Source of the DNA: Promethearchaeota archaeon
GTDB lineage: Archaea; Asgardarchaeota; Lokiarchaeia; Sigyniarchaeales; SOKP01
Reading direction: 5' to 3'
Length of the DNA: 64,000 nucleotides
NCBI GenBank assembly: GCA_029838195.1
Contig: JALGVJ010000015.1
Coordinates: forward strand, 1-64,000
This document shows positions 1 through 64,000 of this stretch, one piece after another; positions within the stretch are counted from its first letter, which is position 1; each line of letters opens with the position of its first letter. The position numbers and the translations under genes are program-made. A model generated the notes under the pieces. It did no database searches and was not told where the DNA came from. It saw only the letters and a list, made by a program, of their open reading frames with translations.

Positions 1-306
1 AAGTTCTTTCAGCAACCCTCGAGTGAGCAATTGAATGGCGTGAAACACGCATTTTTGGAGAGGCGCATCAGGAAATATTTCATCCACCCCTGCCTGAAGG
101 CGGCGGGAGAAATCTATGGTCATGAATGAAACTTTCTTTGGGAGCCATTGTTTCAGCTCTTTCAGCAAAAAGACCACTTCCTCTTCCTTTTCCCCCGTGA
201 TGAGAGCCCCGGCAAGGGGTACATTTCGCAAGGAATCCGTGGCGAGCAGTAATCCGGGCTTTATCGTGCGGGGGAGAGGTCGTTTTTTTTTACGTTTTTT
301 TTTACC
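1..306 (-). CDS. Transposase ORF2 in -1 frame, no start codon, runs off the window
   Basis: Open frame GKKKRKKKRPLPRTIKPGLLLATDS...FMTIDFSRRLQAGVDEIFPDAPLQKCVFHAIQLL carrying the second Asp and the IS256/Mutator-type FPxAxxQxCxxH motif. Confidence 0.8.
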
Positions 307-797
307 TTCACCGATTTAAAGGTCCCGTCCAAGGAAAGAAAGCCTGAGAAATTAGGAGGGGGAGTCTCCTCACTTAAATCGATGGGAAGATAGTTTCTAT
401 TACCGTGCTCGTTGACCCATCGCTGGACCGTGGATTTCGACACTTTAACCAAATGGAGCTCCTTCAAATCTTGCCACACCCGTCTAATCGAATCCCCTTT
501 TTTGAGCACCCGGGTGATTACATAATCTATAACTCCCGGCATGAAACGGGTTCCAATTGGAATGAGCGGGTGCAAGATGGTGAAGATCTCCTTACATTCC
601 GTACATTGAAAATAAACACGTTCGTAATGGATGCGCCGGCAAATACGGGGTGTTCCCAAATCCTGGATCTCTCTCATTCTATAAGAGAGTCTCTTGATAT
701 GGGATGACTTGCAGTGGGGACATTGTTCCGGGAAAAAATCCGCATCGGAATATTCCCGGATTTCTAATTCAATCCCATCATCAACATTTTCTTTCAC
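261..797 (-). CDS. Transposase ORF1 (ISL3-like zinc finger, HTH, first catalytic Asp)
   Basis: CPHCK...IQDL...FQCTEC zinc finger; HTH-like VSKSTVQRW; FSGFLSLDGTF. Confidence 0.85.
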   Translation of the reverse strand: MKENVDDGIELEIREYSDADFFPEQCPHCKSSHIKRLSYRMREIQDLGTPRICRRIHYERVYFQCTECKEIFTILHPLIPIGTRFMPGVIDYVITRVLKKGDSIRRVWQDLKELHLVKVSKSTVQRWVNEHGNRNYLPIDLSEETPPPNFSGFLSLDGTFKSVKVKKNVKKNDLSPAR

Positions 798-1004
798 ATG
801 ATTACTTGGTTTTCTCCATACTTAAATCTTTTGGTCCTTAAGGGAGATAGAGCAGAGAGAGGGGTGAATTCACTTGATAGTATTCCCCAACGATCCAAAG
901 TAAGAGATAGAGGAGATTCTTTCCAGAGGAAAGGGAAGCATTCCACAAATTTAGTCGTCATGGTTGAAATAGCTTTAAATGGAAGCTATCATGTTTAATT
1001 CATA

Positions 1005-1122
1005 GTCATGATGAGCTGCAGTATAATATCGCATAAAATTATATCATCTTGAACCTTGGTGACTTTAGCTGACCAATTTTTAAATAAGAATCTTCCATGT
1101 AAAGAGCTTTACTTTCTGACAC
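1005..1122 (-). pseudogene. Remnant resembling an AlaX-type alanyl-tRNA editing protein
   Basis: MSESKALYMEDSYLK/(frameshift)WSAKVTKVQDD then MRYYTAAH, similar to the AlaX N-terminus and MRxHTAxH motif; internally deleted. Confidence 0.4.
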
Positions 1123-1483
1123 GATAAAAATAAAATGTTCTAAATAAAAATTTTATTTTAAAATGGTCATGAATGTAAAAAATATGACAATAAAACTAAT
1201 TAAAACCAGAATTTCTATTTGTATCTAAGAACTATTTTTTATTTTCAATGATTTAATCTAATAATTTCTTCACGCCGTTATTATTCATTTCATGAATTGC
1301 ACGATTATCTTTATTTAAATTATTAAGAAATTAGGGCGGAGAATAGTACGTGATATTCAATTTATTTTCTCCTTCTTTTATCCAAACTAAAATCTCATTC
1401 TGTGAAATTTTACTGTAAATAATAATACCATCTTTAAAAATACCATGCAAGAATAAATTTCCTTCTTTTAAACCACTTTTTAT

Positions 1484-1860
1484 TTACCTATAAAGAATAA
1501 TAAAAGACCCAATGAATGGATCAATTACCATGGGAAGTAGGACCATAAAAATTAATCTCACTCCTTGAAATTTTCCAATATTTTCTTCAAGATATTTATC
1601 TTGCATCCAAGCTCCTCGGACTACATCGATTAAAATAGAAAAAGTAAGATTTAACAAGTAAAACAAGACAACCATCCACAAGTCTACAACAATGGTAAAA
1701 ATGAAACCAAGAATCGTGATAATAATGGTATAGAGGTACATTAATGTTTCACGATTACTCTTTTTATTAGAACCCCGCTGATTAATATTAATATTGTAGA
1801 GCCTCCGATTACTATTAATCCGATTAAACCAATTAACGTTTTTGAAAATATTTTAATCTC
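1484..1860 (-). pseudogene. MFS transporter C-terminal fragment
   Basis: AWMQDKYLEENIGKFQGVRLIFMVLLPMVIDPFIGS; hydrophobic coding-like sequence continues upstream out of frame. Confidence 0.6.
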
Positions 1861-1963
1861 ACTTAAATGATTCTAACTAATAATATTTGGCAATTAAATA
1901 AAAGAATGAATTAAATCTTTTGTAATACTCTTAAATAAGATTACTTCATTACAATTGTTTAGT

Positions 1964-2728
1964 TTAATTTTTACTCTTGCTTTTATTTAGAAAAGTTTCT
2001 ATTCTTAATCTTGCTTCTTCAGTATTTCCACAAGCAATCATGGCTCTCATTTCTCTATACATCGCTTCATCAAAAGTAATCTCCGGTCCCGCATTAATAA
2101 GTCTTTTAGCGAGAGTAAGAGCAAAAGGGCTTTTTTGAACGATTCTTTTTGCCATCTTTCTACATTCCTTATCTAATTCATTTGGTTCGCAAATCTTATT
2201 TACGATTCCATATTCAAGTGCTTTTTTAGCATCAATTTGCTTTCCTAATATCATTAATTCTTTTGCCTTACTAGCTCCAATTAGCCATGCTAAAGCCTTT
2301 GTAGACGCATTAGAAAAAAACATTCCTACATCTAATTCTGGAAGCCATATTTTCGTATTTGAAGCAGCAATTCGAAAATCACAAAATAGCGTTAATTCAA
2401 ATCCGCCCCCTATAACCCACCCTCTATATCCTACAATGATAATCCCAGGATGTTCTCGCATCAATGAGGTAAGTTCTTGAAAATTAGATACCTCATCATA
2501 TGCTTGAGATTGTTTTTCGGGATTTGTAATTAACTCATAGGCATATTTAAGATCTTCTCCAACCGCAAAATTTTCTCGACTTGAAGTAAAAACCACGCAA
2601 ATATCTTTATTTGCCATGCTTTGTTTAAATGAATCAATTAAATTTCTTACTGCTTGCAAATCTAATTCCGGCCTATGAAGTTTTATATAGCCAATTCTTC
2701 CAATTTTTTTATATTCTGCTAATTTCAT
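1964..2728 (-). CDS. Enoyl-CoA hydratase/isomerase (crotonase) family protein
   Basis: FAVGEDL, GWVIGGGFELTLFCDFRIA, LPELDVG. Confidence 0.9.
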   Translation of the reverse strand: MKLAEYKKIGRIGYIKLHRPELDLQAVRNLIDSFKQSMANKDICVVFTSSRENFAVGEDLKYAYELITNPEKQSQAYDEVSNFQELTSLMREHPGIIIVGYRGWVIGGGFELTLFCDFRIAASNTKIWLPELDVGMFFSNASTKALAWLIGASKAKELMILGKQIDAKKALEYGIVNKICEPNELDKECRKMAKRIVQKSPFALTLAKRLINAGPEITFDEAMYREMRAMIACGNTEEARLRIETFLNKSKSKN

Positions 2729-2900
2729 AATATCATTTTCATGTTTAAATGATTCTTTTAGTTCCTATAAAATTAAATCAAGCCTTATCTAATCAATTTT
2801 CCCACTTTTCGTGAGAATTTCAAAGGGCGGTTATATTCAATTTTTGAATATTTGTTAAGAAATAACTTTAATAATAATACAACGGCCAATTTGTTCTCCA

Positions 2901-3269
2901 TTAAAATTTCAAGAAATTACCGAAAGCGCCTACTACATAATTAACTTCGTCAATGCCCTCTATAACTTTAATAATTTTTTCCGTATTAAATGAACCAATG
3001 GTTTGTATGGCATAATATAGCATATACATGCTATCATTAGCCCCAAGTCCGGTGTATAATGGTTCCTCGTTGTAATGTTCTACCCAATTATCCCATACTT
3101 CCACGATTCTCGCTGTTTTGTTGGTTCGGATGGTAGATTGCATGATAATTTCATGTTCGCATCCACCGCCCGTTTCTTGCCAATAATTGTCAAGTTGAGA
3201 CATGACATCAATTCCGGCAATCAAACATTTTAAGATCTTCCAATCCTGGCGCACCAGGTACTTTTCCAT
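2901..3269 (-). pseudogene. Fragment resembling an ABC branched-chain amino acid-type substrate-binding protein
   Basis: YNEEPLYTGLGANDSMYMLYYAIQTIGSFNTEKIIKVIE resembles the C-terminal lobe; too short for a full protein. Confidence 0.45.
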
Positions 3270-3633
3270 TGAGTAAATAGGTCATGGGCACCGTCCAATC
3301 GAGATCTTCACGAATAATGTAGACTCGTAGATAGTCTAAGAAGGATAAAATTTCTTTTACTAAATTTCTCGAGCTAATCGGTATGGTGTGGAAGAAATAT
3401 TTATAGCGATTATAATTCTTTTCTACATTTTCCGTAAAAATATCAGAACTCTTTTATATAGCGTGAATTCTTGTCATGAATTAATAATTAAACCGTTTTT
3501 TCCCCATTTAAAGGATATCTCATTTTAATTTATTTTCATGAAATAGAATCCTTTATTTAGAGTCATACCTAATTTAATTTAATATAAAATGATACCATTA
3601 AATTAAAATAAAAAAATATGGGGATAAACAATT

Positions 3634-5028
3634 ATGAGTCAAAACGAAATGAAAATATCCCATTCGAAATGGAACATGTTCTCTTACGGCTGGGGAAAAG
3701 CTCTTAACGAATTTTTCGCCATGGCTTTCGGGGCATTCGGCTTTTTCTTTTATGAAACGGAGATTGGTTTGGATGTCTGGCTCACTAGCACGGGATACAT
3801 TATATTTGCAATATGGAACGCAATAAATGATCCGTTAGCGGGTTATCTCACCAACCGCCCCTTTCGATTTACTAAAAAATGGGGCCGCAGGTTTCCTTGG
3901 ATTTTAATCGGCGGTATTCCCTGGATGCTGAGCTATATTCTCATTTTCACACCGCCTAACGTGAATCCCCAAAGTCAAGGTCTTTTGATTTTCTCATGGC
4001 TCGTCATATCAACATGTTTATTCGATACATTTAATTCAGTGTGGTGGATTGGATTCTCTAGCTTGTTTCCGGATAAATTCCGCTCTGTAGAAGAAAGAAG
4101 AACGGTCCAAGCGATCGCCACGCCAACCGGGATAATCGGTATAACTTTAGGAGCATTATTACCTCCTTTATTAGTCGAATATGGAAATCCAACCTCTTAC
4201 ATCATCCAAGGGGGCATCATGATTATCTTAGGATTCATCATTTTCGCCGCTTCTATTCCAGGCTGCCGTGATGATCAAATTACCGTTGATAGATATTTAG
4301 AAAGTTATGCTGAACGTCCCGAAAGGGTCTCATTTATTGGCATGTTGAAGCTCTCGTTGAAACAAAAAACTTTTATGGTGTTTATTATTGTGTATACTTT
4401 TTACCGGGCTTTAGCCGTGACTCTTCAAGCTTCCATTCCCTATGAAGTGAGATATGTATTAGGAATGCCTGCAAGTGCTCAAACCATTCTCTCCGCAGGA
4501 TTTCTCATAGGGGCATTAGTTTCCTCTCCTCTATGGATAAAATACACGCATAGAATTAACGATAATAAAAAAGCCATTCTCTTAGCAGGGATAGTTCTTA
4601 CTATTGCTACTTTTCCATTAACATTCATTAATAATTATACTGTCCTTTTTTTTGGAATGATAGGCTTTGGCGTTGGACTTGGAGGCTTTTGGGCTCTGCT
4701 TGCCCCCATTTTGGCAGATGTAATTGATGAATCCGTTGTAAATACGGGCAAGCGTGAAGAGGGGATTTATACGGGTTTTCAGGCATTTTTTGGAAGGTTT
4801 GCCATCATCATGCAAGCAGTTACCTTTGCCATCGTACACTCTGTAACGGGTTTCGAAGAAGGAGCATCCACTCAAACAGCTGATGCGATATGGGGAATCC
4901 AACTCCACTTTGGGTTAATTCCGGCAATATTCATGCTAATAGCAATACTTATTTTTTGGAAGTGGTATGGCTTAACTCCTGAAAAAGTAGCATATAATCA
5001 GAAAAAGATTGAGGAAATGGGCTTATAA
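3634..5028 (+). CDS. MFS GPH-family (MelB-like) glycoside:cation symporter
   Basis: WNAINDPLAG, WGRRFPW, ADVIDESVVNTGKREEGIYTG; many TM segments. Confidence 0.9.
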   Translation: MSQNEMKISHSKWNMFSYGWGKALNEFFAMAFGAFGFFFYETEIGLDVWLTSTGYIIFAIWNAINDPLAGYLTNRPFRFTKKWGRRFPWILIGGIPWMLSYILIFTPPNVNPQSQGLLIFSWLVISTCLFDTFNSVWWIGFSSLFPDKFRSVEERRTVQAIATPTGIIGITLGALLPPLLVEYGNPTSYIIQGGIMIILGFIIFAASIPGCRDDQITVDRYLESYAERPERVSFIGMLKLSLKQKTFMVFIIVYTFYRALAVTLQASIPYEVRYVLGMPASAQTILSAGFLIGALVSSPLWIKYTHRINDNKKAILLAGIVLTIATFPLTFINNYTVLFFGMIGFGVGLGGFWALLAPILADVIDESVVNTGKREEGIYTGFQAFFGRFAIIMQAVTFAIVHSVTGFEEGASTQTADAIWGIQLHFGLIPAIFMLIAILIFWKWYGLTPEKVAYNQKKIEEMGL

Positions 5029-5127
5029 TAAGAAAAATTACAGAGTTAGGAAAACTTAAAAAAATCATGCTTTTTTTTATTTTATTTCTTTCTAAAGTAT
5101 TATATCCCATTATAAATAAAGTAGATG

Positions 5128-5475
5128 GGCTTCTGGACGTTGTAACACCAATCTTTAGAGACTTAATTGACGATTCTGTTGTTAGAAAGGGAAAGCAATA
5201 AGAAGTAATTTACGTGGGCTTTCAGGCTTTTTTCAGCAGGTTTGCTATCATCATACAGGCGAGATCTTTTGCTATTATTCACAACATAATGGATTTTGAG
5301 GAAGGCTCATCGATTCAGACAGCTGAAGCGGTTTAGGGAATTCATTTACATTTCAATTTTGTCTCTGCTCTTTTTATGCTTGTGAGAATACTTCTCTTTT
5401 GGAATGCTTATCAATTGACTCCCGATATCATTGAATCAACCATAAGAAAAGATTAGAGAAATGGGTTTGGAATAA
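5128..5475 (+). pseudogene. Degenerate paralogous copy of the 3' end of the adjacent GPH transporter
   Basis: Colinear with 4684-5028 (GFW...GFQAFFSRFAII...FEEGSSIQTAEA...MGLE) with in-frame stops. Confidence 0.85.
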
Positions 5476-5665
5476 TAAAAAAATTGCTTTTTTTTTAAAT
5501 AGTACTTGAGAAAAGAGATAATATTATTGAAATTTTAATAATTAAAAAAAATAAGGATCCTCAGTAATGATCTATTTGATTAATATTAATTGTTCAAGAG
5601 ATTCTTGGAAAAATTTATTTATAGCACTATTGTAAAATGAGTGATGGAAAGAGTCTGAATGAAAA

Positions 5666-6781
5666 ATGAAAACACTTCACCAGATATATTATAAAGATTC
5701 TAGGAAAATGGAGGAGGTAAAGGACGTCTCTATCGATTTAATCCTTACCTCTCCTCCTTATCCAATGATAGAAATGTGGGATTCGTTATTTATTTCCTTG
5801 AACAAGGATATACAAGCCACATTTGAGCAAAATGATGGAAAAAAAGCGTTTTGTCTAATGCATGAGGAATTAGAAAAAACGTGGAAAGAATGCATTAGAG
5901 TTTTAAAACCGGGCGGTATAATTTGCATCAATATTGGAGATGCTACTAGAAAAATTAACAACGTGTTTCAATTATATCCCAATCACGTGAAAGTATCCAC
6001 ATTTTTCCAAGAGAACGATTTTCTTCCCTTACCTATCATAATTTGGAATAAGCCAACGAATAGTCCAACGAAATTTTTGGGCTCGGGAATGCTCCCACCA
6101 AATGCCTACGCAACGCTTGAGCATGAATATATCTTAATTTTCCAAAAAGGCATGAAAAAGAGACGTTTTAAACCTAAATCCGAAAAGAGATATAATAGCG
6201 CTTATTTCTGGGAAGAAAGAAATAGATGGTTTTCTGATGTTTGGAATAATATCAAGGGGGTCTCTCAAAATATTGAAATTGGCGAAAATAGTCGAGTTAT
6301 TCGGGAAAGATCAGCAGCATTTCCTTTAGTAATTCCATTGAGGTTAATAAACATGTTTTCACTTCAAGGAGATACGATCTTAGATCCTTATTTGGGTACA
6401 GGGACGACAACGCTAGCAGCCATGAGTTTAGCAAGAAATTCAATAGGGTATGAACTTAATCTTGAATTCAAGCGCCTATTTGAAAAAAATCTTTGCCAAA
6501 TAAAGAAAATGACCCGCTCTTTTCTATCAAAAAGATTACGGGATCATTTAGAATTTATTAAGCAGCACCTACAAGATGGTAAGGATGCTAAATATAAAGC
6601 CATCCATTATGATTTTCCCGTGATTACCCAACAAGAAAGAGAGATTTTATTTTATTCCATAAAAAATGTAGAGATAAAGAATAGTAATGTTTACATGATT
6701 ACTCATGAAAAATTTGAATTCGAAGAATCAATAGTTTTTAAGAGAGAAAAAAGATGGACTCAAACACGATTAATACCTTGA
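5666..6781 (+). CDS. Beta-class amino-methyltransferase, probably N4-cytosine, orphan
   Basis: DLILTSPPY catalytic motif N-terminal to the ILDPYLGTGTT SAM-binding motif; no adjacent restriction endonuclease. Confidence 0.9.
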   Translation: MKTLHQIYYKDSRKMEEVKDVSIDLILTSPPYPMIEMWDSLFISLNKDIQATFEQNDGKKAFCLMHEELEKTWKECIRVLKPGGIICINIGDATRKINNVFQLYPNHVKVSTFFQENDFLPLPIIIWNKPTNSPTKFLGSGMLPPNAYATLEHEYILIFQKGMKKRRFKPKSEKRYNSAYFWEERNRWFSDVWNNIKGVSQNIEIGENSRVIRERSAAFPLVIPLRLINMFSLQGDTILDPYLGTGTTTLAAMSLARNSIGYELNLEFKRLFEKNLCQIKKMTRSFLSKRLRDHLEFIKQHLQDGKDAKYKAIHYDFPVITQQEREILFYSIKNVEIKNSNVYMITHEKFEFEESIVFKREKRWTQTRLIP

Positions 6782-6789
6782 AGTAAAAA

Positions 6790-6855
6790 AATGTATTCTT
6801 AGCAGTAGTAAAAGAGGTTATTATTAAAAATAATATTCCTTGCTTCTTTAAAAAT
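6790..6855. repeat. 66-bp intergenic direct repeat, copy 1
   Basis: 63/66 identical to 13418-13483 (AATGTATTCTTAGCAGTAGTAAAAGAGG...). Confidence 0.9.
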
Positions 6856-6983
6856 CTTCACTATAGAGGTTCTGTTAACTTATTGTTGATATTACATGCC
6901 GTTTAAAGAAGTTTTTCTGACTGAAAGGAGGCTAGTTTTCTCTCTGTATCTCAATTCATTATCGCATCTTCTTTTAGCAAGTC

Positions 6984-7062
6984 GCCTAACGTTTTGCGGA
7001 AAAGAAAAGTTGCCGAAGGCAATTTGGGTGAACGTAGCAAAGCCTTTTATCTCCTACTATAA
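6984..7062 (-). other. Degenerate attC-like recombination-site hairpin
   Basis: Minus strand ...GGCTTTGCTACGTTCACCCAAATTGCCTTCGGCAACTTTTCTTTTCCGCAAAACGTTAGGC ends in a GTTRRRY core and has an internal TTGCC-TTC-GGCAA hairpin; the 5' arm is eroded. Confidence 0.45.
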
Positions 7063-7427
7063 CTCCACAAACCATGGATATTATGGTATTTTCTTGCCGC
7101 AACCTTTTCTACTCTAATTTTAAATTCAGACTCAAGTTTATCTCCAGATTTTAAGAATTTTCTATAAATATTTCGGGCAACAATTACCTCTATCCATTCA
7201 ATGTAATGTTTTTCCTCCATAGGATGAGGAATCGAACTAACTTTTATTTTTATGTCTGTTTCTAGCTTTTCTACTATAAGTATACATTTCTCTTTACCAA
7301 TATCCTCTGGTTTTCCTCAAAAAGTTCCATTGGTTGCCCGCAATAAACAAGTTCACCTCCACCAGCATGTAAAATCTCAACTATGTAGCCGCAGATATTG
7401 CATTTGTATTTGTTTTTGTTTAATCAT
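7047..7427 (-). pseudogene. dfx: Desulfoferrodoxin / superoxide reductase pseudogene
   Basis: [43 protein letters not shown] and NIHGLW across frameshifts; several ligands altered; AGGAGG SD upstream. Confidence 0.85.
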
Positions 7428-7450
7428 ACTATCTCCTCCTTTCATTCATT

Positions 7451-8668
7451 TTATGCCTCCCTTTTGAAGATGCCCAGTTCCTTGTGTTTATTGAGGATTT
7501 CTTCTGCGAGCCTGTCCAGCGCTTTGAAATCAGCTTCTTTTGGTAATCCTTTTATAGCAACAGGTTCAAGTATATCTACTTTTAAATTGGAAATCATCCC
7601 TGCAAGTTGTTCTACCATCTTGCTACTCCATCCATAGGAGCCAATGATTGATGCGAATTTCAATTTGGGTCTCAGGGCATTTGCAAGATAAACCGCATAA
7701 ACCACGATTGGATGTGGTCCAACCAAAACTGTGGGTGAACCGATTACGATTGTAGCAGCGTCTACCAAAGCAATCGCCAATTTCCCGATGTCAGTTTTAG
7801 ATAAATTAAACTGTTTTACAGTTATACCCCTCTCAATCAAAGCCTCTACGAGGTAATCCACCATTTTTTTTGTGCTCCCATGCATTGAAATATAGGGTAA
7901 AATCACTTCATTCTTTACTTCATCGGAAATCCATTCCCTATAAGCATTGAGAATGAGATCTGGGTTATTATAGACCGGACCATGACTCGGTGCTATTATC
8001 TCAATCTCTAAATCTTTTATCCTTTCCAAATTCCTCTTAATTGTTCCTCTGAAAGGCATCATTATCTCTGCATAATATCTCTTAGCGGCCTCATAAACTG
8101 TCGGCTCATCAGTCACAAAAAGATCACTAGTTGCAAGATGAGAGCCAAAAAAATCACAGGTAAAAAGTATCCTATCTTCCATTAAATACGTTAGCATCGT
8201 CTCTGGCCAATGAACCCAAGGTGCGTGAATGAACTCCAGTGTTTTGTCGCCCAATGATAGTGTTTTTCCATCATCCCCTGCTATGAACTTATTCTCGGGG
8301 ATAAAAAGCAAATCCATAAGTATGGTTTTACATTTTGGTGTGCAAACAACCTTGGCATTAGGATAAATATCTAGTATCTGAGGTAATGAGCCTGAATGGT
8401 CCTGCTCGGCGTGATTGGTGATAACGTAATCTACAACCTTGATCTCAAGTTGTTTGAGATTCTTCATCAGTACATCCGTCATTGTTGGGTCTACCGTGTC
8501 TATTAATGCCGTTTTTTCGCTTCCTTTTATCAAATAGGAATTATAACTCGTTCCATCTGGTAGCGGGATTAGTTCGTCAAATAATCTTCTGTCCCAATCA
8601 ATTGCTCCAATTGAGTAAATTTTTGGTTTTAATTGTCTTAGCTCACTCATTTTATCCCACCTTATCAA
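7451..8668 (-). CDS. fprA: Flavodiiron protein (FprA, class A; O2/NO reductase); start probably ATG at 8650
   Basis: GTSYNSYLI, HAEQDHSG, HWPET, CDFFG, APSHG; C-terminal flavodoxin SMHGST...GSYGW. Confidence 0.95.
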   Translation of the reverse strand: MIRWDKMSELRQLKPKIYSIGAIDWDRRLFDELIPLPDGTSYNSYLIKGSEKTALIDTVDPTMTDVLMKNLKQLEIKVVDYVITNHAEQDHSGSLPQILDIYPNAKVVCTPKCKTILMDLLFIPENKFIAGDDGKTLSLGDKTLEFIHAPWVHWPETMLTYLMEDRILFTCDFFGSHLATSDLFVTDEPTVYEAAKRYYAEIMMPFRGTIKRNLERIKDLEIEIIAPSHGPVYNNPDLILNAYREWISDEVKNEVILPYISMHGSTKKMVDYLVEALIERGITVKQFNLSKTDIGKLAIALVDAATIVIGSPTVLVGPHPIVVYAVYLANALRPKLKFASIIGSYGWSSKMVEQLAGMISNLKVDILEPVAIKGLPKEADFKALDRLAEEILNKHKELGIFKREA

Positions 8669-8753
8669 ATTTTTTCATTAAAACCTGTTTTATTGATAGA
8701 TTAGAACAATTTTTTGTATTTATATAGGTGATGTACCTTTTTAAAGATATTGG

Positions 8754-9117
8754 TCAATTGCAATCTGAATAGGTTTTTTTCAAATAGTTCGAATAGATAT
8801 TTTTGAGTTGAATTTCTTCAATCTTGTCTAAACCCTCGTCGTAGGAATTTGGCCAAAGATCTTGATCAACAGCAATAAAAAGGGTTCGTAACTCTAAAAG
8901 GAAAGGGTACTCTGGTAAGACTATGTTTAACCTTTCCTGCTCTTTTTTCTTCGGTTTATTCTTTACGAATAAAAAGCGAACATTTCCAATCTTCTCTTTC
9001 TTTTTTTCTGAGTTAGATCATTTCTCGCGCAATCATAATCGGATAATTCTAAGCGAACACGCAACGAATAACGCTTCTTGATGCGTGCCCTTTATTAATC
9101 TTTTTTTTACATACCAT
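8754..9117 (-). pseudogene. Possible transposase C-terminal remnant (ISL3-like helical region)
   Basis: VRFLFVKNKPKKKEQERLNIVLPEYPFLLELRTL, with frameshifts upstream. Confidence 0.35.
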
Positions 9118-9199
9118 CTCACTAAATAATTGAACGTTTTTTCTCCCGAATTATCATCGATAAAGATTAAATTATCAATTTCTTTTTCACGCGCAAGAG

Positions 9200-9358
9200 T
9201 GAGCTTAATCTTGAATTCAAGCGTCTATTTGAAAACAATCTTAGCCATATAAAGAAAATGACCAGTTCTTTTCTATCATCAAAAAGATTACGGGATCATG
9301 TAGAATTTATTAAACACTACATAAAAAAAGGCAAAGAGGCAAGTTTAATCCCATTATG
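9200..9358 (+). repeat. Diverged partial duplicate of methyltransferase region 6451-6611
   Basis: CTTAATCTTGAATTCAAGCG...AAAGAAAATGACC...AAAAAGATTACGGGATCAT...AGAATTTATTAA shared. Confidence 0.9.
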
Positions 9359-9359
9359 C

Positions 9360-10483
9360 TTTATATTAGTATGATTATGGCCCCCACCCCAGGAAATTTC
9401 TCAAATAACCATTTTCTTTTATTTTCTTATAATGCTATACTTGTTCGATTTATTTTTTACCATGTATTCAATTAATACCGTGAGTTTATTTCCCGAGATG
9501 TTTCAGACATTAGAAGAGAGAGCAAAAGCCAGTTCCATTCGTCAAGTGTTTACGGTTATTGGTTTAATCTTTGCTTATATCATGCCGACCTTATTCATTC
9601 CCCAATTAGATAATCCTAAATATTTCATGGAAAATCGATATGCTGGAATTTGCACGAGTATTTTTTTCTTCGTAGGTGTAGTTATTTTATTAAAATATGG
9701 AGTAAAAGAACGAGAGGAATTTTCTAAAGATTATAAAATTGCCCCTTCCTTCTTTAATTCTTTAAAATATTCATTGAAGAATCCCGCTTTTAGAGTATAT
9801 ATATTAGTGAATATCATCTTTTGATACGTTTATGGCTTAATCCATACGATTATTCCTCTTTATGGGAACTTCGTATTAGGAATTGGGGAAGGCGAATCGA
9901 TTTTATTAGGGTTACTTCTAGGAATCATATTTTTATCAGCTGCGGGGTTCATTTTCTTATGTAGATTTTTCGCTCCTAAATTAGGAATTGAATTAAGGTT
10001 AATGAGTTCCATGGGAATATTAATTCTCACGTTAATCCCTCTAATGTTCATCTCTAACGTTCAGAGTGCATTCATAGCGTTTTTCTTCATGAGAATTGGT
10101 TTTGCTGGAGTGTTATTGTTCGTAGATCTGACCATCACAGCCATTATTGATGCGGATGAATTAACTACCGGGATTCGTCGAGAAGCCAGTAATTATGGCA
10201 TCAACACCTTCATTTCTCGATTTTCAACCATTTTGATGTTTATTTCTATTAATTCCGTATTTAATCCCATAGGATAGGAAACTTTGCCCCAGTTTGCACG
10301 TCGTCAAAAACCCATTTTGGCCTCCGCACCTTGGTATCTTTGTTCCCAATCATTGCTTTGATTATTGGAATAATTATCATGGTCAAGTTTCCAATAAATA
10401 AAACACGATATCAACTCCTAAAAGAAAAGTTAGATACACTATATGCTAAAACTAAAAAAAGGGAGCAAAAAGATACCGAATGA
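9360..10483 (+). pseudogene. 5'-truncated, disrupted GPH-family MFS transporter
   Basis: SLFPEMFQTLEERAKAS and IIDADELTTGIRREASNYG; in-frame TGA at 9822 and TAG at 10275 plus further disruptions. Confidence 0.85.
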
Positions 10484-10629
10484 GTCCGCGCTTTATTTAC
10501 AAGAGTATTTATTGAGATTTTTATTGAATTTTTAATTGAAAAAATTAGTAATGAAAAAAAATTAAATATTCTCTTTATTTTTTAAATCCAAGTTAAAATA
10601 TAGGATATATCTCCTCCTGGGGATTTCGA

Positions 10630-11148
10630 TTATCTCTTATCCATCATTACTGCTCCAATTAATCCTATTACGGCACCCACCACTCCGATAAAAAAGCCAT
10701 TACCCAAGCGCCAGGTCCACGTACCAAGAAATTTAAAGGTTCCAAAAAACACGTTGTGCTCCTCCCCACTGAGAAATTCCATTCCTGATAATAGATCTCC
10801 AAAACCTTCATTACCATAAAGTCCGTAGCAGAATAAAATAATTCCGATGATCATTAAAATTGCACATAAAAATGCTCCTGCTTTCATGTTTTTTGCTGTT
10901 GCAATGAATAGCAGTAATGTACCTGCTAAATATATCATTCCCGCTAATAATAGCGTGTTATCCACTAATTCCACATTATTATTCGCTGTATTTGAAGAAT
11001 ATCCAAAGGCGTTGATATATATATTTACATCGAAAGGGCCAAATTCATACCTCATTTGCCACCATCCAAGAGAAGGCTCAATGAGTCCCATGAGCACGGC
11101 AACTAATCCAATGATACCACCTACATATGCAATTAATTTACTTCCCAT
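10630..11148 (-). CDS. Four-TM membrane protein with claudin/PMP22-like topology
   Basis: TM1-GWW-loop-TM2-TM3-loop-WRLGNGFF-TM4; AGGAG SD upstream. Confidence 0.75.
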   Translation of the reverse strand: MGSKLIAYVGGIIGLVAVLMGLIEPSLGWWQMRYEFGPFDVNIYINAFGYSSNTANNNVELVDNTLLLAGMIYLAGTLLLFIATAKNMKAGAFLCAILMIIGIILFCYGLYGNEGFGDLLSGMEFLSGEEHNVFFGTFKFLGTWTWRLGNGFFIGVVGAVIGLIGAVMMDKR

Positions 11149-11430
11149 TTTTGATTATTCTCCTCATTTTTTATTAAGAAAATTTTTGAATTATCGAATT
11201 TAAAGATTATAATTTAGATTAACATGAGCTCATAGTATTATAAATCTTTCTTTTTCTATAGTAGAAAAATTTATAAGATTGAGTGATGATTTATTGTCAT
11301 TAACTTTTCTTTTCAATGATTTGGAAAAAAATTTAATTCAAAATGCACGAATTCAAAAGATTTTTATCGTTTTATTAATGATCATGCTTACCTCATTTAC
11401 GATATTTTCTAAAAATCATGCCTATTGTAG

Positions 11431-12612
11431 GTGTTAAGAATTAGAATAACACATGCAGATCGAATTGGAAGATTACCGCCTTATATTTTTGCAGAAATAG
11501 AACAATTGAAACAGCAAAAGAAAAAGGAAGAAGTAGACTTAATTCCCTTAGGAATTGGCGATCCTGACCTTTCAACACCGGAACTAATTCTTAATGAATT
11601 GATTGAACAAGTGAAGATTCCAGAAAATCAAAATTATCCCACGAGCATGGGAGAGGAAGATTTTCGAACTGCTGTTGCAAGATGGTACAAGGTACGGTTT
11701 AATGTTAATTTAAGCGTGGAAAGCGAGGTTTCAAATCTAATTGGGGGAAAAGAAGGAGTAGCAAATATTGCCAGAGCTTTTATCAATCCGGGAGATATTG
11801 TATTATGTCCGAATCCGGGATATCCGGTATATGAAAATGGAGCTACAAAATTATGTGATGGCATTCCTTATATCATGCCCCTGAAAGAGGAAAATGGATT
11901 TCTCCCGGATTTGGAAGCAATTGACAGTACTATTTTAAAGAAAGCTAAAATGATGTATTTGAATTATCCAAACAATCCAACTGGAGCCGTAGCTCCCCTG
12001 GAGTTTTTAAAGCATGCGGCAGATTTAGCAGAAGATCATGATTTTTTCATAGTACATGATAATCCTTATTCAGAATTCACCTTCGATGATTATATTGCAC
12101 CAACCATCCTCCAAGTGGATCCCAATCACGTGGAAATTAATAGTGCTTCCAAGATGTTTTGCATGACAGGATTTCGGTGCGGATGGATTGCAGGAAATGC
12201 AGAAATCATCGATGGATTGAGAAAAGTTAAATCCCAAATAGATTCGGGTTGTCCAATATTCATTCAAAAAGCCGTGATTAAAGGGCTAGAAGAATATAAA
12301 TCAGAAAAAAAACCAGAAATCGTAGAGAAAAACATAAAAATCTATGAACAACGACGAGACGTGCTTATAAAAGGCTTAAATGAAATGGGATGGGAAACAG
12401 AGCTTCCAAAAGCTACTTTTTATGTCTGGACTAAAATTCCAAAAAATGAACGGGATAGCATGGAATTCACTAAAAAATTAATTAACGTGGGCGTTGTCAT
12501 TACTCCAGGTATTGGTTTTGGAGAGCATGGTGAAGGATATGTCAGATTTGCCTTAACTCAACCCTTAGAGAGAATTAAAGACGCATTGGAACGAATAAAA
12601 AAAGTAATTTAA
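11431..12612 (+). CDS. dapL: PLP-dependent class I/II aminotransferase, LL-diaminopimelate aminotransferase-like
   Basis: LPPYIFAEI, LGIGDPD, LNYPNNPTG, SASKMFCMTGFRCG, PGIGFGEHGEGYVRFAL. Confidence 0.8.
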   Translation: MLRIRITHADRIGRLPPYIFAEIEQLKQQKKKEEVDLIPLGIGDPDLSTPELILNELIEQVKIPENQNYPTSMGEEDFRTAVARWYKVRFNVNLSVESEVSNLIGGKEGVANIARAFINPGDIVLCPNPGYPVYENGATKLCDGIPYIMPLKEENGFLPDLEAIDSTILKKAKMMYLNYPNNPTGAVAPLEFLKHAADLAEDHDFFIVHDNPYSEFTFDDYIAPTILQVDPNHVEINSASKMFCMTGFRCGWIAGNAEIIDGLRKVKSQIDSGCPIFIQKAVIKGLEEYKSEKKPEIVEKNIKIYEQRRDVLIKGLNEMGWETELPKATFYVWTKIPKNERDSMEFTKKLINVGVVITPGIGFGEHGEGYVRFALTQPLERIKDALERIKKVI

Positions 12613-12646
12613 GAAAAGAAGAAAAAAAAAAGGAAATAAAAAAAGC

Positions 12647-12841
12647 TCAGTATTTGGATTTATGAGAATATTTTTTAAATAGATATCGCATTTTTCTCTC
12701 ATCTTCTATTTCTATTTCCCCAGGTTCCGAACGTTCTAAAAATCCGAACTTCGATATTTTAGTAGATAAGTTTGGTTTTTCTTTTATATAGAAATCCGTC
12801 CTCATGTATTTTTCAATGGATTTTATTACTTTTTTTTCCAA
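12647..12841 (-). CDS. Small hypothetical protein or fragment
   Basis: 64-aa ORF with typical Lys/Glu composition; TTG start. Confidence 0.3.
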   Translation of the reverse strand: MEKKVIKSIEKYMRTDFYIKEKPNLSTKISKFGFLERSEPGEIEIEDERKMRYLFKKYSHKSKY

Positions 12842-13083
12842 GGATTAACACGATTTCTAAATGTAATTTTTTCAATAAAATTTAATTTTTTAATTAAAAT
12901 ACTTCCAATATTATTATAATCATTAGATTATTTAAATATTTTGATGAGATTAATCCGTTGGACAAAAGAAAGAAGTAGATAAATGTAAATTTAATTAAAT
13001 AACATTAAATTAACCTTTTATTAATTTTATTCAAATTTTATCATAATATAACCAATAATAATCCCAATTTATATCTAATCTTC

Positions 13084-13314
13084 TTACCATGCGATGGTCT
13101 CGTCAAAAATATACAATTCCGCGGGCTTGAAGAACCTATTGATAATAAACCGGTTCTCTTCCTTTGCTTCATCTTGGATGAGAATCTTCGATTCTTGCGC
13201 AAGGGTCATTTTTCTTTTTTCAACCTCCTGTTTGTAATTTTTCAACACATTTTATTATAGGTGACCCGCAAGATACGAATCCTTAACCTCTTTCAAATAA
13301 ATTTTCCTTGCCAC
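13084..13314 (-). pseudogene. Disrupted small ORF of unknown function
   Basis: GTG-ARKIYLKEVKDSYLAGHL** then in a shifted frame VLKNYKQEVEKRKMTLAQESKILIQDEAKEENRFIINRFFKPAELYIFDETIAW*. Confidence 0.35.
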
Positions 13315-13377
13315 CAAGAGAACCAATCCGAGAAAATTTATAAGAAAAAGGTCAGAAGGATTGTTCTCTTGCTATAA

Positions 13378-13483
13378 TACTACTACTAATAATACTACTA
13401 CCTCTAATAAAGGTACCAATGTATTCTTAGCAGTAGTAAAAGAGGTCATTATTAAAATTAATATTCCTTGCTTATTTAAAAAT
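13378..13483. repeat. 18-bp imperfect inverted repeat overlapping copy 2 of the 66-bp direct repeat
   Basis: 13378-13395 pairs with 13421-13438 (16/18); 13418-13483 matches 6790-6855. Confidence 0.85.
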
Positions 13484-13636
13484 TTTTGCTTTAGATGATA
13501 AGCATGAAAGAATTTTCATTTATTTTAATATAGCTCTTTATATTTAAGGGAGAGAAAGATATAAGGTTTTATAGGGGTAATAATTATTTTCTCTAAGGGA
13601 TCATGAATTTTAAGAAAAAAATGTAGGAACAGGAAC

Positions 13637-14956
13637 ATGAATATAAGAATAGTGTTGGTGGGAGCAGGAAGTTTATCATTCGGGGTAAGCATGTTTACTG
13701 ATTTATATTTAAGTAAGGTATTGCGCGGGAGTACCATTGTTCTTCATGATATAGATGAGAAAAAGTTAGAAATAATAAAAGACTTGTTAATAGCTGAAAA
13801 TGAAAAATTAGAAAACAAATTCACCCTTGAAAGTACGACAGATAGAAAAACGGCTTTTAAAGATGCTGACTTCATTATCAATTCCATTGAAGTGGGAGAG
13901 CGTTTTAAACTCTGGAGACAAGATTATGAAATTCCCCGCAAACATGGTTCTACTCAAGTTCTTGGCGAATGCGGGGGACCAGGAGGCACATTTCATGCTT
14001 TTAGAATCATCCCGCCCATTGTGGAAATTGCTAAAGATGCTGAAAGAATTTGCCCGGATGCTTTTTTTATCAATTTTTCAAACCCAATGGCTCGAGTTTG
14101 CTTGGCCATTCAAAGGAGCACCCAAATTAGATTTTGCGGCTTATGCCATCAAGTTGGATTATTACAAGCAATATTTCCTCAGCTTTTTAATATGTCTCCA
14201 AAGAATATAAAAATATGGGGGGCAGGGCTCAATCATTTTGCTTTTCTCCTGGATTTAGAAAATAAAATTAATGGAGAAAACTTGATGGAGGCGTTTAAAA
14301 GTAAAATAGGGGATTATATTGAGACCCATGACGACCGATTTTCATTTTCTACCTTGACCTTAGAAGTCTATAGAAGATTTGGATATTTTCCTTATGTAGG
14401 AGATAATCATTTGGCTGAATACCTACAATTTGGCGAAGAATTTACTAAAACTCAAGATATGGTGGATTGGATCGATAGGGCAGAAAATGGGAATCAGGGG
14501 ATTTATAAACGGATCATGAGGTTCCATGAACGTCTTAAGAAAGGAAGATATCCTAAGAAAGGTTTGCTTCTCAGAGCCCCTTCCGGGGAGCGAGCGATTC
14601 CTATAATGGAAGCGATGATCCAAGACAGTAATTCCTATGAAGTAGCGGTTAATATCCCCAATGACGGAATCATCGAAAATTTACCTCAAGATTTAATTAT
14701 AGAAACTTCGGCTCTTGTTAACAAACTAGGCATTCATGGAGTTAAAGTCGGGAAATTACCCCGAAACATTGCCGCTATTCTCAGAATAGAAGCATCCGTA
14801 CAAGACGTGTGCGTGGAAGCCGTTTTAAAGAAATCTAAAGAATTAGCAATCACCGCTTTAGCGATAGATCCAAATGTGGGAAGTTTTAAAAAAGCAGAAG
14901 CAATTTTTAACGAAATGTACGAGTTACAACGAGACTATTTACCACGATTTAAATAA
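13637..14956 (+). CDS. Glycoside hydrolase family 4 (NAD+/Mn2+-dependent, alpha-galactosidase/glucosidase-like)
   Basis: VLVGAGS, GPGG, NFSNP, GLCH, GLNH. Confidence 0.92.
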   Translation: MNIRIVLVGAGSLSFGVSMFTDLYLSKVLRGSTIVLHDIDEKKLEIIKDLLIAENEKLENKFTLESTTDRKTAFKDADFIINSIEVGERFKLWRQDYEIPRKHGSTQVLGECGGPGGTFHAFRIIPPIVEIAKDAERICPDAFFINFSNPMARVCLAIQRSTQIRFCGLCHQVGLLQAIFPQLFNMSPKNIKIWGAGLNHFAFLLDLENKINGENLMEAFKSKIGDYIETHDDRFSFSTLTLEVYRRFGYFPYVGDNHLAEYLQFGEEFTKTQDMVDWIDRAENGNQGIYKRIMRFHERLKKGRYPKKGLLLRAPSGERAIPIMEAMIQDSNSYEVAVNIPNDGIIENLPQDLIIETSALVNKLGIHGVKVGKLPRNIAAILRIEASVQDVCVEAVLKKSKELAITALAIDPNVGSFKKAEAIFNEMYELQRDYLPRFK

Positions 14957-14994
14957 TTATTTTTAATTTTAGTACCTCTTTTTATTTAATCATA

Positions 14995-16323
14995 ATGGTT
15001 GATAAGAAAATTGTTCTAATTGGAGCAGGTTCTGCGGCATTCGGGCCGGCCACCTTAATGGATATAAATTCTAGTGAAATATTAACGGGTTCTACTATCG
15101 TATTAGTTGACATTAATGAAGAAAAATTAAATAGAGCCTATGATATCTTAGTCAAGGAAAATGAAATTGGCGGCAATAAATTTACCATAGAGAAAACCAC
15201 TGATAGGAAGGAAGCGTTAAGGGATGCTGATTTTATTATTGTATCGATAGAGAATGGAGATAGGTTTTCTTTGAGATATCAAGATAACATCATACCCCGA
15301 AGTCACGGCACCACTGAAATGATGGCGGAAAATGGCGGACCGGGTGGCTTTTTCCATAGTGCACGTCAAATCCCGGAGCACGTGAGAATTGGAGAAGATA
15401 TAATGAACATCTGTCCCGATGCGTTTTTATTCGTGTATTCAAATCCTGTTGCAAGAATTAATTTGGCCCTTAAAAGAGCCGTGCCGGGCTTGAAATTCAT
15501 GGGATTATGTCATCAAATCGGGCTTTTGACGCCGAAATTTCTCTCTGAAATGATGGAACGGAAGATGGAAGAGATGAAAGTGATCACGGGCGGTTTGAAC
15601 CATTTTGCATTTATATTAGGATTAGAAGATTGGAATACGGGAGAAGATTTATTAACGGAGTTTAATAAAAGATGCTGGGATTATTTTAAGGATAAATGGG
15701 ATCGATTTCATTATGCGGATCTCACGTTTGAATTATACAAGCGATTGAACTATTTTTGTTATGCGGGAGATAATCATGTTTGCGAATATCTTCAAGTTGG
15801 GTCTCAGTATACCAAGATTGAGGATATTAAGGATTGGTTAGACAGCATGGATTCGGGCAACAAGGCCATGAACGACCGAATGCAGAGATTGCACAAGCGC
15901 TTGAAAAAAGGCAGGTATCCAAAAAAAGGGGCATTTCAAGACTTGAAATCGGGTGAAAGGGCAATTCCAATTATTGAAGCGATCATTCAAGACAGTAATT
16001 CCTATGAAATGGCAGTGAATGTTCCTAATGAGGGAATTATAACTAATCTTCCTCGGGATTTAGTGGTAGAATGTTCGGCATGGATTGATAAGAATGGAGC
16101 TCATGGGGTGAAATTGGGTGATATACCAAAACAAATTGCGGCCATATTACGGATTGAAGCTACTATTCAAGATCTATGCGTGGAGGCGATTTTAAAGAGG
16201 TCAAAAGAATTAGCTATTGCTTGTTTGGCGTTTGATGTAAATTGTGGTAGTTTTGAAAAAGCCGAGGCCATATTTGAGGATATGATGAAGGTGCAGCGTC
16301 AATATTTGCCGGATTTTAAATGA
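14995..16323 (+). CDS. Glycoside hydrolase family 4, tandem paralog
   Basis: VLIGAGS, GPGG, YSNP, GLCH, GLNH; colinear with the upstream gene. Confidence 0.92.
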   Translation: MVDKKIVLIGAGSAAFGPATLMDINSSEILTGSTIVLVDINEEKLNRAYDILVKENEIGGNKFTIEKTTDRKEALRDADFIIVSIENGDRFSLRYQDNIIPRSHGTTEMMAENGGPGGFFHSARQIPEHVRIGEDIMNICPDAFLFVYSNPVARINLALKRAVPGLKFMGLCHQIGLLTPKFLSEMMERKMEEMKVITGGLNHFAFILGLEDWNTGEDLLTEFNKRCWDYFKDKWDRFHYADLTFELYKRLNYFCYAGDNHVCEYLQVGSQYTKIEDIKDWLDSMDSGNKAMNDRMQRLHKRLKKGRYPKKGAFQDLKSGERAIPIIEAIIQDSNSYEMAVNVPNEGIITNLPRDLVVECSAWIDKNGAHGVKLGDIPKQIAAILRIEATIQDLCVEAILKRSKELAIACLAFDVNCGSFEKAEAIFEDMMKVQRQYLPDFK

Positions 16324-16472
16324 ATGGGAATGTTAAACTGAAAAAATCTAATTATTTTCACCTGAATTGTATTGATTTTATTTCAAATACGGTGTCACGA
16401 TAAGACCTCGAGTTCGAAATTATAAAGGAAGAAGCTCATCCATGTTAATTATTAAAATCTTCAGATCTTTTT

Positions 16473-16500
16473 AGAGGGATGATGTGAGCCCTCTTTTTTT
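16473..16500 (+). terminator. Hairpin plus T-run between convergent genes
   Basis: AGAGGG-N10-CCCTCT followed by a T run. Confidence 0.4.
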
Positions 16501-16538
16501 AAATTTTACCTTTCATTATTTTTTCGGGGCGTGGTGTT

Positions 16539-16799
16539 TCATTCAATTGATTGAATGAAGACAATGAAAAAATTTACGATAATCATGACAACTAATGCTG
16601 AAGCTATCATAATCCCTCCCAACAGGAATAAATTACGGTATAAAATGATGGTTTCAAGATCTTCAATCCACGTTAGATCGGGAGCACCCGAGGCGGTGAA
16701 TCTGATCCACATGTTCATCCAAGGAATGATAAGTAGAAATCCAATGAACATGATTATTAGCAAGATCACGTTTAATAGTAATCTTTTACTACTTTTCAT
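16539..16799 (-). CDS. Small two-TM membrane protein
   Basis: Two long hydrophobic segments; ATG start. Confidence 0.55.
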   Translation of the reverse strand: MKSSKRLLLNVILLIIMFIGFLLIIPWMNMWIRFTASGAPDLTWIEDLETIILYRNLFLLGGIMIASALVVMIIVNFFIVFIQSIE

Positions 16800-17044
16800 C
16801 GTCTCTAATTTACGGTGATTTTTTGATGGAATTACTCTTTGAAAAAGGTCAATGATTTACTCAATACTGATTAGTTCTAAACATGAAGGAACTTAGTTAA
16901 ATTTTGTGTTGATTAAATACTTAAAAATTAAAGATCAACAAGGGGCAAAGAAGGAAAAAAATAGGAAAAATTAACGAATTCTCCTTAGATTAGCTCGTTA
17001 AATGAAGAAATGGGATGAGAACAAAAGAAAAAAAGAAAGAAAAA

Positions 17045-19459
17045 TTAAAAAAAGCAGTCTAACGATTTTTGCTCGAAACGACGGTCTCTTTCGGACTTTA
17101 TTAGCGCGTCCAATTCACCGATTTTAAAAGGAAATAAATTTTCAAATGCCCGTTTTAATAATTCCGCATATTTTTGGGTATCGTATTGGTGTTTTTTATT
17201 GTCATACAATTCCGTGAGCCGTACTTTTTTTTCTGGAAAGCTCGGATTGGCGTCTGCCTTCATGATAATATAATTCACGGTTTTTCCCGGAGAGACAATG
17301 ATACCCGATGCCTCCAATTGGCGCGCTGCTACTGCTTGATAGGAATTCACTTTGTAGTGAGAAGGCTTGCGAGAGACTTTTTGGCGAATGGATAGTTCTT
17401 CTTTTGATACTTTGCCGGATTGGATTCGAGAGACGTACTTAGAAAATAATTTTTTCGCTTGAGGCATTCTTTCCATGAACTCTTTCGTGGTTTTTGCTCC
17501 TTTAAACACCTCCATGAATTCTTTTTGAGCTTTCTTTACAATATTGGGAGTATCATGTCGGCGTAGATCGATTCCTCTTGCCTTTATTTCACCATTTGAT
17601 TTAATCCCCCAATAATGGTTAAGCGTGGGCACCGTGGGTTCGGCGCGTGAAGGGAGAAACACGATGAAATCAAAAAATCCTTCCCAACTCATAGGAATGC
17701 CCGTTTCTCGCGTGATTTCTTCCGCTATCTGCTTGGTTACTTCCTCAAATTCCTTTGGATGTCTTCCTTTTAGGTCTTGCAACCACATGGAATCTACAAT
17801 ACCGTGCAAGATCTTGCAGCCATGCGATTCTGCAATTTCTGCGGCACGCATGAGAAATTCTCTTGCAAAGGCACACACTGCTTGGTGGGCCTCGATTTTT
17901 CCGAAACGCGCATTTTTAAACCCTAAATATCCAAAGCTTACTACGAGCACCCACTTGAGAGCGATATCCATGAACTTATATCGCAAGCTTCCTGTTTGGC
18001 GGACGTATTCCTTGCACTGCAACCGTTTATTTAAGGGCAATTTAATTGATTTGGAGATGATGCCTTCCCGCTTTGAACACACGTGAAAGTTGAGACCAGG
18101 TACTTTTATACCAGTACCATCGTGTTCACAACATTTACAATTCAAGGTTTCGGCTGAGATGTTATAATGTGCCATCACGGAGGGATACATAGAAGAAAAA
18201 TCCAGTTCTACCACGTGGTCGAATACACCAATTAATGGTTCAAAAATGTGGCCTCCCCTATCTCCCCGTATCAAATCAAGTCCAGAACGGAAGTCTTCGG
18301 GACTTCTCTTAAACGGAGGAATCAAGTGATCTAACTTGTACGCATTATAAAATTGGATGGATTGGAGAGCGCCTCCAATGGTCACACGACATAATCTTTG
18401 GAGAGGCACGCGTGAGATGCGGGCCACTTCAATCACGCCAGGGATGTTTCCTTCACTAAAATGCAAGCTGCCGTAGGTTGTAGTATCTAAATGAAACCGT
18501 CCCGTGAAATATACTTGAGTTTTCGAACGTCTTCGTATTATTCCGTAGGACATGTAATGATCAGCGCTACCCGACAGCTCAAAAATGCATTGGGTTAAAG
18601 GCGTCTTATCTCGCGAGAAATAGAGTTCGTGCGATACGTGATTGAGGGATGCGCGCGCCGCTAAATAAGGGAACATGAATTCATCTCCGCCTTGCGTGAG
18701 AATGATGTCCGGATCGAGCCTTTCAATTACCTTGCTAAGAGTTCGTAAGGTTTCTGCTTCATCGGCTTTATCAATAAGGATGGTTCGCTTTTTCACGCCA
18801 TCTGCCCGCGGGATATTGAATCTTTTATCGTTCTCAACGATGCTTACTTTCACGTGAGACAGAGGATCGCTATAATAGGGGCGTAATTCTCGTTTTTGGA
18901 GGACAATGTCCAACCAAACAGCTGTTAAAGGAGGTAAATCATAAAAAAGAGTTTCATTAGTATCACGTAATTTTAATTTTTTCAGTTGGAACCCGGACGG
19001 TTTTTTATTTTGATCTCTTGTGCTTTCTACGATGAAATGACAAAACGCCGTGGGGAATAACTCATCGACATAGAAATACATTTGAGAGAGGGGAAGATCC
19101 GTGTTAAAGAGAGTAAAAAGATCGATATTATTAATGTCTTCCACGGTTTTTTTGAATAGCGCCGGTTTTTTCACGGACACCCCAAGCACCGTGGTCTTTT
19201 CCGGATCCTCAAGTTTCACGTATTTTTTACATGTTCGAACCTTTTTTACGTTCGGATGAGCTTCTAAGATGGCTTTCAAGCGCTTTAGATCATTTCCCGC
19301 GCTGGAACGAGGCACGGCAAAAAATTCGGGAAAAAATTCTCCTTTAATCGGAATAACCTTCTTACTATCTGCCCGTTTTACCCAGAGAACAACCCCACTT
19401 CCTTGCGTAGACACATCCAATAGCCATCCAGTAAATTCTTCGCACTTTCGCACGGTCAT
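17045..19459 (-). CDS. polB2: Archaeal family B DNA polymerase, PolB2 group
   Basis: Motif A DFSSMYPS; motif B KWVLVVSFG; motif C HGIVDS; degenerate exonuclease; CKCC...C cluster; C-terminal PIP-like QKSLDCFF. Confidence 0.9.
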   Translation of the reverse strand: MTVRKCEEFTGWLLDVSTQGSGVVLWVKRADSKKVIPIKGEFFPEFFAVPRSSAGNDLKRLKAILEAHPNVKKVRTCKKYVKLEDPEKTTVLGVSVKKPALFKKTVEDINNIDLFTLFNTDLPLSQMYFYVDELFPTAFCHFIVESTRDQNKKPSGFQLKKLKLRDTNETLFYDLPPLTAVWLDIVLQKRELRPYYSDPLSHVKVSIVENDKRFNIPRADGVKKRTILIDKADEAETLRTLSKVIERLDPDIILTQGGDEFMFPYLAARASLNHVSHELYFSRDKTPLTQCIFELSGSADHYMSYGIIRRRSKTQVYFTGRFHLDTTTYGSLHFSEGNIPGVIEVARISRVPLQRLCRVTIGGALQSIQFYNAYKLDHLIPPFKRSPEDFRSGLDLIRGDRGGHIFEPLIGVFDHVVELDFSSMYPSVMAHYNISAETLNCKCCEHDGTGIKVPGLNFHVCSKREGIISKSIKLPLNKRLQCKEYVRQTGSLRYKFMDIALKWVLVVSFGYLGFKNARFGKIEAHQAVCAFAREFLMRAAEIAESHGCKILHGIVDSMWLQDLKGRHPKEFEEVTKQIAEEITRETGIPMSWEGFFDFIVFLPSRAEPTVPTLNHYWGIKSNGEIKARGIDLRRHDTPNIVKKAQKEFMEVFKGAKTTKEFMERMPQAKKLFSKYVSRIQSGKVSKEELSIRQKVSRKPSHYKVNSYQAVAARQLEASGIIVSPGKTVNYIIMKADANPSFPEKKVRLTELYDNKKHQYDTQKYAELLKRAFENLFPFKIGELDALIKSERDRRFEQKSLDCFF

Positions 19460-19737
19460 TCGATTTTCTTGATGATTTTTTCCAATTCTTTTATTCTTTT
19501 TTCTAATAAATCAATTTTTTTCTCTTGTTCAATGGCAATAGAAAAAAATAACACTTCTGAAAGCATCGTCCGAGCCGATAAGCTTCCAGCATCCGCATGG
19601 ATGCGGGCATGATTCATTAATTTGTCAAAGATTTTTTTATCTTCCGGTCTTAATGCCCGCTTGAAATCCTTCCAACTTTCAATCTCCCTTTCCAACGCGG
19701 GGCGAAAAGCAGGTACCGTTCTTCCCACTGGTCTCAC
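19456..19737 (-). CDS. PolB2-associated small helical protein (arCOG07300-like); start probably GTG at 19728
   Basis: (M)GRTVPAFRPALEREIESWKDFKRALRPEDKKIFDKL; overlaps the polB2 start by 4 bp. Confidence 0.85.
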   Translation of the reverse strand: MRPVGRTVPAFRPALEREIESWKDFKRALRPEDKKIFDKLMNHARIHADAGSLSARTMLSEVLFFSIAIEQEKKIDLLEKRIKELEKIIKKIE

Positions 19738-19772
19738 GTGTTAATTTTTTAAAATACATTCCTTACACAGAA

Positions 19773-19816
19773 ATGATGAGGACAATATTAAAACGACAAC
19801 TCCGACAGTTTTCTGA
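19773..19816 (-). promoter_or_regulatory. Promoter of arCOG07300-polB2 with conserved operator-like motif
   Basis: Minus strand TCAGAAAACTGTCGG-N8-TTTTAATA...TCATCAT; near-identical architecture at 22234-22280. Confidence 0.65.
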
Positions 19817-19887
19817 TTTCTTGATATATACCTCGGTAACGAGAGGAAAAATAAATTTTTAATAAAATCAATCAATATTGTAATACC

Positions 19888-20859
19888 ATGACCTATAAAA
19901 TATTTGATTCCTTGAGTTATGTGCCCACGGAAGAAGTCTTGGTGGATCTCATTTTATCGTTACCTCCTCAAATGGCACCTTACATTAAAAACGTGTTCGG
20001 GCCCCGTGTAGCCCCCCTTTTTGGATTGGATGCGGAAGAACTATATCACATGAAAATGACACTGGGAAAGGAAGAATTAAAATCAGCTATTCAACCATTC
20101 TTGCCAAAAATAAAACAATTTGCCATACCGGTTGAAAAATTCATAAAGCAACTGGACCGGATGGGTGTGGAAAAAGCTGTGTTATTTAATTTAGATGAGG
20201 AGACTCCCAGCGGGATCAGGGGTCTTCCAAATGATTATTATGCTGAAATCGTAAATGAATATCCTGAAACATTTATCGGAATGGCTGGTATTGACCCGTT
20301 AAAAGGAATGAATGCCGTAAGAGAAATACAACGAGCACATGATTTAGGATTAAGGGGCGTTGCAATTCGTCCATTCATGTTCCAGATCCCTCCGCATCAT
20401 GCCAAGATGTATCCAATTTATGCAAAATGCGTGGAGTTAGATATTCCCATTTGGTTGCACCTTTCTATTAATTTTTCAACACAAACAATGGAAGTAGAGC
20501 GTCCAATTTACCTTGATATTGTTGCTCAAGATTTTCCTGAATTAAAAATAATCGCCGGTCATGGAGGGTGGCCATGGGTCAATGAAATGATGGCTGTAGT
20601 ATGGCGTAATCCAAATATTTATCTTGACATCGCCTCCTACCTTCCTAAATACCTTGCAATGAAAGGATCAGGATGGGAAAATCTCCTTACCTTTGGTGAT
20701 TCATTATTACAAGATCGCGTCTTGTTCGGTTCTACCTGGCTTTTCATGGGGCAAACCATTAAACAATTAGCAGATGGTGTCATGGAATTGCCTTTAAAAG
20801 AATCCACGAAAAGAAAATGGCTTCACGATAATGGAGCAAAATTATTTGGAATTAAATAA
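19888..20859 (+). CDS. Amidohydrolase_2 family metal-dependent hydrolase
   Basis: PIWLH, IIAGHGGWPW, NIYLDIA, DRVLFGSTW. Confidence 0.88.
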   Translation: MTYKIFDSLSYVPTEEVLVDLILSLPPQMAPYIKNVFGPRVAPLFGLDAEELYHMKMTLGKEELKSAIQPFLPKIKQFAIPVEKFIKQLDRMGVEKAVLFNLDEETPSGIRGLPNDYYAEIVNEYPETFIGMAGIDPLKGMNAVREIQRAHDLGLRGVAIRPFMFQIPPHHAKMYPIYAKCVELDIPIWLHLSINFSTQTMEVERPIYLDIVAQDFPELKIIAGHGGWPWVNEMMAVVWRNPNIYLDIASYLPKYLAMKGSGWENLLTFGDSLLQDRVLFGSTWLFMGQTIKQLADGVMELPLKESTKRKWLHDNGAKLFGIK

Positions 20860-21036
20860 AAATATAGAATATGGGTCCAATTAAAAATTATTCTGAGGAT
20901 TTAGGTACTCTTTCAACATTTACCTCGGATTAAAGGAAAATCCATTAATTTTTTTATTTCAATCAAAAAAAATATCAACATTCACGAGTTATTTAAATCA
21001 GTAAAACGGTATAAAAAAAAATTCGAGTGACATGTA

Positions 21037-21459
21037 ATGTCTAATTATTTAAAAGATCATGCTCCTTGTGGAATTTATTGTAAGAAATGTCCTGGAGTAA
21101 AATTTTATAACTGCAAGGGTTGTAGAGAACAAGAGGGACGGATTCGGGACTTTCCCACGTGTAAAACATATGAATGCGTTACTACTAAAGGGTATAAATT
21201 TTGTTTCGAATGTGAAGAATTTCCTTGCGAAAAGCTTCAACCCATTGTCAATTTTGAGATTTTCACGCCTCACAATTCTAAAGTATATAATTTAGTAATG
21301 ATAAAAAAGCTGGGATTATCTAAATGGAATGAAATCTGCGAAGAAAAAACGGAACTTTATTATAAAGGAAGAAAAGTCAGGTATGGAGGAGACGGATTAA
21401 CATTGGAAAAAAAAGATCCGAACATGTATAAAAAAAAGCAACTCGAAAACCATAAATGA
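21037..21459 (+). CDS. Cys-rich DUF3795-like protein
   Basis: APCGIYCKKCP, CKGCR, FCFECEEFPCEKL. Confidence 0.8.
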   Translation: MSNYLKDHAPCGIYCKKCPGVKFYNCKGCREQEGRIRDFPTCKTYECVTTKGYKFCFECEEFPCEKLQPIVNFEIFTPHNSKVYNLVMIKKLGLSKWNEICEEKTELYYKGRKVRYGGDGLTLEKKDPNMYKKKQLENHK

Positions 21460-21472
21460 ATTTCCCAATCGC

Positions 21473-22264
21473 TCAGAACCAACAATCCAACGTCGTATTT
21501 TTCAAGGGATTTGACAATTTTCTTTTTGATTTCCTTGGTTTCCATTTCAAATACCGCTTTTTGGGCATGAAGGGATGTTGCACGAGCGTGTATTCCACGT
21601 AGCGTTCGCATTCCTTAATCAAGACTAACACGTTTCCAAAATGAGCCAAGTATTTTCCCCCTTTTGGCCGATAAAGAGAATGTTCATGTAAAGGAGCGGT
21701 TAACACGATGAGTGGTTTGGCCTTTTCAAGCATTTTCTTAATTCCTCCAATGGCTCGCAACAAATCTTCAAATATCCGTTTTTCGTGGACTTGAAATAGA
21801 GAAGTAATGCCAGAAATGAGAACGACTTTTATTTCTTCAAGTTTTGCCAAGCGGTGCTCCAAGAGCTCAACCATTTGATCCCACGTAAAGGCACGAGCAA
21901 TGATGATGTTTTCCAGCACTTTCTGAGGAGAGAGCTTCTGCGAAACGGCGAATCTACTCACCGTGTAAGGATTAAAGCGATTATTGGCTTCCACGAATGC
22001 CACTCTCGTGTTCTCTCCAATGCCACCATTCACGGGAGCTTTTTGCGCAATTACCGCCGTGGTCAATAAAATATTCGTGGTTATCGTCTTGTCGCCATAC
22101 AATAAATGGACAAGATCCCGATGAAATCCACCCGAAAGCAAGACATCAAGTGCCTTATCTCCACTGGAAAGAAGAGGCCTACGAGAAAACTTATCATGCA
22201 CGAATACTCCCGAATGAAATGACATCACAAGAGATGATGATCTGCCCGTATAAAAGTGGGACAC
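21473..22264 (-). CDS. Inactivated RadA/RecA-fold protein (iRadA) of the PolB2 module; start probably ATG at 22225
   Basis: SGDKALDVLLSGG, degenerate Walker A (LLYGDKTITTN), NRFNPY, IIARAFTWDQ; C-terminal PIP-like KNTTLDCWF. Confidence 0.85.
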   Translation of the reverse strand: MSHFYTGRSSSLVMSFHSGVFVHDKFSRRPLLSSGDKALDVLLSGGFHRDLVHLLYGDKTITTNILLTTAVIAQKAPVNGGIGENTRVAFVEANNRFNPYTVSRFAVSQKLSPQKVLENIIIARAFTWDQMVELLEHRLAKLEEIKVVLISGITSLFQVHEKRIFEDLLRAIGGIKKMLEKAKPLIVLTAPLHEHSLYRPKGGKYLAHFGNVLVLIKECERYVEYTLVQHPFMPKKRYLKWKPRKSKRKLSNPLKNTTLDCWF

Positions 22265-22280
22265 GCCGACAATTTTCTGA
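22234..22280 (-). promoter_or_regulatory. Promoter of iRadA with conserved operator-like motif
   Basis: Minus strand TCAGAAAATTGTCGG-N10-TTTTATAC...TCATCAT; TATA lies 23-30 bp before ATG 22225. Confidence 0.65.
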
Positions 22281-22689
22281 GATCACGATCCTTTTTAAGC
22301 ACTATCATATCCTCATTTCTTTTAAGTTGATCCCCATTTCATTTAAATGAAAGGTCGTACCGGACGGAGAGAGAGAGGAAAATAAAAGTAAACTTGATTT
22401 GCGATTTTTCTGTTAATGCCATGAGGGGTCCGACGAAACCTTGAGATTTCTCAAATCGTTGTTAAGTCAGGTAAGATGGATGAGAGAATTAATTAAGTAG
22501 AGAACGATTTTACAATTATTTATTAATTTTTTAGATTAATCTATTAAGAAGTTATTATAATAATTGAATTTCCTGTTGAGCATTCAGTTTTTCGTAATGT
22601 ACATTTAAGTCAAAAATAATGTAAGGATAAATTTTATAAAGAACAGAAATAATTTAATACTTACAATTAGAATAAAAAAAGGTGAAATC

Positions 22690-23085
22690 TTGATCTTACA
22701 ACTTATCAATCCTGGTTGGTTGGCTACATTTATTACTCTCTATGGAATTGCATTTTTCATCCTAAGCATTATCATCTCATCGATAATTTTAGCCATCGTA
22801 TTAAAAATTACTTTCGCTTTCGTGAAAGCAGAACACGAGAATTTTGGTGCCGTCTACGTTACAGCTCTCATTGCCGTAATTATCATACAATTATTGTTTT
22901 TAATAATATATTTCTGGATTGCATTGGTTTTAGCTTTAATCCTATTCTGGTTGATTATCGCAAAACGCCACGAAATTAGCTATGGAAAGGCCATTTTGGT
23001 TTCAATTCTGGCATTAATCGTTTACATCATATTGATCTTCATCTTAGCTATTGTTCTTGCCCTTATATTAGTATTTCTAATATAA
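22690..23085 (+). CDS. Small four-TM membrane protein
   Basis: Very hydrophobic; shares LKI...FGAVxVTALI...RH with the next gene; AGGTGA SD. Confidence 0.75.
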   Translation: MILQLINPGWLATFITLYGIAFFILSIIISSIILAIVLKITFAFVKAEHENFGAVYVTALIAVIIIQLLFLIIYFWIALVLALILFWLIIAKRHEISYGKAILVSILALIVYIILIFILAIVLALILVFLI

Positions 23086-23458
23086 AACGTTGGATCTTAT
23101 CTTTTTAATTATTATAACTCTTCTTTTTTTCCATTTTTCTACGTGTATTTTTTAAGATTAATGGCATGGGAAAATAGGGTACCATTAAAATTTAGAATTT
23201 TTTAATGGAAAAAATTAATTCTTAATAACTAAAGGATATCTGATCAAAGCATGAAAATCTTTAATATTGGAACGTGAATTACGAATATCATTTTACCCTT
23301 GCATTTTGTCAAATGAAAGTGTTTTAAGATTCGTAGGTAGCATTGTTCAATAATGAATTCTAAAACTATCAATAGATTTTTATACTCAGATTTCTTAATA
23401 AAAAAACAAGCAATAATAAAATCAATTACTAAATTTACAAAATAAGGTCGAAATCAAG

Positions 23459-23809
23459 ATGGGAGCAATCCCGGGAGAATGGATTCTCGCATTAGGAATC
23501 GTGGGCATCATCGTTTTGATCATTATCATTATCTTGATTGGCATTGTTATAAACACCATCTTTTTAAAAATTGGTTTAGCATTATTTGAATCTACCAACA
23601 ATGAATTTGGAGCTGTATTTGTTACTGCTTTAATTATGGCATTAATAGGGTGGATTCCGTGTATCGGGTGGATTCTCTGTTGGGTAGTTATTAATTCACG
23701 TCATGACACAGGATTCTGGCAAGCGATAGTCATTTGGCTAATCTCAAGTTTAATTTCCTTTATTGTGGGATATTTCGTGGGCATGTTTATCTTACCATTA
23801 ATAATTTAG
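23459..23809 (+). CDS. Small membrane protein, paralog of 22690-23085
   Basis: FLKIGL...EFGAVFVTALI...SRHD. Confidence 0.8.
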   Translation: MGAIPGEWILALGIVGIIVLIIIIILIGIVINTIFLKIGLALFESTNNEFGAVFVTALIMALIGWIPCIGWILCWVVINSRHDTGFWQAIVIWLISSLISFIVGYFVGMFILPLII

Positions 23810-23873
23810 GTTTTTTATATGAAGTTTTCTCTTATTTATTTTTTTTTCTTTTCTCTTTTTTCATCTAAAAAGT

Positions 23874-24311
23874 TCATAGTTTTAGAATTTTAACGTTGAA
23901 AAGTTGTTCATCATCTAATTTTAGGAATTTTAATGCTATTTTCCCTATTTCTTCTTGAGTAGCGTTTTTAGGAATGTTTATTGGAGCTTTCAATTCTATG
24001 ATTAATTTTGTATTTTTTAAGGTAAAGATTGCTTTTGAAATGCCCTCATTAACAATCTCGATATTGTTTTTACCGAGGGTACAACTTGAGAAAAATTGAA
24101 TACCATCAACGGGGCAAGATTTCGGAGGAGAATACCCGGTATATACTTTTACATACTTTTTAAACGGATAATCACCTAAACACTTGTTAGATAGAATTGC
24201 TATGCGTGCGCCCATAATAATATAGGGACCTAAATGCCCATGAAATTCTCTCAAATACTCAAGGCGTTTTACAATATCATTTATTGAGATTCTTTCTTTA
24301 ATTTCTTTCAT
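23874..24311 (-). CDS. fmdE: FmdE family protein
   Basis: EFHGHLGP...G.R; SCPVDGIQFFSSCTLGKNN. Confidence 0.85.
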   Translation of the reverse strand: MKEIKERISINDIVKRLEYLREFHGHLGPYIIMGARIAILSNKCLGDYPFKKYVKVYTGYSPPKSCPVDGIQFFSSCTLGKNNIEIVNEGISKAIFTLKNTKLIIELKAPINIPKNATQEEIGKIALKFLKLDDEQLFNVKILKL

Positions 24312-24364
24312 TTTTGATGGATTATTTCATGATCATGAATTTTTTGTTTAAGAATACTAATCTT

Positions 24365-24985
24365 TTATTTTTCTTTTTTTCTAAATTGGGTTTTAAATAA
24401 ATAGGGCAGATTATTTTTTTTACAATAAGTTCTCATTTCTTGAAAGCCTGGACACGTATCCCAATCTAAATCATGGATACAGTTTTTACACGTTTTATAT
24501 GCACTAGCTGCATGATATAAATTAATAAGTGTTAATAGAATGCCAAAGATAAAGATAAAATTAATCAAATTATAATAAAATGGTAAAGGAGCCTTAAAAA
24601 TCCACCAAAATAAGAAGGCGCCCCCTAAATTAAAGAGGATTTTTTGAAGAACTTTAATTTTTTTCAAGTTTGTTAGTTTTAAAGGACTTAAAAAAAAAGA
24701 AGCCATTAATACAATCCCCATGAATAATAAGAAGTCATGAGCAAGAATTTCCAAGATAAAATATATAAAAATAACTCCTAAAAGAGCAGAAGGATATCCG
24801 ATAATACAGCCGATGCAAAAGTGTTTATTTCTTATCGTTATAACGTGTTTTTTAAAAGGGGCACAATTAGGATGATGACTTAAGTATAAAGGTTTTAAAC
24901 TCTTGATCCATGAAAAGAGGGAGTAGTTTTTCCCATCATCGTAATGTTCCGGAAAAAAGTTTTCATTTCGGTTTTTATCCTTCAA
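24365..24985 (-). CDS. Membrane protein with His/Cys metal-binding motifs (DUF2085-like)
   Basis: SHHPNC, FCIGC, about 4 TM segments, CKNC...CPG. Confidence 0.65.
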   Translation of the reverse strand: MKDKNRNENFFPEHYDDGKNYSLFSWIKSLKPLYLSHHPNCAPFKKHVITIRNKHFCIGCIIGYPSALLGVIFIYFILEILAHDFLLFMGIVLMASFFLSPLKLTNLKKIKVLQKILFNLGGAFLFWWIFKAPLPFYYNLINFIFIFGILLTLINLYHAASAYKTCKNCIHDLDWDTCPGFQEMRTYCKKNNLPYLFKTQFRKKEK

Positions 24986-25088
24986 ATTACTAATAAATCA
25001 ATGATTAATTTATACTCTTAATGGAAATCTTTTCTTTTAAATTAATATCTTCTTTTTTTGAAATATAGAAAGGAAAACCCTATTATGA

Positions 25089-25862
25089 TCATTTATTTAA
25101 ACAATCTTTAACTCTCTCTATGATTTGAGGCAAGACATTGCCGATTTTATCATGAATTACTACTTCTGCTTGATGATCCATTTCGGTCGGTTGAATATTA
25201 ATTATAGCTAATTTTGCTCCAGCAGCAATCGCTTTATGAGGATAAAAAGCCACGGGATACACTAAAAGAGAACTTCCAAGAACAATCATTAAATCTAAAT
25301 CAGCAATCATCTCATCCGCTTTTCTTAAAACAGCAGACTCTAAAGGTTCACCGAAAAATATAGCATTGGGTTTCAATAATCCTCCACATTCCTCACAAGT
25401 CGGGGAATTTTTACCCCTTAATACTTGGTTGATCAAGGTAGTAATGGGATAAACTCTCTTGCATCGCAAACATTTACTTTCATTCGCCGTCCCATGTAAT
25501 TCGACCACGTTTTTTGTCCTCGCTTTAGAATGCAATCCATCGATGTTTTGAGTAAGAACCCCCTTCAATTTTCCCATTTTTTGGAGTTGAGTTAAAGCTT
25601 TATGTCCCTTGTTCGGTTTTGCCCGAAAGATCGTAGTGCCCATTTCTAACATCAATTTTAAATTCTTAGAGGTGGAAGATACATACGAATGTATGCTTGC
25701 GAATTCGTCGGGATCTACTTTTGTCCATAATCCTGTTCCAGGTGAGCGAAAATCCGGAATTCCTGATTCCGTACTCATTCCAGCACCTGTTAAAGCTACA
25801 ATATTTTTTGATACCAAGATTAAATCTGCGAATTTAGCAATTAATTGTTCTCTTTCTGTCAT
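25089..25862 (-). CDS. NAD-dependent protein deacylase (sirtuin)
   Basis: TGAGMSTESGIPDFR, TQNIDGLH, ELHG, CxxC...CxxC, GSSLLVYP. Confidence 0.95.
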   Translation of the reverse strand: MTEREQLIAKFADLILVSKNIVALTGAGMSTESGIPDFRSPGTGLWTKVDPDEFASIHSYVSSTSKNLKLMLEMGTTIFRAKPNKGHKALTQLQKMGKLKGVLTQNIDGLHSKARTKNVVELHGTANESKCLRCKRVYPITTLINQVLRGKNSPTCEECGGLLKPNAIFFGEPLESAVLRKADEMIADLDLMIVLGSSLLVYPVAFYPHKAIAAGAKLAIINIQPTEMDHQAEVVIHDKIGNVLPQIIERVKDCLNK

Positions 25863-26107
25863 AATGTTTTGTTGATATTTGTATTAAAAATAAAATTCTA
25901 ACTGATAAAAAATATTTAAATTCTACTTATTCGTATGAATTATATTTTATATAGTTTCCATGCTTAAAAATGTTAAATTTCTTTTAATGGCTCATGAGAG
26001 GATTCATGAGACTTGATGTTCGTGTTTGATTTAATTAAAAGTAGTTCTTTTAAACCTCATGAATTGGAAAGGGGAACCCATGAAAAGATTGGGATCTCTT
26101 GAACCAA

Positions 26108-27631
26108 CTACCAATAATAAGGTTTTTTAGGATAATAAAGAGGTGTATTTAGGAGCCACTCAAAAAGAGCTTCTTTTAATTCATTTTCGATTGCAGAAAC
26201 TTCTTTTTGTCCGATTAGGTTATCATATTCTAAAGAGTCTTGTTCTGAATTAGTCAATACGAATCCATTTCCTCGTTTGGGAAGGGAGAGAATTTGATAA
26301 TTATCTTTGGTATTTTCTTGTAATTTTTCTTTCGGAACGAACCAGTTATTCAAGGGGTAATAGATAAGTTTCCAAGGCCCTTTACTCACACCAACTGCTT
26401 TCTTTTGGTATTCATAATAGGAGTAAACCCGAGATTTTTTTAATGGTTTATTTTTCAAGAATGGTGCAAAAGAAATCCCTTGAACGTGGTCTGGTATGGG
26501 AAATCCTAAGTAATCAAGAATGGTAGGAAGAATATCTTCATGCTGAGTTGCTCCGTGATATTCTGTTCCCGCTTTCATTTTTTTGGGGAGTCTTATCAAG
26601 AAAGGGATTTTAAGAATATTATCATACATGAAACATAACTTTCGGACGAGTCCATGATCTCCACAATAATCTCCATGGTCGCTTGTAAAGATAATTATAG
26701 TATTTTCAAGTTGATCTGTCTCTTCTAGAACGTTCAATATCCGACCAATGTGATGGTCGATATGGGAGATCATTCCATAATATGCAGCCTTCATGCGTTG
26801 AAATTCCGAATCAGGCATATCTTTTACGTGAAAATAACAAGGGGGAAGGAAGGCATTTTCACCCTTTTTTCGAATTGGTCTTGGGAGTTCTTTTGGATCG
26901 TACATAGAAGCAAAAGGCTCGGGAGGATTAAAGGGATGATGAGGGTCGACATAGGAGCACCAAGCAAAGAATGGTTTATTTTGAGCCGTCTTTTCTCGAA
27001 TGAATTTAATTGTTTGGTCAGTAATCCATGCAGTTTGATGAAGGTGTTCAGGGAGTTCCGAAGTAAAGACTGCTTTCAAAGTTCCAACATCTGCAAAGAG
27101 AGGATCGTAATAATTGTCTATGTAGGGATTACTTGTTTGTTCGTTGCCATTTTTCAAGGCAGCTTCATAATATTGTGGAAATTCTTCCTTAATGTATTCA
27201 AGATATTCCCCTACCAAATTATCTTCAGTAATGGCAAATTCATTAAACCCATAATATTTTTTATCATGATTCATATTTTCAGCATAATTGCTTAGCTCCG
27301 CTTCGAAATGCGCTTTTCCAAAGATTCCAGAAATATAGTTTTGTTTTGATAAAAGGTTTGGAATTCCAATGATTTTTTTATCTAAGTTATAACCAACATG
27401 CCAAGCGCCGTGAGTTCTAGAATATAGTCCGGTTAGGATGGAAGCACGTGCTGGGGTACATATAGGAGATGAACAGGTGTGATTTTTAAAATTAATGCCC
27501 TCTCTTGCGATTCTATCTAAATTGGGAGTGCGGATGTAATCATTACCATTACATCCGATAGCATCAAATCTTTGTTCATCCGTAGTAATTAATAAAATGT
27601 TCAATTTTTGTTGTTTTTTGTTATTATTCAT
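26108..27631 (-). CDS. Formylglycine-dependent sulfatase
   Basis: NILLITTDEQR, CTPARASILTG (CxPxR), GKAH, DPHHP, SDHG. Confidence 0.92.
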   Translation of the reverse strand: MNNNKKQQKLNILLITTDEQRFDAIGCNGNDYIRTPNLDRIAREGINFKNHTCSSPICTPARASILTGLYSRTHGAWHVGYNLDKKIIGIPNLLSKQNYISGIFGKAHFEAELSNYAENMNHDKKYYGFNEFAITEDNLVGEYLEYIKEEFPQYYEAALKNGNEQTSNPYIDNYYDPLFADVGTLKAVFTSELPEHLHQTAWITDQTIKFIREKTAQNKPFFAWCSYVDPHHPFNPPEPFASMYDPKELPRPIRKKGENAFLPPCYFHVKDMPDSEFQRMKAAYYGMISHIDHHIGRILNVLEETDQLENTIIIFTSDHGDYCGDHGLVRKLCFMYDNILKIPFLIRLPKKMKAGTEYHGATQHEDILPTILDYLGFPIPDHVQGISFAPFLKNKPLKKSRVYSYYEYQKKAVGVSKGPWKLIYYPLNNWFVPKEKLQENTKDNYQILSLPKRGNGFVLTNSEQDSLEYDNLIGQKEVSAIENELKEALFEWLLNTPLYYPKKPYYW

Positions 27632-27709
27632 ATATTATCATTAAGATTTTTAATTTCATATTCGATTAAGCAATATTTAATGGTTTTTCTTCCATCATTG
27701 CTTTACAGA

Positions 27710-27955
27710 AGCGGAAAAATCTGGAATTCATAACATCGTCCACATTCCATCACCGGTTAAAGCTACATTATTATTTGATTTAATAATTAATTCTGCGAAT
27801 TTGGTAATCAATTGATCCGCTTCTGTTATATTTCTTATTCTTGCTTGCATTTTAAAAATAAAATCTTAAATGAGAATAATTATTTAAACTCTATTTAATT
27901 GTATGAATTATATTTTATATATTTCCTATGCTTAAAAATGTTAAATTTCTTTTAA
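27710..27955. repeat. Diverged direct duplicate of the sirtuin 5' end and upstream region (~25745-25987)
   Basis: Shared GTTAAAGCTACA and CTGCGAATTT, plus a near-identical 55-bp GTATGAATTATATTTTATATA...ATGCTTAAAAATGTTAAATTTCTTTTAA. Confidence 0.9.
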
Positions 27956-28257
27956 CTTGCCATAAATTGATTCATTTGGAATATTGTTCCCTTTAGAGAG
28001 CAAAACCATGATAACCCGCAATAATTAGAAATTAAGAAGGATCGTGTAAGTAATTCTATGGGTTAATCCATTAAAATATATTTGATATTTTAGAACATCT
28101 CTCTTCATGGTTCTAAAAGAGTTTTTAATTTGGATAATTATATATTCAATAAATTTTATATAATGAATAACTTATAATTATCAGCTATCTTAATTAAACA
28201 AGATTTTATAAAAGAATATATAAAGCACCATCATGGATTTTAATGAGGCCTTGTTAA

Positions 28258-28815
28258 ATGTCTGAATCGAAAGTACAAAAAAGTTTTATTTATAAAATCT
28301 GCGTTCTGGGCGACGGTGGAGTCGGAAAGACGTCAATGGTACTCAGATATTGCGAAAATAAATTTAAAGAAAACTATATCATGACCATTGGAAGCAATTT
28401 TGCAAGTAAAAAAGTAGTTCTCGAAGATTATCCTGAATTCAATGTAAACTTGCAGCTTTGGGATCTGGCCGGCCAACAGCATTTTTCGTTTGTCCGCCCG
28501 CCATTTTATCGTGGCGCCTCTGGATTAATATACGTGTTTGATCTAACTAGGAGGAGTTCTTTTACAAATCTTGCGAAATGGAAAGAAGAAGCCATGAAAG
28601 TATTAGGATCTCAGAAGCCAAACATATTAATTGGAAATAAATTAGATTTAGTGAGAGACGGAAATAGAGAAATCGGAGAAAAGGAGGGGGAAGCATTAGC
28701 TAAGGAATTTAATGCATTAGCTTATTATGAGACCAGCGCAAAAGAGAATATTAATGTCGAACTTGTATTTAAAAATTTGACTTTAGGAATTCTAAAAGCC
28801 TCAAATAAAATATAA
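28258..28815 (+). CDS. Rab-like small GTPase (Asgard eukaryotic signature protein)
   Basis: GDGGVGKT, TIG, WDLAGQ, NKLD, ETSAK; RabF-like IGSNF/NLQLW/FYRGA/YVFDLT; no C-terminal Cys. Confidence 0.93.
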   Translation: MSESKVQKSFIYKICVLGDGGVGKTSMVLRYCENKFKENYIMTIGSNFASKKVVLEDYPEFNVNLQLWDLAGQQHFSFVRPPFYRGASGLIYVFDLTRRSSFTNLAKWKEEAMKVLGSQKPNILIGNKLDLVRDGNREIGEKEGEALAKEFNALAYYETSAKENINVELVFKNLTLGILKASNKI

Positions 28816-29171
28816 TCTTTCGCTTTCTTCTCTTTATCAATTTATTTGATTTTTCCTAAGCATCATGATTTTTTATTATTTTAGTTTTTTTAGTATTTCG
28901 ACTTTTTATTTTCAAAAAAAAACATTATTTTTTTATGAGAACAGAGAAATCAAAATTATTAATCCCATTCGGATAAATTAAAGACAAGAGAGAATAATAA
29001 CGGTTAAAATATTAAAAGAGTTTAAACGTAAGTAAAATGAACTTAGCCCTATTAAGAATCGATTCGAAAAAATTAGAACTAATAAATCATTTAAAAAAAA
29101 TTTTTATTACAATAACAATTTTTACCCTTTAATTAAAAGAATTAAATGATAAAAACTAAAATAGGTTATAA

Positions 29172-29891
29172 ATGATGTTTAGTGGTGGACAGCGCGCTTA
29201 CGATAGGGCTCTTACAGTGTTTTCTCCAGAAGGTCGATTATACCAAGTTGAATATGCTTTAGAAGCCGTGCGAAGAGGTACTTTAGCTGTAGCTGTAAAA
29301 TCGGATAAAGATGTGTGCTTGGTAGCTCAAATTAAAATTGCATCAAAACTCATGGATCCTGATTCTATTGATAAAGTTTTCCAAATTGATGAGCATATTG
29401 GCTGTGCAATTTCAGGATTACACGCAGATTCACGGATCTTGATTAATTATGCTCGGGTTCAGGCCCAATCGTTCAGATTAACCTATGGTGAACCCGTTCG
29501 ATTAAACATGTTGGTAAAATCTATAGCAGATCTTTGCCAGATGTATTCTCAATATGGTGGAATCCGTCCGTTTGGTTGTGCCCTTTTTTTCATTGGAATC
29601 GATGAAGGTGGCACTCAAATATACACTACCTCTCCAAGTGGAATATATCGTTCATTCAAAGCATATGCATTGGGTAACGGAGAGGCGAATGCGAGAGAAT
29701 ACATTAAAAATAATTATAAAGAAAATATGGCATTTGAAGAATTAATTAAATTGGCGTTAAATGCCATAAAAGAATCGATTGAAGAGCAAATTTCTAAAGA
29801 CACCATTCGATTAGCTTATATCCGTTCAGAAGATAAAAAATTTAAGGCGTGTACTAAGGAAGAGATTGAAAAATACATCCAAAGTTTATAA
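29172..29891 (+). CDS. psmA: 20S proteasome alpha subunit
   Basis: YDRALTVFSPEGRLYQVEYA, SGLHADSR, GIRPFG. Confidence 0.95.
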   Translation: MMFSGGQRAYDRALTVFSPEGRLYQVEYALEAVRRGTLAVAVKSDKDVCLVAQIKIASKLMDPDSIDKVFQIDEHIGCAISGLHADSRILINYARVQAQSFRLTYGEPVRLNMLVKSIADLCQMYSQYGGIRPFGCALFFIGIDEGGTQIYTTSPSGIYRSFKAYALGNGEANAREYIKNNYKENMAFEELIKLALNAIKESIEEQISKDTIRLAYIRSEDKKFKACTKEEIEKYIQSL

Positions 29892-30192
29892 AGGATTGTT
29901 TTTTTATCTGATTCTTTTTTGTTTTCATTTCTCTTTCGCCTATTTCACTAATATTTTTATTCTAAATTCATTTTACTTCTTTTTAAGAGTGTCTAAAAAG
30001 AAACGCAAGAATTATAATTTAAGATGGGTATATATTCATTAGTATTAGTTAAAATTGATAGAAGAGAGTAGTTAGAAAGAAAATAAAGGAGAAATTTTGT
30101 CTTTTTCACCGTGGTAAGAGTAGTTAATTTAAATGAAAATTTTCTTAATATTAATATCAAGATTTTTGAAAAAAGAATGCATGAGGTAAATC

Positions 30193-30594
30193 ATGGGAAA
30201 GAAGAAAAAAGTAAGAAAGGAGTTTGAATCCGCATTTAAATCGGGGGATCAAACTACTATGAAACGGTTATTGGACGAAAATCCTTGGTTATTAGAAGAG
30301 GTTTCAGGAGAATTAAAAGGAGAAATTCAAGAACAAGATCAAGTATTAGCAGCGTTGGGAATAATGGAAGATGAATTGGGACACCCTGTTCCGATTCAAG
30401 AAATCATATTTTGCTTAAAAGAAGATTTTGGTATTCGCAAATCAGATGAGGAGGTTTTAAACCATCTATTAGAGGCGGAGAAGTTAAAGTTGGCAAGAAA
30501 AGAGCCCAATGGTTGGAATTTAACGGAAAGTGGGGGAGAAGTGTGTGATAATTATTTAAATAAAAGATTCTTTAAATTGAAGGCAGGAAAATAA
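30193..30594 (+). CDS. Hypothetical protein with C-terminal winged-helix-like domain
   Basis: Helix-helix-wing pattern ending GWNLTESG; GAGGT SD. Confidence 0.7.
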   Translation: MGKKKKVRKEFESAFKSGDQTTMKRLLDENPWLLEEVSGELKGEIQEQDQVLAALGIMEDELGHPVPIQEIIFCLKEDFGIRKSDEEVLNHLLEAEKLKLARKEPNGWNLTESGGEVCDNYLNKRFFKLKAGK

Positions 30595-30766
30595 TGGGAA
30601 TTTAAATTTTGATTTTTTTCGAATCCAGATCAAGAGAATTTATTTTAAAAGAATGAACCAATGAGTAATTAAATATTGACTGAATAAAAAAATAAAAACA
30701 ATCAACAGAAAATATTAAAACCAAATTAGTTAAGCAATAAGGTAAAAATTTGGGAGAAGGGGAAAA

Positions 30767-33700
30767 ATGACCGAAGATAAAAAAGATAAGATTTTCACGG
30801 AAGCTTATAGTTTATTAGAACATGCTTTAGATTTGTTAGATTCTAAATTTTATGATGATGCGTTAGAAGTTTTGAAACAATCCAAAGAGCTTTTTAAAGA
30901 ACTAAATCGAGAAGAAGAAATGAAAATAATTGAGGAGAAGATTTCAGAGATCTCGAAAATAAAAGAACGTCAGAGGACTGATCTTGTAACGAAAAAGAGA
31001 GAAGATTCAGAATTGGAAACTCAAATAAGAGCATTAGTGGATGATGCAGAGCGTCTTGCTCGCGAATATGAAAAAGAATGGCATGATGCCCTAAAAGAGG
31101 ATAGAATCCTTAGGGAAAGTAAATATCCATTGGTCATTCAAAAATACAAAAATATTATAAAGCTGTTAAAAGATAAAGGTTGGGAAAAACAAATTCCTGT
31201 TTATGAAGAAACGATTGAGAGATACAAATTAAAATTGAAAAACGAGGAAAAAGTTAGAGATTTGGAAAAAGAAAAAAGAGAAAAACAGGAAAAACAACTG
31301 GGTCTTCGGAGATTGCCTTTAAGGGACGTATTAAAAATAGTAGATGGTGAATCTAAAGATGAGATTTTAAATGAATTAAGAAAGAAGGGAGAGGAAAAAA
31401 ATCTTGATATCTTAATTGAAAGTATTGAACGTGAATTGAAATTCAGGGAAAAAGAATATTTGAAAGAACTTAAAGAAGGAAATTTTAATATTGAATGTCC
31501 ATATGAAAAAATAATAATCGTATATCAAGCTATTCAACAACTATTAGAAGAAAAAAATCATCCAGAAGAAGCCTCATTATATACTAATATTATCAAAAGT
31601 TATGAACAAAAACTTGCTCAAGATGAAAATCTAAGGGCAACAGAAGCTTTAAAATTGAAAAAAAAAGAAGAGTTTGAAACGCTCCAAAAATCAAAAGATG
31701 TTTCTCCAGCAATGCAACAGCCTGAGAAAATAAAAAGAACAATGGAAAAAGAAACACTAGAAAAAGATGAAAGTCAAGATATTGATGCTTATATCGATAC
31801 CCTTATAAAAAAATCTAATGAATTAGAAGAAATTTACATGAAGACTATTAAACAAGGGAATTTTGAGATTGAGTGTCCCTATGAAGAGATTATTAAGAAT
31901 TATAAAGAAATTCAAGATCTTTTAAGAAAAAATAATCGAATGAGAGAAGCTTCGCTTTATGAAAATGCCATTCAATTATACCAACAAAAATTGGAACAAG
32001 ATAAAAGATTAAGAGAAACTGAGGCTCAAAAAAAACAAAAAAGAGAAGAATTGAAAGCTTTACAAAAAATAGAAAATGGAGCTAAGGAGAGTGAGATAGA
32101 TAAACGCATGATTTTAAAAACGACTAAGAAAGAAGAAAATGAGCAGTTTCAACAGGCGATGCGGTTAATAGAAGAAGTTGAAAAAGAGATAAAAGAATAT
32201 GAAACTCAACGTAAGGAAAACATTCTTGAACATGAAACCCCCTACGAACGAGCCATTGAAGCTTATAAAACTGCTCAAAATATTTTAAGAAAAATTGGAT
32301 GGACGGATGAAGCTAATCGATTAAATGATTCTATTATTTATTATAAAGAAAAAAAGGAAAAAGACGATATTTTAAGAGCCAGGGAATTAGAAAAAAGAAA
32401 AAGAAGGGAAATTGTACTGGAAAGAGAAAAAGAAACAAGAAAAACGTTAAAAATTGAATCTGAAAAAGAAGTAATGGAAAAAGAAAGGCGGATTAAACAA
32501 CAGCAAGAACAAAAAGCTGCCGAGTTAAAGCGAGCTAATGAACTTTTTGAAACTATAGAAAAAGCAAACCAAATAGCAAGAGAATATCAAGTTCAAATAA
32601 AACAAAAAAATTTTACAGAGCCATCAAAATATATTGAGGTGATTGATATCTATGAAAAAGCAAAAGAAACGTTTGAAAATATGGGTTGGGAAGGAGAGGC
32701 TAACAAATTAAATGCTTCTATTTATTATTACAAGAAAAAATTAGAGGAAGAAAATATTCTGAAAAAGCAGTTTCAACAAGAAAAAAAAGAAAAAGAGTTA
32801 GTGGAGAAAGGTTATCAGTTAATGGATCAAGCTTTAAAAAAATTGAGTGTTCAAGAATTCGATGAGGCACGAAATTTATACAATAAAGCTAAAGGAATCT
32901 TTTTGAGTTTGGGAAGAAGTCTTGAATTAGATAAGATTAAAATGGCCATGATTGAATTAAATAGAAAGAGGGAGGAATATCTTAAAAAATTAAGAGAACA
33001 GGAGGAAAAACGAGAAAAATTAAGAGAAGAAGAAAAAATCCTGGAAGAAAAAGCCATTATTGAGCGCAAGAATTTTCAAAGAGAGTTAGAAAAAAAGCAA
33101 GAGCTATTCATACAACTTAAAGAAAAAGAACAAAAAGATAAAGCAATTTCCGAGGAAGCCTTATCACTTATTCATCAAGCAGAAGAAATGGCAAGAATAT
33201 ATGAAGAGAATATAAAGTTAGGGAGACGTCCCGAACCCGTATATGAAAAGGTAATAGAATTTTATGAAAAAGCCATTGAAAAATTTCGAATGATTGGATG
33301 GGAAGATGAGATTTTAAAATTAAAAGAATCCATCCAATATTATCGAAAGAAGAGTAAAGAGGATAAAGAATTAAGGGAGTTAGAGCGAGTAAAATCAAGA
33401 GAAATAGAAATAGAACAAGAGGCTTATAATTATTTGGAAGAAGCTACAACCATGATGAATTCTAATAATTTCGATGCTGCTCTAGAATTATATAAAAAAG
33501 CAAGAGATTTGTTTGAGGAAATTAATCATGATTTAGAAGTTAAAAAAGTAAATAATTCCATTTTAGAACTCAAACGTAAAAAAGAAGATTATTATAAAAA
33601 ATTAGAAGAAATAAAGAAGAAAAGAGAAAAACTCATAAAAGAGCAACAAGAATTAGAACAAAAGATACTTCTTGAAAGAAAAAAATTAAAAAAAGAATTA

Positions 33701-36700
33701 GAAGAAAAGCAACAACAATACCTTCAAATTAAAGAAAGAGAAGAAAAGGAGAAAAAGATTTCGGAGGAGGCATTGTCTCTTATTAATAAAGCAGAAGAGA
33801 TTGCAAAATGTTATGAAGAGGAATTAAAAAAAGGAAAACTTCCTCCGGAATGTGGTTATGAAGAAGCTATTAAATTATATCAAAACGCGCTTGCTAAATT
33901 AAAATCACTTGATTGGAAAGAAGAAATCAAACGATTAGAAGAATCGATTGAATATTATGAGGAAAGATTAAAAAGAGATAAGGAAATACGTGAAATAGAG
34001 GCAATTAAAAGAAAAGAAGCAGAAATTCAGAAAAAAGCATATCTTTATTTGGATCAAGCGGCAAACATGATGAATATTAAGAATTTTGACGATGCATTGA
34101 AATTTTATGGACAAGCTAAAGATTTATTTGAACAAATAGGAAGTTCTTTTGAAATCGAAAAAGTGAATCAATCCATCATGGAATTAAAAGAAATTAAGGA
34201 AGCTCATGAAAAAGAATTACTTGAACAAAAATTAAAAATTCAAGAGAAAGAAAAAGAATTAAAGAAACTAGAAGAAGAAGCTAGGCTTCAAAAGTTAAAA
34301 ATCCAAAAAGAATTAGAAAGAAAACAACAAGAAGTCATGAAGGCTTTGGAAGAAGATAGAACACGTCAAGCTATTTATGAACAAACCTTAACCATGATCC
34401 AAGAAGCTGAAGATAAAGCACGAGAATATGAAGAAAAGATACAAAATGGAGAACTAGTGGATTGTGTCTATGGAGAAGTGATTGAATTATATAAAGAAGC
34501 GATTAAAAATTTTGAAAAAATTGGTCTCAGGGAAGAAATAGAAAGGCTAAAAGAAGCTATCGAATTTTATGAGGAAAAAGAAGAACAAGATACAAGATTA
34601 AGGGAATTCGCTAAAATTTCGGAAAGAGAAAAAGATCTAACGATAAAAGCTTATCAATTAATGGATATGGCTGCTAGTTCATTAAAAATGAAAGAGTTTG
34701 ATAAAGCTATTAAATATTATGAAGAAGCAAGAAAAATTTTTGATGAACTTAGCCATGAAGATGAGATATTGAAGATCTCCATTTCGATTGATGAAGTAAA
34801 TAAGGAACGAGAAAAATATCTTGAAGAATTGGAGAAAATAAAAAAATCCAAAGAACAAGAAGAGGAACAGTGGCGCTTGTTAGAAGAGGAAGCTAAAGCC
34901 TTAAAAGCCCAAATTCAAGAAGAATTGAAAAAGAAAAATGAACAACTATTTGAAATTCAAAAACAAGAGAGAGAAAAAAAGGAAATTTCAAACCGTGCTC
35001 TCTCATTGATAACAGAAGCAGAAACTATGGTTGAAACTTATGAGAAACTCATGAAAAAAGGAGAACGACCAGAGTGCGTGTATCCGCAAGTGATTGAGAA
35101 TTATCAAAAAGCCATGGAGCTTTTTACATCCATTGATTGGGTGGATGAAGCGGAGAAATTAAAGGATCCCATTGCTCACTATGAAGAAAAACTAAGAAAA
35201 GATCAAAAAATAAGGGAAATGGAACTCAACTTGAAAAAAAAGGCAGAAATAGCTGAGAAAGCTTATAAATTAATGGATCATGCCATAACCGCTGTTAACA
35301 TGAAAGAGTTTGATGAAGCATTGGAATTGTATCAAGAAGCTAAAAACCTTTTTACTTCAATTAATAGAAATTTAGAAGTTGCTAAAATAGATATTTCAAT
35401 TGAAGAGGTGAAGAAAGAAAAAGAACAATACTTGCTCAAGTTAGAAAATCTTAAAAGGAAAAAGAAAGAAGAACAAGAACTTTTAGCCCAACTGGAAGCG
35501 AAGGCGAGAGGCCAGAGACTCCAATTTCAAAAGGAAATGGCAAAAAAGAATCAACAGCTAAAGCAATTATCTAAAATTGAAAAAGAGAAGAAAGTAATCT
35601 CCGAAAACGCATTATCCATGATAATTGAGGCAGAAGAAAAAGCAGAAAATTATGAAAAAGCCCTAAAAGAAGGTAAAAAACTTGCTTGTGTTTATCCGGA
35701 AGTAATTAAACTGCTTGAAAATTCAAAAAAACTGTTGGAAAGCATTGAATGGACGGAAGAAGTTTCGAGAATTCAAGAATCCATTCAATATTATAAGAAC
35801 AAATTAGAGCAAGATAAAAAATTAAGAGAACTAGAAGAGGCAAAAAAGTTAGAAAAAGAATTAACAAATAAAGGCTATGAATTAATGGAAAAAGCCATTA
35901 TCCAAGTAAACATGAAGAATTTCGATGAAGCCATTGAATTATATAAAGAAGCATTAGCGCTTTTTGAAAAAATAAATCGCGAAATAGAAATCGAAAAGAT
36001 CACCATATCATTAATGGAACTTGAACAAAAAAAGAAAGAAGAAGCACTAAGACTAGAGAAGGAACGAAAAAAAAAGGAGGCACAATTATTAGAATTTCAA
36101 GAAATGGAAGCACGTGCAAAAGCAGAAAGGAAAAGATTACAAGAACAGTTAAAAAAGAAACAAGAACAATTTCTTGCAGTTAAAAAGAGAGAAAAAGAAG
36201 AAAAAGAGAAAGCTGAAAATGCACTTTTCATAATTAATCAAGCAGAATCATTGGTAGAATCCTATGAAAAAGCTTTAAGTAATGGACAACGGCCAGAATC
36301 AATTTATCCTAAAGTCATAGAATTATATGAAAGCGCACTTCAATTATTAGAAGAGATTGAATGGAAAGAAGAAATTGATAAGATTAAGGAAGCAATTGAC
36401 TATTATAAGGAAAAATTAGATGAGGATTTAAAATTTAGAGAATTAGAGGCGAAAAAGTTAGAGGAAGAAAAAATAGCTTCTGAAGCATACCTTTTAATGG
36501 AGAAAGCAATTTCCTTGGTTAATATTCAAGAATATAGTAAGGCGTTAGATTTATATGAAGAAGCAAGAAAAAAATTCCAAATCATTAATAGACCTATAGA
36601 AATAGAGAAAATAGACGCATCAATAGAAGAATTACATAGAATTGAAGAAGAAAAAATTGAAAAATTAAAAAGAAAGCGAATGGAAGAGATTAAAAGAAGA

Positions 36701-39034
36701 AGGGAAAAGGAAGAATTTGAAAAGGAACTCTTGGCAGCAAGGAAGAAGTTAAAAAAAGAAATGGAAGAGAAAAAGAAAAAACAATTAGAAAAGCAAGAAC
36801 GAATCAAGAGAGAAAAGCAAATCTCAGAAGAAGCTTTTTCATTAGTTAATAAAGCAGAAAATATGGTAGAAGAATATCATTTAAAATTAAGTAAGGGCGA
36901 AAGTCCTGAAATTGATTATAATAAAGTCATCGAATTATATGAACAAGCTATAAAAAAATTAAAAAGCATAAATTGGCAAGATGAAGTAAATAAGCTTTTG
37001 GATGCTATTGAATATTATAAACAGAAAAAGAAAGATGAAGAAATTCTAAAAAAATTAGAATTAGAAGAGAACAGAAAGGAAAAAGAACTTGAGAAAGCAT
37101 ATACATTAATGGAAAAAGGCATGGAATTGTTTAAACAATCAAAATATGAAGAAGTTATTCGACTTTATGAGCAAGTTGCTCAAATCTACAAGCAATTAGA
37201 AATGGAATATGAATTGATGACTATTGAGAATTTAATCTTAGAAATTAATGAGAAAAAGGCTGCTGAAGAAAGAGCTCTAAAAGAGGAGGAAAAATATCGG
37301 GAGGAGATTGAGAGAGAATTATTAGAGCGACAAAGAGAATTAACTAGAGAATATAGCGAGGAGCAGAAGCGAAAACAAAGAGAAAAGGAGCTGTTAAAAG
37401 CTGAAAAATTGAAAAAACAAAAAGAAAAAGCAAAAGCTAAGGAAGCTCATGAGTATATAGACAAGGCAGAGGAATTAGCTAAAAATTACAAATTAGATAT
37501 AAATGTAGCATTTGAAAAAGTAGAACAATTATTCAACAAAATCTTCGATTATTATCAAAAAGCTAAAAATATTTTTGAAGAAATTAATTGGAGAGAGGAA
37601 GTTAAAACATTAGAAGAGACGATTGAATATTATCAAGAAAAGCTGAGAGCAGACAAGGAATTTCGAGAGATTGAAACACAAAGAAAAAAGCAAGAACAAG
37701 AAGAATTAGAACGCTTGGAACAATTGGCTCGCATGGCTAAAGAGCGAGAAGAGTTGATGAAAAAAAGGAAAGAAAAATTGTTATTAAAAGCTAAAAAAAT
37801 AGCAAAAGCCCATGAGGAAAAGAAAAAGAAAGCTTTTGAGTACTTGGATGCAGCAAATGAAGAATTAAATAATAATAATCACGATAAAGCACGTGAATTA
37901 TACCAATTGGCTGGCGAAATATTTGCTAGCATTGATTGGCAAGAAGGCGTTTCAATGATTAACGAATCCCTTGAAATGGTTGAACAACGTAAAAGAGAAG
38001 TCGAAAAGCAACTTAAAGAAGAAGAACAAAGAAAACATGAACAAGAATTATTTCATAGAGAAATAGAAGAAAAAATAGCTGAACTTGAAAGGATTAAGCA
38101 ACAAGAATTAGAACAGAAGCGAAAAGAACTTCTAGAGAAGCAAAAACAGCAAAAAGAACAAAGAGAAATTGCGGATAAAGCTTTTAAGTTGTTAGAAGAG
38201 GGCACGCGATTTTTGGAAGTCAATAAATTTGACGACGCAGAAGCGAGATATATACAAGCACGAGACCTTTTTGGCAAAATTGGATGGACCCATGAAATTT
38301 CTAAAATAAATAATGAATCCTTATTGAATTTAAGAAGAAAGAAAGCCTTAATCGCACGTTCAAGAGAAGAACAAAGAAAAGCTAAAGAATTGAGAGAACG
38401 GAGAGAAAAAGAAATAGAAAAACAAAAGCAAATTCAAGAAAAAGCCCTTAAAAAATTACGAAAGATAAAAATCATGGATAAATTTGACGAATCCATCCAA
38501 CAAGAGTATGAAAAAGCTCAAGAATACCTCAACTCTCATGAATATAACCAAGCCGTCCTTATCCTTAAAGATGTCGTGGATAAATTAGAGAAAGCAGGAA
38601 AACAAGATGAGAAAGAAAAAATTAAATCCCAAATAATGCAAATCATGGAACAATCAAGAATCCCCATCATTACATTAGAAGAAACAATTTCTCCAAAAGA
38701 ATTAGACTATTTCATTGCAACTTGGCGAGCCCTCGATAAAGCAAACATTTCTCTTGCCAATAATTTGCCCATGAAAACGATTTCTGAATTAAAAGAAGCC
38801 ATCTTTAACATGCAACAAACTCAGCTGTCTAAAAAGTATCTTGAAAAAATTAATTCCCTAATGAACGAATTAAATATTGAATTGGGAAGAAAAAGAAAAG
38901 TACCACTCAGTGATGCGGGTGATAAATCCGAAACGGAGATTCAAAAAGATGAATTAGAACAAAAGATCCAAGAACGAAGAAAACAACGTGAACAACGCAT
39001 TTTAGACTTATTAAAAAAAAAGAAAATTGAATAA
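30767..39034 (+). CDS. Giant (2755 aa) all-alpha E/K-rich repeat protein with TPR/MIT-like modules and charged helical linkers
   Basis: Uninterrupted 8.27-kb ORF; about 13 type-A and 13 type-B helical modules; no TM segment or signal peptide. Confidence 0.9.
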   Translation: MTEDKKDKIFTEAYSLLEHALDLLDSKFYDDALEVLKQSKELFKELNREEEMKIIEEKISEISKIKERQRTDLVTKKREDSELETQIRALVDDAERLAREYEKEWHDALKEDRILRESKYPLVIQKYKNIIKLLKDKGWEKQIPVYEETIERYKLKLKNEEKVRDLEKEKREKQEKQLGLRRLPLRDVLKIVDGESKDEILNELRKKGEEKNLDILIESIERELKFREKEYLKELKEGNFNIECPYEKIIIVYQAIQQLLEEKNHPEEASLYTNIIKSYEQKLAQDENLRATEALKLKKKEEFETLQKSKDVSPAMQQPEKIKRTMEKETLEKDESQDIDAYIDTLIKKSNELEEIYMKTIKQGNFEIECPYEEIIKNYKEIQDLLRKNNRMREASLYENAIQLYQQKLEQDKRLRETEAQKKQKREELKALQKIENGAKESEIDKRMILKTTKKEENEQFQQAMRLIEEVEKEIKEYETQRKENILEHETPYERAIEAYKTAQNILRKIGWTDEANRLNDSIIYYKEKKEKDDILRARELEKRKRREIVLEREKETRKTLKIESEKEVMEKERRIKQQQEQKAAELKRANELFETIEKANQIAREYQVQIKQKNFTEPSKYIEVIDIYEKAKETFENMGWEGEANKLNASIYYYKKKLEEENILKKQFQQEKKEKELVEKGYQLMDQALKKLSVQEFDEARNLYNKAKGIFLSLGRSLELDKIKMAMIELNRKREEYLKKLREQEEKREKLREEEKILEEKAIIERKNFQRELEKKQELFIQLKEKEQKDKAISEEALSLIHQAEEMARIYEENIKLGRRPEPVYEKVIEFYEKAIEKFRMIGWEDEILKLKESIQYYRKKSKEDKELRELERVKSREIEIEQEAYNYLEEATTMMNSNNFDAALELYKKARDLFEEINHDLEVKKVNNSILELKRKKEDYYKKLEEIKKKREKLIKEQQELEQKILLERKKLKKELEEKQQQYLQIKEREEKEKKISEEALSLINKAEEIAKCYEEELKKGKLPPECGYEEAIKLYQNALAKLKSLDWKEEIKRLEESIEYYEERLKRDKEIREIEAIKRKEAEIQKKAYLYLDQAANMMNIKNFDDALKFYGQAKDLFEQIGSSFEIEKVNQSIMELKEIKEAHEKELLEQKLKIQEKEKELKKLEEEARLQKLKIQKELERKQQEVMKALEEDRTRQAIYEQTLTMIQEAEDKAREYEEKIQNGELVDCVYGEVIELYKEAIKNFEKIGLREEIERLKEAIEFYEEKEEQDTRLREFAKISEREKDLTIKAYQLMDMAASSLKMKEFDKAIKYYEEARKIFDELSHEDEILKISISIDEVNKEREKYLEELEKIKKSKEQEEEQWRLLEEEAKALKAQIQEELKKKNEQLFEIQKQEREKKEISNRALSLITEAETMVETYEKLMKKGERPECVYPQVIENYQKAMELFTSIDWVDEAEKLKDPIAHYEEKLRKDQKIREMELNLKKKAEIAEKAYKLMDHAITAVNMKEFDEALELYQEAKNLFTSINRNLEVAKIDISIEEVKKEKEQYLLKLENLKRKKKEEQELLAQLEAKARGQRLQFQKEMAKKNQQLKQLSKIEKEKKVISENALSMIIEAEEKAENYEKALKEGKKLACVYPEVIKLLENSKKLLESIEWTEEVSRIQESIQYYKNKLEQDKKLRELEEAKKLEKELTNKGYELMEKAIIQVNMKNFDEAIELYKEALALFEKINREIEIEKITISLMELEQKKKEEALRLEKERKKKEAQLLEFQEMEARAKAERKRLQEQLKKKQEQFLAVKKREKEEKEKAENALFIINQAESLVESYEKALSNGQRPESIYPKVIELYESALQLLEEIEWKEEIDKIKEAIDYYKEKLDEDLKFRELEAKKLEEEKIASEAYLLMEKAISLVNIQEYSKALDLYEEARKKFQIINRPIEIEKIDASIEELHRIEEEKIEKLKRKRMEEIKRRREKEEFEKELLAARKKLKKEMEEKKKKQLEKQERIKREKQISEEAFSLVNKAENMVEEYHLKLSKGESPEIDYNKVIELYEQAIKKLKSINWQDEVNKLLDAIEYYKQKKKDEEILKKLELEENRKEKELEKAYTLMEKGMELFKQSKYEEVIRLYEQVAQIYKQLEMEYELMTIENLILEINEKKAAEERALKEEEKYREEIERELLERQRELTREYSEEQKRKQREKELLKAEKLKKQKEKAKAKEAHEYIDKAEELAKNYKLDINVAFEKVEQLFNKIFDYYQKAKNIFEEINWREEVKTLEETIEYYQEKLRADKEFREIETQRKKQEQEELERLEQLARMAKEREELMKKRKEKLLLKAKKIAKAHEEKKKKAFEYLDAANEELNNNNHDKARELYQLAGEIFASIDWQEGVSMINESLEMVEQRKREVEKQLKEEEQRKHEQELFHREIEEKIAELERIKQQELEQKRKELLEKQKQQKEQREIADKAFKLLEEGTRFLEVNKFDDAEARYIQARDLFGKIGWTHEISKINNESLLNLRRKKALIARSREEQRKAKELRERREKEIEKQKQIQEKALKKLRKIKIMDKFDESIQQEYEKAQEYLNSHEYNQAVLILKDVVDKLEKAGKQDEKEKIKSQIMQIMEQSRIPIITLEETISPKELDYFIATWRALDKANISLANNLPMKTISELKEAIFNMQQTQLSKKYLEKINSLMNELNIELGRKRKVPLSDAGDKSETEIQKDELEQKIQERRKQREQRILDLLKKKKIE
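32530..37430 (+). repeat. About 8 diverged tandem 204-aa (612-bp) repeats within the giant ORF
   Basis: Equivalent codons at 33146, 33758, 34373, 34985, 35597, 36209, 36821 (spacing 612/615/612/612/612/612). Confidence 0.9.
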
Positions 39035-39061
39035 AAAAATAAATTTTAAATAAATTAGAAT

Positions 39062-39292
39062 TTAAACTGCTATTTTTTCAGAAATTGGCAACTTTAATTC
39101 TTCATTTTCCCTTTCCACTTCTGTTGCTCCATTATTTCCATTGATTACCTCATCAATTTTGAATTCTGTCTTGATCAAGTCTCGAATCGCCATTCGAATT
39201 GCCTCGCTTCGATTTGGAAATCTCCCTTCAGCAACTAATATTTCTAATAAATTTAAATAATTTTCTGGAATGTTTAATGAAATTAATCTCAT
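39062..39292 (-). CDS. cdrS: Ribbon-helix-helix regulator, CdrS-like
   Basis: MRLISLNIP...GRFPNRSEAIRMAIRDL resembles the archaeal CdrS pattern GxFPNRSEAIR; GGGAGGT SD. Confidence 0.7.
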   Translation of the reverse strand: MRLISLNIPENYLNLLEILVAEGRFPNRSEAIRMAIRDLIKTEFKIDEVINGNNGATEVERENEELKLPISEKIAV

Positions 39293-39345
39293 TTTTTACC
39301 TCCCTCTTTTTTTTTTTTGATATCACGTGTTGATTAAGATCATAT

Positions 39346-39360
39346 ATATCATAGTGATAT
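39346..39360. promoter_or_regulatory. Palindrome ATATCA-TAG-TGATAT, candidate RHH autoregulatory site
   Basis: Perfect 6-bp arms overlapping and downstream of the minus-strand TTTAAATA TATA box of the RHH gene. Confidence 0.4.
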
Positions 39361-39392
39361 TTAAATATTTTAGAGAAATCAACCCCAACAAA

Positions 39393-39408
39393 TCCGACAT
39401 TATTCGGA
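39393..39408. promoter_or_regulatory. Third copy of the CCGACA-N3-TTCKGA motif
   Basis: TCCGACATTATTCGGA (TCCGA-N6-TCGGA pseudo-palindrome), same orientation to the gene as the two PolB2-module copies. Confidence 0.5.
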
Positions 39409-39561
39409 TATAGATTCTGGAGCATGAGAAAAAACATTCACCATAATTTTTAACTACTTTAAGTGATTACCTCATCCTCTCTTCAATAGACCCATGAATA
39501 AATTATCCTTAAATTTTAACTTTAATTAAATAATTTAATTTCATACTAATCGTGAACTTAA

Positions 39562-39822
39562 TTGTCTAAAACACAAAAAATTAAACAAAAAATAATTATT
39601 AACAACTCTAAATGCACATCATGTAAAATTTGCATGATGTGGTGTAGCTATCAATTTTTCAAAAGATTTATTCCCTCTAAAGCCCGAATCAGAATAGAAA
39701 ATGAATATGATTTACAACCCAACATCGTGTTTTTGGAATCATGTACGCAGTGCGGTCAATGTGCTCTACATTGCGTTTATGGAGCATTAATTCTTAAGGA
39801 GGAGAGAGAAGAAAATGAGTGA
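39562..39822 (+). CDS. 4Fe-4S ferredoxin-like subunit upstream of AOR
   Basis: CTSCKICMMWC and CTQCGQCALHC. Confidence 0.85.
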   Translation: MSKTQKIKQKIIINNSKCTSCKICMMWCSYQFFKRFIPSKARIRIENEYDLQPNIVFLESCTQCGQCALHCVYGALILKEEREENE

Positions 39823-41722
39823 GTGGAGTGGATACACGGGAACTATTTTAGAAATTGATTTAACTTCGAGAAAGACCTTCTCAATTAAGGAAAATAAAGA
39901 GGATTTGCGTCAATTCTTGGGAGGGTTTGGCATGAATTGTAAACTTTTCGCTGATCGTTTCGTGCCTAAAGTTGACCCCTTATCGCCCGAAAATTTTGTA
40001 ATTATAGGGACGGGGCCTTTAGTTGGAACGATAACACCAGGAGCTTCGAGAACCGTTGTTATCTCAAAATTTCCCGCAACCGGGGCTATAGCTAATTCCT
40101 GTGGAAGTATGAGTTTCGGCTTTCAAATGAAGCAAGCGGGTTATGATCATGTGATTATTCATGGCCGAGCTGAAAAACCTTCCTATTTATTAATTATTGA
40201 CGATGCCGTGGAAATTAGAGATGCATCCAAAATCTGGGGTAAAGATATCGTGAATTCCACTAACTTTTTGAAAAAAAAGCATGGTTCGAGCGGAGTTATT
40301 TCAATTGGACAAGCGGGTGAAAATTTAGTAAAAGGAGCGTTAACACTCATTGATAATACTTCCACGCTTGGAAGGGGTGGATTAGGCGCAATTTTGGGGT
40401 CAAAAAACGTAAAAGCAATAGTTGTAAAAGGAAAAAGAGGTATAGATATAGCCCATCCTACAGTATTTAATGAATTGTATGAGAAGTTCATGGAAAGAGT
40501 ACGGAATTACCCTCAGAGAGAATCGTGGTTGAGCCTTGGAATGTTAAGAAGTTTGCCAATTGGGATGTTATTATCATTAAAAGGACAAAAAACAAAGGTA
40601 AAACAAGTTAGTGAACGGACGTATTTAAAAAAAATAAAAGCAAGGCGCATTGCATGTCCTTCTTGTCCCATGGCCGACAAGGACATTCTATTAATAAAAG
40701 AGGGAGAATTTCAAGGTTTAATTAACTATACTTCTTCGGTTATCAATCCCTTTCTCATGTTCACGTTAGAAGGGTTAAAATCGCATGATGAAGCAATAAA
40801 AGCTTTTGATCTAATTAATAGATATGGATTAGATTCATTAACCATTACTGCGCTACTCGAATTTTTAACTCAAATGCAAGAAAAGGGGATTTTAACGGAG
40901 GACATCACGGGAATAAAGTTTTCTACGGATTATAAGAGTTTAGAGAGACTCATCAAAATGATTGCGTTCCGTAAAGGATTTGGAAACATACTCGCGGAAG
41001 GTTGGGAGGGGTTAGCTGAATTAAATGAAAAAATAAGGGAGGAGATGCTTGTCATAAAGGGTTTAGATGTGGTATTCGAACCGCGACTTTTACGCCTGGG
41101 CACGATGGAATTTGAGCAAGTAGTAAATCCTAAGGGAGCTCATATCGCATCCGGTGGCTCTCCTACTTATGTAGGGGCTGCGAGTTCTATTGATAAGTTT
41201 GAAACGCATTTTCATAGAATGGGGATACCAAACGATGCCATAAAACGAATTTTTAATCCTCCTAAAAAAGATTTATTAATTGATATTGGTAGATTAACCC
41301 GTTATTCAGAAGATTGGTATGCCCTTTTAACTTCACTCGGTTTGTGCGCTCGGGCTCAAATGAATCGATTTTACAACTTCCGGCTAATCCGTGAGATCTA
41401 TAATTCTGTTACTGGTTTTAATTTAAGTGAGGACGAATTTCGTAGAACTGCAGAACGATCATGGAATTTGCTTAAAATCTTAAACATGAAAGAAGGATTT
41501 TCGAGAAAGAATGATAAATTCCCCTCGAATTGGTTTAAACCATTGAGATATGGAAAACTCACTCTCGAAATCAAGGATTTTACGGGAGAAACGAGGATTA
41601 CGGAGGAATTAGCCATTGAATTGCTTGATAATTATTATGATGAGCGGGGGTGGGATAAAGAAAATGGGCTTCCTACAACTTCAAAGCTAAAGCAATTGAA
41701 TTTAGAGAGGTATTTGACATGA
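39815..41722 (+). CDS. aor: Tungsten-dependent aldehyde:ferredoxin oxidoreductase family protein
   Basis: GYTGTILEIDLT, SIGQAGENLV, GRGGLGAILGSKNVKAI, CPSCP, YYDERGWD. Confidence 0.92.
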   Translation: MSEWSGYTGTILEIDLTSRKTFSIKENKEDLRQFLGGFGMNCKLFADRFVPKVDPLSPENFVIIGTGPLVGTITPGASRTVVISKFPATGAIANSCGSMSFGFQMKQAGYDHVIIHGRAEKPSYLLIIDDAVEIRDASKIWGKDIVNSTNFLKKKHGSSGVISIGQAGENLVKGALTLIDNTSTLGRGGLGAILGSKNVKAIVVKGKRGIDIAHPTVFNELYEKFMERVRNYPQRESWLSLGMLRSLPIGMLLSLKGQKTKVKQVSERTYLKKIKARRIACPSCPMADKDILLIKEGEFQGLINYTSSVINPFLMFTLEGLKSHDEAIKAFDLINRYGLDSLTITALLEFLTQMQEKGILTEDITGIKFSTDYKSLERLIKMIAFRKGFGNILAEGWEGLAELNEKIREEMLVIKGLDVVFEPRLLRLGTMEFEQVVNPKGAHIASGGSPTYVGAASSIDKFETHFHRMGIPNDAIKRIFNPPKKDLLIDIGRLTRYSEDWYALLTSLGLCARAQMNRFYNFRLIREIYNSVTGFNLSEDEFRRTAERSWNLLKILNMKEGFSRKNDKFPSNWFKPLRYGKLTLEIKDFTGETRITEELAIELLDNYYDERGWDKENGLPTTSKLKQLNLERYLT

Positions 41723-41813
41723 AGTCATGTATCATGTAAACCAAAAATTTTTACGAAACCATCCATTATTTTACTTACAAGTTTATATAGATTAATCAGG
41801 AGGAAAAAATATA

Positions 41814-42140
41814 ATGACAGATATTCAAAAGCAATTAAAAGAACACCTAGAAAATGGCAAAGATTGGGAGCAAATGGAAACGCCTATTCCGGGCGTGTTT
41901 ATCGTGAAAGGTCCTGGAAGTAAAAGACGGCCTCCCATGTTATATTTAGAGATTAATCCGTTAAAAGAAGATGGGACTCCCATGAAACGAAAAGGACTCT
42001 TTATTAATAATTATGAAATGTTAGTAAAATTTTCTGAAGCATTGAACGACGATACTACGTTAAAATTAATTAAAGAAATTGAAAAGGTAAATCCTAAATT
42101 AAATACTAAGAAATCTTCAGTAAAAAAATTACAGATGTAA
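41814..42140 (+). CDS. Hypothetical protein
   Basis: 108-aa ORF with AGGAGG SD; beta-rich core PIPGVFIVK...LYLEINP. Confidence 0.75.
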   Translation: MTDIQKQLKEHLENGKDWEQMETPIPGVFIVKGPGSKRRPPMLYLEINPLKEDGTPMKRKGLFINNYEMLVKFSEALNDDTTLKLIKEIEKVNPKLNTKKSSVKKLQM

Positions 42141-42244
42141 AATCGAGCCTTTTTTTCAGAGAAATTCAATCAAACTAATAAGTTATTAAAATATCATTAG
42201 GAAAACAAAAATACGCATTCCTTGAGAGAGAAGAAGAATTAAAG

Positions 42245-43138
42245 TTAAAGTTCTTTCATAGCCTGATCTGCTTCCTTTTCTAAGTCTGCTGAATCCACCC
42301 ATTCTTGAATTTTTTTAAACTCATCTTCTTGTATATCGTAGCTATATTCTTGCGTGGGATATTTTTCCCCTTTTACTTCTTGTTTATACCCATTGATTGC
42401 TTCTTTAATTGCGGCGCCGATATTTCCAAAATATTTTAAAAATTTGGGTTTAAATTCCGTGAAAATGCCTAACATGTCATGAAGAACGAGAATTTGACCA
42501 TCACAATAAGGGCCTGCACCAATGCCGATGGTAGGAATATCAAGTAAATCCGTGATGATTCTTGCCAATTGCCAAGGAATGCTTTCTAATACAATAGAGA
42601 ATACGCCAGCTTTTTGGAGATTCAATACATCCGTGATGATCTGTTTGGCGGCATTAATCGTCTTGCCTTGTACCATGAATCCTCCAAATTCATAAATGGC
42701 TTGAGGAGTTAGCCCTACGTGTCCCATTACTTGAATGTCTGCCCGTATCAATTTTTTAATAAGAGGACATACTTCGGAGCCCCCTTCTACTTTTACGGCT
42801 TCAGCACCTCCTTCTTGAATGAATCTTCCGGCATTATAGATAGCATCTTTCATATCTACTTTATAAGAAAGAAAGGGCATATCTCCTACAATGAGGGCAT
42901 TGGATACACCACGTGAAACTGCTTTAGTATGATGGATCATCTCATCAACAGTCACCGCAAGCGTGTTTTCATTGCCAAGCATTACCATTGACAATGAATC
43001 TCCTACTAAAATAAAATCAATGCCGCATTCATCCACCAATTTTGCCATCGAATAATCATAAGCCGTGAGAGCAACAATTTTTTCTTTTAATTTTTTTTTT
43101 TCCATTAATTTTTTAATAGTCATTTTACGTAGCGACAT
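42245..43138 (-). CDS. panB: 3-methyl-2-oxobutanoate hydroxymethyltransferase
   Basis: LTAYDY, LVGDSL, GDMPFLSY, VKVEGG, GHVGLTPQ, GIGAG. Confidence 0.97.
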   Translation of the reverse strand: MSLRKMTIKKLMEKKKLKEKIVALTAYDYSMAKLVDECGIDFILVGDSLSMVMLGNENTLAVTVDEMIHHTKAVSRGVSNALIVGDMPFLSYKVDMKDAIYNAGRFIQEGGAEAVKVEGGSEVCPLIKKLIRADIQVMGHVGLTPQAIYEFGGFMVQGKTINAAKQIITDVLNLQKAGVFSIVLESIPWQLARIITDLLDIPTIGIGAGPYCDGQILVLHDMLGIFTEFKPKFLKYFGNIGAAIKEAINGYKQEVKGEKYPTQEYSYDIQEDEFKKIQEWVDSADLEKEADQAMKEL

Positions 43139-43378
43139 GATAGAAAATAACTTATTTCTTTACTAAAACTTTACGTTTCATGAGGGTTCCCATACTGAAT
43201 AGTACCATATTTATCTCTAGAAAATTAAGAGATTCTCATGGATTATCTAGTTCAATTCATCTTACATGAAAAATTGTTCACTCTAATCCATAACGCTAAA
43301 TTTAAAATTAAATTCCTTTATATTTAAATTAAAGAATAATAAAAATTATAATCAGTATTTAAAGGAGATAATTCAACC

Positions 43379-43663
43379 ATGGGAGTAGAATTTGATGGAA
43401 AACACTGCTCAGAATGTGGTTCTGATGGCCCTTTTAGGATCGTCGTTGATGAGTGGATGAGACGAACTTTTCGATTTGTAGAACACGGCCAACTAAAAAT
43501 GTGTGAAAAATGTGGTGCTAAATTTCTCGTTTGCAAACAATGTGGTGCTTTATACACCCGAGTTCATCCCGCTTTAGAGCAATGGGAGCTTTCTACTCAA
43601 TGTCCGAGTTGCGGCTATGTCGATCAAGAAGTTAAAGCCTGGGATGGCGTTTCTGCTCGATAG
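43379..43663 (+). CDS. Small double zinc-finger protein
   Basis: Four CxxCG motifs (CSEC, CEKC, CKQC, CPSC); AGGAG SD. Confidence 0.85.
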   Translation: MGVEFDGKHCSECGSDGPFRIVVDEWMRRTFRFVEHGQLKMCEKCGAKFLVCKQCGALYTRVHPALEQWELSTQCPSCGYVDQEVKAWDGVSAR

Positions 43664-43962
43664 AACGATAAAGGAAAAGGAAAGAACGTAATAAATGGCA
43701 GAATCTTACTATGATTTGGTAATGCCTTAAAAATTAAAGGATGATTTTCTTTATTTTTATTTTCTTTTAAATTTTAAGCAAGGGAACAAGTAAAATTGGA
43801 TAGATATCCTTCTTATCCCATTTTTATCGTAACACTAGCAAAATTCTAGAGAGCTAAAAATCAGAATAAATTAGCAAGAAAATTTAAAATATTAACTTAC
43901 ATATATACATTTAACGTGCAATGATTATTGGAATATTTGTTTCATAAGGGAGTAAATGGAGA

Positions 43963-44433
43963 ATGTTTAATAATATAAAAATTGAAATTGCTTCCCCTGA
44001 AGATATTGATTCTTTGATGGAATTAACCAAGCAATTAGTAGAAGGGTTAAATCAAAAGTTTGAAATAAAACGATTTGATTGGGGAATTCGACGTCGATTA
44101 TATGATCCACTTCAGAGACATGGTATTCTCATTGCTAAAGATGAAAGTACCAATGAGGTCGTGGGAATGATTATCGCTGAATTGCGGATTGACCCTTTTG
44201 GTAGTTCTGAGGGATATATTAAACAATTTTTCATAAAAAATGAATATCGAGGAAAAGGAATTGGTCGGTTATTATTACAGAGAGCCCTTGAGCACTTGAA
44301 AAAAATCAAGGTCGAGCGGGTAAAGGTTAATATTCGAGAGGAAGCTAAGCGTGCGGCAGATCTTTACAATAAAATGAATTTTAAAAAGGTTTTTGAAGTA
44401 TTAGAATTAGATTTGAAAAAGGAAAATATATAA
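43963..44433 (+). CDS. GNAT family N-acetyltransferase
   Basis: YRGKGIGRLLL acetyl-CoA motif; AADLYNKMNF. Confidence 0.9.
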   Translation: MFNNIKIEIASPEDIDSLMELTKQLVEGLNQKFEIKRFDWGIRRRLYDPLQRHGILIAKDESTNEVVGMIIAELRIDPFGSSEGYIKQFFIKNEYRGKGIGRLLLQRALEHLKKIKVERVKVNIREEAKRAADLYNKMNFKKVFEVLELDLKKENI

Positions 44434-44457
44434 ATGAATGTATTTTAATTTTTAATC

Positions 44458-45441
44458 ATGAATAAACATCTGGAAACGCCTTGGGTGGAAAAATATAGAC
44501 CCAAGACATTTGATGAGATAGTTTCCCAGAATATAGCTATTAGCAATATTAAAAAATTCATAAAAAGTAAAGACATGCCCCACATGATTTTTGCGGGACC
44601 TGCAGGGACGGGAAAGACGACGACGGCCCTAATCATGGCAAGAGAAATGATTGGAAAAGAAGATCTTTATAGCTCTTTATTAGAATTAAATGCTTCGGAT
44701 ACGGTTCGGATGGAGTATGTCCGCTCTGTAATTAAAAATTTCATCAATCAAAACATTAGTACGACGAGAAATGGGATTAAATTTATATTATTGGATGAAG
44801 CAGATAACATTCCGGGTCAAGTTCAACAAGCCCTCCGAAGAATGATGGAGCAAACTGCGAATAATGTAAAATTTATTTTAATGTGTAATTATATCAATAG
44901 AATCATCGATCCCATCATTTCAAGATGTGCAGTTTTCCGATTTGTTAATTTACCAAAAGAGCAGGTCATTAAACGATTAAAATTTATCTCAGAAAACGAG
45001 AATTTAAAGATCCCGGAAGAGAAAAAAGACCTTTTTTATAAAACTCTTTATTTTATTTCAGCGGGAGATCTACGAAAAGCTATTAATGCGCTTCAAATGT
45101 CGGTTGCTTTAGATTTAATTCAGGACCTGAACATCAATGAAATCTTAAATATTTCAGGGTTCATGACAGAAAACATGGTTCGACAGTTAAGTTCAGCTTT
45201 CCAAGAAAAAAATTTAACAAGAGTTCAAGAGATTTTACTTTCATTAACGAATTTAGATAGTCGTAATATTTTGCGCCAAGTGGCAGAGATTCTTGTAAAA
45301 TTAAAAGGAATTGGGAGCACGAATTTAGCTCGCTTGAGAGCGTTCCTTGGGGATATTGATTATCGAATTGGCCAAGGAAGTGATGAAAGGCTCCAGCTCA
45401 TGGCATTATTTGCCGAGATCTTGCTTAGCATGAAAAATTAA
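44458..45441 (+). CDS. rfcS: Replication factor C small subunit
   Basis: PWVEKYRP, GPAGTGKTT, ELNASD, LDEAD, SRC, GDLRKAIN. Confidence 0.95.
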   Translation: MNKHLETPWVEKYRPKTFDEIVSQNIAISNIKKFIKSKDMPHMIFAGPAGTGKTTTALIMAREMIGKEDLYSSLLELNASDTVRMEYVRSVIKNFINQNISTTRNGIKFILLDEADNIPGQVQQALRRMMEQTANNVKFILMCNYINRIIDPIISRCAVFRFVNLPKEQVIKRLKFISENENLKIPEEKKDLFYKTLYFISAGDLRKAINALQMSVALDLIQDLNINEILNISGFMTENMVRQLSSAFQEKNLTRVQEILLSLTNLDSRNILRQVAEILVKLKGIGSTNLARLRAFLGDIDYRIGQGSDERLQLMALFAEILLSMKN

Positions 45442-45486
45442 TGAATTAAAAACAAAACGGTTTACTTATTCAAGAGAGAATTAATA

Positions 45487-46533
45487 TTGAATGAAGAAAT
45501 CCCAATTTGGAGGTTTAAATACCTTCCTAAGAGATTAAAGGACATTGTAGGAAGAAAGGATATTATAGATCGATTACTCAAAATTATCCAAGAAGGCAAT
45601 TTTCCTCACTTGCTTTTTGTAGGAACTGAAGGCGTGGGAAAATCAACCATTGCTCGTTTATTCTCCAGGGAGTTTTTAGGAGAATTTCATGATGCTAATT
45701 TTAAATTTGTATTTGCAGATCTCCCTCTCACGGCAGAAGAGAGAGCTCAAGCGAGAACGGTATCGTATGTGTCTACCTCTCGAATTGGTAGTATTGCCGG
45801 AAAAACGTTGACCATGCCTGCTTTCATTCAAATAAAAGTAAAACCATTCGTGGAGCTCAAAGCATTAGGAGACATTCCCTTTAAAATATTAGTGGTTAAA
45901 AATTTTGAGGCTTTAGAAAATAATCAACAAGGATTTAGAAGATTAATGGAAATTTACGGATCAAATTGCCGGATGATTTTAATTACCACGAAAATATCGG
46001 GCGTCATAGATCCCATTTTAAGTCGTTGCCAATTATTCTTGGTTCCTCAAGTAAGCTTGGAAGATTTCAGAGACTTCATTTTGGAGGTTGCTAATAAAGA
46101 GAATTTAGAAATCAATGAAGAAATAATCGAAATTTTACATCGTCTTTCAAGAGGAAATCTTTCTCATGCATTGGATTATTTACAACTTGCAAGCTTGGAA
46201 GGTACAATGATAGATTCAAATGTCTTGTTTGAAACTTATAAAAATTATCAAAACACGATTCCAAAGGAACTATTAATGACAGCATTAAAAGGTGATTTCA
46301 AAAAAGCGAGGGATGTCTCAAGAGAAATTATTTCCAAATATAAAATCACTATAAGGGAACTACTTGTTCAATTACTCACGGAAGTACACAAATTACCCTT
46401 GTCGAGAACAGCAAAATTTGAGTTAATTAACATGATCGCCGAGACGGATTTTAAAGCGATTGACGGACAAGATGATGATATTCACCTTTCCGCTTTGCTT
46501 TCTATAATATGTGCTTTTTCGGAAACTTTATGA
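45487..46533 (+). CDS. Second, degenerate RFC small subunit
   Basis: WRFKYLP, GTEGVGKST, Walker B replaced by VKNFE, SRC finger intact, insertion after Walker A. Confidence 0.88.
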   Translation: MNEEIPIWRFKYLPKRLKDIVGRKDIIDRLLKIIQEGNFPHLLFVGTEGVGKSTIARLFSREFLGEFHDANFKFVFADLPLTAEERAQARTVSYVSTSRIGSIAGKTLTMPAFIQIKVKPFVELKALGDIPFKILVVKNFEALENNQQGFRRLMEIYGSNCRMILITTKISGVIDPILSRCQLFLVPQVSLEDFRDFILEVANKENLEINEEIIEILHRLSRGNLSHALDYLQLASLEGTMIDSNVLFETYKNYQNTIPKELLMTALKGDFKKARDVSREIISKYKITIRELLVQLLTEVHKLPLSRTAKFELINMIAETDFKAIDGQDDDIHLSALLSIICAFSETL

Positions 46534-46553
46534 GAAATAAGTGAGGTGATACG

Positions 46554-47918
46554 ATGGAAAAAAAAAAAAATAATAACATTCCTTGGGTGGAAAAATATAG
46601 ACCTAAAAGCATAAAAGAAATGGCGCTCCCTCAAGCTCGGGTCAATAGGCATAGAGTTAATTTAGCAGAAGAATTAATTCAATTTGTCGAGTCTTTTTTT
46701 GAAGAAATGGAAAAGATAAATGAAGAAAATAAAAAAATTAAAGCCTATAATAGAACAGCACCCTCCAATAAACAAAAGAAATTATTAAGCATGGATCCTA
46801 AAAAAGCAGCATTGCTGTTAGAAGGTCCTCCCGGTATTGGGAAAACATCCCTGGTTTATGCGCTTGCTCACGATTTAAATATGGAAGTAATTGAAACAAA
46901 TGCCTCTGATACGAGAACACGCAAAGCCCTTGAAAATAAATTAAAAGAAACCACTAGATCGAAAGGAATTCTCGATTTCATTATTGAAACAAAACGGAAA
47001 TTAATATTAATTGATGAAGTTGACGGTATTTATGGAGTGAAGGATAAGGGAGCAATCCCTGCGATATTAGACTTGATTCAACAAACTCAATTTCCCATCA
47101 TAATGTGTAGCAATGAATACAAGCAAAATTTGCAGCCGATTTATGATGCAGTTAAAAAATATGAAGTATTGCCTTTATCTAAAGAAGAAATATTAAAAAT
47201 TACCCGCACTATCATAAAAAAAGAGAAGATCACGAATCTAACGAAAGAAGATTTAGAACTCATCATTGATAAAAATAATGGTGATTTAAGAGGGATCATC
47301 AATGATTTGCAAGGAATGAGCCAAGAAATTAAAGATGAAGATAAAAAGCAATTCATTTATAGTTTATATCGTAATAATAATATTGAAATTTTTACCTTAA
47401 TAAGAGATCTCTTTCAAAAGGCGAACTCCTTGCGGGAAGCACGCATGTTAGTCGATCAATCGGATGTAGATTATGCTCTGTTATATAAATGGATTAATGA
47501 AAACTTGCCCTCCTTTGCTTATAATAATGATGAGCTCGCAGAAGCCTTAGAAAATTTAACTTTAGCAGATGAAATTTATGGAAGAATTAGAAAAAACATG
47601 GAATGGTCTTTATTACCTTATTTTTTTGATTTATTCGCCGGAGGAGTTACGTTAGCTATTTCTCCAGAACATAAATCAAAAGGTTTTAGAAGAGTGACAT
47701 TTCCAAGATACATCATGCAACGATCTTTAAGTTCACTTAGTGTTGCAGAACGTAATTTAATAGAAAAAATAAAAATAAAACATGACATGTCTGATCGTGA
47801 AATAATCAAAGATTTCCTCCCCTTTTTACGATTACTCGGTAAATCTTCACGAAAAATGTTAAAAGAAATTAGTGATTGGTTGGAATTAGAAGCCCGCGAA
47901 AAAAAATTAATTCGGTAA
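46554..47918 (+). CDS. rfcL: Replication factor C large subunit
   Basis: PWVEKYRP, GPPGIGKT, ETNASD, IDEVDG, GDLRGIINDLQ, WINEN. Confidence 0.93.
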   Translation: MEKKKNNNIPWVEKYRPKSIKEMALPQARVNRHRVNLAEELIQFVESFFEEMEKINEENKKIKAYNRTAPSNKQKKLLSMDPKKAALLLEGPPGIGKTSLVYALAHDLNMEVIETNASDTRTRKALENKLKETTRSKGILDFIIETKRKLILIDEVDGIYGVKDKGAIPAILDLIQQTQFPIIMCSNEYKQNLQPIYDAVKKYEVLPLSKEEILKITRTIIKKEKITNLTKEDLELIIDKNNGDLRGIINDLQGMSQEIKDEDKKQFIYSLYRNNNIEIFTLIRDLFQKANSLREARMLVDQSDVDYALLYKWINENLPSFAYNNDELAEALENLTLADEIYGRIRKNMEWSLLPYFFDLFAGGVTLAISPEHKSKGFRRVTFPRYIMQRSLSSLSVAERNLIEKIKIKHDMSDREIIKDFLPFLRLLGKSSRKMLKEISDWLELEAREKKLIR

Positions 47919-47938
47919 TCTACTCATATTTGAGTAGA
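47919..47938 (+). terminator. Hairpin directly after the rfcL stop codon
   Basis: TCTACTCA-TATT-TGAGTAGA followed by a T-rich tract. Confidence 0.5.
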
Positions 47939-48165
47939 CGTATTTTTGAATTTCTTAGGCGACAATCGATTAAGATTTAAATTCTTTAATTTTTTTCATC
48001 ATATTACTGAATTTATTCTTAATTTTTAAGAAATAATTTAATATTCATGAATTTTCTTGCCCGCTAATTCTAATTTTAAAGTTATGTTGAAATCAAAATT
48101 TCTTTAAATACTTGTTACTTATGAATCTCAAGAAAATTAAAATAAAAAATAATAGTTGATCTGAA

Positions 48166-48834
48166 ATGAATGAAACAGAAATTGTAGATTTGGAAGAAAA
48201 AAAATCTTTCATGTCAAAAAAATCCCAATTGACCTTACAAATTGCGGGAGCCGCCATTTTCGGTGCATTATCAATCGTGGTTTCGGGAATAGTGGTTCCA
48301 ATTTTACCAAGAATTCCAGGCTGGGGAATAGCTTATTTTGATCCGACTTCTATTATATGGATTACTTGTTTTTTAATATTTGGAATAACGGCAGGATTAT
48401 TATGTTGCGCGATAGGAACTTTCGGGTTGTTAATATTTGATCCTACGGGGATTGGGTCAATTTTTAAGTTTTTTGCCACGATCTCTTTAATTATCGTGCC
48501 GATTCTCGTGTTAAAATTATATAAAAAACAAGAAGGTATCCGTAATAGCCAAAAATTAAAAAATCGCCGAAATTATTTAATCTCGGGAATACTTGGAACG
48601 ATATTGAGAATTATTCTCATGCTAATTTTGAATGTATTATTCTTTTTAACGATCTGGGCGGATTTTTATCAGTTTGCTAACTTAGAATTCGCCGGATTCG
48701 CAGGAGTTACAGGGTGGACGGCAATTATCATGGGAACGATTATCATTAATGGATATTCAAGCGTGATAGATTTGCTGGTGCCTTATTTAATCGTGTTTGG
48801 GACAAAATTGGACGAAAAATTCGAAATATGGTAA
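48166..48834 (+). CDS. ECF transporter S-component-like membrane protein
   Basis: AAIFGALS, YFDP, about 6 TM segments. Confidence 0.75.
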   Translation: MNETEIVDLEEKKSFMSKKSQLTLQIAGAAIFGALSIVVSGIVVPILPRIPGWGIAYFDPTSIIWITCFLIFGITAGLLCCAIGTFGLLIFDPTGIGSIFKFFATISLIIVPILVLKLYKKQEGIRNSQKLKNRRNYLISGILGTILRIILMLILNVLFFLTIWADFYQFANLEFAGFAGVTGWTAIIMGTIIINGYSSVIDLLVPYLIVFGTKLDEKFEIW

Positions 48835-48986
48835 TTAACCCTTAGAATATTTTTGTTGAGATAAATTTCCCTCTATTTTCTTTTTCTTTTACTGCAATAA
48901 TAGAAACCTTTTCATTGATTCGTACTAATTTTAAATAAATAACATCTAAAAGAAATTAAATGAGGAGGTAAAATATAAGGAATAGC

Positions 48987-49778
48987 ATGTCCATCCATGA
49001 ATTCATTCTCGTTGAATTAGATAAGGGAGTAGAAAAAATCAAGTTAAATCGTCCTAAACAATTAAACGCCTTAACTTATCCCCTTATCGTGGAAATTATT
49101 GAAGTACTTGAACAATCCATGAAAAATAAATCTATTAGAGTAATTACCATTGAAGGAGCGGGAAATAATTTCTGTTCTGGGGATGATTTGAAATCCATGG
49201 GATCGGAAGGATTAAGATTTAAACCTTTAGAAGACGGCTCCCGCCTCCCCCATCAAAAAATGGTAAGACTCATTAGAGAAATTCAAAAACCCGTTGTTGC
49301 CTTGCTGAGAGGCTATTGCTTAGGAGCAGGATTTGAACTGGCCTTGGCTTGCGATTTTCGTTTAGCAGCGGATGACTTAATAATTGGAGACCATCGAACC
49401 ACTAGAGCCATTTGCATATTAAGTGGGGCAAGTTGGCTGCTCCCACGGATAGTGGGATTTGGAAGAGCCATGGAGATAATTATGACGGGAAGACATCTTG
49501 ATGCTAAAGAAGCATTTAAAATAGGACTTGTTACAAAAGTCTTTCCCTCTCTCGATTTTGAAAAAGAAGCCGATAAATTTGTACAAGAACTTGCCACCAT
49601 GCCTACTAGATGTTTAGGGTATAATAAGGCAATGTTAAATTATTCTTTAGTTAATGCTTTTTTTCCATCTCTACAAAATGAATTCGATCTCTATTGTAAA
49701 AACATGGCTACCAGAGATTTTGGAGAAGGATTAAAATCTTTTTTAGAAAAACGAAAACCACGCTTTATAGGAAGATAA
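48987..49778 (+). CDS. Enoyl-CoA hydratase/isomerase family protein
   Basis: LNRPKQLNAL, FCSGDDL, GAGFELALACDFR, FLEKRKPRF. Confidence 0.92.
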   Translation: MSIHEFILVELDKGVEKIKLNRPKQLNALTYPLIVEIIEVLEQSMKNKSIRVITIEGAGNNFCSGDDLKSMGSEGLRFKPLEDGSRLPHQKMVRLIREIQKPVVALLRGYCLGAGFELALACDFRLAADDLIIGDHRTTRAICILSGASWLLPRIVGFGRAMEIIMTGRHLDAKEAFKIGLVTKVFPSLDFEKEADKFVQELATMPTRCLGYNKAMLNYSLVNAFFPSLQNEFDLYCKNMATRDFGEGLKSFLEKRKPRFIGR

Positions 49779-49877
49779 GAAAATTTTATAATCTAAATGA
49801 GATTTAAATATATCAATCTTTTATTTTCGAAATTTATTTAAAAAATTTTTTTGATATAAAATAAGAGAGGAAAAAAA

Positions 49878-50492
49878 ATGACAAAAATGATAAAAGGAAT
49901 TCCCTTGTATCTCATATCCATAATATTGACGAACATCTTTTATTATGGTTTATTAATACCTGGAGCTTTGCTATATCCCGGTTATTCGCCCTTCACCCAT
50001 ACAGTATCTGCTATTGGAAATACGACAAAAAATCCGAATGGATGGTACTTTTTTAGTATAAGTTTAATTTTAATGGCAATCGCCCTAATTCCATTTATTT
50101 TAGGGCTGAAAAAGTGGTATGAGACAGAGCCATCCGTTAAGAGAACTATTTTAATCATTCAAATCGTTGGATTATTTAACAGTTTTGCGATGGTCATGAT
50201 TGCTATATTTCCCACGGATCTCGCTTCTGCTCAACATAATTTCTGGAGCTTGATGAATTTTATCTGTATAGAATTAGTAATCTTGCTTGCCGTCATTGGT
50301 TTAAGAAAACACCCTTCCTATTGGAATCGCCTCTCAATAATTGCTCTCTTTGATTTCGTGTTTTGCATCACGTATTTATATTTACTTAATGCTTATAGGC
50401 CAATTGCGACGATTTTTGAATGGCTGACCTTCATCTTAATCTTAACCTATCTTTTATTTGTGGGCATTAACATGTATAAAGAAAAATTATGA
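49878..50492 (+). CDS. DUF998-like membrane protein
   Basis: YPGYSPFTHTVSAIG, IFPTD...H, FEW. Confidence 0.75.
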   Translation: MTKMIKGIPLYLISIILTNIFYYGLLIPGALLYPGYSPFTHTVSAIGNTTKNPNGWYFFSISLILMAIALIPFILGLKKWYETEPSVKRTILIIQIVGLFNSFAMVMIAIFPTDLASAQHNFWSLMNFICIELVILLAVIGLRKHPSYWNRLSIIALFDFVFCITYLYLLNAYRPIATIFEWLTFILILTYLLFVGINMYKEKL

Positions 50493-50623
50493 GCACGTGA
50501 AGGAGACTCTTTAAAAAAGAATAAAAAGATTTATTTTTTTTTTTCCTTGATATAATCCATCTTATAATTAAAGGAAAAAATTTTAGTGATTAGAAGCGAA
50601 CTTTAGTTTGTAAGGAATTTTTT

Positions 50624-53251
50624 TTATCTCTTGTTTTTTCTTATTTTTATTATTTTCACTATTTCTTTCCAAAACGTGGCAATTATCGAAATAATGATGA
50701 CATATACCCAATCAGAAAGACTCAAGGGAGATAATCTGAACACCTTTGCGAGTGGCGGAATGTAAATGATTAGAATTGTCGTTAGGAAAGCCCCCATGGC
50801 CCAAAAAATCATCATTTTATTAGACAGCAGTCCTACTTTATAGAGCGGGTCATTATCCGTTCTCATGTTAAATGCTAAAAGAACGTGGCAGATCATCCAT
50901 GTCGCAAAAGCCATCGCACCTGCCCCTTGTAAACCCTGAAAATAAGCTATAGAATATACAAATATTACGGCAGCGGCTAACATTAATCCCCCCGAGAGGA
51001 TCTCACGTTTCATTTTTCGATTAATGAATTTCTCCGAAGGTTCACGAGGTGGTCTTTTCATGACATCACTTTCGGGGATTTCAATAACGAACGTTGCAGA
51101 GGCCCCTAAGTCCATGAACAATTCCAATAAAATAATTTGAATGGGGGCAAAAGGAAAGGGTATCGTAAAAAAGATCGGAAATAAAAAGATCGTGATTAGA
51201 GCTAACTTAACGGCTAAATAAAATCTCACTCCTTTTCTCAAATTCTCGAATAATTTTCTTCCTTCTTCTATTGCCACGGTTATAGTAGCAAAATTATCAT
51301 CCAATAATACCATATCAGCAGTTTCACGGGCAACATCTGTACCCGTAAGGCCCATGGCTATACCGATATCTGCTTTTTTAAGAGCAGGTGCATCATTAAT
51401 CCCATCTCCCGTGACTGCAACGATTTCTCCCATATCTTTTAATGTGTTCACGATTCTTAATTTTTGTTCGGGTGTGATGCGGGCAAAAATATTTGTAGAG
51501 GTAATTTTATTTTTTAATTCCATATCATCCATAACGGTTAAAGTTTTCCCCGAAATTACCCCATCCTTTTTCATTCCAATCTTTTCAGCTATCGAGACAG
51601 CAGTTATTTCATAATCGCCAGTTATCATGAACACTTTAATTCCAGCATCCAAGCATTTTTTGATGGCCTCTTTCACCTCTTCGCGAGGCGGATCGAGAAA
51701 TCCTATAATTCCTAGAAATATTAAGTCGTTTTCAGCCTCTTGTAGTTTCAAATCTTTCGAATTTGTTGTCTTATAAGCAAAAGCAAGAATTCTTAATCCC
51801 TCTTGAGCCATTTCATTGGCAATTTGTAATATTTTATCTTTTTCTACTTCAGAAAGAGAGATTTCAGTTTCATTGATTTTAATCTTTATCGATCTTTCTA
51901 AAATGGGTTCTAAGGCGCCTTTTACTAATACCATGTATTCCTGCTTGTATTTATAAATTTGAGACATCATCATTCGTTCATTATCAAAACTGAATTCGGT
52001 AATTAATGAATATTCTTGTTTTAACTCGTTTTCTGAAATGTTCGCTTGTTTTCCCGCTTCAATTAGAGCAATTTCCATGGGATCTCCTACCAGAATGGTT
52101 TTAGAATTTTCTTTCTTCATGATAACATCATGTACCAACATTCCAATCTCTAAAATCTTCCTCAGGGTTTCACTGAGAATATTTAAATTAAAAGGACTCA
52201 ATTTTCCGTTAGTATAACACGCGTCGAGTTCCATTCGATTTTCCGTGAGTGTTCCGGTTTTATCAGTCGCAATTACTGTGACACTTCCCAAAGTTTCGGC
52301 TGCTTTTAAATTTTTAACCAAAGCTTTCTTTTTTGATAAAATTAAGGCTCCTAAAGCTAAAACGATCATGATCAAAATCGGGAGCTCTTCTGGAATGGTA
52401 GCAAAGGAGAGACTTAATCCTACAAGGAGCATTTCAATTAAATCCCTCCCTTGAATCATCCCAATTACCGGGATGAGAAGGGAAAAAAAGAGAGCAATCC
52501 AAACTAACATCATTGATAATTGCTTCATGGCTATTTGAAGAGGAGTTTTAGGTTCTTTAATTTCTCTTGTTAATCCAGCAATATGACCGAGTTCTGTATT
52601 CATGCCCGTCGCAATTACCACCCCTAATCCCTTGCCTCGAGTAATGGTTGTTCCGGCAAATATAATGTTTGTTCTCTCGGTTAATCGTGTAAATTCTTTA
52701 AGAATAACATCCGCATGCTTGGTAATGGGTACGGATTCTCCGGTTAAAATGGATTCATTTACTTGCAATCCATATGATTCAAGTAATCGAATATCGGCAG
52801 GAAGTGTTTGTCCTACTTTTAAAATGATAATATCGCCCGGTACGACCTTTTTAGATTCAATTTCTTGATATCGTCCATCTCGTATCATAGAAATTAAAGG
52901 AGAGGCCATTTTCTTTAACTCCTGAATGGTTTTTTTAGCCCGATATTCGTTGTAAATTTCTACAAAAATTAAAATAGAAATAATAGCAAAAATGGTCAAA
53001 GCATCTCCAAAATCGCCAAAAATACTGTAAAGAATTCCTACTACCAAGAGGAGCAAGATCATGGGTTCCGATACTTCGTGAATGAATACTCTAAAAAATT
53101 TAATTTCTTTCTCTTCTTTTAAGAGATTTTCGCCGTATTCTTTTAAACGGTTTTCTGCTTCTTCAGTGGATAATCCTCTTTCTTGATCCACCCTTAACTC
53201 TCTTAATACTTGAATCTTGTCTTTCATCCAAGGTTTTTTAATTTCTTTCAT
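50624..53251 (-). CDS. Cation-transporting P-type ATPase (type II, Ca2+-like)
   Basis: LTGES, PEELP, DKTGTLT, KGA, MITGD, TGDGINDAPAL. Confidence 0.95.
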   Translation of the reverse strand: MKEIKKPWMKDKIQVLRELRVDQERGLSTEEAENRLKEYGENLLKEEKEIKFFRVFIHEVSEPMILLLLVVGILYSIFGDFGDALTIFAIISILIFVEIYNEYRAKKTIQELKKMASPLISMIRDGRYQEIESKKVVPGDIIILKVGQTLPADIRLLESYGLQVNESILTGESVPITKHADVILKEFTRLTERTNIIFAGTTITRGKGLGVVIATGMNTELGHIAGLTREIKEPKTPLQIAMKQLSMMLVWIALFFSLLIPVIGMIQGRDLIEMLLVGLSLSFATIPEELPILIMIVLALGALILSKKKALVKNLKAAETLGSVTVIATDKTGTLTENRMELDACYTNGKLSPFNLNILSETLRKILEIGMLVHDVIMKKENSKTILVGDPMEIALIEAGKQANISENELKQEYSLITEFSFDNERMMMSQIYKYKQEYMVLVKGALEPILERSIKIKINETEISLSEVEKDKILQIANEMAQEGLRILAFAYKTTNSKDLKLQEAENDLIFLGIIGFLDPPREEVKEAIKKCLDAGIKVFMITGDYEITAVSIAEKIGMKKDGVISGKTLTVMDDMELKNKITSTNIFARITPEQKLRIVNTLKDMGEIVAVTGDGINDAPALKKADIGIAMGLTGTDVARETADMVLLDDNFATITVAIEEGRKLFENLRKGVRFYLAVKLALITIFLFPIFFTIPFPFAPIQIILLELFMDLGASATFVIEIPESDVMKRPPREPSEKFINRKMKREILSGGLMLAAAVIFVYSIAYFQGLQGAGAMAFATWMICHVLLAFNMRTDNDPLYKVGLLSNKMMIFWAMGAFLTTILIIYIPPLAKVFRLSPLSLSDWVYVIIISIIATFWKEIVKIIKIRKNKR

Positions 53252-53350
53252 TTTTTTTTACCTATTATAAAGTATTGGCTATTAATCATGAATTTCTTGG
53301 CAAATCACGCCATATTCATGACATTACTTAAATTATTTTATTTTTACAAT

Positions 53351-53369
53351 GATATCGGTTCTCGATATC
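53351..53369. promoter_or_regulatory. Palindrome GATATCG-N5-CGATATC, candidate PadR operator
   Basis: Perfect 7-bp arms between the divergent ATPase and padR genes, adjacent to minus-strand TATTTAATA. Confidence 0.6.
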
Positions 53370-53543
53370 GGTATTAAATAATATTACATGATTCATGAAA
53401 TTTAAATATAATTCATCACGTGTTGAATCAAAAGAATTAATAACTAAGAAATTTACATTAATAGTAATTAGAACGTTTGATATAATTGGATTTCTTTTTA
53501 TCTGAGATATCATGAAAATTCAAATTTAAAATAGCGATAAGCC

Positions 53544-53846
53544 ATGAATGCATTAGCAAAATTCAAGAAAGGCGCAATAATGGTCCATATTTTATATCAT
53601 GCCAGCAAGGAACCTTTTTATGGGGTGTGGCTAAAACGCGAATTAAAGAGACATGGTTATAACATTTCCTATGGAACTCTGTACCCTTGGTTAAATAAAT
53701 TATCTGCTGCGGGATATTTACAATTCTACGAAAAAAATGTGAATGGAAAAATTCGCAAGTATTACACGATTACTGATTTAGGGAAAAAGCAGTTATTAGA
53801 AATGAAGAAATATTTAAAAGAATTACATGATGAGGTCATAGAATAA
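53544..53846 (+). CDS. PadR family transcriptional regulator
   Basis: FYG..., ISYGTLYP.L, RKYYTITDLG. Confidence 0.92.
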   Translation: MNALAKFKKGAIMVHILYHASKEPFYGVWLKRELKRHGYNISYGTLYPWLNKLSAAGYLQFYEKNVNGKIRKYYTITDLGKKQLLEMKKYLKELHDEVIE

Positions 53847-54014
53847 TAACACTGGTTGAGAACTCTTAAGGATTTAATTCATTTTCATGGTCAATTATTT
53901 TATTTTGGCTACTGGAACGAAGGAAGCTTCTTAAGAGCGGGATCTTTTCGCCTTTCTTCTCTCCTTCGTTTAAAGAGCGAAACCCAGGATTTTTTATCCC
54001 TTTTTATCAATAAA

Positions 54015-55757
54015 TTACAAGAAATTGAATAAAAAGGATTCAACGCTTAAAACTTGATGCACGGCGGCGCCAAAAAATATTTGGATTATTATAAAAGACG
54101 TAATAATCACGGAACTAAATTGCTCTGTTCTTTCATAAATCAGGCCGTTTATAATGACGACGACTAACGAAATAAGATATGTAACGAGAATAGAATTAAT
54201 GATGAATAATTTCGGAGCAAGCGCCATTAGAAATAAATGATTAATAATAGATAATATCGCAATCGTATAAACCCTATATTTATTGGATCGGATGAAATTT
54301 AATAATGGATAAATGATTTTTCGGTAAAAGAGCTCCATGGCCAAGTAAAGTGGGTAAATAGTGATGGCTAGGATCGTTGATAAAATGTTTGACGGGAAAA
54401 AAAAAGCAAAAGGATAAGAAATAGAAAATAAATAATACATGCTAAGAAACGTGATGGAAGAAAATAACGCATACCCCAATACTTTTACTCTTAATTGAAA
54501 TTTAACTTGATTCTTATAACCACGTCTTTTTTCTCTGTTTAATCTTGGTTTCTTGAGATATAATACCGCTTTTCCAAGAAAATATAACACGATCATAATT
54601 AATGGAGCAATAATAAAGCTTAAGAGACTTAAAAATAAAAATGAAATCTCAAAAATAATCAAGAAAAAAGAGAAGGATATACCTATTTTAATAATTCTAA
54701 GATAAATATCAGACCTCATGAAATCCTTCTCGAGCTCTTGGATTGGTTCCTTCTCTATTAATTTTCTATTTTTATTTTTCTTAAAGTAATCCTTCGCTTC
54801 TTCAAAAATAAAATAATTAGAGGCAAATCTTATGATGGCAATCGTGCACAGCAACAAGCTGGAAAGAGATATTCCCAATAAAACATAATTTATTGAGTAG
54901 GTCAAGTAGATTGGCCCGTTAATTTTAATATCTCCAAAAAAAATTTGTTCAAACCAATAAATCGTTCCTATTAACACTTCATCACTGAGGAGAGTATGAT
55001 TTGAAAAAGGTAACTTTTTTTCTATTGTAATTAATTGACATCCGGTAATTTCTTGAAGTACCAATGCATTTTCCGAAAAATTGAGTAATTCATCATGTAC
55101 ATGATGAAACGCCAATAAATTTTCCGTGTTTTGCTTAGTTAATAAATTAACGGGAAAATACTCCACGAAAGGGTCATCTTTAGACAACCCAAACATTTTA
55201 GGGTCAGGATTTACCAGAGCTGCCCAAGTAACAATCGCTTTAAATCGATTATCAAGAGCACCATTCATTAAAACGACCATTCCACCTAACGAATGACCAA
55301 TCAAACCGATTTGATCTTTATCAATTCGAGTTTTAAAAACATTCGTGTTTTCAAAATAATTCAAAAAATTAGAACAATCTTCGGCTAAAGCAGGCACGCC
55401 CGTTTTTTCATCAATATTCAGGATATTTCCCTCTGATTCCCCGTGTCCTTGATAATCGATTGCAACAACAAAAAAGCCGCGTTTAGTGAATTCTACAGGA
55501 ACTCTAAGATCGAGATCTCTCTGACTCCCAATTCCATGAGCCCAAATAACAAGCGGATGTTTTTCTTGAAAAGGTAAATTAATGTTCGGGTAATATAAAT
55601 TAGCATAAAGGGTAGCTCCAGCAGATTCAAATTGGATGCGCTCATATTTTTGATAACTCATATTGCGATTAACATAAAGAAATGATAGGGAAAAAACAAA
55701 TATCATGAAGGTCACTAATAAAAAAGATTGACCATAGCTTTTATCGTATTTTTTCAT
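54015..55757 (-). CDS. Alpha/beta hydrolase with N-terminal anchor and multi-TM C-terminal domain
   Basis: AHG, DYQGHGES, GHSLGG nucleophile elbow; about 8 C-terminal TM segments. Confidence 0.85.
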   Translation of the reverse strand: MKKYDKSYGQSFLLVTFMIFVFSLSFLYVNRNMSYQKYERIQFESAGATLYANLYYPNINLPFQEKHPLVIWAHGIGSQRDLDLRVPVEFTKRGFFVVAIDYQGHGESEGNILNIDEKTGVPALAEDCSNFLNYFENTNVFKTRIDKDQIGLIGHSLGGMVVLMNGALDNRFKAIVTWAALVNPDPKMFGLSKDDPFVEYFPVNLLTKQNTENLLAFHHVHDELLNFSENALVLQEITGCQLITIEKKLPFSNHTLLSDEVLIGTIYWFEQIFFGDIKINGPIYLTYSINYVLLGISLSSLLLCTIAIIRFASNYFIFEEAKDYFKKNKNRKLIEKEPIQELEKDFMRSDIYLRIIKIGISFSFFLIIFEISFLFLSLLSFIIAPLIMIVLYFLGKAVLYLKKPRLNREKRRGYKNQVKFQLRVKVLGYALFSSITFLSMYYLFSISYPFAFFFPSNILSTILAITIYPLYLAMELFYRKIIYPLLNFIRSNKYRVYTIAILSIINHLFLMALAPKLFIINSILVTYLISLVVVIINGLIYERTEQFSSVIITSFIIIQIFFGAAVHQVLSVESFLFNFL

Positions 55758-55945
55758 TGGAGTAATGAAATTAAGAGAGAATTAGTTGGAAATCTCAACT
55801 TCACGGAGAAGAAAATGCATTTTACCGAAAAATAGAATTTAATTTTCCTTAAAATCTTTTTTATTTAGATAAATCAAGAGTTAATACATATAGAAGGGGA
55901 ATGCTTGATTTCAATAAATTTTTATAGAATCAATGAAATATAATT

Positions 55946-56677
55946 TTGATCTCCATGACAGAAAAAAAAGAAACTTTAAAAATTATAGATGGAACCTTAG
56001 AAGCCGTGGAAAAAATATTTTCCCAATTCTCGGACGTGCTAAAAACGGCTAGAAAAGAATTAATCAAATTAGAAAAGGAAAGGGAAAAGCTCCGTAATGA
56101 AACCATCCTTTTAGAAAATGAAAAACGACAACTGGAAGATGAGAAGACAAAATTAGAAATAGAGAAAAAAAATCTTGAAAAAGAAAAACTTCAACTAGAA
56201 AATGATAAGAGTCTTTTAGAACAAGAAACAAAAAAACTTGAAAAAGAAAAGCAAGAACGAGATAGAAAAATAGGAACTCTCACGGAGGAACAACAACGCT
56301 TATTACAAGAATATGAGAGCCTTAAAATAGAGTTAAATAAATTGGCGAAAATAGCGGAAGAATCTCAAGAAGCCGAATTCAATTTTGAAAGGATAAAAGC
56401 ACTTCTTTCGATTTATGCCGTGCTCATTGAAGAAATTTGGCAAGGACAACCCCATTACAGGATATTGCTAGCTCTGCACGGAGATAAAGAAGAAATGTCT
56501 CGAGATACCATTCAAAAAACCACAGGGATTTCAGGGGTGATGGTATTAAGAGCGCTTCATGAATTAGCTAATGTTAACTTGATCGAGTTTGATGAAGAAT
56601 CAGGCACGATTCGATTGAAAAAACGATTGTTCGACAAGAAAGATTTGGAAGAAAAAGAGAAGAAAAAAAATCCTTGA
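55946..56677 (+). CDS. Heptad-repeat coiled-coil protein with C-terminal winged helix
   Basis: Seven LExE/DK-like heptads at 56111-56257; MSRDTIQKTTGISGVMVLRALHELANVNLIEFD. Confidence 0.85.
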   Translation: MISMTEKKETLKIIDGTLEAVEKIFSQFSDVLKTARKELIKLEKEREKLRNETILLENEKRQLEDEKTKLEIEKKNLEKEKLQLENDKSLLEQETKKLEKEKQERDRKIGTLTEEQQRLLQEYESLKIELNKLAKIAEESQEAEFNFERIKALLSIYAVLIEEIWQGQPHYRILLALHGDKEEMSRDTIQKTTGISGVMVLRALHELANVNLIEFDEESGTIRLKKRLFDKKDLEEKEKKKNP

Positions 56678-56865
56678 ATTTTTAAGTCCCATCCCTTCTT
56701 CTCAGTAATTACGGGGGCTGATTAATGTCATTTTTTATTACTATAAAAAAATATAGTAGATGCAATAATTTATATATAATAAAAAGTTTGAATATTCAAG
56801 AATAAAAAGTTCCTTATATTTCATGAAAAATTTAATCAAGGTTAGAAAAAATAAAAGGAAAAACC

Positions 56866-57966
56866 ATGAGCGATGATAAATTTTGGAAAAAAGTAGCCCG
56901 TACCATCCAGAAAAGTGGGGGCTTCCCGATGCCTATAAATGATACCTTATTAGAACTTACCAAAACATTGATAAACAAAGAAGAGGGTAAATTCATTTTA
57001 TATTTCAAAAAACCCTCTTTAAATATTGATCAATTAAAAGAAAAATCAGAATTAGATGATAAAAGGTTTAATAGAGTATTAAACCGGCTTTTGGATAAAG
57101 GAATCATCGTGGAATCGCAATCGCGGACCACTGGAATTACGGTTTATAATTTAATGCCTTATCTTCCCGGAATTTTTGAGTTTAGCTTCATGAGAGGAGA
57201 ATATGGAGAGCGCGAGAAAAAATTAGCGCGACTGTATGAGAAACTTCATCGTGAGTTAGCAATTTATACTCAAAATAATTATGATAGTTTTATCGAGCAA
57301 TATAAAAAAGTTAACATGATGGATAGAGTCGTACCAGTTGAGGAGGAAATAGAAGTAAGCCCCGAGTCAGTGACACATTTAGAAGAGATTTCCAAGATTA
57401 TCGAAAAATTCGAAGATATCGCCGTTTCTTATTGTTATTGCCGACATCAGAAAGAGCTCTTAGATCAACGCTGTGAGATAAATGCGCCCAAATTTAATTG
57501 TTTTCAGCTCGGTAAGAATGCAAAATTTGCGGTGGAAAGAGGCTTTGCCAAAGCGGTTAGTAAGGAGGAAGCCATGAAAATAATGAAGGAGGCAGAGGAT
57601 GCTGGCTTGGTTCATAAAATAATTCATGTCGGAGCTAATCCGGATAAAATCGAGGCTGCCATTTGCAATTGTTGTAAGGATTGTTGTACTACATTTCAAT
57701 TATATTATCAAGGAATAGGTCCATTAAAATCTCTAACATCTTATATTTCTAAAATAGAAGAAGAGTCCTGCGTCGGATGTGGGACTTGCGTTGAGAGATG
57801 CCCCGTGGAAGCCATTGAAGTGATCGAGCAAATTGCAAGCATTAATGAAAATAGATGTATTGGCTGTGGTATATGTGCTCACTTCTGTCCTCAAGAATCA
57901 ATTAAATTAGAAAGAACTGGCCCCCGCATGGTATTTGTTCCTCCTCCAAGAATCACGACAAATTAG
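56866..57966 (+). CDS. Fe-S protein with N-terminal HTH-like region and C-terminal 2x[4Fe-4S]
   Basis: CYCR, GLVH, ICNCCKDCC, CVGCGTCVERCP, CIGCGICAHFCP. Confidence 0.9.
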   Translation: MSDDKFWKKVARTIQKSGGFPMPINDTLLELTKTLINKEEGKFILYFKKPSLNIDQLKEKSELDDKRFNRVLNRLLDKGIIVESQSRTTGITVYNLMPYLPGIFEFSFMRGEYGEREKKLARLYEKLHRELAIYTQNNYDSFIEQYKKVNMMDRVVPVEEEIEVSPESVTHLEEISKIIEKFEDIAVSYCYCRHQKELLDQRCEINAPKFNCFQLGKNAKFAVERGFAKAVSKEEAMKIMKEAEDAGLVHKIIHVGANPDKIEAAICNCCKDCCTTFQLYYQGIGPLKSLTSYISKIEEESCVGCGTCVERCPVEAIEVIEQIASINENRCIGCGICAHFCPQESIKLERTGPRMVFVPPPRITTN

Positions 57967-58182
57967 ATCAGTTTTTTTACCTTAATATTTTTTTATTTTT
58001 GAGTTAAAGAGCAATGGGTTTATTTACTCTTTTTTAAATTAAAAATTAAAAAGTAAATCTTGTAGAACTCCAACCTTAAGAATCAATAATGCAAATAAGG
58101 GTAATGAAATTTTTATCTATATTATTAGCTATCAGGATAAAATTAATCAATTATTTTAAATTATGGTGAGATGTGATGAATC

Positions 58183-58512
58183 ATGAGCATGAAAGATATA
58201 ATGGATAAATGCAAGCTTACCAAGGAGGAATTAGAACAATATTATAAGAATGTGGAAGCCATGGATAAAAAAACAGACCATTCACGGGCTTATCGAACCT
58301 TGATGAACCCATTGAGAAGAGAGATTTTAAAATTCATTGGATTCGAAGTGAAGACCACGGAAGAGATAGAAAAAGGATTAAATATGGAGCCAGATCAATT
58401 GAATTATCATTTATCAATGTTAGAACAATTGTATTACGTGATGAATTGTTCTGAGGGATGGAAAGCAACTCCTAGGGGAATTGCCTTTCTTTTAAATGCT
58501 AGAATGGACTAA
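58183..58512 (+). CDS. ArsR-like winged-helix protein
   Basis: LMNPLRREIL...LNYHLSML...WKATPRG. Confidence 0.8.
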   Translation: MSMKDIMDKCKLTKEELEQYYKNVEAMDKKTDHSRAYRTLMNPLRREILKFIGFEVKTTEEIEKGLNMEPDQLNYHLSMLEQLYYVMNCSEGWKATPRGIAFLLNARMD

Positions 58513-58514
58513 TC

Positions 58515-59252
58515 TTATTTGTTTTCATTTTGCAGATTTAATTCATTTACGATGGTTTTTTCAAAATTTCTTAAATTTTTCAATTTTCGATACCATCGTT
58601 TAAAATGAATCCACATGTAGATTAAAAAGATAATGAGTACGACGGAGCTACTAAAATTTAAAAAGAACATGAAGGGAAAATATTCTATTATTTCTTCCAC
58701 GAGCAAATAGACAATGGCTCCAAACATACGCAAGGACCACCAAAAATAAAAAATCGCAAGAGCATTCATGATGTAAAAAATAATTCGGATTTTTTCCATG
58801 TGATTAACGATCTCATAAAAAAGAGCAGTTAAAGTAGTGGTAGAGGTCGTAGAAGTATCAAGATTCCCTTCTACTTGCTCTTGTTTAGATCTGAATTCAA
58901 TATAACGGGTGTTATATTCATTAATCTTTAATTTCCATTTTTTTAAAAAGACATGTTGAAGGAGCGAAAAAATGGTTAAAATGAGAAAAACCATGGAAGG
59001 AATCATTAACATCAATCCAATGAATATTTTTTGTTCTACGGTCAAATCGAATTTGGGAGGATGAGGAGTATACCGCAGAAAAATGGATCCGATGAAAATA
59101 AAAAAGATGTTGATAATGATTATGCAGAGAGAATAAAGGGGAAAAATCATGCTAATCTTTAAATACGCCTTTTCTTTATTTATATAGTTTAACCCTCCTT
59201 TTTCAGCTTTCTCTAAAAAGTCCATTTCATTATATTCAGCTTTTTCGCTCAT
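58515..59252 (-). CDS. Four-TM hypothetical membrane protein
   Basis: Two TM hairpins, each ending in a W...K-rich helix. Confidence 0.75.
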   Translation of the reverse strand: MSEKAEYNEMDFLEKAEKGGLNYINKEKAYLKISMIFPLYSLCIIIINIFFIFIGSIFLRYTPHPPKFDLTVEQKIFIGLMLMIPSMVFLILTIFSLLQHVFLKKWKLKINEYNTRYIEFRSKQEQVEGNLDTSTTSTTTLTALFYEIVNHMEKIRIIFYIMNALAIFYFWWSLRMFGAIVYLLVEEIIEYFPFMFFLNFSSSVVLIIFLIYMWIHFKRWYRKLKNLRNFEKTIVNELNLQNENK

Positions 59253-59303
59253 GATATTTTTAACTTTTATATTATCTAAAATGACTTTTACAACATATTG
59301 CGT

Positions 59304-59606
59304 CTATAATTCTAATTCCGTGTTAATTTTAACAAACCATTCATATCTTTTTTTTCCAAGATCCGTTATTCTATATAATATTATGGTTCTATCCCCCCAT
59401 GCTTCTTCATAAGAGCTAATATAGCCAGCCTCTTCCATTTTTTTTAGATATTTTTCAGCAGTGGTTGTTTTCAATTTACACTTTTTGATTAAATTTGATT
59501 TTACAATTCCATTTTCATCGTAAGGATTCGCCTTTTCACGAAGTAGCGTTTCTAGAATATTTAAGATGATCATGTTCGATGATCTGTAGCTTTTTTTCGT
59601 TGCCAT
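59304..59606 (-). CDS. Archaeal winged-helix regulator
   Basis: YRSSNMIILNIL...KYLKKMEEAGYI...YRITDLG. Confidence 0.85.
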   Translation of the reverse strand: MATKKSYRSSNMIILNILETLLREKANPYDENGIVKSNLIKKCKLKTTTAEKYLKKMEEAGYISSYEEAWGDRTIILYRITDLGKKRYEWFVKINTELEL

Positions 59607-59912
59607 TATCGTGATCGTAATAAAAAATCTCTTCCTTAGATAAAAATATGAATTCCTTTTTTTTATTTCTAATTTTTTTCATGGGTACGACTCGAATGGT
59701 GATTAATTTCAAGGGAGCACTTAAAAGAAACAAATAGAATCCTTAAGTTTTCAATTTTTTATAAAAATTTAAAGTCTGGGGAACCTTTGGTAGGTAACAT
59801 CAAAATGCCCTAAATATCCCAATATCCTCTTTATTTTTATTAACTTAGAGGAAGAGGAGAGAAAAAAATGAATTTAATAAATTGTAAGGTAAAAATGGAA
59901 AAATCGCTCGTT

Positions 59913-60854
59913 TTATATGAAAATATTCAATTTCTTTTTTATTTCCTTACAACGCGACCGGAGCGTGACTTCCGTGATTCCAATTAACGTTGCTATTTCA
60001 TTTTGAGTGAGGTCTACGTGTTTAATCTTTCCTGCTAGATACAGTGCGGCAGCCACGAGGCCTCGAGGATCTTTTCCACTAATTCCAAAGCGCTTAATAA
60101 ATTCTTTAGTAATCTTAATAGCTAGTTGTTCTACTTCTGCTGGAACGCCTAGTTTAGAAGCGAACCTTGGAATTAAGTTACTAGGCTCTCTGGAGGGTAT
60201 TTTCAATTTCAACTCTTTAATTAGAGCAGAATAACATCGTTTTATATCATTCTCATTCTCGGCGCTTTCATCAAGAATTTCTTGAAAGGTAATAGGTATT
60301 TTTTCCTTACGCAAGGCATAATACAAGCAGGCTGCGACCATGCCGTTAATGGAACGTCCACGCAATAATTTTCGGCTGAAGGCAATTTTATACAATCGCA
60401 TAGCTTCCTTCATGATATAATCGGGCACGTTTAAATTGCTTGAGATTCGTTTTAATTCGGTAGTTGCAATGAGCAGATTTCTCTTTTGCCATGTTATGCG
60501 TGTATCCCATTTTGCAGCTCTTTTTAAGTCAGGATTCTTTATTTCGCTTCTATTGATGGTCGTTGTAAGACTGATATCAGGGACCATGATGGAAATGGGA
60601 GATCCCACGTGGTCTCTATTTTTCTTTTCTTGTTCATTAAAGGATCTTCGTCCAGCATGAGAAAAGTCCACGCTTTTTTCTTCGAGGATTAATCCACATT
60701 GATTGCAGACAGTATCGCCAGATCCTTCAATTACAATGATATCGCCTCCACATTCGGGACACTTGGACGCATTTTTAATCAAATCCGATGTTGCGCTCAT
60801 TTTTCCATTCACCTCGTTGAGCAAAAAATTATTTTTTAATTTTCTTAATACCAC
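59913..60854 (-). CDS. tfb: Transcription initiation factor IIB paralog; start probably ATG at 60800
   Basis: Zn ribbon CPECG...CNQCG; cyclin repeats RGRS and GKDP; TQNEIA...TEVTLR HTH. Confidence 0.93.
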   Translation of the reverse strand: MVLRKLKNNFLLNEVNGKMSATSDLIKNASKCPECGGDIIVIEGSGDTVCNQCGLILEEKSVDFSHAGRRSFNEQEKKNRDHVGSPISIMVPDISLTTTINRSEIKNPDLKRAAKWDTRITWQKRNLLIATTELKRISSNLNVPDYIMKEAMRLYKIAFSRKLLRGRSINGMVAACLYYALRKEKIPITFQEILDESAENENDIKRCYSALIKELKLKIPSREPSNLIPRFASKLGVPAEVEQLAIKITKEFIKRFGISGKDPRGLVAAALYLAGKIKHVDLTQNEIATLIGITEVTLRSRCKEIKKKLNIFI

Positions 60855-60926
60855 AATACTTATTAGGTTGGTTTTACTTATTTAAAAATTTGTATTTTAA
60901 AAACATGAAATTTCATGTAAAAAATA

Positions 60927-63548
60927 TTAAATTTTATAACTACTTTCGAGATTTCCTATTTTTTTGAAAATTAATTTATTCTCTTTATTCACATCGACTT
61001 CAATAAGGGCTCCATCAGAAAATTCCCTGTTTAATAGTTTCAGGGATAGCGGATTTTGGATGTAATCTTGAATGGCACGTTTTAACGGTCGAGCTCCGAA
61101 ATCCGGGTCGAAACCTTTTTCGCTCAAGTATTCTCTTGCCTTCTCCGTCAATTGTATCTGAATTCCATGCTCTTTTAACACGTTGTTAAGGCGTTGGATT
61201 TGTATCTCTACGATTTGTTTGATTTGTTCTTTCTCCAAGAAATTAAAGATAATGACATCATCAATCCGATTTAAAAATTCTGGTCTGAAATAATTCCTTA
61301 ATTGTTTCAAAATTATTTCTTTATTGGATTCGAAATCTTTTCCTCGAGAATTCAAAATGTAACCGCTGCCGATGTTGCTTGTCATAATGATGATCGTGTT
61401 TTTAAAATCCACGGTTCTTCCATGACCATCCGTGAGTCGCCCATCATCTAAGATTTGTAAGAGGATATTGAATACCTCTGGATGAGCTTTTTCGATCTCA
61501 TCAAATAAAATCACTGAATAAGGCCTCCTGCGTACGGCTTCTGTTAAATATCCGCCTTCTTCATAGCCAACATATCCTGGAGGTGCTCCTATTAGTCGAG
61601 CAACGCTATGCTTCTCCATGAATTCTGACATGTCAATGCGTATCATTGCATTTTCATCATCGAAAAGAAATTCAGCCAATGCTTTTGCAGTTTCCGTTTT
61701 TCCAACACCCGTGGGTCCCATGAATATGAAAGATCCAATCGGTCGATTTGGATCTTGGATTCCCGCTCGAGCACGCCTAATCGCATTAGAAATTGCAACG
61801 ATTGCTTGATCTTGTCCAATAACTCTCTTTTTCAATCGCTCCTCCATTTTTAAAAGTTTTTCCCTTTCACTTTCCATCATTCTAGACACGGGAATGCCCG
61901 TCCATTGCGAGACCACTTTAGCAATATCTTCCGCATCCACTTGTTCTTTCAAGATGGGTTTTTCTTTCTGAAGCTCTTTCAATTGTTCATTGTATTTTTC
62001 TAAATCCTTTTTTAACTGATTTAAAACCCCATACGTCAATTCAGCAGCCTTCTCCAAATCTCCTCGTTTTTCCGCCTTCTCAGCTTCAATCTTGGTTATT
62101 TCCATCTGTTTTTTTATCTCATTAATTTTCGAGATGCATTCCTTTTCATTTTTCCATTGTAATTTTAAAGCATCTACTTGTTCTTTTAATTGAGAAATTT
62201 CCGCATCTAATTTCTTGATCTTTTCTTTTACGACCTCATCTTCCTCTTTCTTCAGTGCCTCTTTTTGAATTTCTAATTGGATGATTTTTCTTTCAATTTC
62301 ATCTATTTCGATCGGCATGCTATCGATTTCAATTCTTAATCGTGAAGCAGCTTCATCCATCAAATCAATCGCTTTATCAGGAAGGAATCTATCCGTAATA
62401 TAACGGTGAGATAATGTTACGGCGGCAATTATAGCCGAATCCGTAATTCGAATGCCATGATGGATTTCATATTTCTCCTTCAGCCCTCTTAGAATCGCAA
62501 TAGTATCTTCAACGGAAGGTTCGCTTACATATACCGGTTGAAACCTGCGGGTGAGTGCTGCATCTTTCTCTATGTATTTCCTATATTCATCCAATGTTGT
62601 AGCACCAATAGCTCGTAATTCTCCTCTGGCAAGAGCTGGCTTGAGCATGTTAGATGCATCAATAGCGCCTTCAGCAGCGCCTGCGCCGACTAACGTGTGA
62701 AGCTCATCAATGAATAAGATGTATTTTCCTGCGCCCTTTTCAATTTCTTTAAGAAAGGCTTTCAACCTGTCCTCAAATTCTCCTCTATATTTCGCACCCG
62801 CGATTAAAGCAGCTAAATCAAGGGCTACGATTTCTTTATTTTTTAACGATTCAGGCACGTCATCATCAGCAATGCGTTGTGCCAAGCCCTCAACTATCGC
62901 TGTTTTTCCCACTCCAGCTTCTCCAATTAACACGGGATTATTCTTTGTACGTCGGGATAAAATATGCATCACGCGTCGAATTTCCTCGTCTCTTCCTATT
63001 ACCGGATCTAATTTGCCCCGTCGTGCCAAGTCCGTGAGATTCCTACTGTACTTTTCGATGGCTTGATATTTTCCTTCTGGATCTTGATCCGTCACCCGTT
63101 GATTTCCCCGCACGCTTTTTAGCGCCTGCAGAATACGGTCTCTTGTAATTCCGAAATGCCTAAAGATTGTATGAATTGGTATTGAATCCGCTCCCGCCAT
63201 TGCCAATAAGAGATGCTCCGTACTTAAGTATTCATCATGCAATAATTCGGCTTCCTTCCACGCATTATCGAATAAAATTTTCGTGGAAGGCGAAATGAGA
63301 ATTTCAGTAGCTCCTGGCCCCGTCACGCGGGGAAGTCGTTCTAATTCATCAAGCAAATCTCGTCTTAAATGTTCAATGTTTATGCCTAATTTCTGAAGTA
63401 AGGGAATTGTAATTCCATCTGGTTGCTCTAAAAAAGCCAACATTAAATGAACGGGTTCAATTCTCTGATGATCGTGATTTTCTGCTAACTTTTTAGCAGC
63501 CATCAATCCTTCTTGTACTTTTATCGTGAAATTATCAAATTTCATCAT
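60927..63548 (-). CDS. clpB: ATP-dependent disaggregase ClpB
   Basis: Two AAA+ domains ([16 protein letters not shown]), GAKYRGEFE, long M-domain, [13 protein letters not shown]. Confidence 0.97.
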
Positions 63549-63563
63549 TTTTTTATCACCACC

Positions 63564-63998
63564 CTATAAACCTGTTTTTCTTAATTGTTCTAATAATTCT
63601 TTTTGTTTTTTATTTAATTTTTTTGGTACCTTAATTTTAATTTTAACTAACAGATTTCCTCTCTCGTCTGAATTAATTTTATAAAAACCTTGATTTTTTA
63701 ACCGCAAAATAGAAAAATCTGCGGTTCCATGGGGAATAGTAACCGTTAATTCTTTTTCCACGCCGGGAACTTTTATTTTGCCTCCTAAAGCGGCCAAGGT
63801 AAAGGGAACTTCCTTTTCAATATAGAGATCATCTCCTTGGCGCTCAAATATTGGATGAGGCTTGATATGAACTGCTATGTATAAATCTCCTGGAGGGCCT
63901 CCATTCTCACCCGGCATTCCTTTTCCTTTTAATCTCAATTTCTGATTATCTCTAATGCCCCTTGGAATCTTAACGGTTAATGTTTGAATTTGCCCGGT
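63564..63998 (-). CDS. dnaJ: DnaJ-family chaperone, C-terminal part (gene starts beyond the window)
   Basis: Frame open to the window edge: TLTVKIPRGIRDNQKLRLKGKG...GDLYI...HPIFERQGDDL...LRLKNQG. Confidence 0.9.
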   Translation of the reverse strand, partial: TGQIQTLTVKIPRGIRDNQKLRLKGKGMPGENGGPPGDLYIAVHIKPHPIFERQGDDLYIEKEVPFTLAALGGKIKVPGVEKELTVTIPHGTADFSILRLKNQGFYKINSDERGNLLVKIKIKVPKKLNKKQKELLEQLRKTGL

Positions 63999-64000
63999 AA

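Follow-up and report, generated by a model that had tools for sequence, protein, structure and literature searches.

The consensus of mycobacterial PafBC/RecA-NDp promoters begins with tTGTCRgtg and stands upstream of the core promoter at a constant distance. Among archaea, aCcr1 (Sulfolobales) and CdrS (Haloarchaea) are small ribbon-helix-helix (RHH) regulators in circuits with a small target set, and their known boxes are palindromic, of the type A(T/G)G(A)TA(G)A(T/G)TACN. In Sulfolobales, damage-induced genes carry the Orc1-2 DDRE, 5'-ANTTTC-3', on their coding strand at 23-55 nt before the ATG (PMC6061795). The PolB2 module, comprising PPB2, PolB2 and iRadA, has also been described, and all three are damage-induced in Sulfolobales (PMC11791011). 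A full-text literature search found no paper on Asgard promoter motifs or regulons.

The window analysed here, a stretch of 64,000 nucleotides from a Promethearchaeota genome, contains three 15-base strings on the minus strand, each upstream of a minus-strand gene: site 1 (19802-19816) before PPB2(arCOG07300)-polB2, site 2 (22266-22280) before iRadA and site 3 (39394-39408) before an RHH gene. The initial annotation had read them as one motif that might place these genes under a common, SOS-like control. The three strings were found verbatim on the gene strand, as were the degenerate second halves (TGTCGT, TGTCCC, TGTTGG), the gaps between motif and TATA box (8 nt to TTTTAATA, 10 nt to TTTTATAC) and the TCATCAT common to both repair promoters (19773-19779 and 22234-22240). 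The second half-sites and TCATCAT proved specific to the studied genome, with no conservation in the promoters of relatives. The pattern TCMGAANNNTGTCGG occurs four times in the 4.52-Mb genome, three of them within the window; since it had been fitted to these sites, conservation was the independent test. It was examined in a set of about 100 (101) Promethearchaeota MAGs of the same family, the studied genome being 96.6% complete; these related genomes are not independent, so that the conservation counts below overstate the statistical support.

By this comparison, the 15-mer is a composite of two adjacent, strongly conserved promoter elements, E1 (TYAGAAAAY) and E2 (WTTTTGTCGG, with the core TTGTCGG). 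The single-motif description thus holds only in part: the repair promoters share TYAGAAAAY family-wide, and iRadA and the RHH gene share TTGTCGG.

Exact copies of E1 were present in 28 of 30 orthologous iRadA promoters (TCAGAAAAT at 22272..22280, minus strand) and in 22 of 30 PPB2-polB2 promoters (TCAGAAAAC at 19808..19816, minus strand; 28/30 when at most one mismatch was allowed), versus 1 of 146 control promoters drawn from five control sets. In every case E1 stood 12-20 nt upstream of the TATA box, at about -52 to -44 relative to the inferred start site. The PPB2-PolB2 operon (17045..19737, minus strand) consists of PPB2 (arCOG07300-like, 19456-19737), whose 93-aa product belongs to no Pfam family and has homologues in 87 of the 101 family genomes, and of PolB2 (17045-19459, Pfam DNA_pol_B). 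Its TATA box (TTTTAATA, 19786..19793, minus strand) is kept at that place in relatives as TTTTAAT. The TGTCGG that adjoins E1 (19802..19807, minus strand) belongs to the studied genome only, being missing in the sister genome, which reads CCAGAAAACTTCTTCAGTGTATC, and in 28 other relatives. Footprinting of the polB2 promoter, as had been suggested, therefore bore out E1 and not TGTCGG. A second copy, TTGTCG (19794..19799, minus strand), directly abuts the TATA box, a layout like that of the conserved sites of other genes, and is not conserved at polB2 either. The E2 sequence found there is likely due to recent homogenisation with the iRadA promoter. Taken together, the conservation pattern shows the PolB2 module with two promoters, apparently regulated separately, that have E1 as a private common element; E1 is most likely bound by a factor specific to the module.

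At iRadA (21473..22228, minus strand; Pfam Rad51, Rad51-like) footprinting supported both parts of the 15-mer. The proximal E2 site, TTGTCGG at 22266..22272 (minus strand), retained TGTCGG in 29 of 29 relatives, and no hexamer upstream of iRadA was better conserved. Its core TTGTCG was kept in all 13 genera and also in a genus of sister family f2 that includes Promethearchaeum syntrophicum MK-D1; TYAGAAAAYTGTCGG before iRadA was nearly invariant. A distal variant, TTTCGTCGG (22430..22438, minus strand), lies about 165 nt further upstream; T[TC]GTCG occupied this fixed position in 32 of 58 family loci, with a TATA-like ATAAAAAG coming 1-3 nt after it. These two sites accounted for 62 of the 67 non-coding TTGTCGG matches in 638 kb of sequence around iRadA.

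E2 was also conserved well away from the PolB2 module. The gene behind site 3, hereafter RHH-1 (39062..39292, minus strand), encodes a CdrS/aCcr1-like regulator that matches Pfam RHH_1 above its cut-off; its best NCBIfam matches, to CdrS (44.9 bits, cut-off 100) and aCcr1 (22.5 bits, cut-off 60), fall below theirs. It is syntenic with iRadA, at a distance of 12-17 kb, in many genomes. Comparison of 30 genomes revealed a conserved segment in its promoter (39375..39399, minus strand), made up of the core TGTCGG (39394-39399) and the block ATTTGTTGGGGTTGATTTC. Site 3 was thus half right as an instance of the motif, with TGTCGG exact before 24 of 30 orthologues and GTCG invariant, and the TCCGAA half not conserved. 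The site persisted in one genus despite an insertion of about 25 nt after it. Three further genes carried E2 upstream in most relatives: RHH-2, a CdrS-like paralogue (22/29, in reverse orientation and as the same 11-mer, TTTTGTCGGAT), a histone gene (20/28) and the origin-adjacent orc1/cdc6 gene (20/28, in an AT-rich region). Two of the four RHH paralogue promoters of the studied genome have the element. The best-conserved low-probability hexamer was the same word in four E2 upstream regions, and it was near the top in a fifth. In sister family f2, MK-D1 included, the element was found at iRadA, orc1, RHH paralogues and histones. It therefore behaves as a phylogenetic footprint, conserved in orthologues of several genes while the flanks diverge, and the negative controls of this test, TFB-A and the polB2 TGTCGG, failed as sites. 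The TFB-A gene, considered as a further E2 member, was set aside because its site occurs in the studied genome only.

The placement of E2 was not uniform. The element is seen in both orientations, and mostly a TATA box is 0-10 nt away; the gap is 10 nt at the proximal iRadA site and 28 nt at RHH-1, and at orc1 and RHH-2 the TATA box comes first and the element directly after it, which is a position of the repressor type. In MK-D1, the orc1 TATA box is followed by 6 nt and then by CGACAAAAA. Because spacing and orientation relative to TATA vary, activation or repression is not readable as a single mode.

Genome-wide, TTGTCGG had 36 unique matches in the non-coding DNA of the studied genome, which ranked 48th against 140 composition-matched permutations. 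There is thus no global enrichment, and the regulon must be small. Counts of TGTCGG in upstream windows are inflated by ATG-TCG-G start codons, and the frequency of the motif in the window itself is at background level. Among the 101 genomes, the 13-mer AGAAAAYTGTCGG had 89 exact matches, of which 65 were just upstream of iRadA. A wider regulon defined by this 13-mer was rejected: the remaining matches were about as many as with the reversed pattern used as control (about 20), most of the 20 examined lay in coding DNA (for example in thermosome genes), and the few intergenic ones outside iRadA pointed to no recurrent target. Other non-coding E2 matches of the studied genome were near unknown small proteins, a TPR protein and metabolic genes.

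The reading that we find probable is that E1 and E2 are two adjacent cis-elements, and that E2 is an operator with a small conserved target set in Promethearchaeales. E2 would be recognised by a second sequence-specific DNA-binding factor, whose candidate targets are iRadA with its two sites, the genes of two CdrS/aCcr1-like RHH regulators, a histone gene and the orc1/cdc6 gene beside the origin; through this factor iRadA may be tied to genes of replication or the cell cycle. E1 would act as an input specific to the PolB2 module. We infer that proteins bind both elements and that the E2 circuit is linked with replication or with the cell cycle. The proposal of a common regulator for linked promoters survives in this form, as a real element, TTGTCGG, joins iRadA to a CdrS-like RHH gene. 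A short, deeply conserved putative operator would thus connect orc1, a histone, two relatives of CdrS/aCcr1 and a component of the PolB2 translesion complex. It supplies a short, concrete list of probes and candidate proteins with which to study the coupling of replication, chromatin and damage tolerance in the prokaryotes most closely related to eukaryotes. Since E2 sites are present in the cultured MK-D1, the question is directly testable.

Who binds E2 is a more tentative matter. A CdrS/aCcr1-like RHH regulator could use the element, TTTTGTCGG, as its operator and so control its own gene and its paralogue as well as orc1, histone and iRadA; we hold this to be a possibility, with the odds somewhat against it. 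If true, it would be the first transcription circuit for the cell cycle or for replication to be defined in Asgard archaea, and the PolB2 module would have a further input, possibly responsive to damage, through E1. The likeness to aCcr1 and CdrS lies in the small RHH regulators present in the circuit and in the small target set, and also in the position of the aCcr1 box right after TATA, as for E2 at orc1 and RHH-2. The differences are that E2 is asymmetric, mostly single-copy and of another sequence, with no palindrome of the GTA..TAC type, and that its targets in the studied genome include orc1, histone and iRadA instead of cdvA, ESCRT-III or ftsZ. The RHH proteins are candidate binders of E2. 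The RHH-1 promoter, moreover, has a palindrome of its own, ATATCAC-N-GATAT, right after the TATA box (39358-39370; both within 39345..39370, minus strand), which is conserved in relatives as ATATCAC..GTGATAT. It is a possible auto-operator and would suit autoregulation better than E2. No covariation of RHH-promoter boxes with target boxes was seen in families f4 to f6: GTAATAC boxes occurred only in the RHH promoters of f4 and f6 and were absent at orc1 and iRadA, and the histone orthologue was not found there, so that this comparison says little either way.

A damage-inducible SOS-like regulon, in which one damage-responsive regulator reads the composite motif and commands both translesion synthesis and a division regulator, was the original proposal, and we regard it as unlikely. 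The damage induction of the whole PolB2 module in Sulfolobales speaks for it, as do the restriction of E1 to exactly these repair promoters and the presence of both E1 and E2 at both of them in the studied genome. The Orc1-2 network offers a further parallel, having a PolB2 module under a dedicated element close to BRE/TATA and an orc1/cdc6 gene in the same network; the reverse complement of E1, ATTTTCT, contains ATTTTC and fits ANTTTC. This match, however, is a 6-mer with one free position, in opposite orientation and another context, and it fails at site 1, which reads GTTTTC. The distance from E1 to the start codon is about 75-85 nt at site 1 and about 50-55 nt at site 2, and no dedicated Orc1-2-like paralogue is evident in the studied genome.

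Membership also argues against an SOS-like regulon. In the studied genome no element was found within 300 nt upstream of five RadA-family, two ftsZ and two ESCRT-III (Snf7) genes; the SOS-type members that had been predicted did not hold up, and away from iRadA the exact motif was no more frequent than background. Conservation of E2 points to orc1, histone and RHH genes as partners instead of repair genes, and this set, iRadA included, resembles a circuit for replication or the cell cycle more than an SOS response. LexA/SOS in bacteria likewise has a translesion polymerase module with a conserved operator near the promoter, but the present case lacks a palindromic SOS box, recA/radA stands outside the regulon and its membership is otherwise different. 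A LexA-like or PafBC-like regulator was searched for and dropped, as neither the LexA DNA-binding domain (PF01726) nor the WYL domain (PF13280) had a match in the 96.6% complete genome, whereas control genomes did match (seven of them for WYL). The parallel with PafBC that had been drawn from TGTCGG is visible at many iRadA promoters, where TTGTCGGTG resembles the consensus. Yet PafBC is a bacterial HTH-WYL activator working with sigma-factor promoters, and with no LexA or WYL domain such a mechanism is left without a candidate protein; the resemblance is best treated as coincidence.

E2 might alternatively be bound by a protein of the Orc1/Cdc6 type, or by a nucleoid or origin factor acting at the origin and at a few promoters, as UBP and its ucm motif do in Sulfolobales; this appears quite unlikely. 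UBP binds an 11-bp motif at origins and at about 300 further sites (PMC12141716). In Sulfolobales the damage response is regulated by Orc1-2, and polB2 neighbourhoods are enriched in orc1/cdc6. In two families, E2 is conserved within the AT-rich sequence that precedes the origin-adjacent orc1. But the ORB-like boxes TTTCGAGTGGAAA beside orc1 are unlike E2, and of the two Orc1/Cdc6 genes in the studied genome, the only one besides the origin-adjacent copy adjoins an integrase and has no E2. The scarcity of non-coding E2 sites speaks against an abundant nucleoid protein.

Very unlikely, in our estimate, is that E2 represents a BRE-like variant element of the core promoter, recognised by an alternative TFB paralogue in place of a classical transcription factor. 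The idea draws on the TATA-like box that follows TTGTCGG after 0-3 nt in four classes of site, when read in E2 orientation, on the 2-5 TFB paralogues of the family and on the cell-cycle wave driven by TFB2 in Sulfolobus. It accords poorly with the wider TATA gaps at the proximal iRadA site and RHH-1, with the MK-D1 orc1 element downstream of its TATA box, and with orc1 and RHH-2, where transcription would point away from the gene. That there is no shared regulation at all, the repair promoters being duplicated DNA and the third site a chance hexamer, is largely refuted by conservation and has hardly any probability left: the extended identity of sites 1 and 2 (the 15-mer and TCATCAT) is specific to the studied genome and resembles a recent conversion, and one TGTCGG among the roughly 55 promoters of the window is not rare by chance, but E1 and E2 have been maintained in 13 genera and two families amid diverging flanks, and in several unrelated promoters one and the same word ranks first among hexamers for conservation.

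Between the two E2 sites of iRadA, downstream of the distal E2/TATA unit, lies a pyrimidine-rich block (22362..22392, minus strand) that was conserved in 55 of 58 loci. An RNA role was rejected for it, there being no Rfam match, no consensus fold and no conserved small ORF, and a scan of the iRadA upstream region for bacterial-type promoters and terminators gave nothing exceeding shuffled sequences. The comparison also corrected the annotation of iRadA. The GTG at 22264 given by the ORF finder is wrong, and the true start is the GTG at 22228 or the ATG at 22225, with the N-terminus MSFHSG aligned to MMTFDSG of relatives. In all relatives the TATA box (here TTTTATAC, 22248..22255, minus strand) precedes the start codon by about 27-30 nt, and the iRadA mRNA is therefore probably leaderless.

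The three strings reported in the initial annotation were found at 19802–19816 (site 1), 22266–22280 (site 2) and 39394–39408 (site 3), all on the minus strand, which is that of the downstream genes. The gaps of 8 and 10 nt to the TATA box, a further, degenerate TGTC half at each site and the common TCATCAT were likewise confirmed. Site 1 precedes a gene for a 93-aa PPB2/arCOG07300-like protein without Pfam family, followed by a family-B polymerase gene; by Pfam, site 2 precedes a Rad51-like protein (iRadA) and site 3 an RHH_1 protein (RHH-1). The window corresponds to contig 28 in a genome of 4.52 Mb (G000, 33% G+C), and the relatives compared were MAGs labelled Promethearchaeota/Promethearchaeia, with a sister family that includes Promethearchaeum syntrophicum MK-D1. 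The interpretation was supported in part: the proposed cis-element joining iRadA to a CdrS-like regulator proved real and deeper than suggested, whereas no support was found for the motif as defined, for polB2 as a member or for an SOS-like scope. At the level of sequence conservation, the comparison shows two elements beside core promoters, E1 (TYAGAAAAY) and E2 (WTTTTGTCGG, core TTGTCGG), and a small conserved gene set with E2 in common.

PPB2 homologues were present in 87 of 101 family genomes, as were iRadA homologues (87 of 101). In orthologous iRadA promoters, a near-invariant T[CT]AGAAAA[CT]TGTCGG is followed after ~10 nt by a TTTTATTTT box and, 27–30 nt further, by the start codon. The exact 13-mer AGAAAAYTGTCGG had 89 matches in the 101 genomes, 65 of them immediately 5' of iRadA; the others were about as numerous as in a reversed-pattern control, and the majority of those fetched were coding. 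The PPB2-polB2 promoters keep the first half alone (TYAGAAAAT, 12–20 nt 5' of TTTTAAT); TGTCGG was seen there in G000 alone, the sister genome having CCAGAAAACTTCTTCAGTGTATC. Exact E1 occurred in 28/30 iRadA and 22/30 PPB2 promoters, versus 1/146 across five control promoter sets, and by this conservation E1 is therefore under selection and confined to the PolB2 module. The further identity between sites 1 and 2 of G000 (15-mer, TCATCAT) looks like recent homogenisation, in line with an earlier suspicion of copying between the two repair promoters. The longest iRadA ORF (21473–22264) begins at a GTG within the promoter motif; alignment with relatives places the true start at 22228/22225, ~27–30 nt past the TATA box, which implies that the mRNA is probably leaderless.

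The motif had been described as one 15-mer. However, the TCCGAA half of site 3 is unconserved and the iRadA site shrinks to AAAAWTTGTCG in the deepest genera, so that what iRadA and the RHH gene have in common is TTGTCGG. In the 638 kb surrounding iRadA, 62 of 67 non-coding TTGTCGG were proximal or distal iRadA sites. The distal E2, ~165 nt 5' of the proximal site in 32/58 loci (variant TTTCGTCGG in the window), abuts a TATA-like box and stands 37 nt ahead of a conserved pyrimidine-rich block, TTTTTACTTYTACTMT-CCYCYCTCYRTCYCCATGRAAC...CTTTTAAARGA (22362–22392, minus strand). Kept in 55/58 loci, about 130–175 nt 5' of iRadA (L172–L234), this block begins at about the expected start of a transcript driven by the distal E2-TATA unit; a search of it for an Rfam match, a consensus fold or a conserved ORF found none.

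RHH-1 orthologues are syntenic with iRadA, 12–17 kb apart, and their promoters keep a block TTYTGTCGGATTTCTTGGGGTCAATTTCCAC, the TATA box and a palindrome ATATCAC/GTGATAT. Exact TGTCGG was found in 24 of 30 genomes, and persists in genus g9 despite a ~25-nt insertion. It was also kept in two genomes (G073 and G092, loci L081 and L064) where neither PPB2 nor iRadA was found, which argues against an E2 factor that serves the PolB2 module alone. The palindrome, ATATCAC-N(1-5)-GTGATAT, lies immediately past the TATA box (39345–39359, minus strand), is conserved family-wide (L061–L090) and is a candidate auto-operator separate from E2.

Among 54 non-coding TTGTCGG of G000, 24 fell within dispersed repeats of three families (11, 9 and 4 copies; e.g. 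C25:288, C30:52, C31:51, C43:19, C58:18, C62:18, C39:24030), mostly at contig ends and probably the ends of mobile elements. G000 has four CdrS-like RHH paralogues, and a second one (RHH-2, contig 90) has CCGACAA beside its TATA box; the site is kept in 22/29 orthologues and, in the reverse orientation, yields the 11-mer TTTTGTCGGAT again. When the remaining non-repeat matches were followed, two more conserved E2 sites emerged, one 5' of a histone gene (20/28) and one 5' of the origin-adjacent orc1/cdc6 (20/28), where the TATA box is followed after 1–3 nt by CCGACAAT. Over entire upstream regions, the E2 word was the best-conserved low-probability hexamer for iRadA, RHH-1, histone and orc1, near the top for RHH-2 and unconserved for PPB2. 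A TFB gene was rejected because its upstream match was unconserved in relatives; the conservation test was thus able to fail. One TFB (TFIIB) paralogue lies at 59922–60776 on the minus strand, and family genomes have 1–5, mostly 2–4.

The region 5' of orc1/cdc6 (G000:C69:65042-65386 and orthologous L334–L363) carries ORB-like boxes TTTCGAGTGGAAA near the start codon, and its E2 site sits in a long AT-rich stretch that is conserved; the region is likely the replication origin. The second Orc1/Cdc6 gene (G000:C86:78860-80059) may belong to an integrated element, as it lies immediately 3' of a tyrosine-recombinase-like C-terminus. An intergenic GAATAATGTCGGAATTCTGTCGTGTTAAAATA (G000:C50:14664-14695), ~100 nt 5' of a gene for a 162-aa protein without Pfam family, resembles the site 1 layout, with two TGTCG copies and then a TATA box.

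No genome-wide enrichment of E2 was found, and neither E1 nor E2 occurred within 300 nt 5' of the two ftsZ, two ESCRT-III and five RadA-family genes of G000, nor of its second Orc1/Cdc6 gene. Neither a LexA DNA-binding domain nor a WYL domain was detectable in G000. On these results taken together, the breadth expected of the proposed SOS-like regulon is absent. TGTCGG resembles the PafBC (WYL) motif, but the suggested analogy is left without a protein behind it.

E1 and E2 would each bind their own sequence-specific factor. Because E2 occurs in both orientations, 0–28 nt from the TATA box, and just past it at orc1 and RHH-2 (a repressor-type position, of the same class as the aCcr1 box), its layout suits a transcription factor more than a BRE. 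The most economical candidate, a tentative one, is one of the CdrS/aCcr1-like RHH proteins, acting through auto- and cross-regulation, since two E2 targets are themselves such regulators. Alternatively, Orc1/Cdc6 or an origin-associated factor might read E2, by analogy with Orc1-2 (PMC6061795) and UBP (PMC12141716). An alternative TFB as the reader is a further rival. E1 would give the PolB2 module a separate input. A damage signal through it is plausible, because the module is damage-induced in Sulfolobales (PMC11791011); the reverse complement of E1 fits the Sulfolobales Orc1-2 element ANTTTC (PMC6061795) weakly.

In the sister family (f2), E2 was found at iRadA (genus g17, including MK-D1), at orc1 (TATA box, 6 nt, CGACAAAAA), at RHH paralogues (as CCGACAAAA or TTGTCGACAA) and at histone genes. 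In families f4–f6, E2 was looked for at orc1 and was absent. RHH promoters of these families have GTAATAC boxes; at loci L251–L256 (f4, f6), repeated GTAATAC/GTATTAC boxes stand in place of E2 and resemble the aCcr1 box of Sulfolobales.

Follow-up and report, generated by a model that had tools for sequence, protein, structure and literature searches.

A 2755-Residue Lokiarchaeal Protein with Predicted Helical Bundles and a 204-Residue Period

The Giant Gene and Its Neighbours

The window analysed here, a stretch of 64,000 nucleotides from a Lokiarchaeal contig (JALGVJ010000015.1), carries the giant gene P0001, and the genes lying next to it are arranged as follows.

28258-28815, + strand: Ras-family small GTPase (upstream synteny conserved)
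29172-29891, + strand: proteasome alpha subunit (upstream synteny conserved)
30193..30594, + strand: P0075, a 133-aa upstream protein of no known family
30767..39034, + strand: giant gene P0001, a single ORF encoding 2755 aa; cytoplasmic product with about 24 predicted three-helix modules
39062..39292, - strand: CdrS/aCcr1-like ribbon-helix-helix regulator, converging tail-to-tail on the giant gene with 27 bp between them

The frame of the giant gene is open across the whole 8.3 kb, and extending it from stop to stop adds only 7 codons to the ORF. The four residues E, K, R, and Q make up 48% of the encoded protein. No transmembrane segment was found in its 2755 residues, the top Kyte-Doolittle 19-residue window being 0.83, and the ORF without a membrane anchor described by an earlier, sequence-only reading of this DNA was thereby recovered. 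We can conclude that the giant protein is a real cytoplasmic protein of a Lokiarchaeal (Asgard) archaeon.

P0075 belongs to no Pfam or NCBIfam family, and an Atlas feature search with it returned Promethearchaeota hypothetical proteins only, plus a weak DUF4364 lead at 0.86. In four orthologous loci, an ORF of ~130 aa without a Pfam match lies immediately, or almost immediately, upstream of the giant gene, and its likeness to P0075 is one of position and size; in Promethearchaeum syntrophicum this position is taken by an 86-aa ORF. On the downstream side, an RHH_1 gene occupies the tail-to-tail position in four of the five other loci inspected. The conserved tail-to-tail CdrS-like regulator gene and a conserved polybasic helix at the C-terminus of the giant protein are both new leads. 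The host genome also encodes two ESCRT-III proteins, on contig C87 (180 aa) and contig C22 (216 aa), whose C-terminal helices are rich in Leu, and its ESCRT cluster is found on contig C87; the giant gene lies outside this cluster.

Modular Architecture

The giant protein is composed of two kinds of module, A (73 aa) and B (56 aa), and the features along it, all on the + strand, are listed below together with the evidence for each.

30800..30967, +: N-terminal B module, aa 12-67 (B-module HMM, E 1.4e-14; six-frame B-profile match)
30998..32524, +: N-terminal array of four A-only modules, aa 78-586, with anchor spacings of 126, 126, 121, and 129 aa (HMM)
32525..37420, +: eight A+B units of 204/205 aa each (autocorrelation, unit alignment, HMMs, AlphaFold of aa 1403-1690)
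32525, 33134, 33746, 34361, 34973, 35585, 36197, 36809, +: starts of the eight units, at aa 587, 790, 994, 1199, 1403, 1607, 1811, 2015
37427..37654, +: ninth A module without an adjoining B, aa 2221-2296 (HMM)
37829..38347, +: two C-terminal B modules, aa 2355-2409 and 2471-2527, at a spacing of 116 aa as in all orthologues (HMM, six-frame B profile)
38489..38911, +: conserved C-terminal domain, aa 2575-2715 (B-like bundle, IP(L/I)ITLE motif, further three-helix unit)
38930..39031, +: polybasic helix conserved at the C-terminus, aa 2722-2755, with a disordered stretch before it

BLOSUM62 autocorrelation of the giant protein has its maximum at a lag of 204 (score 0.70, 23.6% identity), with harmonics at 408, 613, 817, 1021, and 1225 and negative values at the adjacent lags. 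HMMs derived from the units place A+B pairs at aa 587/681, 794/885, 998/1090, 1203/1294, 1407/1498, 1611/1702, 1815/1906, and 2019/2110, so that the 204-residue period over eight units, proposed from the sequence alone, is borne out by both approaches. In each unit, A is followed by a short helical linker, B, and a linker of ~60 residues, and the spacing is 76 aa from A to B and 128 aa from B to A. Measured at a conserved Trp (Leu in one module), successive units are 204, 205, 204, 204, 204, 204, 204, and 205 aa apart. The spacing had been given as 612 bp in five of six intervals; the period holds, and the figure now stands at six of eight intervals in the giant gene. An alignment of seven units spans 204 columns, and indels, of 1 residue, are confined to one site in it. 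Pairwise identity among the units is 27-48% (mean 36%), and because they are this diverged, repeat collapse in the assembly cannot account for the pattern.

The same HMMs detect additional A modules at aa ~89, 213, 339, 460, and 2221 and additional B modules at aa 12, 2355, and 2471, with a B-like module at 2582. The extra modules therefore lie where the sequence-only reading had put them, A-only towards the N-terminus and B-only towards the C-terminus, except that the B module at aa 12 had been missed; its consensus strings for A and B agree with the computed consensus.

The region best conserved across orthologues is the C-terminal domain (aa 2575-2715). The helix that follows it was considered as an ESCRT-III-type MIM1 and rejected, as its family consensus, LxxRIAARREERRKKVLDLLKK, carries Arg where MIM1 requires Leu. 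In other lineages, only generic polybasic tails are present in place of this consensus helix.

Predicted Structure and Spacers

An AlphaFold model of aa 1403-1690, built on an alignment of 15 rows, has a pLDDT of 93.7 and consists of helices at 2-28, 37-53, 57-109, 113-129, 133-232, 241-257, and 261-287 (model numbering). In this model, the third helix of one bundle runs without a break into the first helix of the next over 53 or 100 residues. The C-terminal model (pLDDT 89.7) similarly shows a connecting helix of 82 residues (49-130), and the predicted long helices of the eight units contain only 2 Pro and 5 Gly in ~1000 residues. The prediction thus gives isolated bundles on continuous helices rather than a compact solenoid, and an extended beads-on-a-rod architecture is predicted with high confidence.

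The spacers between bundles are 63-77% E/K/R/D/Q and 16-24% strong hydrophobics. Their spectral power at 3.5-3.6 residues (0.46) is not significant against shuffled sequences (null mean 0.34, 99th percentile 0.63), the best heptad register takes up 50% of the hydrophobic mass compared to a chance expectation of 29%, and the hydrophobic stripe is broken by a fully charged 10-residue gap. The linkers had been expected to be long and helical, as ER/K single alpha-helices or coiled coils; they are indeed predicted to be helical and continuous with the bundles, but they appear to be neither clean ER/K single helices nor clean heptad coiled coils. With the ER/K spacers of myosin VI/X and caldesmon they share their length, their E/K/R-rich and nearly Pro/Gly-free composition, and the prediction of isolated helices of fixed length. 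Classic single alpha-helix (SAH) domains have a lower content of strong hydrophobics than 16-24%, whereas the spacers of the giant protein reach this range at positions that are partly conserved. Because of this excess, the rod may be oligomeric rather than monomeric, and a monomer prediction with a straight helix is compatible with helix pairing.

Relation to MIT, TPR, and Spectrin Repeats

The two modules are homologous to each other (hhalign probability 98.7%, E 3e-16), A corresponding to B with a 13-residue insertion. Against PDB sequences, the B profile matched the MIT domain of VPS4A over its full length (E 1.7e-4). Pfam MIT (PF04212) scored 21.7 bits over eight stretches of the whole protein, below its gathering threshold of 30, and in a six-frame search it scored 21.8-25.9 bits on single B modules, also below the cut-off of 30; in the same search the genome's own Vps4 reached 43.6 bits and another protein 50.9. 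Against the MIT domain of this Vps4, the B profile gave 30% probability over 28 columns and the A profile 0.8%. Structural comparison by VIA-align, in which Z values below ~13 are common for helical bundles, gave Z 10.0 and rmsd 1.8 A for both katanin p60 and the archaeal CdvC MIT domain (2w2u), Z 9-10 and rmsd 1.8-2.5 A for the MIT domains of MITD1, VPS4B/SKD1, yeast Vps4, spartin, NRBF2, and spastin, and Z 9.3 over 124 residues for a plakin spectrin-repeat fragment of plectin (2odv); the tandem-MIT calpain-7 aligns across both A and B. Foldseek searches of the PDB with both models returned nothing at E <= 1e-3, the best rows, all weak, being alpha-SNAP (1e-2), calpain-7 tandem MIT (4e-2), and KLC2 TPR (8e-2), and the ESM-Atlas shape search yielded generic TPR proteins only, at TM < 0.35. 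Collectively, B resembles MIT domains by profile and fold, yet it stays under the Pfam threshold. The proposal that A and B are three-helix MIT/TPR-like bundles is in agreement with the AlphaFold bundles, the VPS4A profile match, and the structural matches to MIT domains.

The likeness to MIT domains (Vps4/CdvC, katanin p60, spastin, MITD1, and the calpain-7/Vta1 tandem) lies in three-helix, 1.5-TPR-like bundles of about 60-75 residues. Known MIT proteins have one or two such domains at the end of an enzyme or adaptor, whereas the giant protein is predicted to carry ~24 MIT-like bundles along a rod and has no enzymatic domain. With TPR proteins such as alpha-SNAP, LGN/Pins, and kinesin light chain it shares a helix-turn-helix with the TPR signature FDEAI..Y..A; TPR_12 just passes its cut-off (32.5 against 30.1 bits), and the B profile matches the consensus TPR over a 22-residue stretch (positions 9-30). 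At least three contiguous 34-residue repeats in a superhelix, as in TPR proteins, are absent from the models, in which each module is a capped 1.5-repeat unit set apart by a helix of 20 to 60 residues, and no enzyme-associated TPR family was matched. Spectrin and related rods (alpha-actinin, plakins, and bacterial EzrA) likewise consist of three-helix bundles joined by a shared helix that ends one repeat and begins the next, and the same continuity is predicted here (57-109 and 133-232, and 49-130 in the C-terminal model). Spectrin itself is a long rod of helix-continuous three-helix bundles of strict repeat length. In the giant protein, by contrast, the bundles are shorter and of the TPR/MIT type, and they do not abut, being separated by exposed charged helices of 20 or 60 residues; the repeat period in its family is 116-134 or 204 aa compared to ~106 in spectrin, a sequence relationship is absent, and Pfam spectrin (PF00435) has no match at E <= 1 in the giant protein.

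Orthologues and Length Conservation

A modules are present in 67 of the 68 genomes of the host's family and in five of the seven of the sister family, and the protein family occurs in nearly all Lokiarchaeales genomes searched. The giant gene is the positional orthologue of genes for proteins of 1500-2900 aa, including the hypothetical protein DSAG12_01611 of the cultured Promethearchaeum syntrophicum. Only the giant protein and its 55%-identical orthologue have the period of 204 aa; in the others the central period is 116, 120, 123-124, 126-130, or 134 aa. The 55%-identical orthologue has the same 204/205 pattern, with one internal indel site common to most units, and its units are one-to-one orthologous with those of the giant protein at 48-60% identity, compared to 36% within the giant protein; a 2-residue gap is limited to unit 8. 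Across ~40 orthologues, the spacings follow a common frame of 134, 126, 130, (123/124) x n, 121/122, 122, 116, and 116. The relatives P0077, P0082, and P0084 have autocorrelations of 1.5-2.3, which reflect recent unit amplifications.

The idea of a conserved ruler period could be retained only in part: the period differs among orthologues, but the lengths are kept position by position and do not vary freely. Because the central period differs between lineages, one fixed partner lattice cannot be matched across the family. The case for a universal, lattice-matched ruler is weakened by this, and a helical scaffold of constrained length gains support. Spacings differing by whole helical turns (116 + 3.6n) were also considered and rejected, as this rule accounts for the peaks at 116, 123, 126, 130, and 134 but leaves the frequent 121, 122, 128, and 129 unexplained, and the counts are phylogenetically non-independent.

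A search of the literature on Asgard MIT, coiled-coil, and repeat proteins, on giant, spectrin, and archaeal tandem MIT proteins, and on DSAG12_01611 found no paper on this family. The giant Asgard proteins reported in PMC8813620 are different, aloposon-linked genes.

Possible Roles of the Giant Protein

The reading that we favour, to which we would give a little less than an even chance, is that the giant protein is a long, extended cytoplasmic scaffold, a multivalent rod of ~24 bundles on continuous helices. Bundles of the two homologous kinds, A and the MIT-like B, would be set along this scaffold, each connector being formed by helix 3 of one bundle, a charged spacer, and helix 1 of the next bundle as one unbroken alpha-helix. 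Because the connection is a continuous helix, the length of the spacer would set both the distance and the rotational setting of neighbouring bundles, from which the near-absence of indels would follow. For ligand binding, the identity of the partners, and the anchoring of the ends, we infer the following. The bundles may serve as peptide- or helix-binding sites, like MIT and TPR units, and at roughly 18 nm per A+B unit the rod could reach up to ~0.25 micrometre, holding many copies of a short motif of a polymeric or surface-bound partner at a defined spacing. The 18-nm estimate takes 1.5 A for each residue of helix; on the same basis, a 125-aa unit would measure ~12 nm. The polybasic C-terminal helix could fix one end to an acidic surface, such as a membrane, nucleic acid, or acidic protein tails. 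Division or membrane-remodelling polymers, for example ESCRT-III tails, would be the most likely partners.

This scaffold has to be weighed against several alternatives. A strut or elastic element of the cytoskeleton, purely structural and spectrin-like, could serve cell shape or protrusions, for example, with bundles that would only stabilise and stiffen a long helix and bind no ligand; this is conceivable but rather doubtful. The helix 3-to-helix 1 continuity, the plakin fragment match, the strict length conservation, and the near-universal occurrence of the protein in an order whose cells reportedly have a morphology with protrusions are all consistent with a strut. Against it stand the lack of a spectrin match in Pfam and bundles of a TPR/MIT-like class that normally binds peptides, and specific interactions are suggested by the C-terminal domain and basic tail, which are conserved in their own right. 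The spacer composition bears on a homo-oligomeric coiled-coil filament or network of the intermediate-filament or crescentin type, where spacers would pair between chains, parallel or antiparallel, and equal periods would keep the bundles in register. Its strong hydrophobics, the weak periodicity at 3.5-3.6 residues, and the heptad mass point in this direction, as would the equal unit lengths needed for an antiparallel register, but the periodicity is not significant against the shuffles and the charged gap interrupts the stripe; we regard such a filament as unlikely.

The TPR_12 score, the B-profile match to consensus TPR, and a conserved proteasome alpha gene two genes upstream could also be taken to point to a co-chaperone or proteasome adaptor of the TPR type, with C-terminal peptides as its ligands. 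This is very improbable, since the modules are isolated 1.5-repeat bundles without a superhelix and peptide groove, the neighbourhood is a long synteny block of housekeeping genes (RFC, GNAT, Sir2), which does not indicate a functional operon, and the proteasome gene does not adjoin the giant gene in Promethearchaeum syntrophicum. We attach almost no weight to an assembly artefact or to a low-complexity repeat expansion that evolves fast and has no function; the high E/K content and the recent amplifications in the three relatives would fit this reading, but the 8.3-kb frame is intact, the units are diverged yet length-conserved and one-to-one orthologous between species, and the family-wide presence is accompanied by conserved ends and synteny. 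A bolder form of the scaffold, an Asgard-specific cytoskeletal tether or ruler, is as unlikely as the coiled-coil filament: along a quarter-micrometre rod, ~24 MIT-like bundles would hold on to a polymer (ESCRT-III, FtsZ, or Lokiactin) by its C-terminal tails at a constant spacing, the polybasic end would anchor to membrane or DNA, and the genomic association with a CdrS-like regulator would connect the rod with cell division.

Conclusions

Among cultured organisms, the Lokiarchaeales rank with the closest relatives of eukaryotes, and how their cells are built, including protrusions, actin, and ESCRT, is under intense study. The family described here counts among their largest proteins, yet carries no annotation beyond hypothetical. 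The giant protein is a candidate cytoskeletal or scaffolding element of a new kind, with an orthologue, DSAG12_01611, in a cultured strain, and it provides a natural case of continuous-helix spacers constraining repeat length. Even if it were a passive spacer only, it would still represent a new architecture, with MIT-like bundles in spectrin-like connectivity. Eukaryotes read ESCRT-III tails with MIT-type modules, and if the tether or ruler were to hold true, the giant protein would be a prokaryotic counterpart, in function, to spectrin or nebulin, assembled from MIT modules of the ESCRT type.

Module architecture and period

The giant gene is a single open reading frame (30767-39034, + strand, 2755 aa) in a window with a G+C content of 29-41%, and its stop-to-stop frame is longer by just seven codons. 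In the BLOSUM62 autocorrelation of the protein, lag 204 is the sole dominant peak (0.70, 23.6% identity), with harmonics as far as 1225 and negative values at the adjoining lags. When the chain is cut every 204 residues, seven units align with one single-residue indel site. HMMs made from the two conserved blocks, A (73 aa) and B (56 aa), give the module map below.

HMM map of the giant protein (aa positions)
12: B module
about 89, 213, 339 and 460: N-terminal A modules
587-2019 (A) and 681-2110 (B): eight A+B units
2221: A module without an adjacent B
2355 and 2471: C-terminal B modules
2582: B-like module
end at 2755: tail

Measured at a conserved Trp, the unit spacing is 204, 205, 204, 204, 204, 204, 204, and 205. 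E, K, R, and Q make up 48% of the residues, the net charge is -40, and the 19-residue Kyte-Doolittle mean never exceeds 0.83 anywhere in the protein. Because architecture, Trp spacing, hydropathy, and composition agree, the sequence-only reading described the protein correctly, with its 204-residue period, eight central A+B units, extra A-only modules N-terminally and B-only modules C-terminally, and no membrane anchor; it omitted only the N-terminal B module at aa 12.

Predicted structure

AlphaFold modelling of the repeats, which had been proposed from the sequence, returned three-helix bundles with continuous connectors. The AlphaFold2 model of aa 1403-1690 (A, B, and the following A), made from an alignment of 15 rows (paralogous and orthologous units), has a mean pLDDT of 93.7 and a pTM of 0.53, with helices at 2-28, 37-53, 57-109, 113-129, 133-232, 241-257, and 261-287. 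Judged from these boundaries, every module is predicted to be an up-down-up three-helix bundle. Helix 3 is predicted to run unbroken via the spacer into helix 1 of the next module, the connecting helices being 53 and 100 residues long, and just two Pro and five Gly occur among approximately 1000 predicted connecting-helix residues of the eight units. At 1.5 Å per residue, these helix lengths would place successive A+B units about 18 nm apart, and a fully straight chain could measure as much as ~0.25 micrometre.

Conservation in the family peaks outside the repeats, in the C-terminal ~230 residues, which close with a polybasic helix (RIAARREERRKKVLDLLKK in the family consensus); the tails of other lineages are likewise R/K-rich. 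A model of the C-terminal 296 residues, made with 36 orthologues (pLDDT 89.7), repeats the bundle-connector arrangement with a connector of 82 residues, followed by the B-like bundle, a loop carrying an invariant IP(L/I)ITLE motif, a further three-helix unit, a disordered stretch, and the terminal helix. The polybasic helix may plausibly bind membrane, nucleic acid, or acidic tails. It was also considered as a MIM1 motif, whose consensus does not fit.

The spacers consist of 63-77% E/K/R/D/Q and 16-24% strong hydrophobic residues at partly conserved positions. A periodicity of 3.5-3.6 residues is visible, although not significant against shuffles, and the best heptad register holds just half of the hydrophobic mass. 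The rod may be of the monomeric single alpha-helix type, or its helix may be paired with another.

Relationship of the modules to MIT, TPR, and spectrin folds

The two module types are homologous by hhalign (probability 98.7%, E 3e-16); A corresponds to B with 13 extra residues that extend helix 1 and its loop. A B profile of 110 sequences, searched against PDB sequences, matches the MIT domains of VPS4A, VPS4B, and SKD1 along the entire module length (E 1.7e-4 to 1e-2) and a consensus TPR across 22 residues; matches of the A profile are weaker (VPS4A MIT, E 0.24; alpha-SNAP, about 0.1). VIA-align, run on both AlphaFold models, retrieves katanin p60 (5lb7) and archaeal CdvC (2w2u), each with Z 10.0 and rmsd 1.8 Å, then MITD1 (Z 9.8), SKD1 (9.7), Vps4 (9.5), and the tandem MIT of calpain-7, which spans A + B (Z 9.7, 138 residues), all below the Z of about 13 under which matches of helical bundles are unspecific. 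The MIT domains of NRBF2, spartin, spastin, ULK3, and Vta1 are also retrieved, and designed three-helix proteins and TPR fragments reach equal Z in the same lists.

The fold and the B-profile matches thus uphold the MIT/TPR-like three-helix bundles of the sequence-only reading, but membership of the Pfam MIT family does not follow. The whole protein scores 21.7 bits and single modules 22-26 against a Pfam MIT cut-off of 30, and the source genome's own Vps4 MIT domain matches the B profile weakly (30% probability); for these reasons the modules are kept as MIT/TPR-like and not filed as MIT members. A Pfam search found no spectrin signal in the giant protein, which is predicted to share with spectrin rods the principle of helix continuity.

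Conservation of spacing

Orthologues share a common module-spacing frame of 134, 126, 130, (123/124) x n, 121/122, 122, 116, and 116, while the period of the central array is lineage-specific: 120, 123, 126, 127, 128, or 129-130, and 204 (= 76 + 128) in the giant protein. The units of P0002, an orthologue of 55% identity, correspond one-to-one to those of the giant protein (diagonal identity 48-60%, off-diagonal mean 36%), with an identical 204/205 pattern, one indel site common to most units, and a 2-residue gap in unit 8 only. This unit orthology argues that the eight-unit array predates the split of the two proteins, its lengths having been kept while the sequence diverged. Taken with the shared frame and the varying central periods, it shows that length is strongly constrained position by position and that no single period holds across the family. 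For the proposed periodic ruler this means conserved lengths without a conserved period. Matching of the rod to a single partner lattice throughout the family is unlikely, and a scaffold whose continuous-helix spacers each keep length and phase fits better.

In four metagenomic relatives (P0077, P0081, P0082, and P0084), the units are very similar, with a period of 127/254 aa and autocorrelation of 1.5-2.3. Such similarity indicates recent amplification of whole units and shows that exact unit duplication is how repeat number changes in the family.

Family and distribution

A word-indexed search recovered 74 proteins of 1515-2927 aa, every named one from Asgard MAGs. When 1.84 billion representatives were searched exhaustively with the A-module profile, only 285 proteins matched (E <= 1e-3), among them DSAG12_01611 (QEE15784/WP_369019542), a hypothetical protein of the cultured Promethearchaeum syntrophicum with 2547 aa and a period of 130. 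In a sample of 301 GTDB species from the phylum, 67 of the 68 genomes in the window's family and five of the seven in its sister family contain A modules, which are essentially absent outside both (weak single matches in 4 of 76 genomes of one other family). Within the genomes searched, the giant rod is confined to Lokiarchaeales. A literature search found no publication describing it.

Loci whose giant proteins are only 25-28% identical to this one keep the same gene order: a Ras-type GTPase, proteasome alpha, a ~130-aa ORF without Pfam match, the giant gene, a convergent RHH gene, ~105- and ~90-aa proteins, a GNAT acetyltransferase, and RFC subunits. P. syntrophicum retains the core (small ORF, giant gene, RHH gene, and 107-aa gene). 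Giant proteins at these syntenic loci are positional orthologues.

Smaller proteins carry related modules. In the source genome, two proteins (C72:31369-32457(+) and C66:16915-17397(+); frames 503 and 518 aa long) contain several sub-threshold MIT/B-like modules, which make them smaller paralogues of the module family, and related genomes encode ~225-aa proteins with two A modules (e.g., G008:C16 and G019:C129). A second, paralogous giant family in other Asgard MAGs (P0041-P0074, 2100-2930 aa) has solely B/TPR/MIT-like modules, a period of 116 aa, and a four-module super-period of 461-463 aa. At least three source MAGs (shared accession prefixes ACFE9S, ACFFCY, and ACFE9T) encode both this family and the A-type giant; no full-length B-only giant was detected in the source genome.

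Gene neighbourhood

The RHH gene (39062-39292, - strand, 76 aa) lies tail-to-tail with the giant gene, 27 bp downstream, and given this convergent orientation the two are not an operon. Neither of its best NCBIfam matches, CdrS (E 8.5e-12) and aCcr1 (E 7.8e-5), reaches the equivalog cut-off. The source genome has four CdrS-like genes, of which this one matches best, and no FtsZ gene lies on any of their contigs. Cell division in Halobacteria and Sulfolobales is under the control of CdrS and aCcr1 (PMC7439475, PMC8406309, PMC9976878). An RHH_1 gene occupies the equivalent position at four of five other loci inspected, a weak guilt-by-association hint at division or the cell cycle.

Upstream, 30193-30594(+) encodes a 133-aa protein of no known family with a basic N-terminus and a possibly winged-helix-like C-terminal half; an Atlas search with it found nothing beyond Promethearchaeota hypothetical proteins. 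Candidate counterparts, unannotated ORFs of ~130 aa, precede the giant gene at four orthologous loci (86 aa in P. syntrophicum). Many DNA-metabolism genes lie at 17045-22264 and 44458-47918, and three genes at 39562-43138 separate the RHH gene from the conserved 108-aa gene or directly follow the latter. At the orthologous loci inspected, the equivalent position lacks all three, suggesting that a lineage-specific insertion interrupted the syntenic block.

Other genes of the window
17045-19459 (-): family-B DNA polymerase
21473-22264 (-): Rad51/RadA-like protein
25089-25862 (-): Sir2 deacetylase
26108-27631 (-): sulfatase
within 39562-43138: small Cys-rich, ferredoxin-like ORF (from sequence reading)
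39815-41722: aldehyde:ferredoxin oxidoreductase
42245-43138 (-): ketopantoate hydroxymethyltransferase
44458-47918: three RFC/AAA+ clamp-loader-like genes

Functional implications

Vps4 and one ESCRT-III gene sit on contig C87 of the source genome, away from the giant gene, whose genomic context lends no support to a link with ESCRT. We regard binding of the rod to ESCRT-III, or to a different polymer of division or the cytoskeleton, as improbable. The giant-gene feature itself is real, conserved, and structurally interpretable. It very probably encodes a very long rod in which length-locked charged spacers join MIT/TPR-like three-helix bundles with spectrin-like helix continuity, and, as a more tentative mechanism, the rod could serve as a multivalent peptide-binding scaffold anchored by its basic tail.
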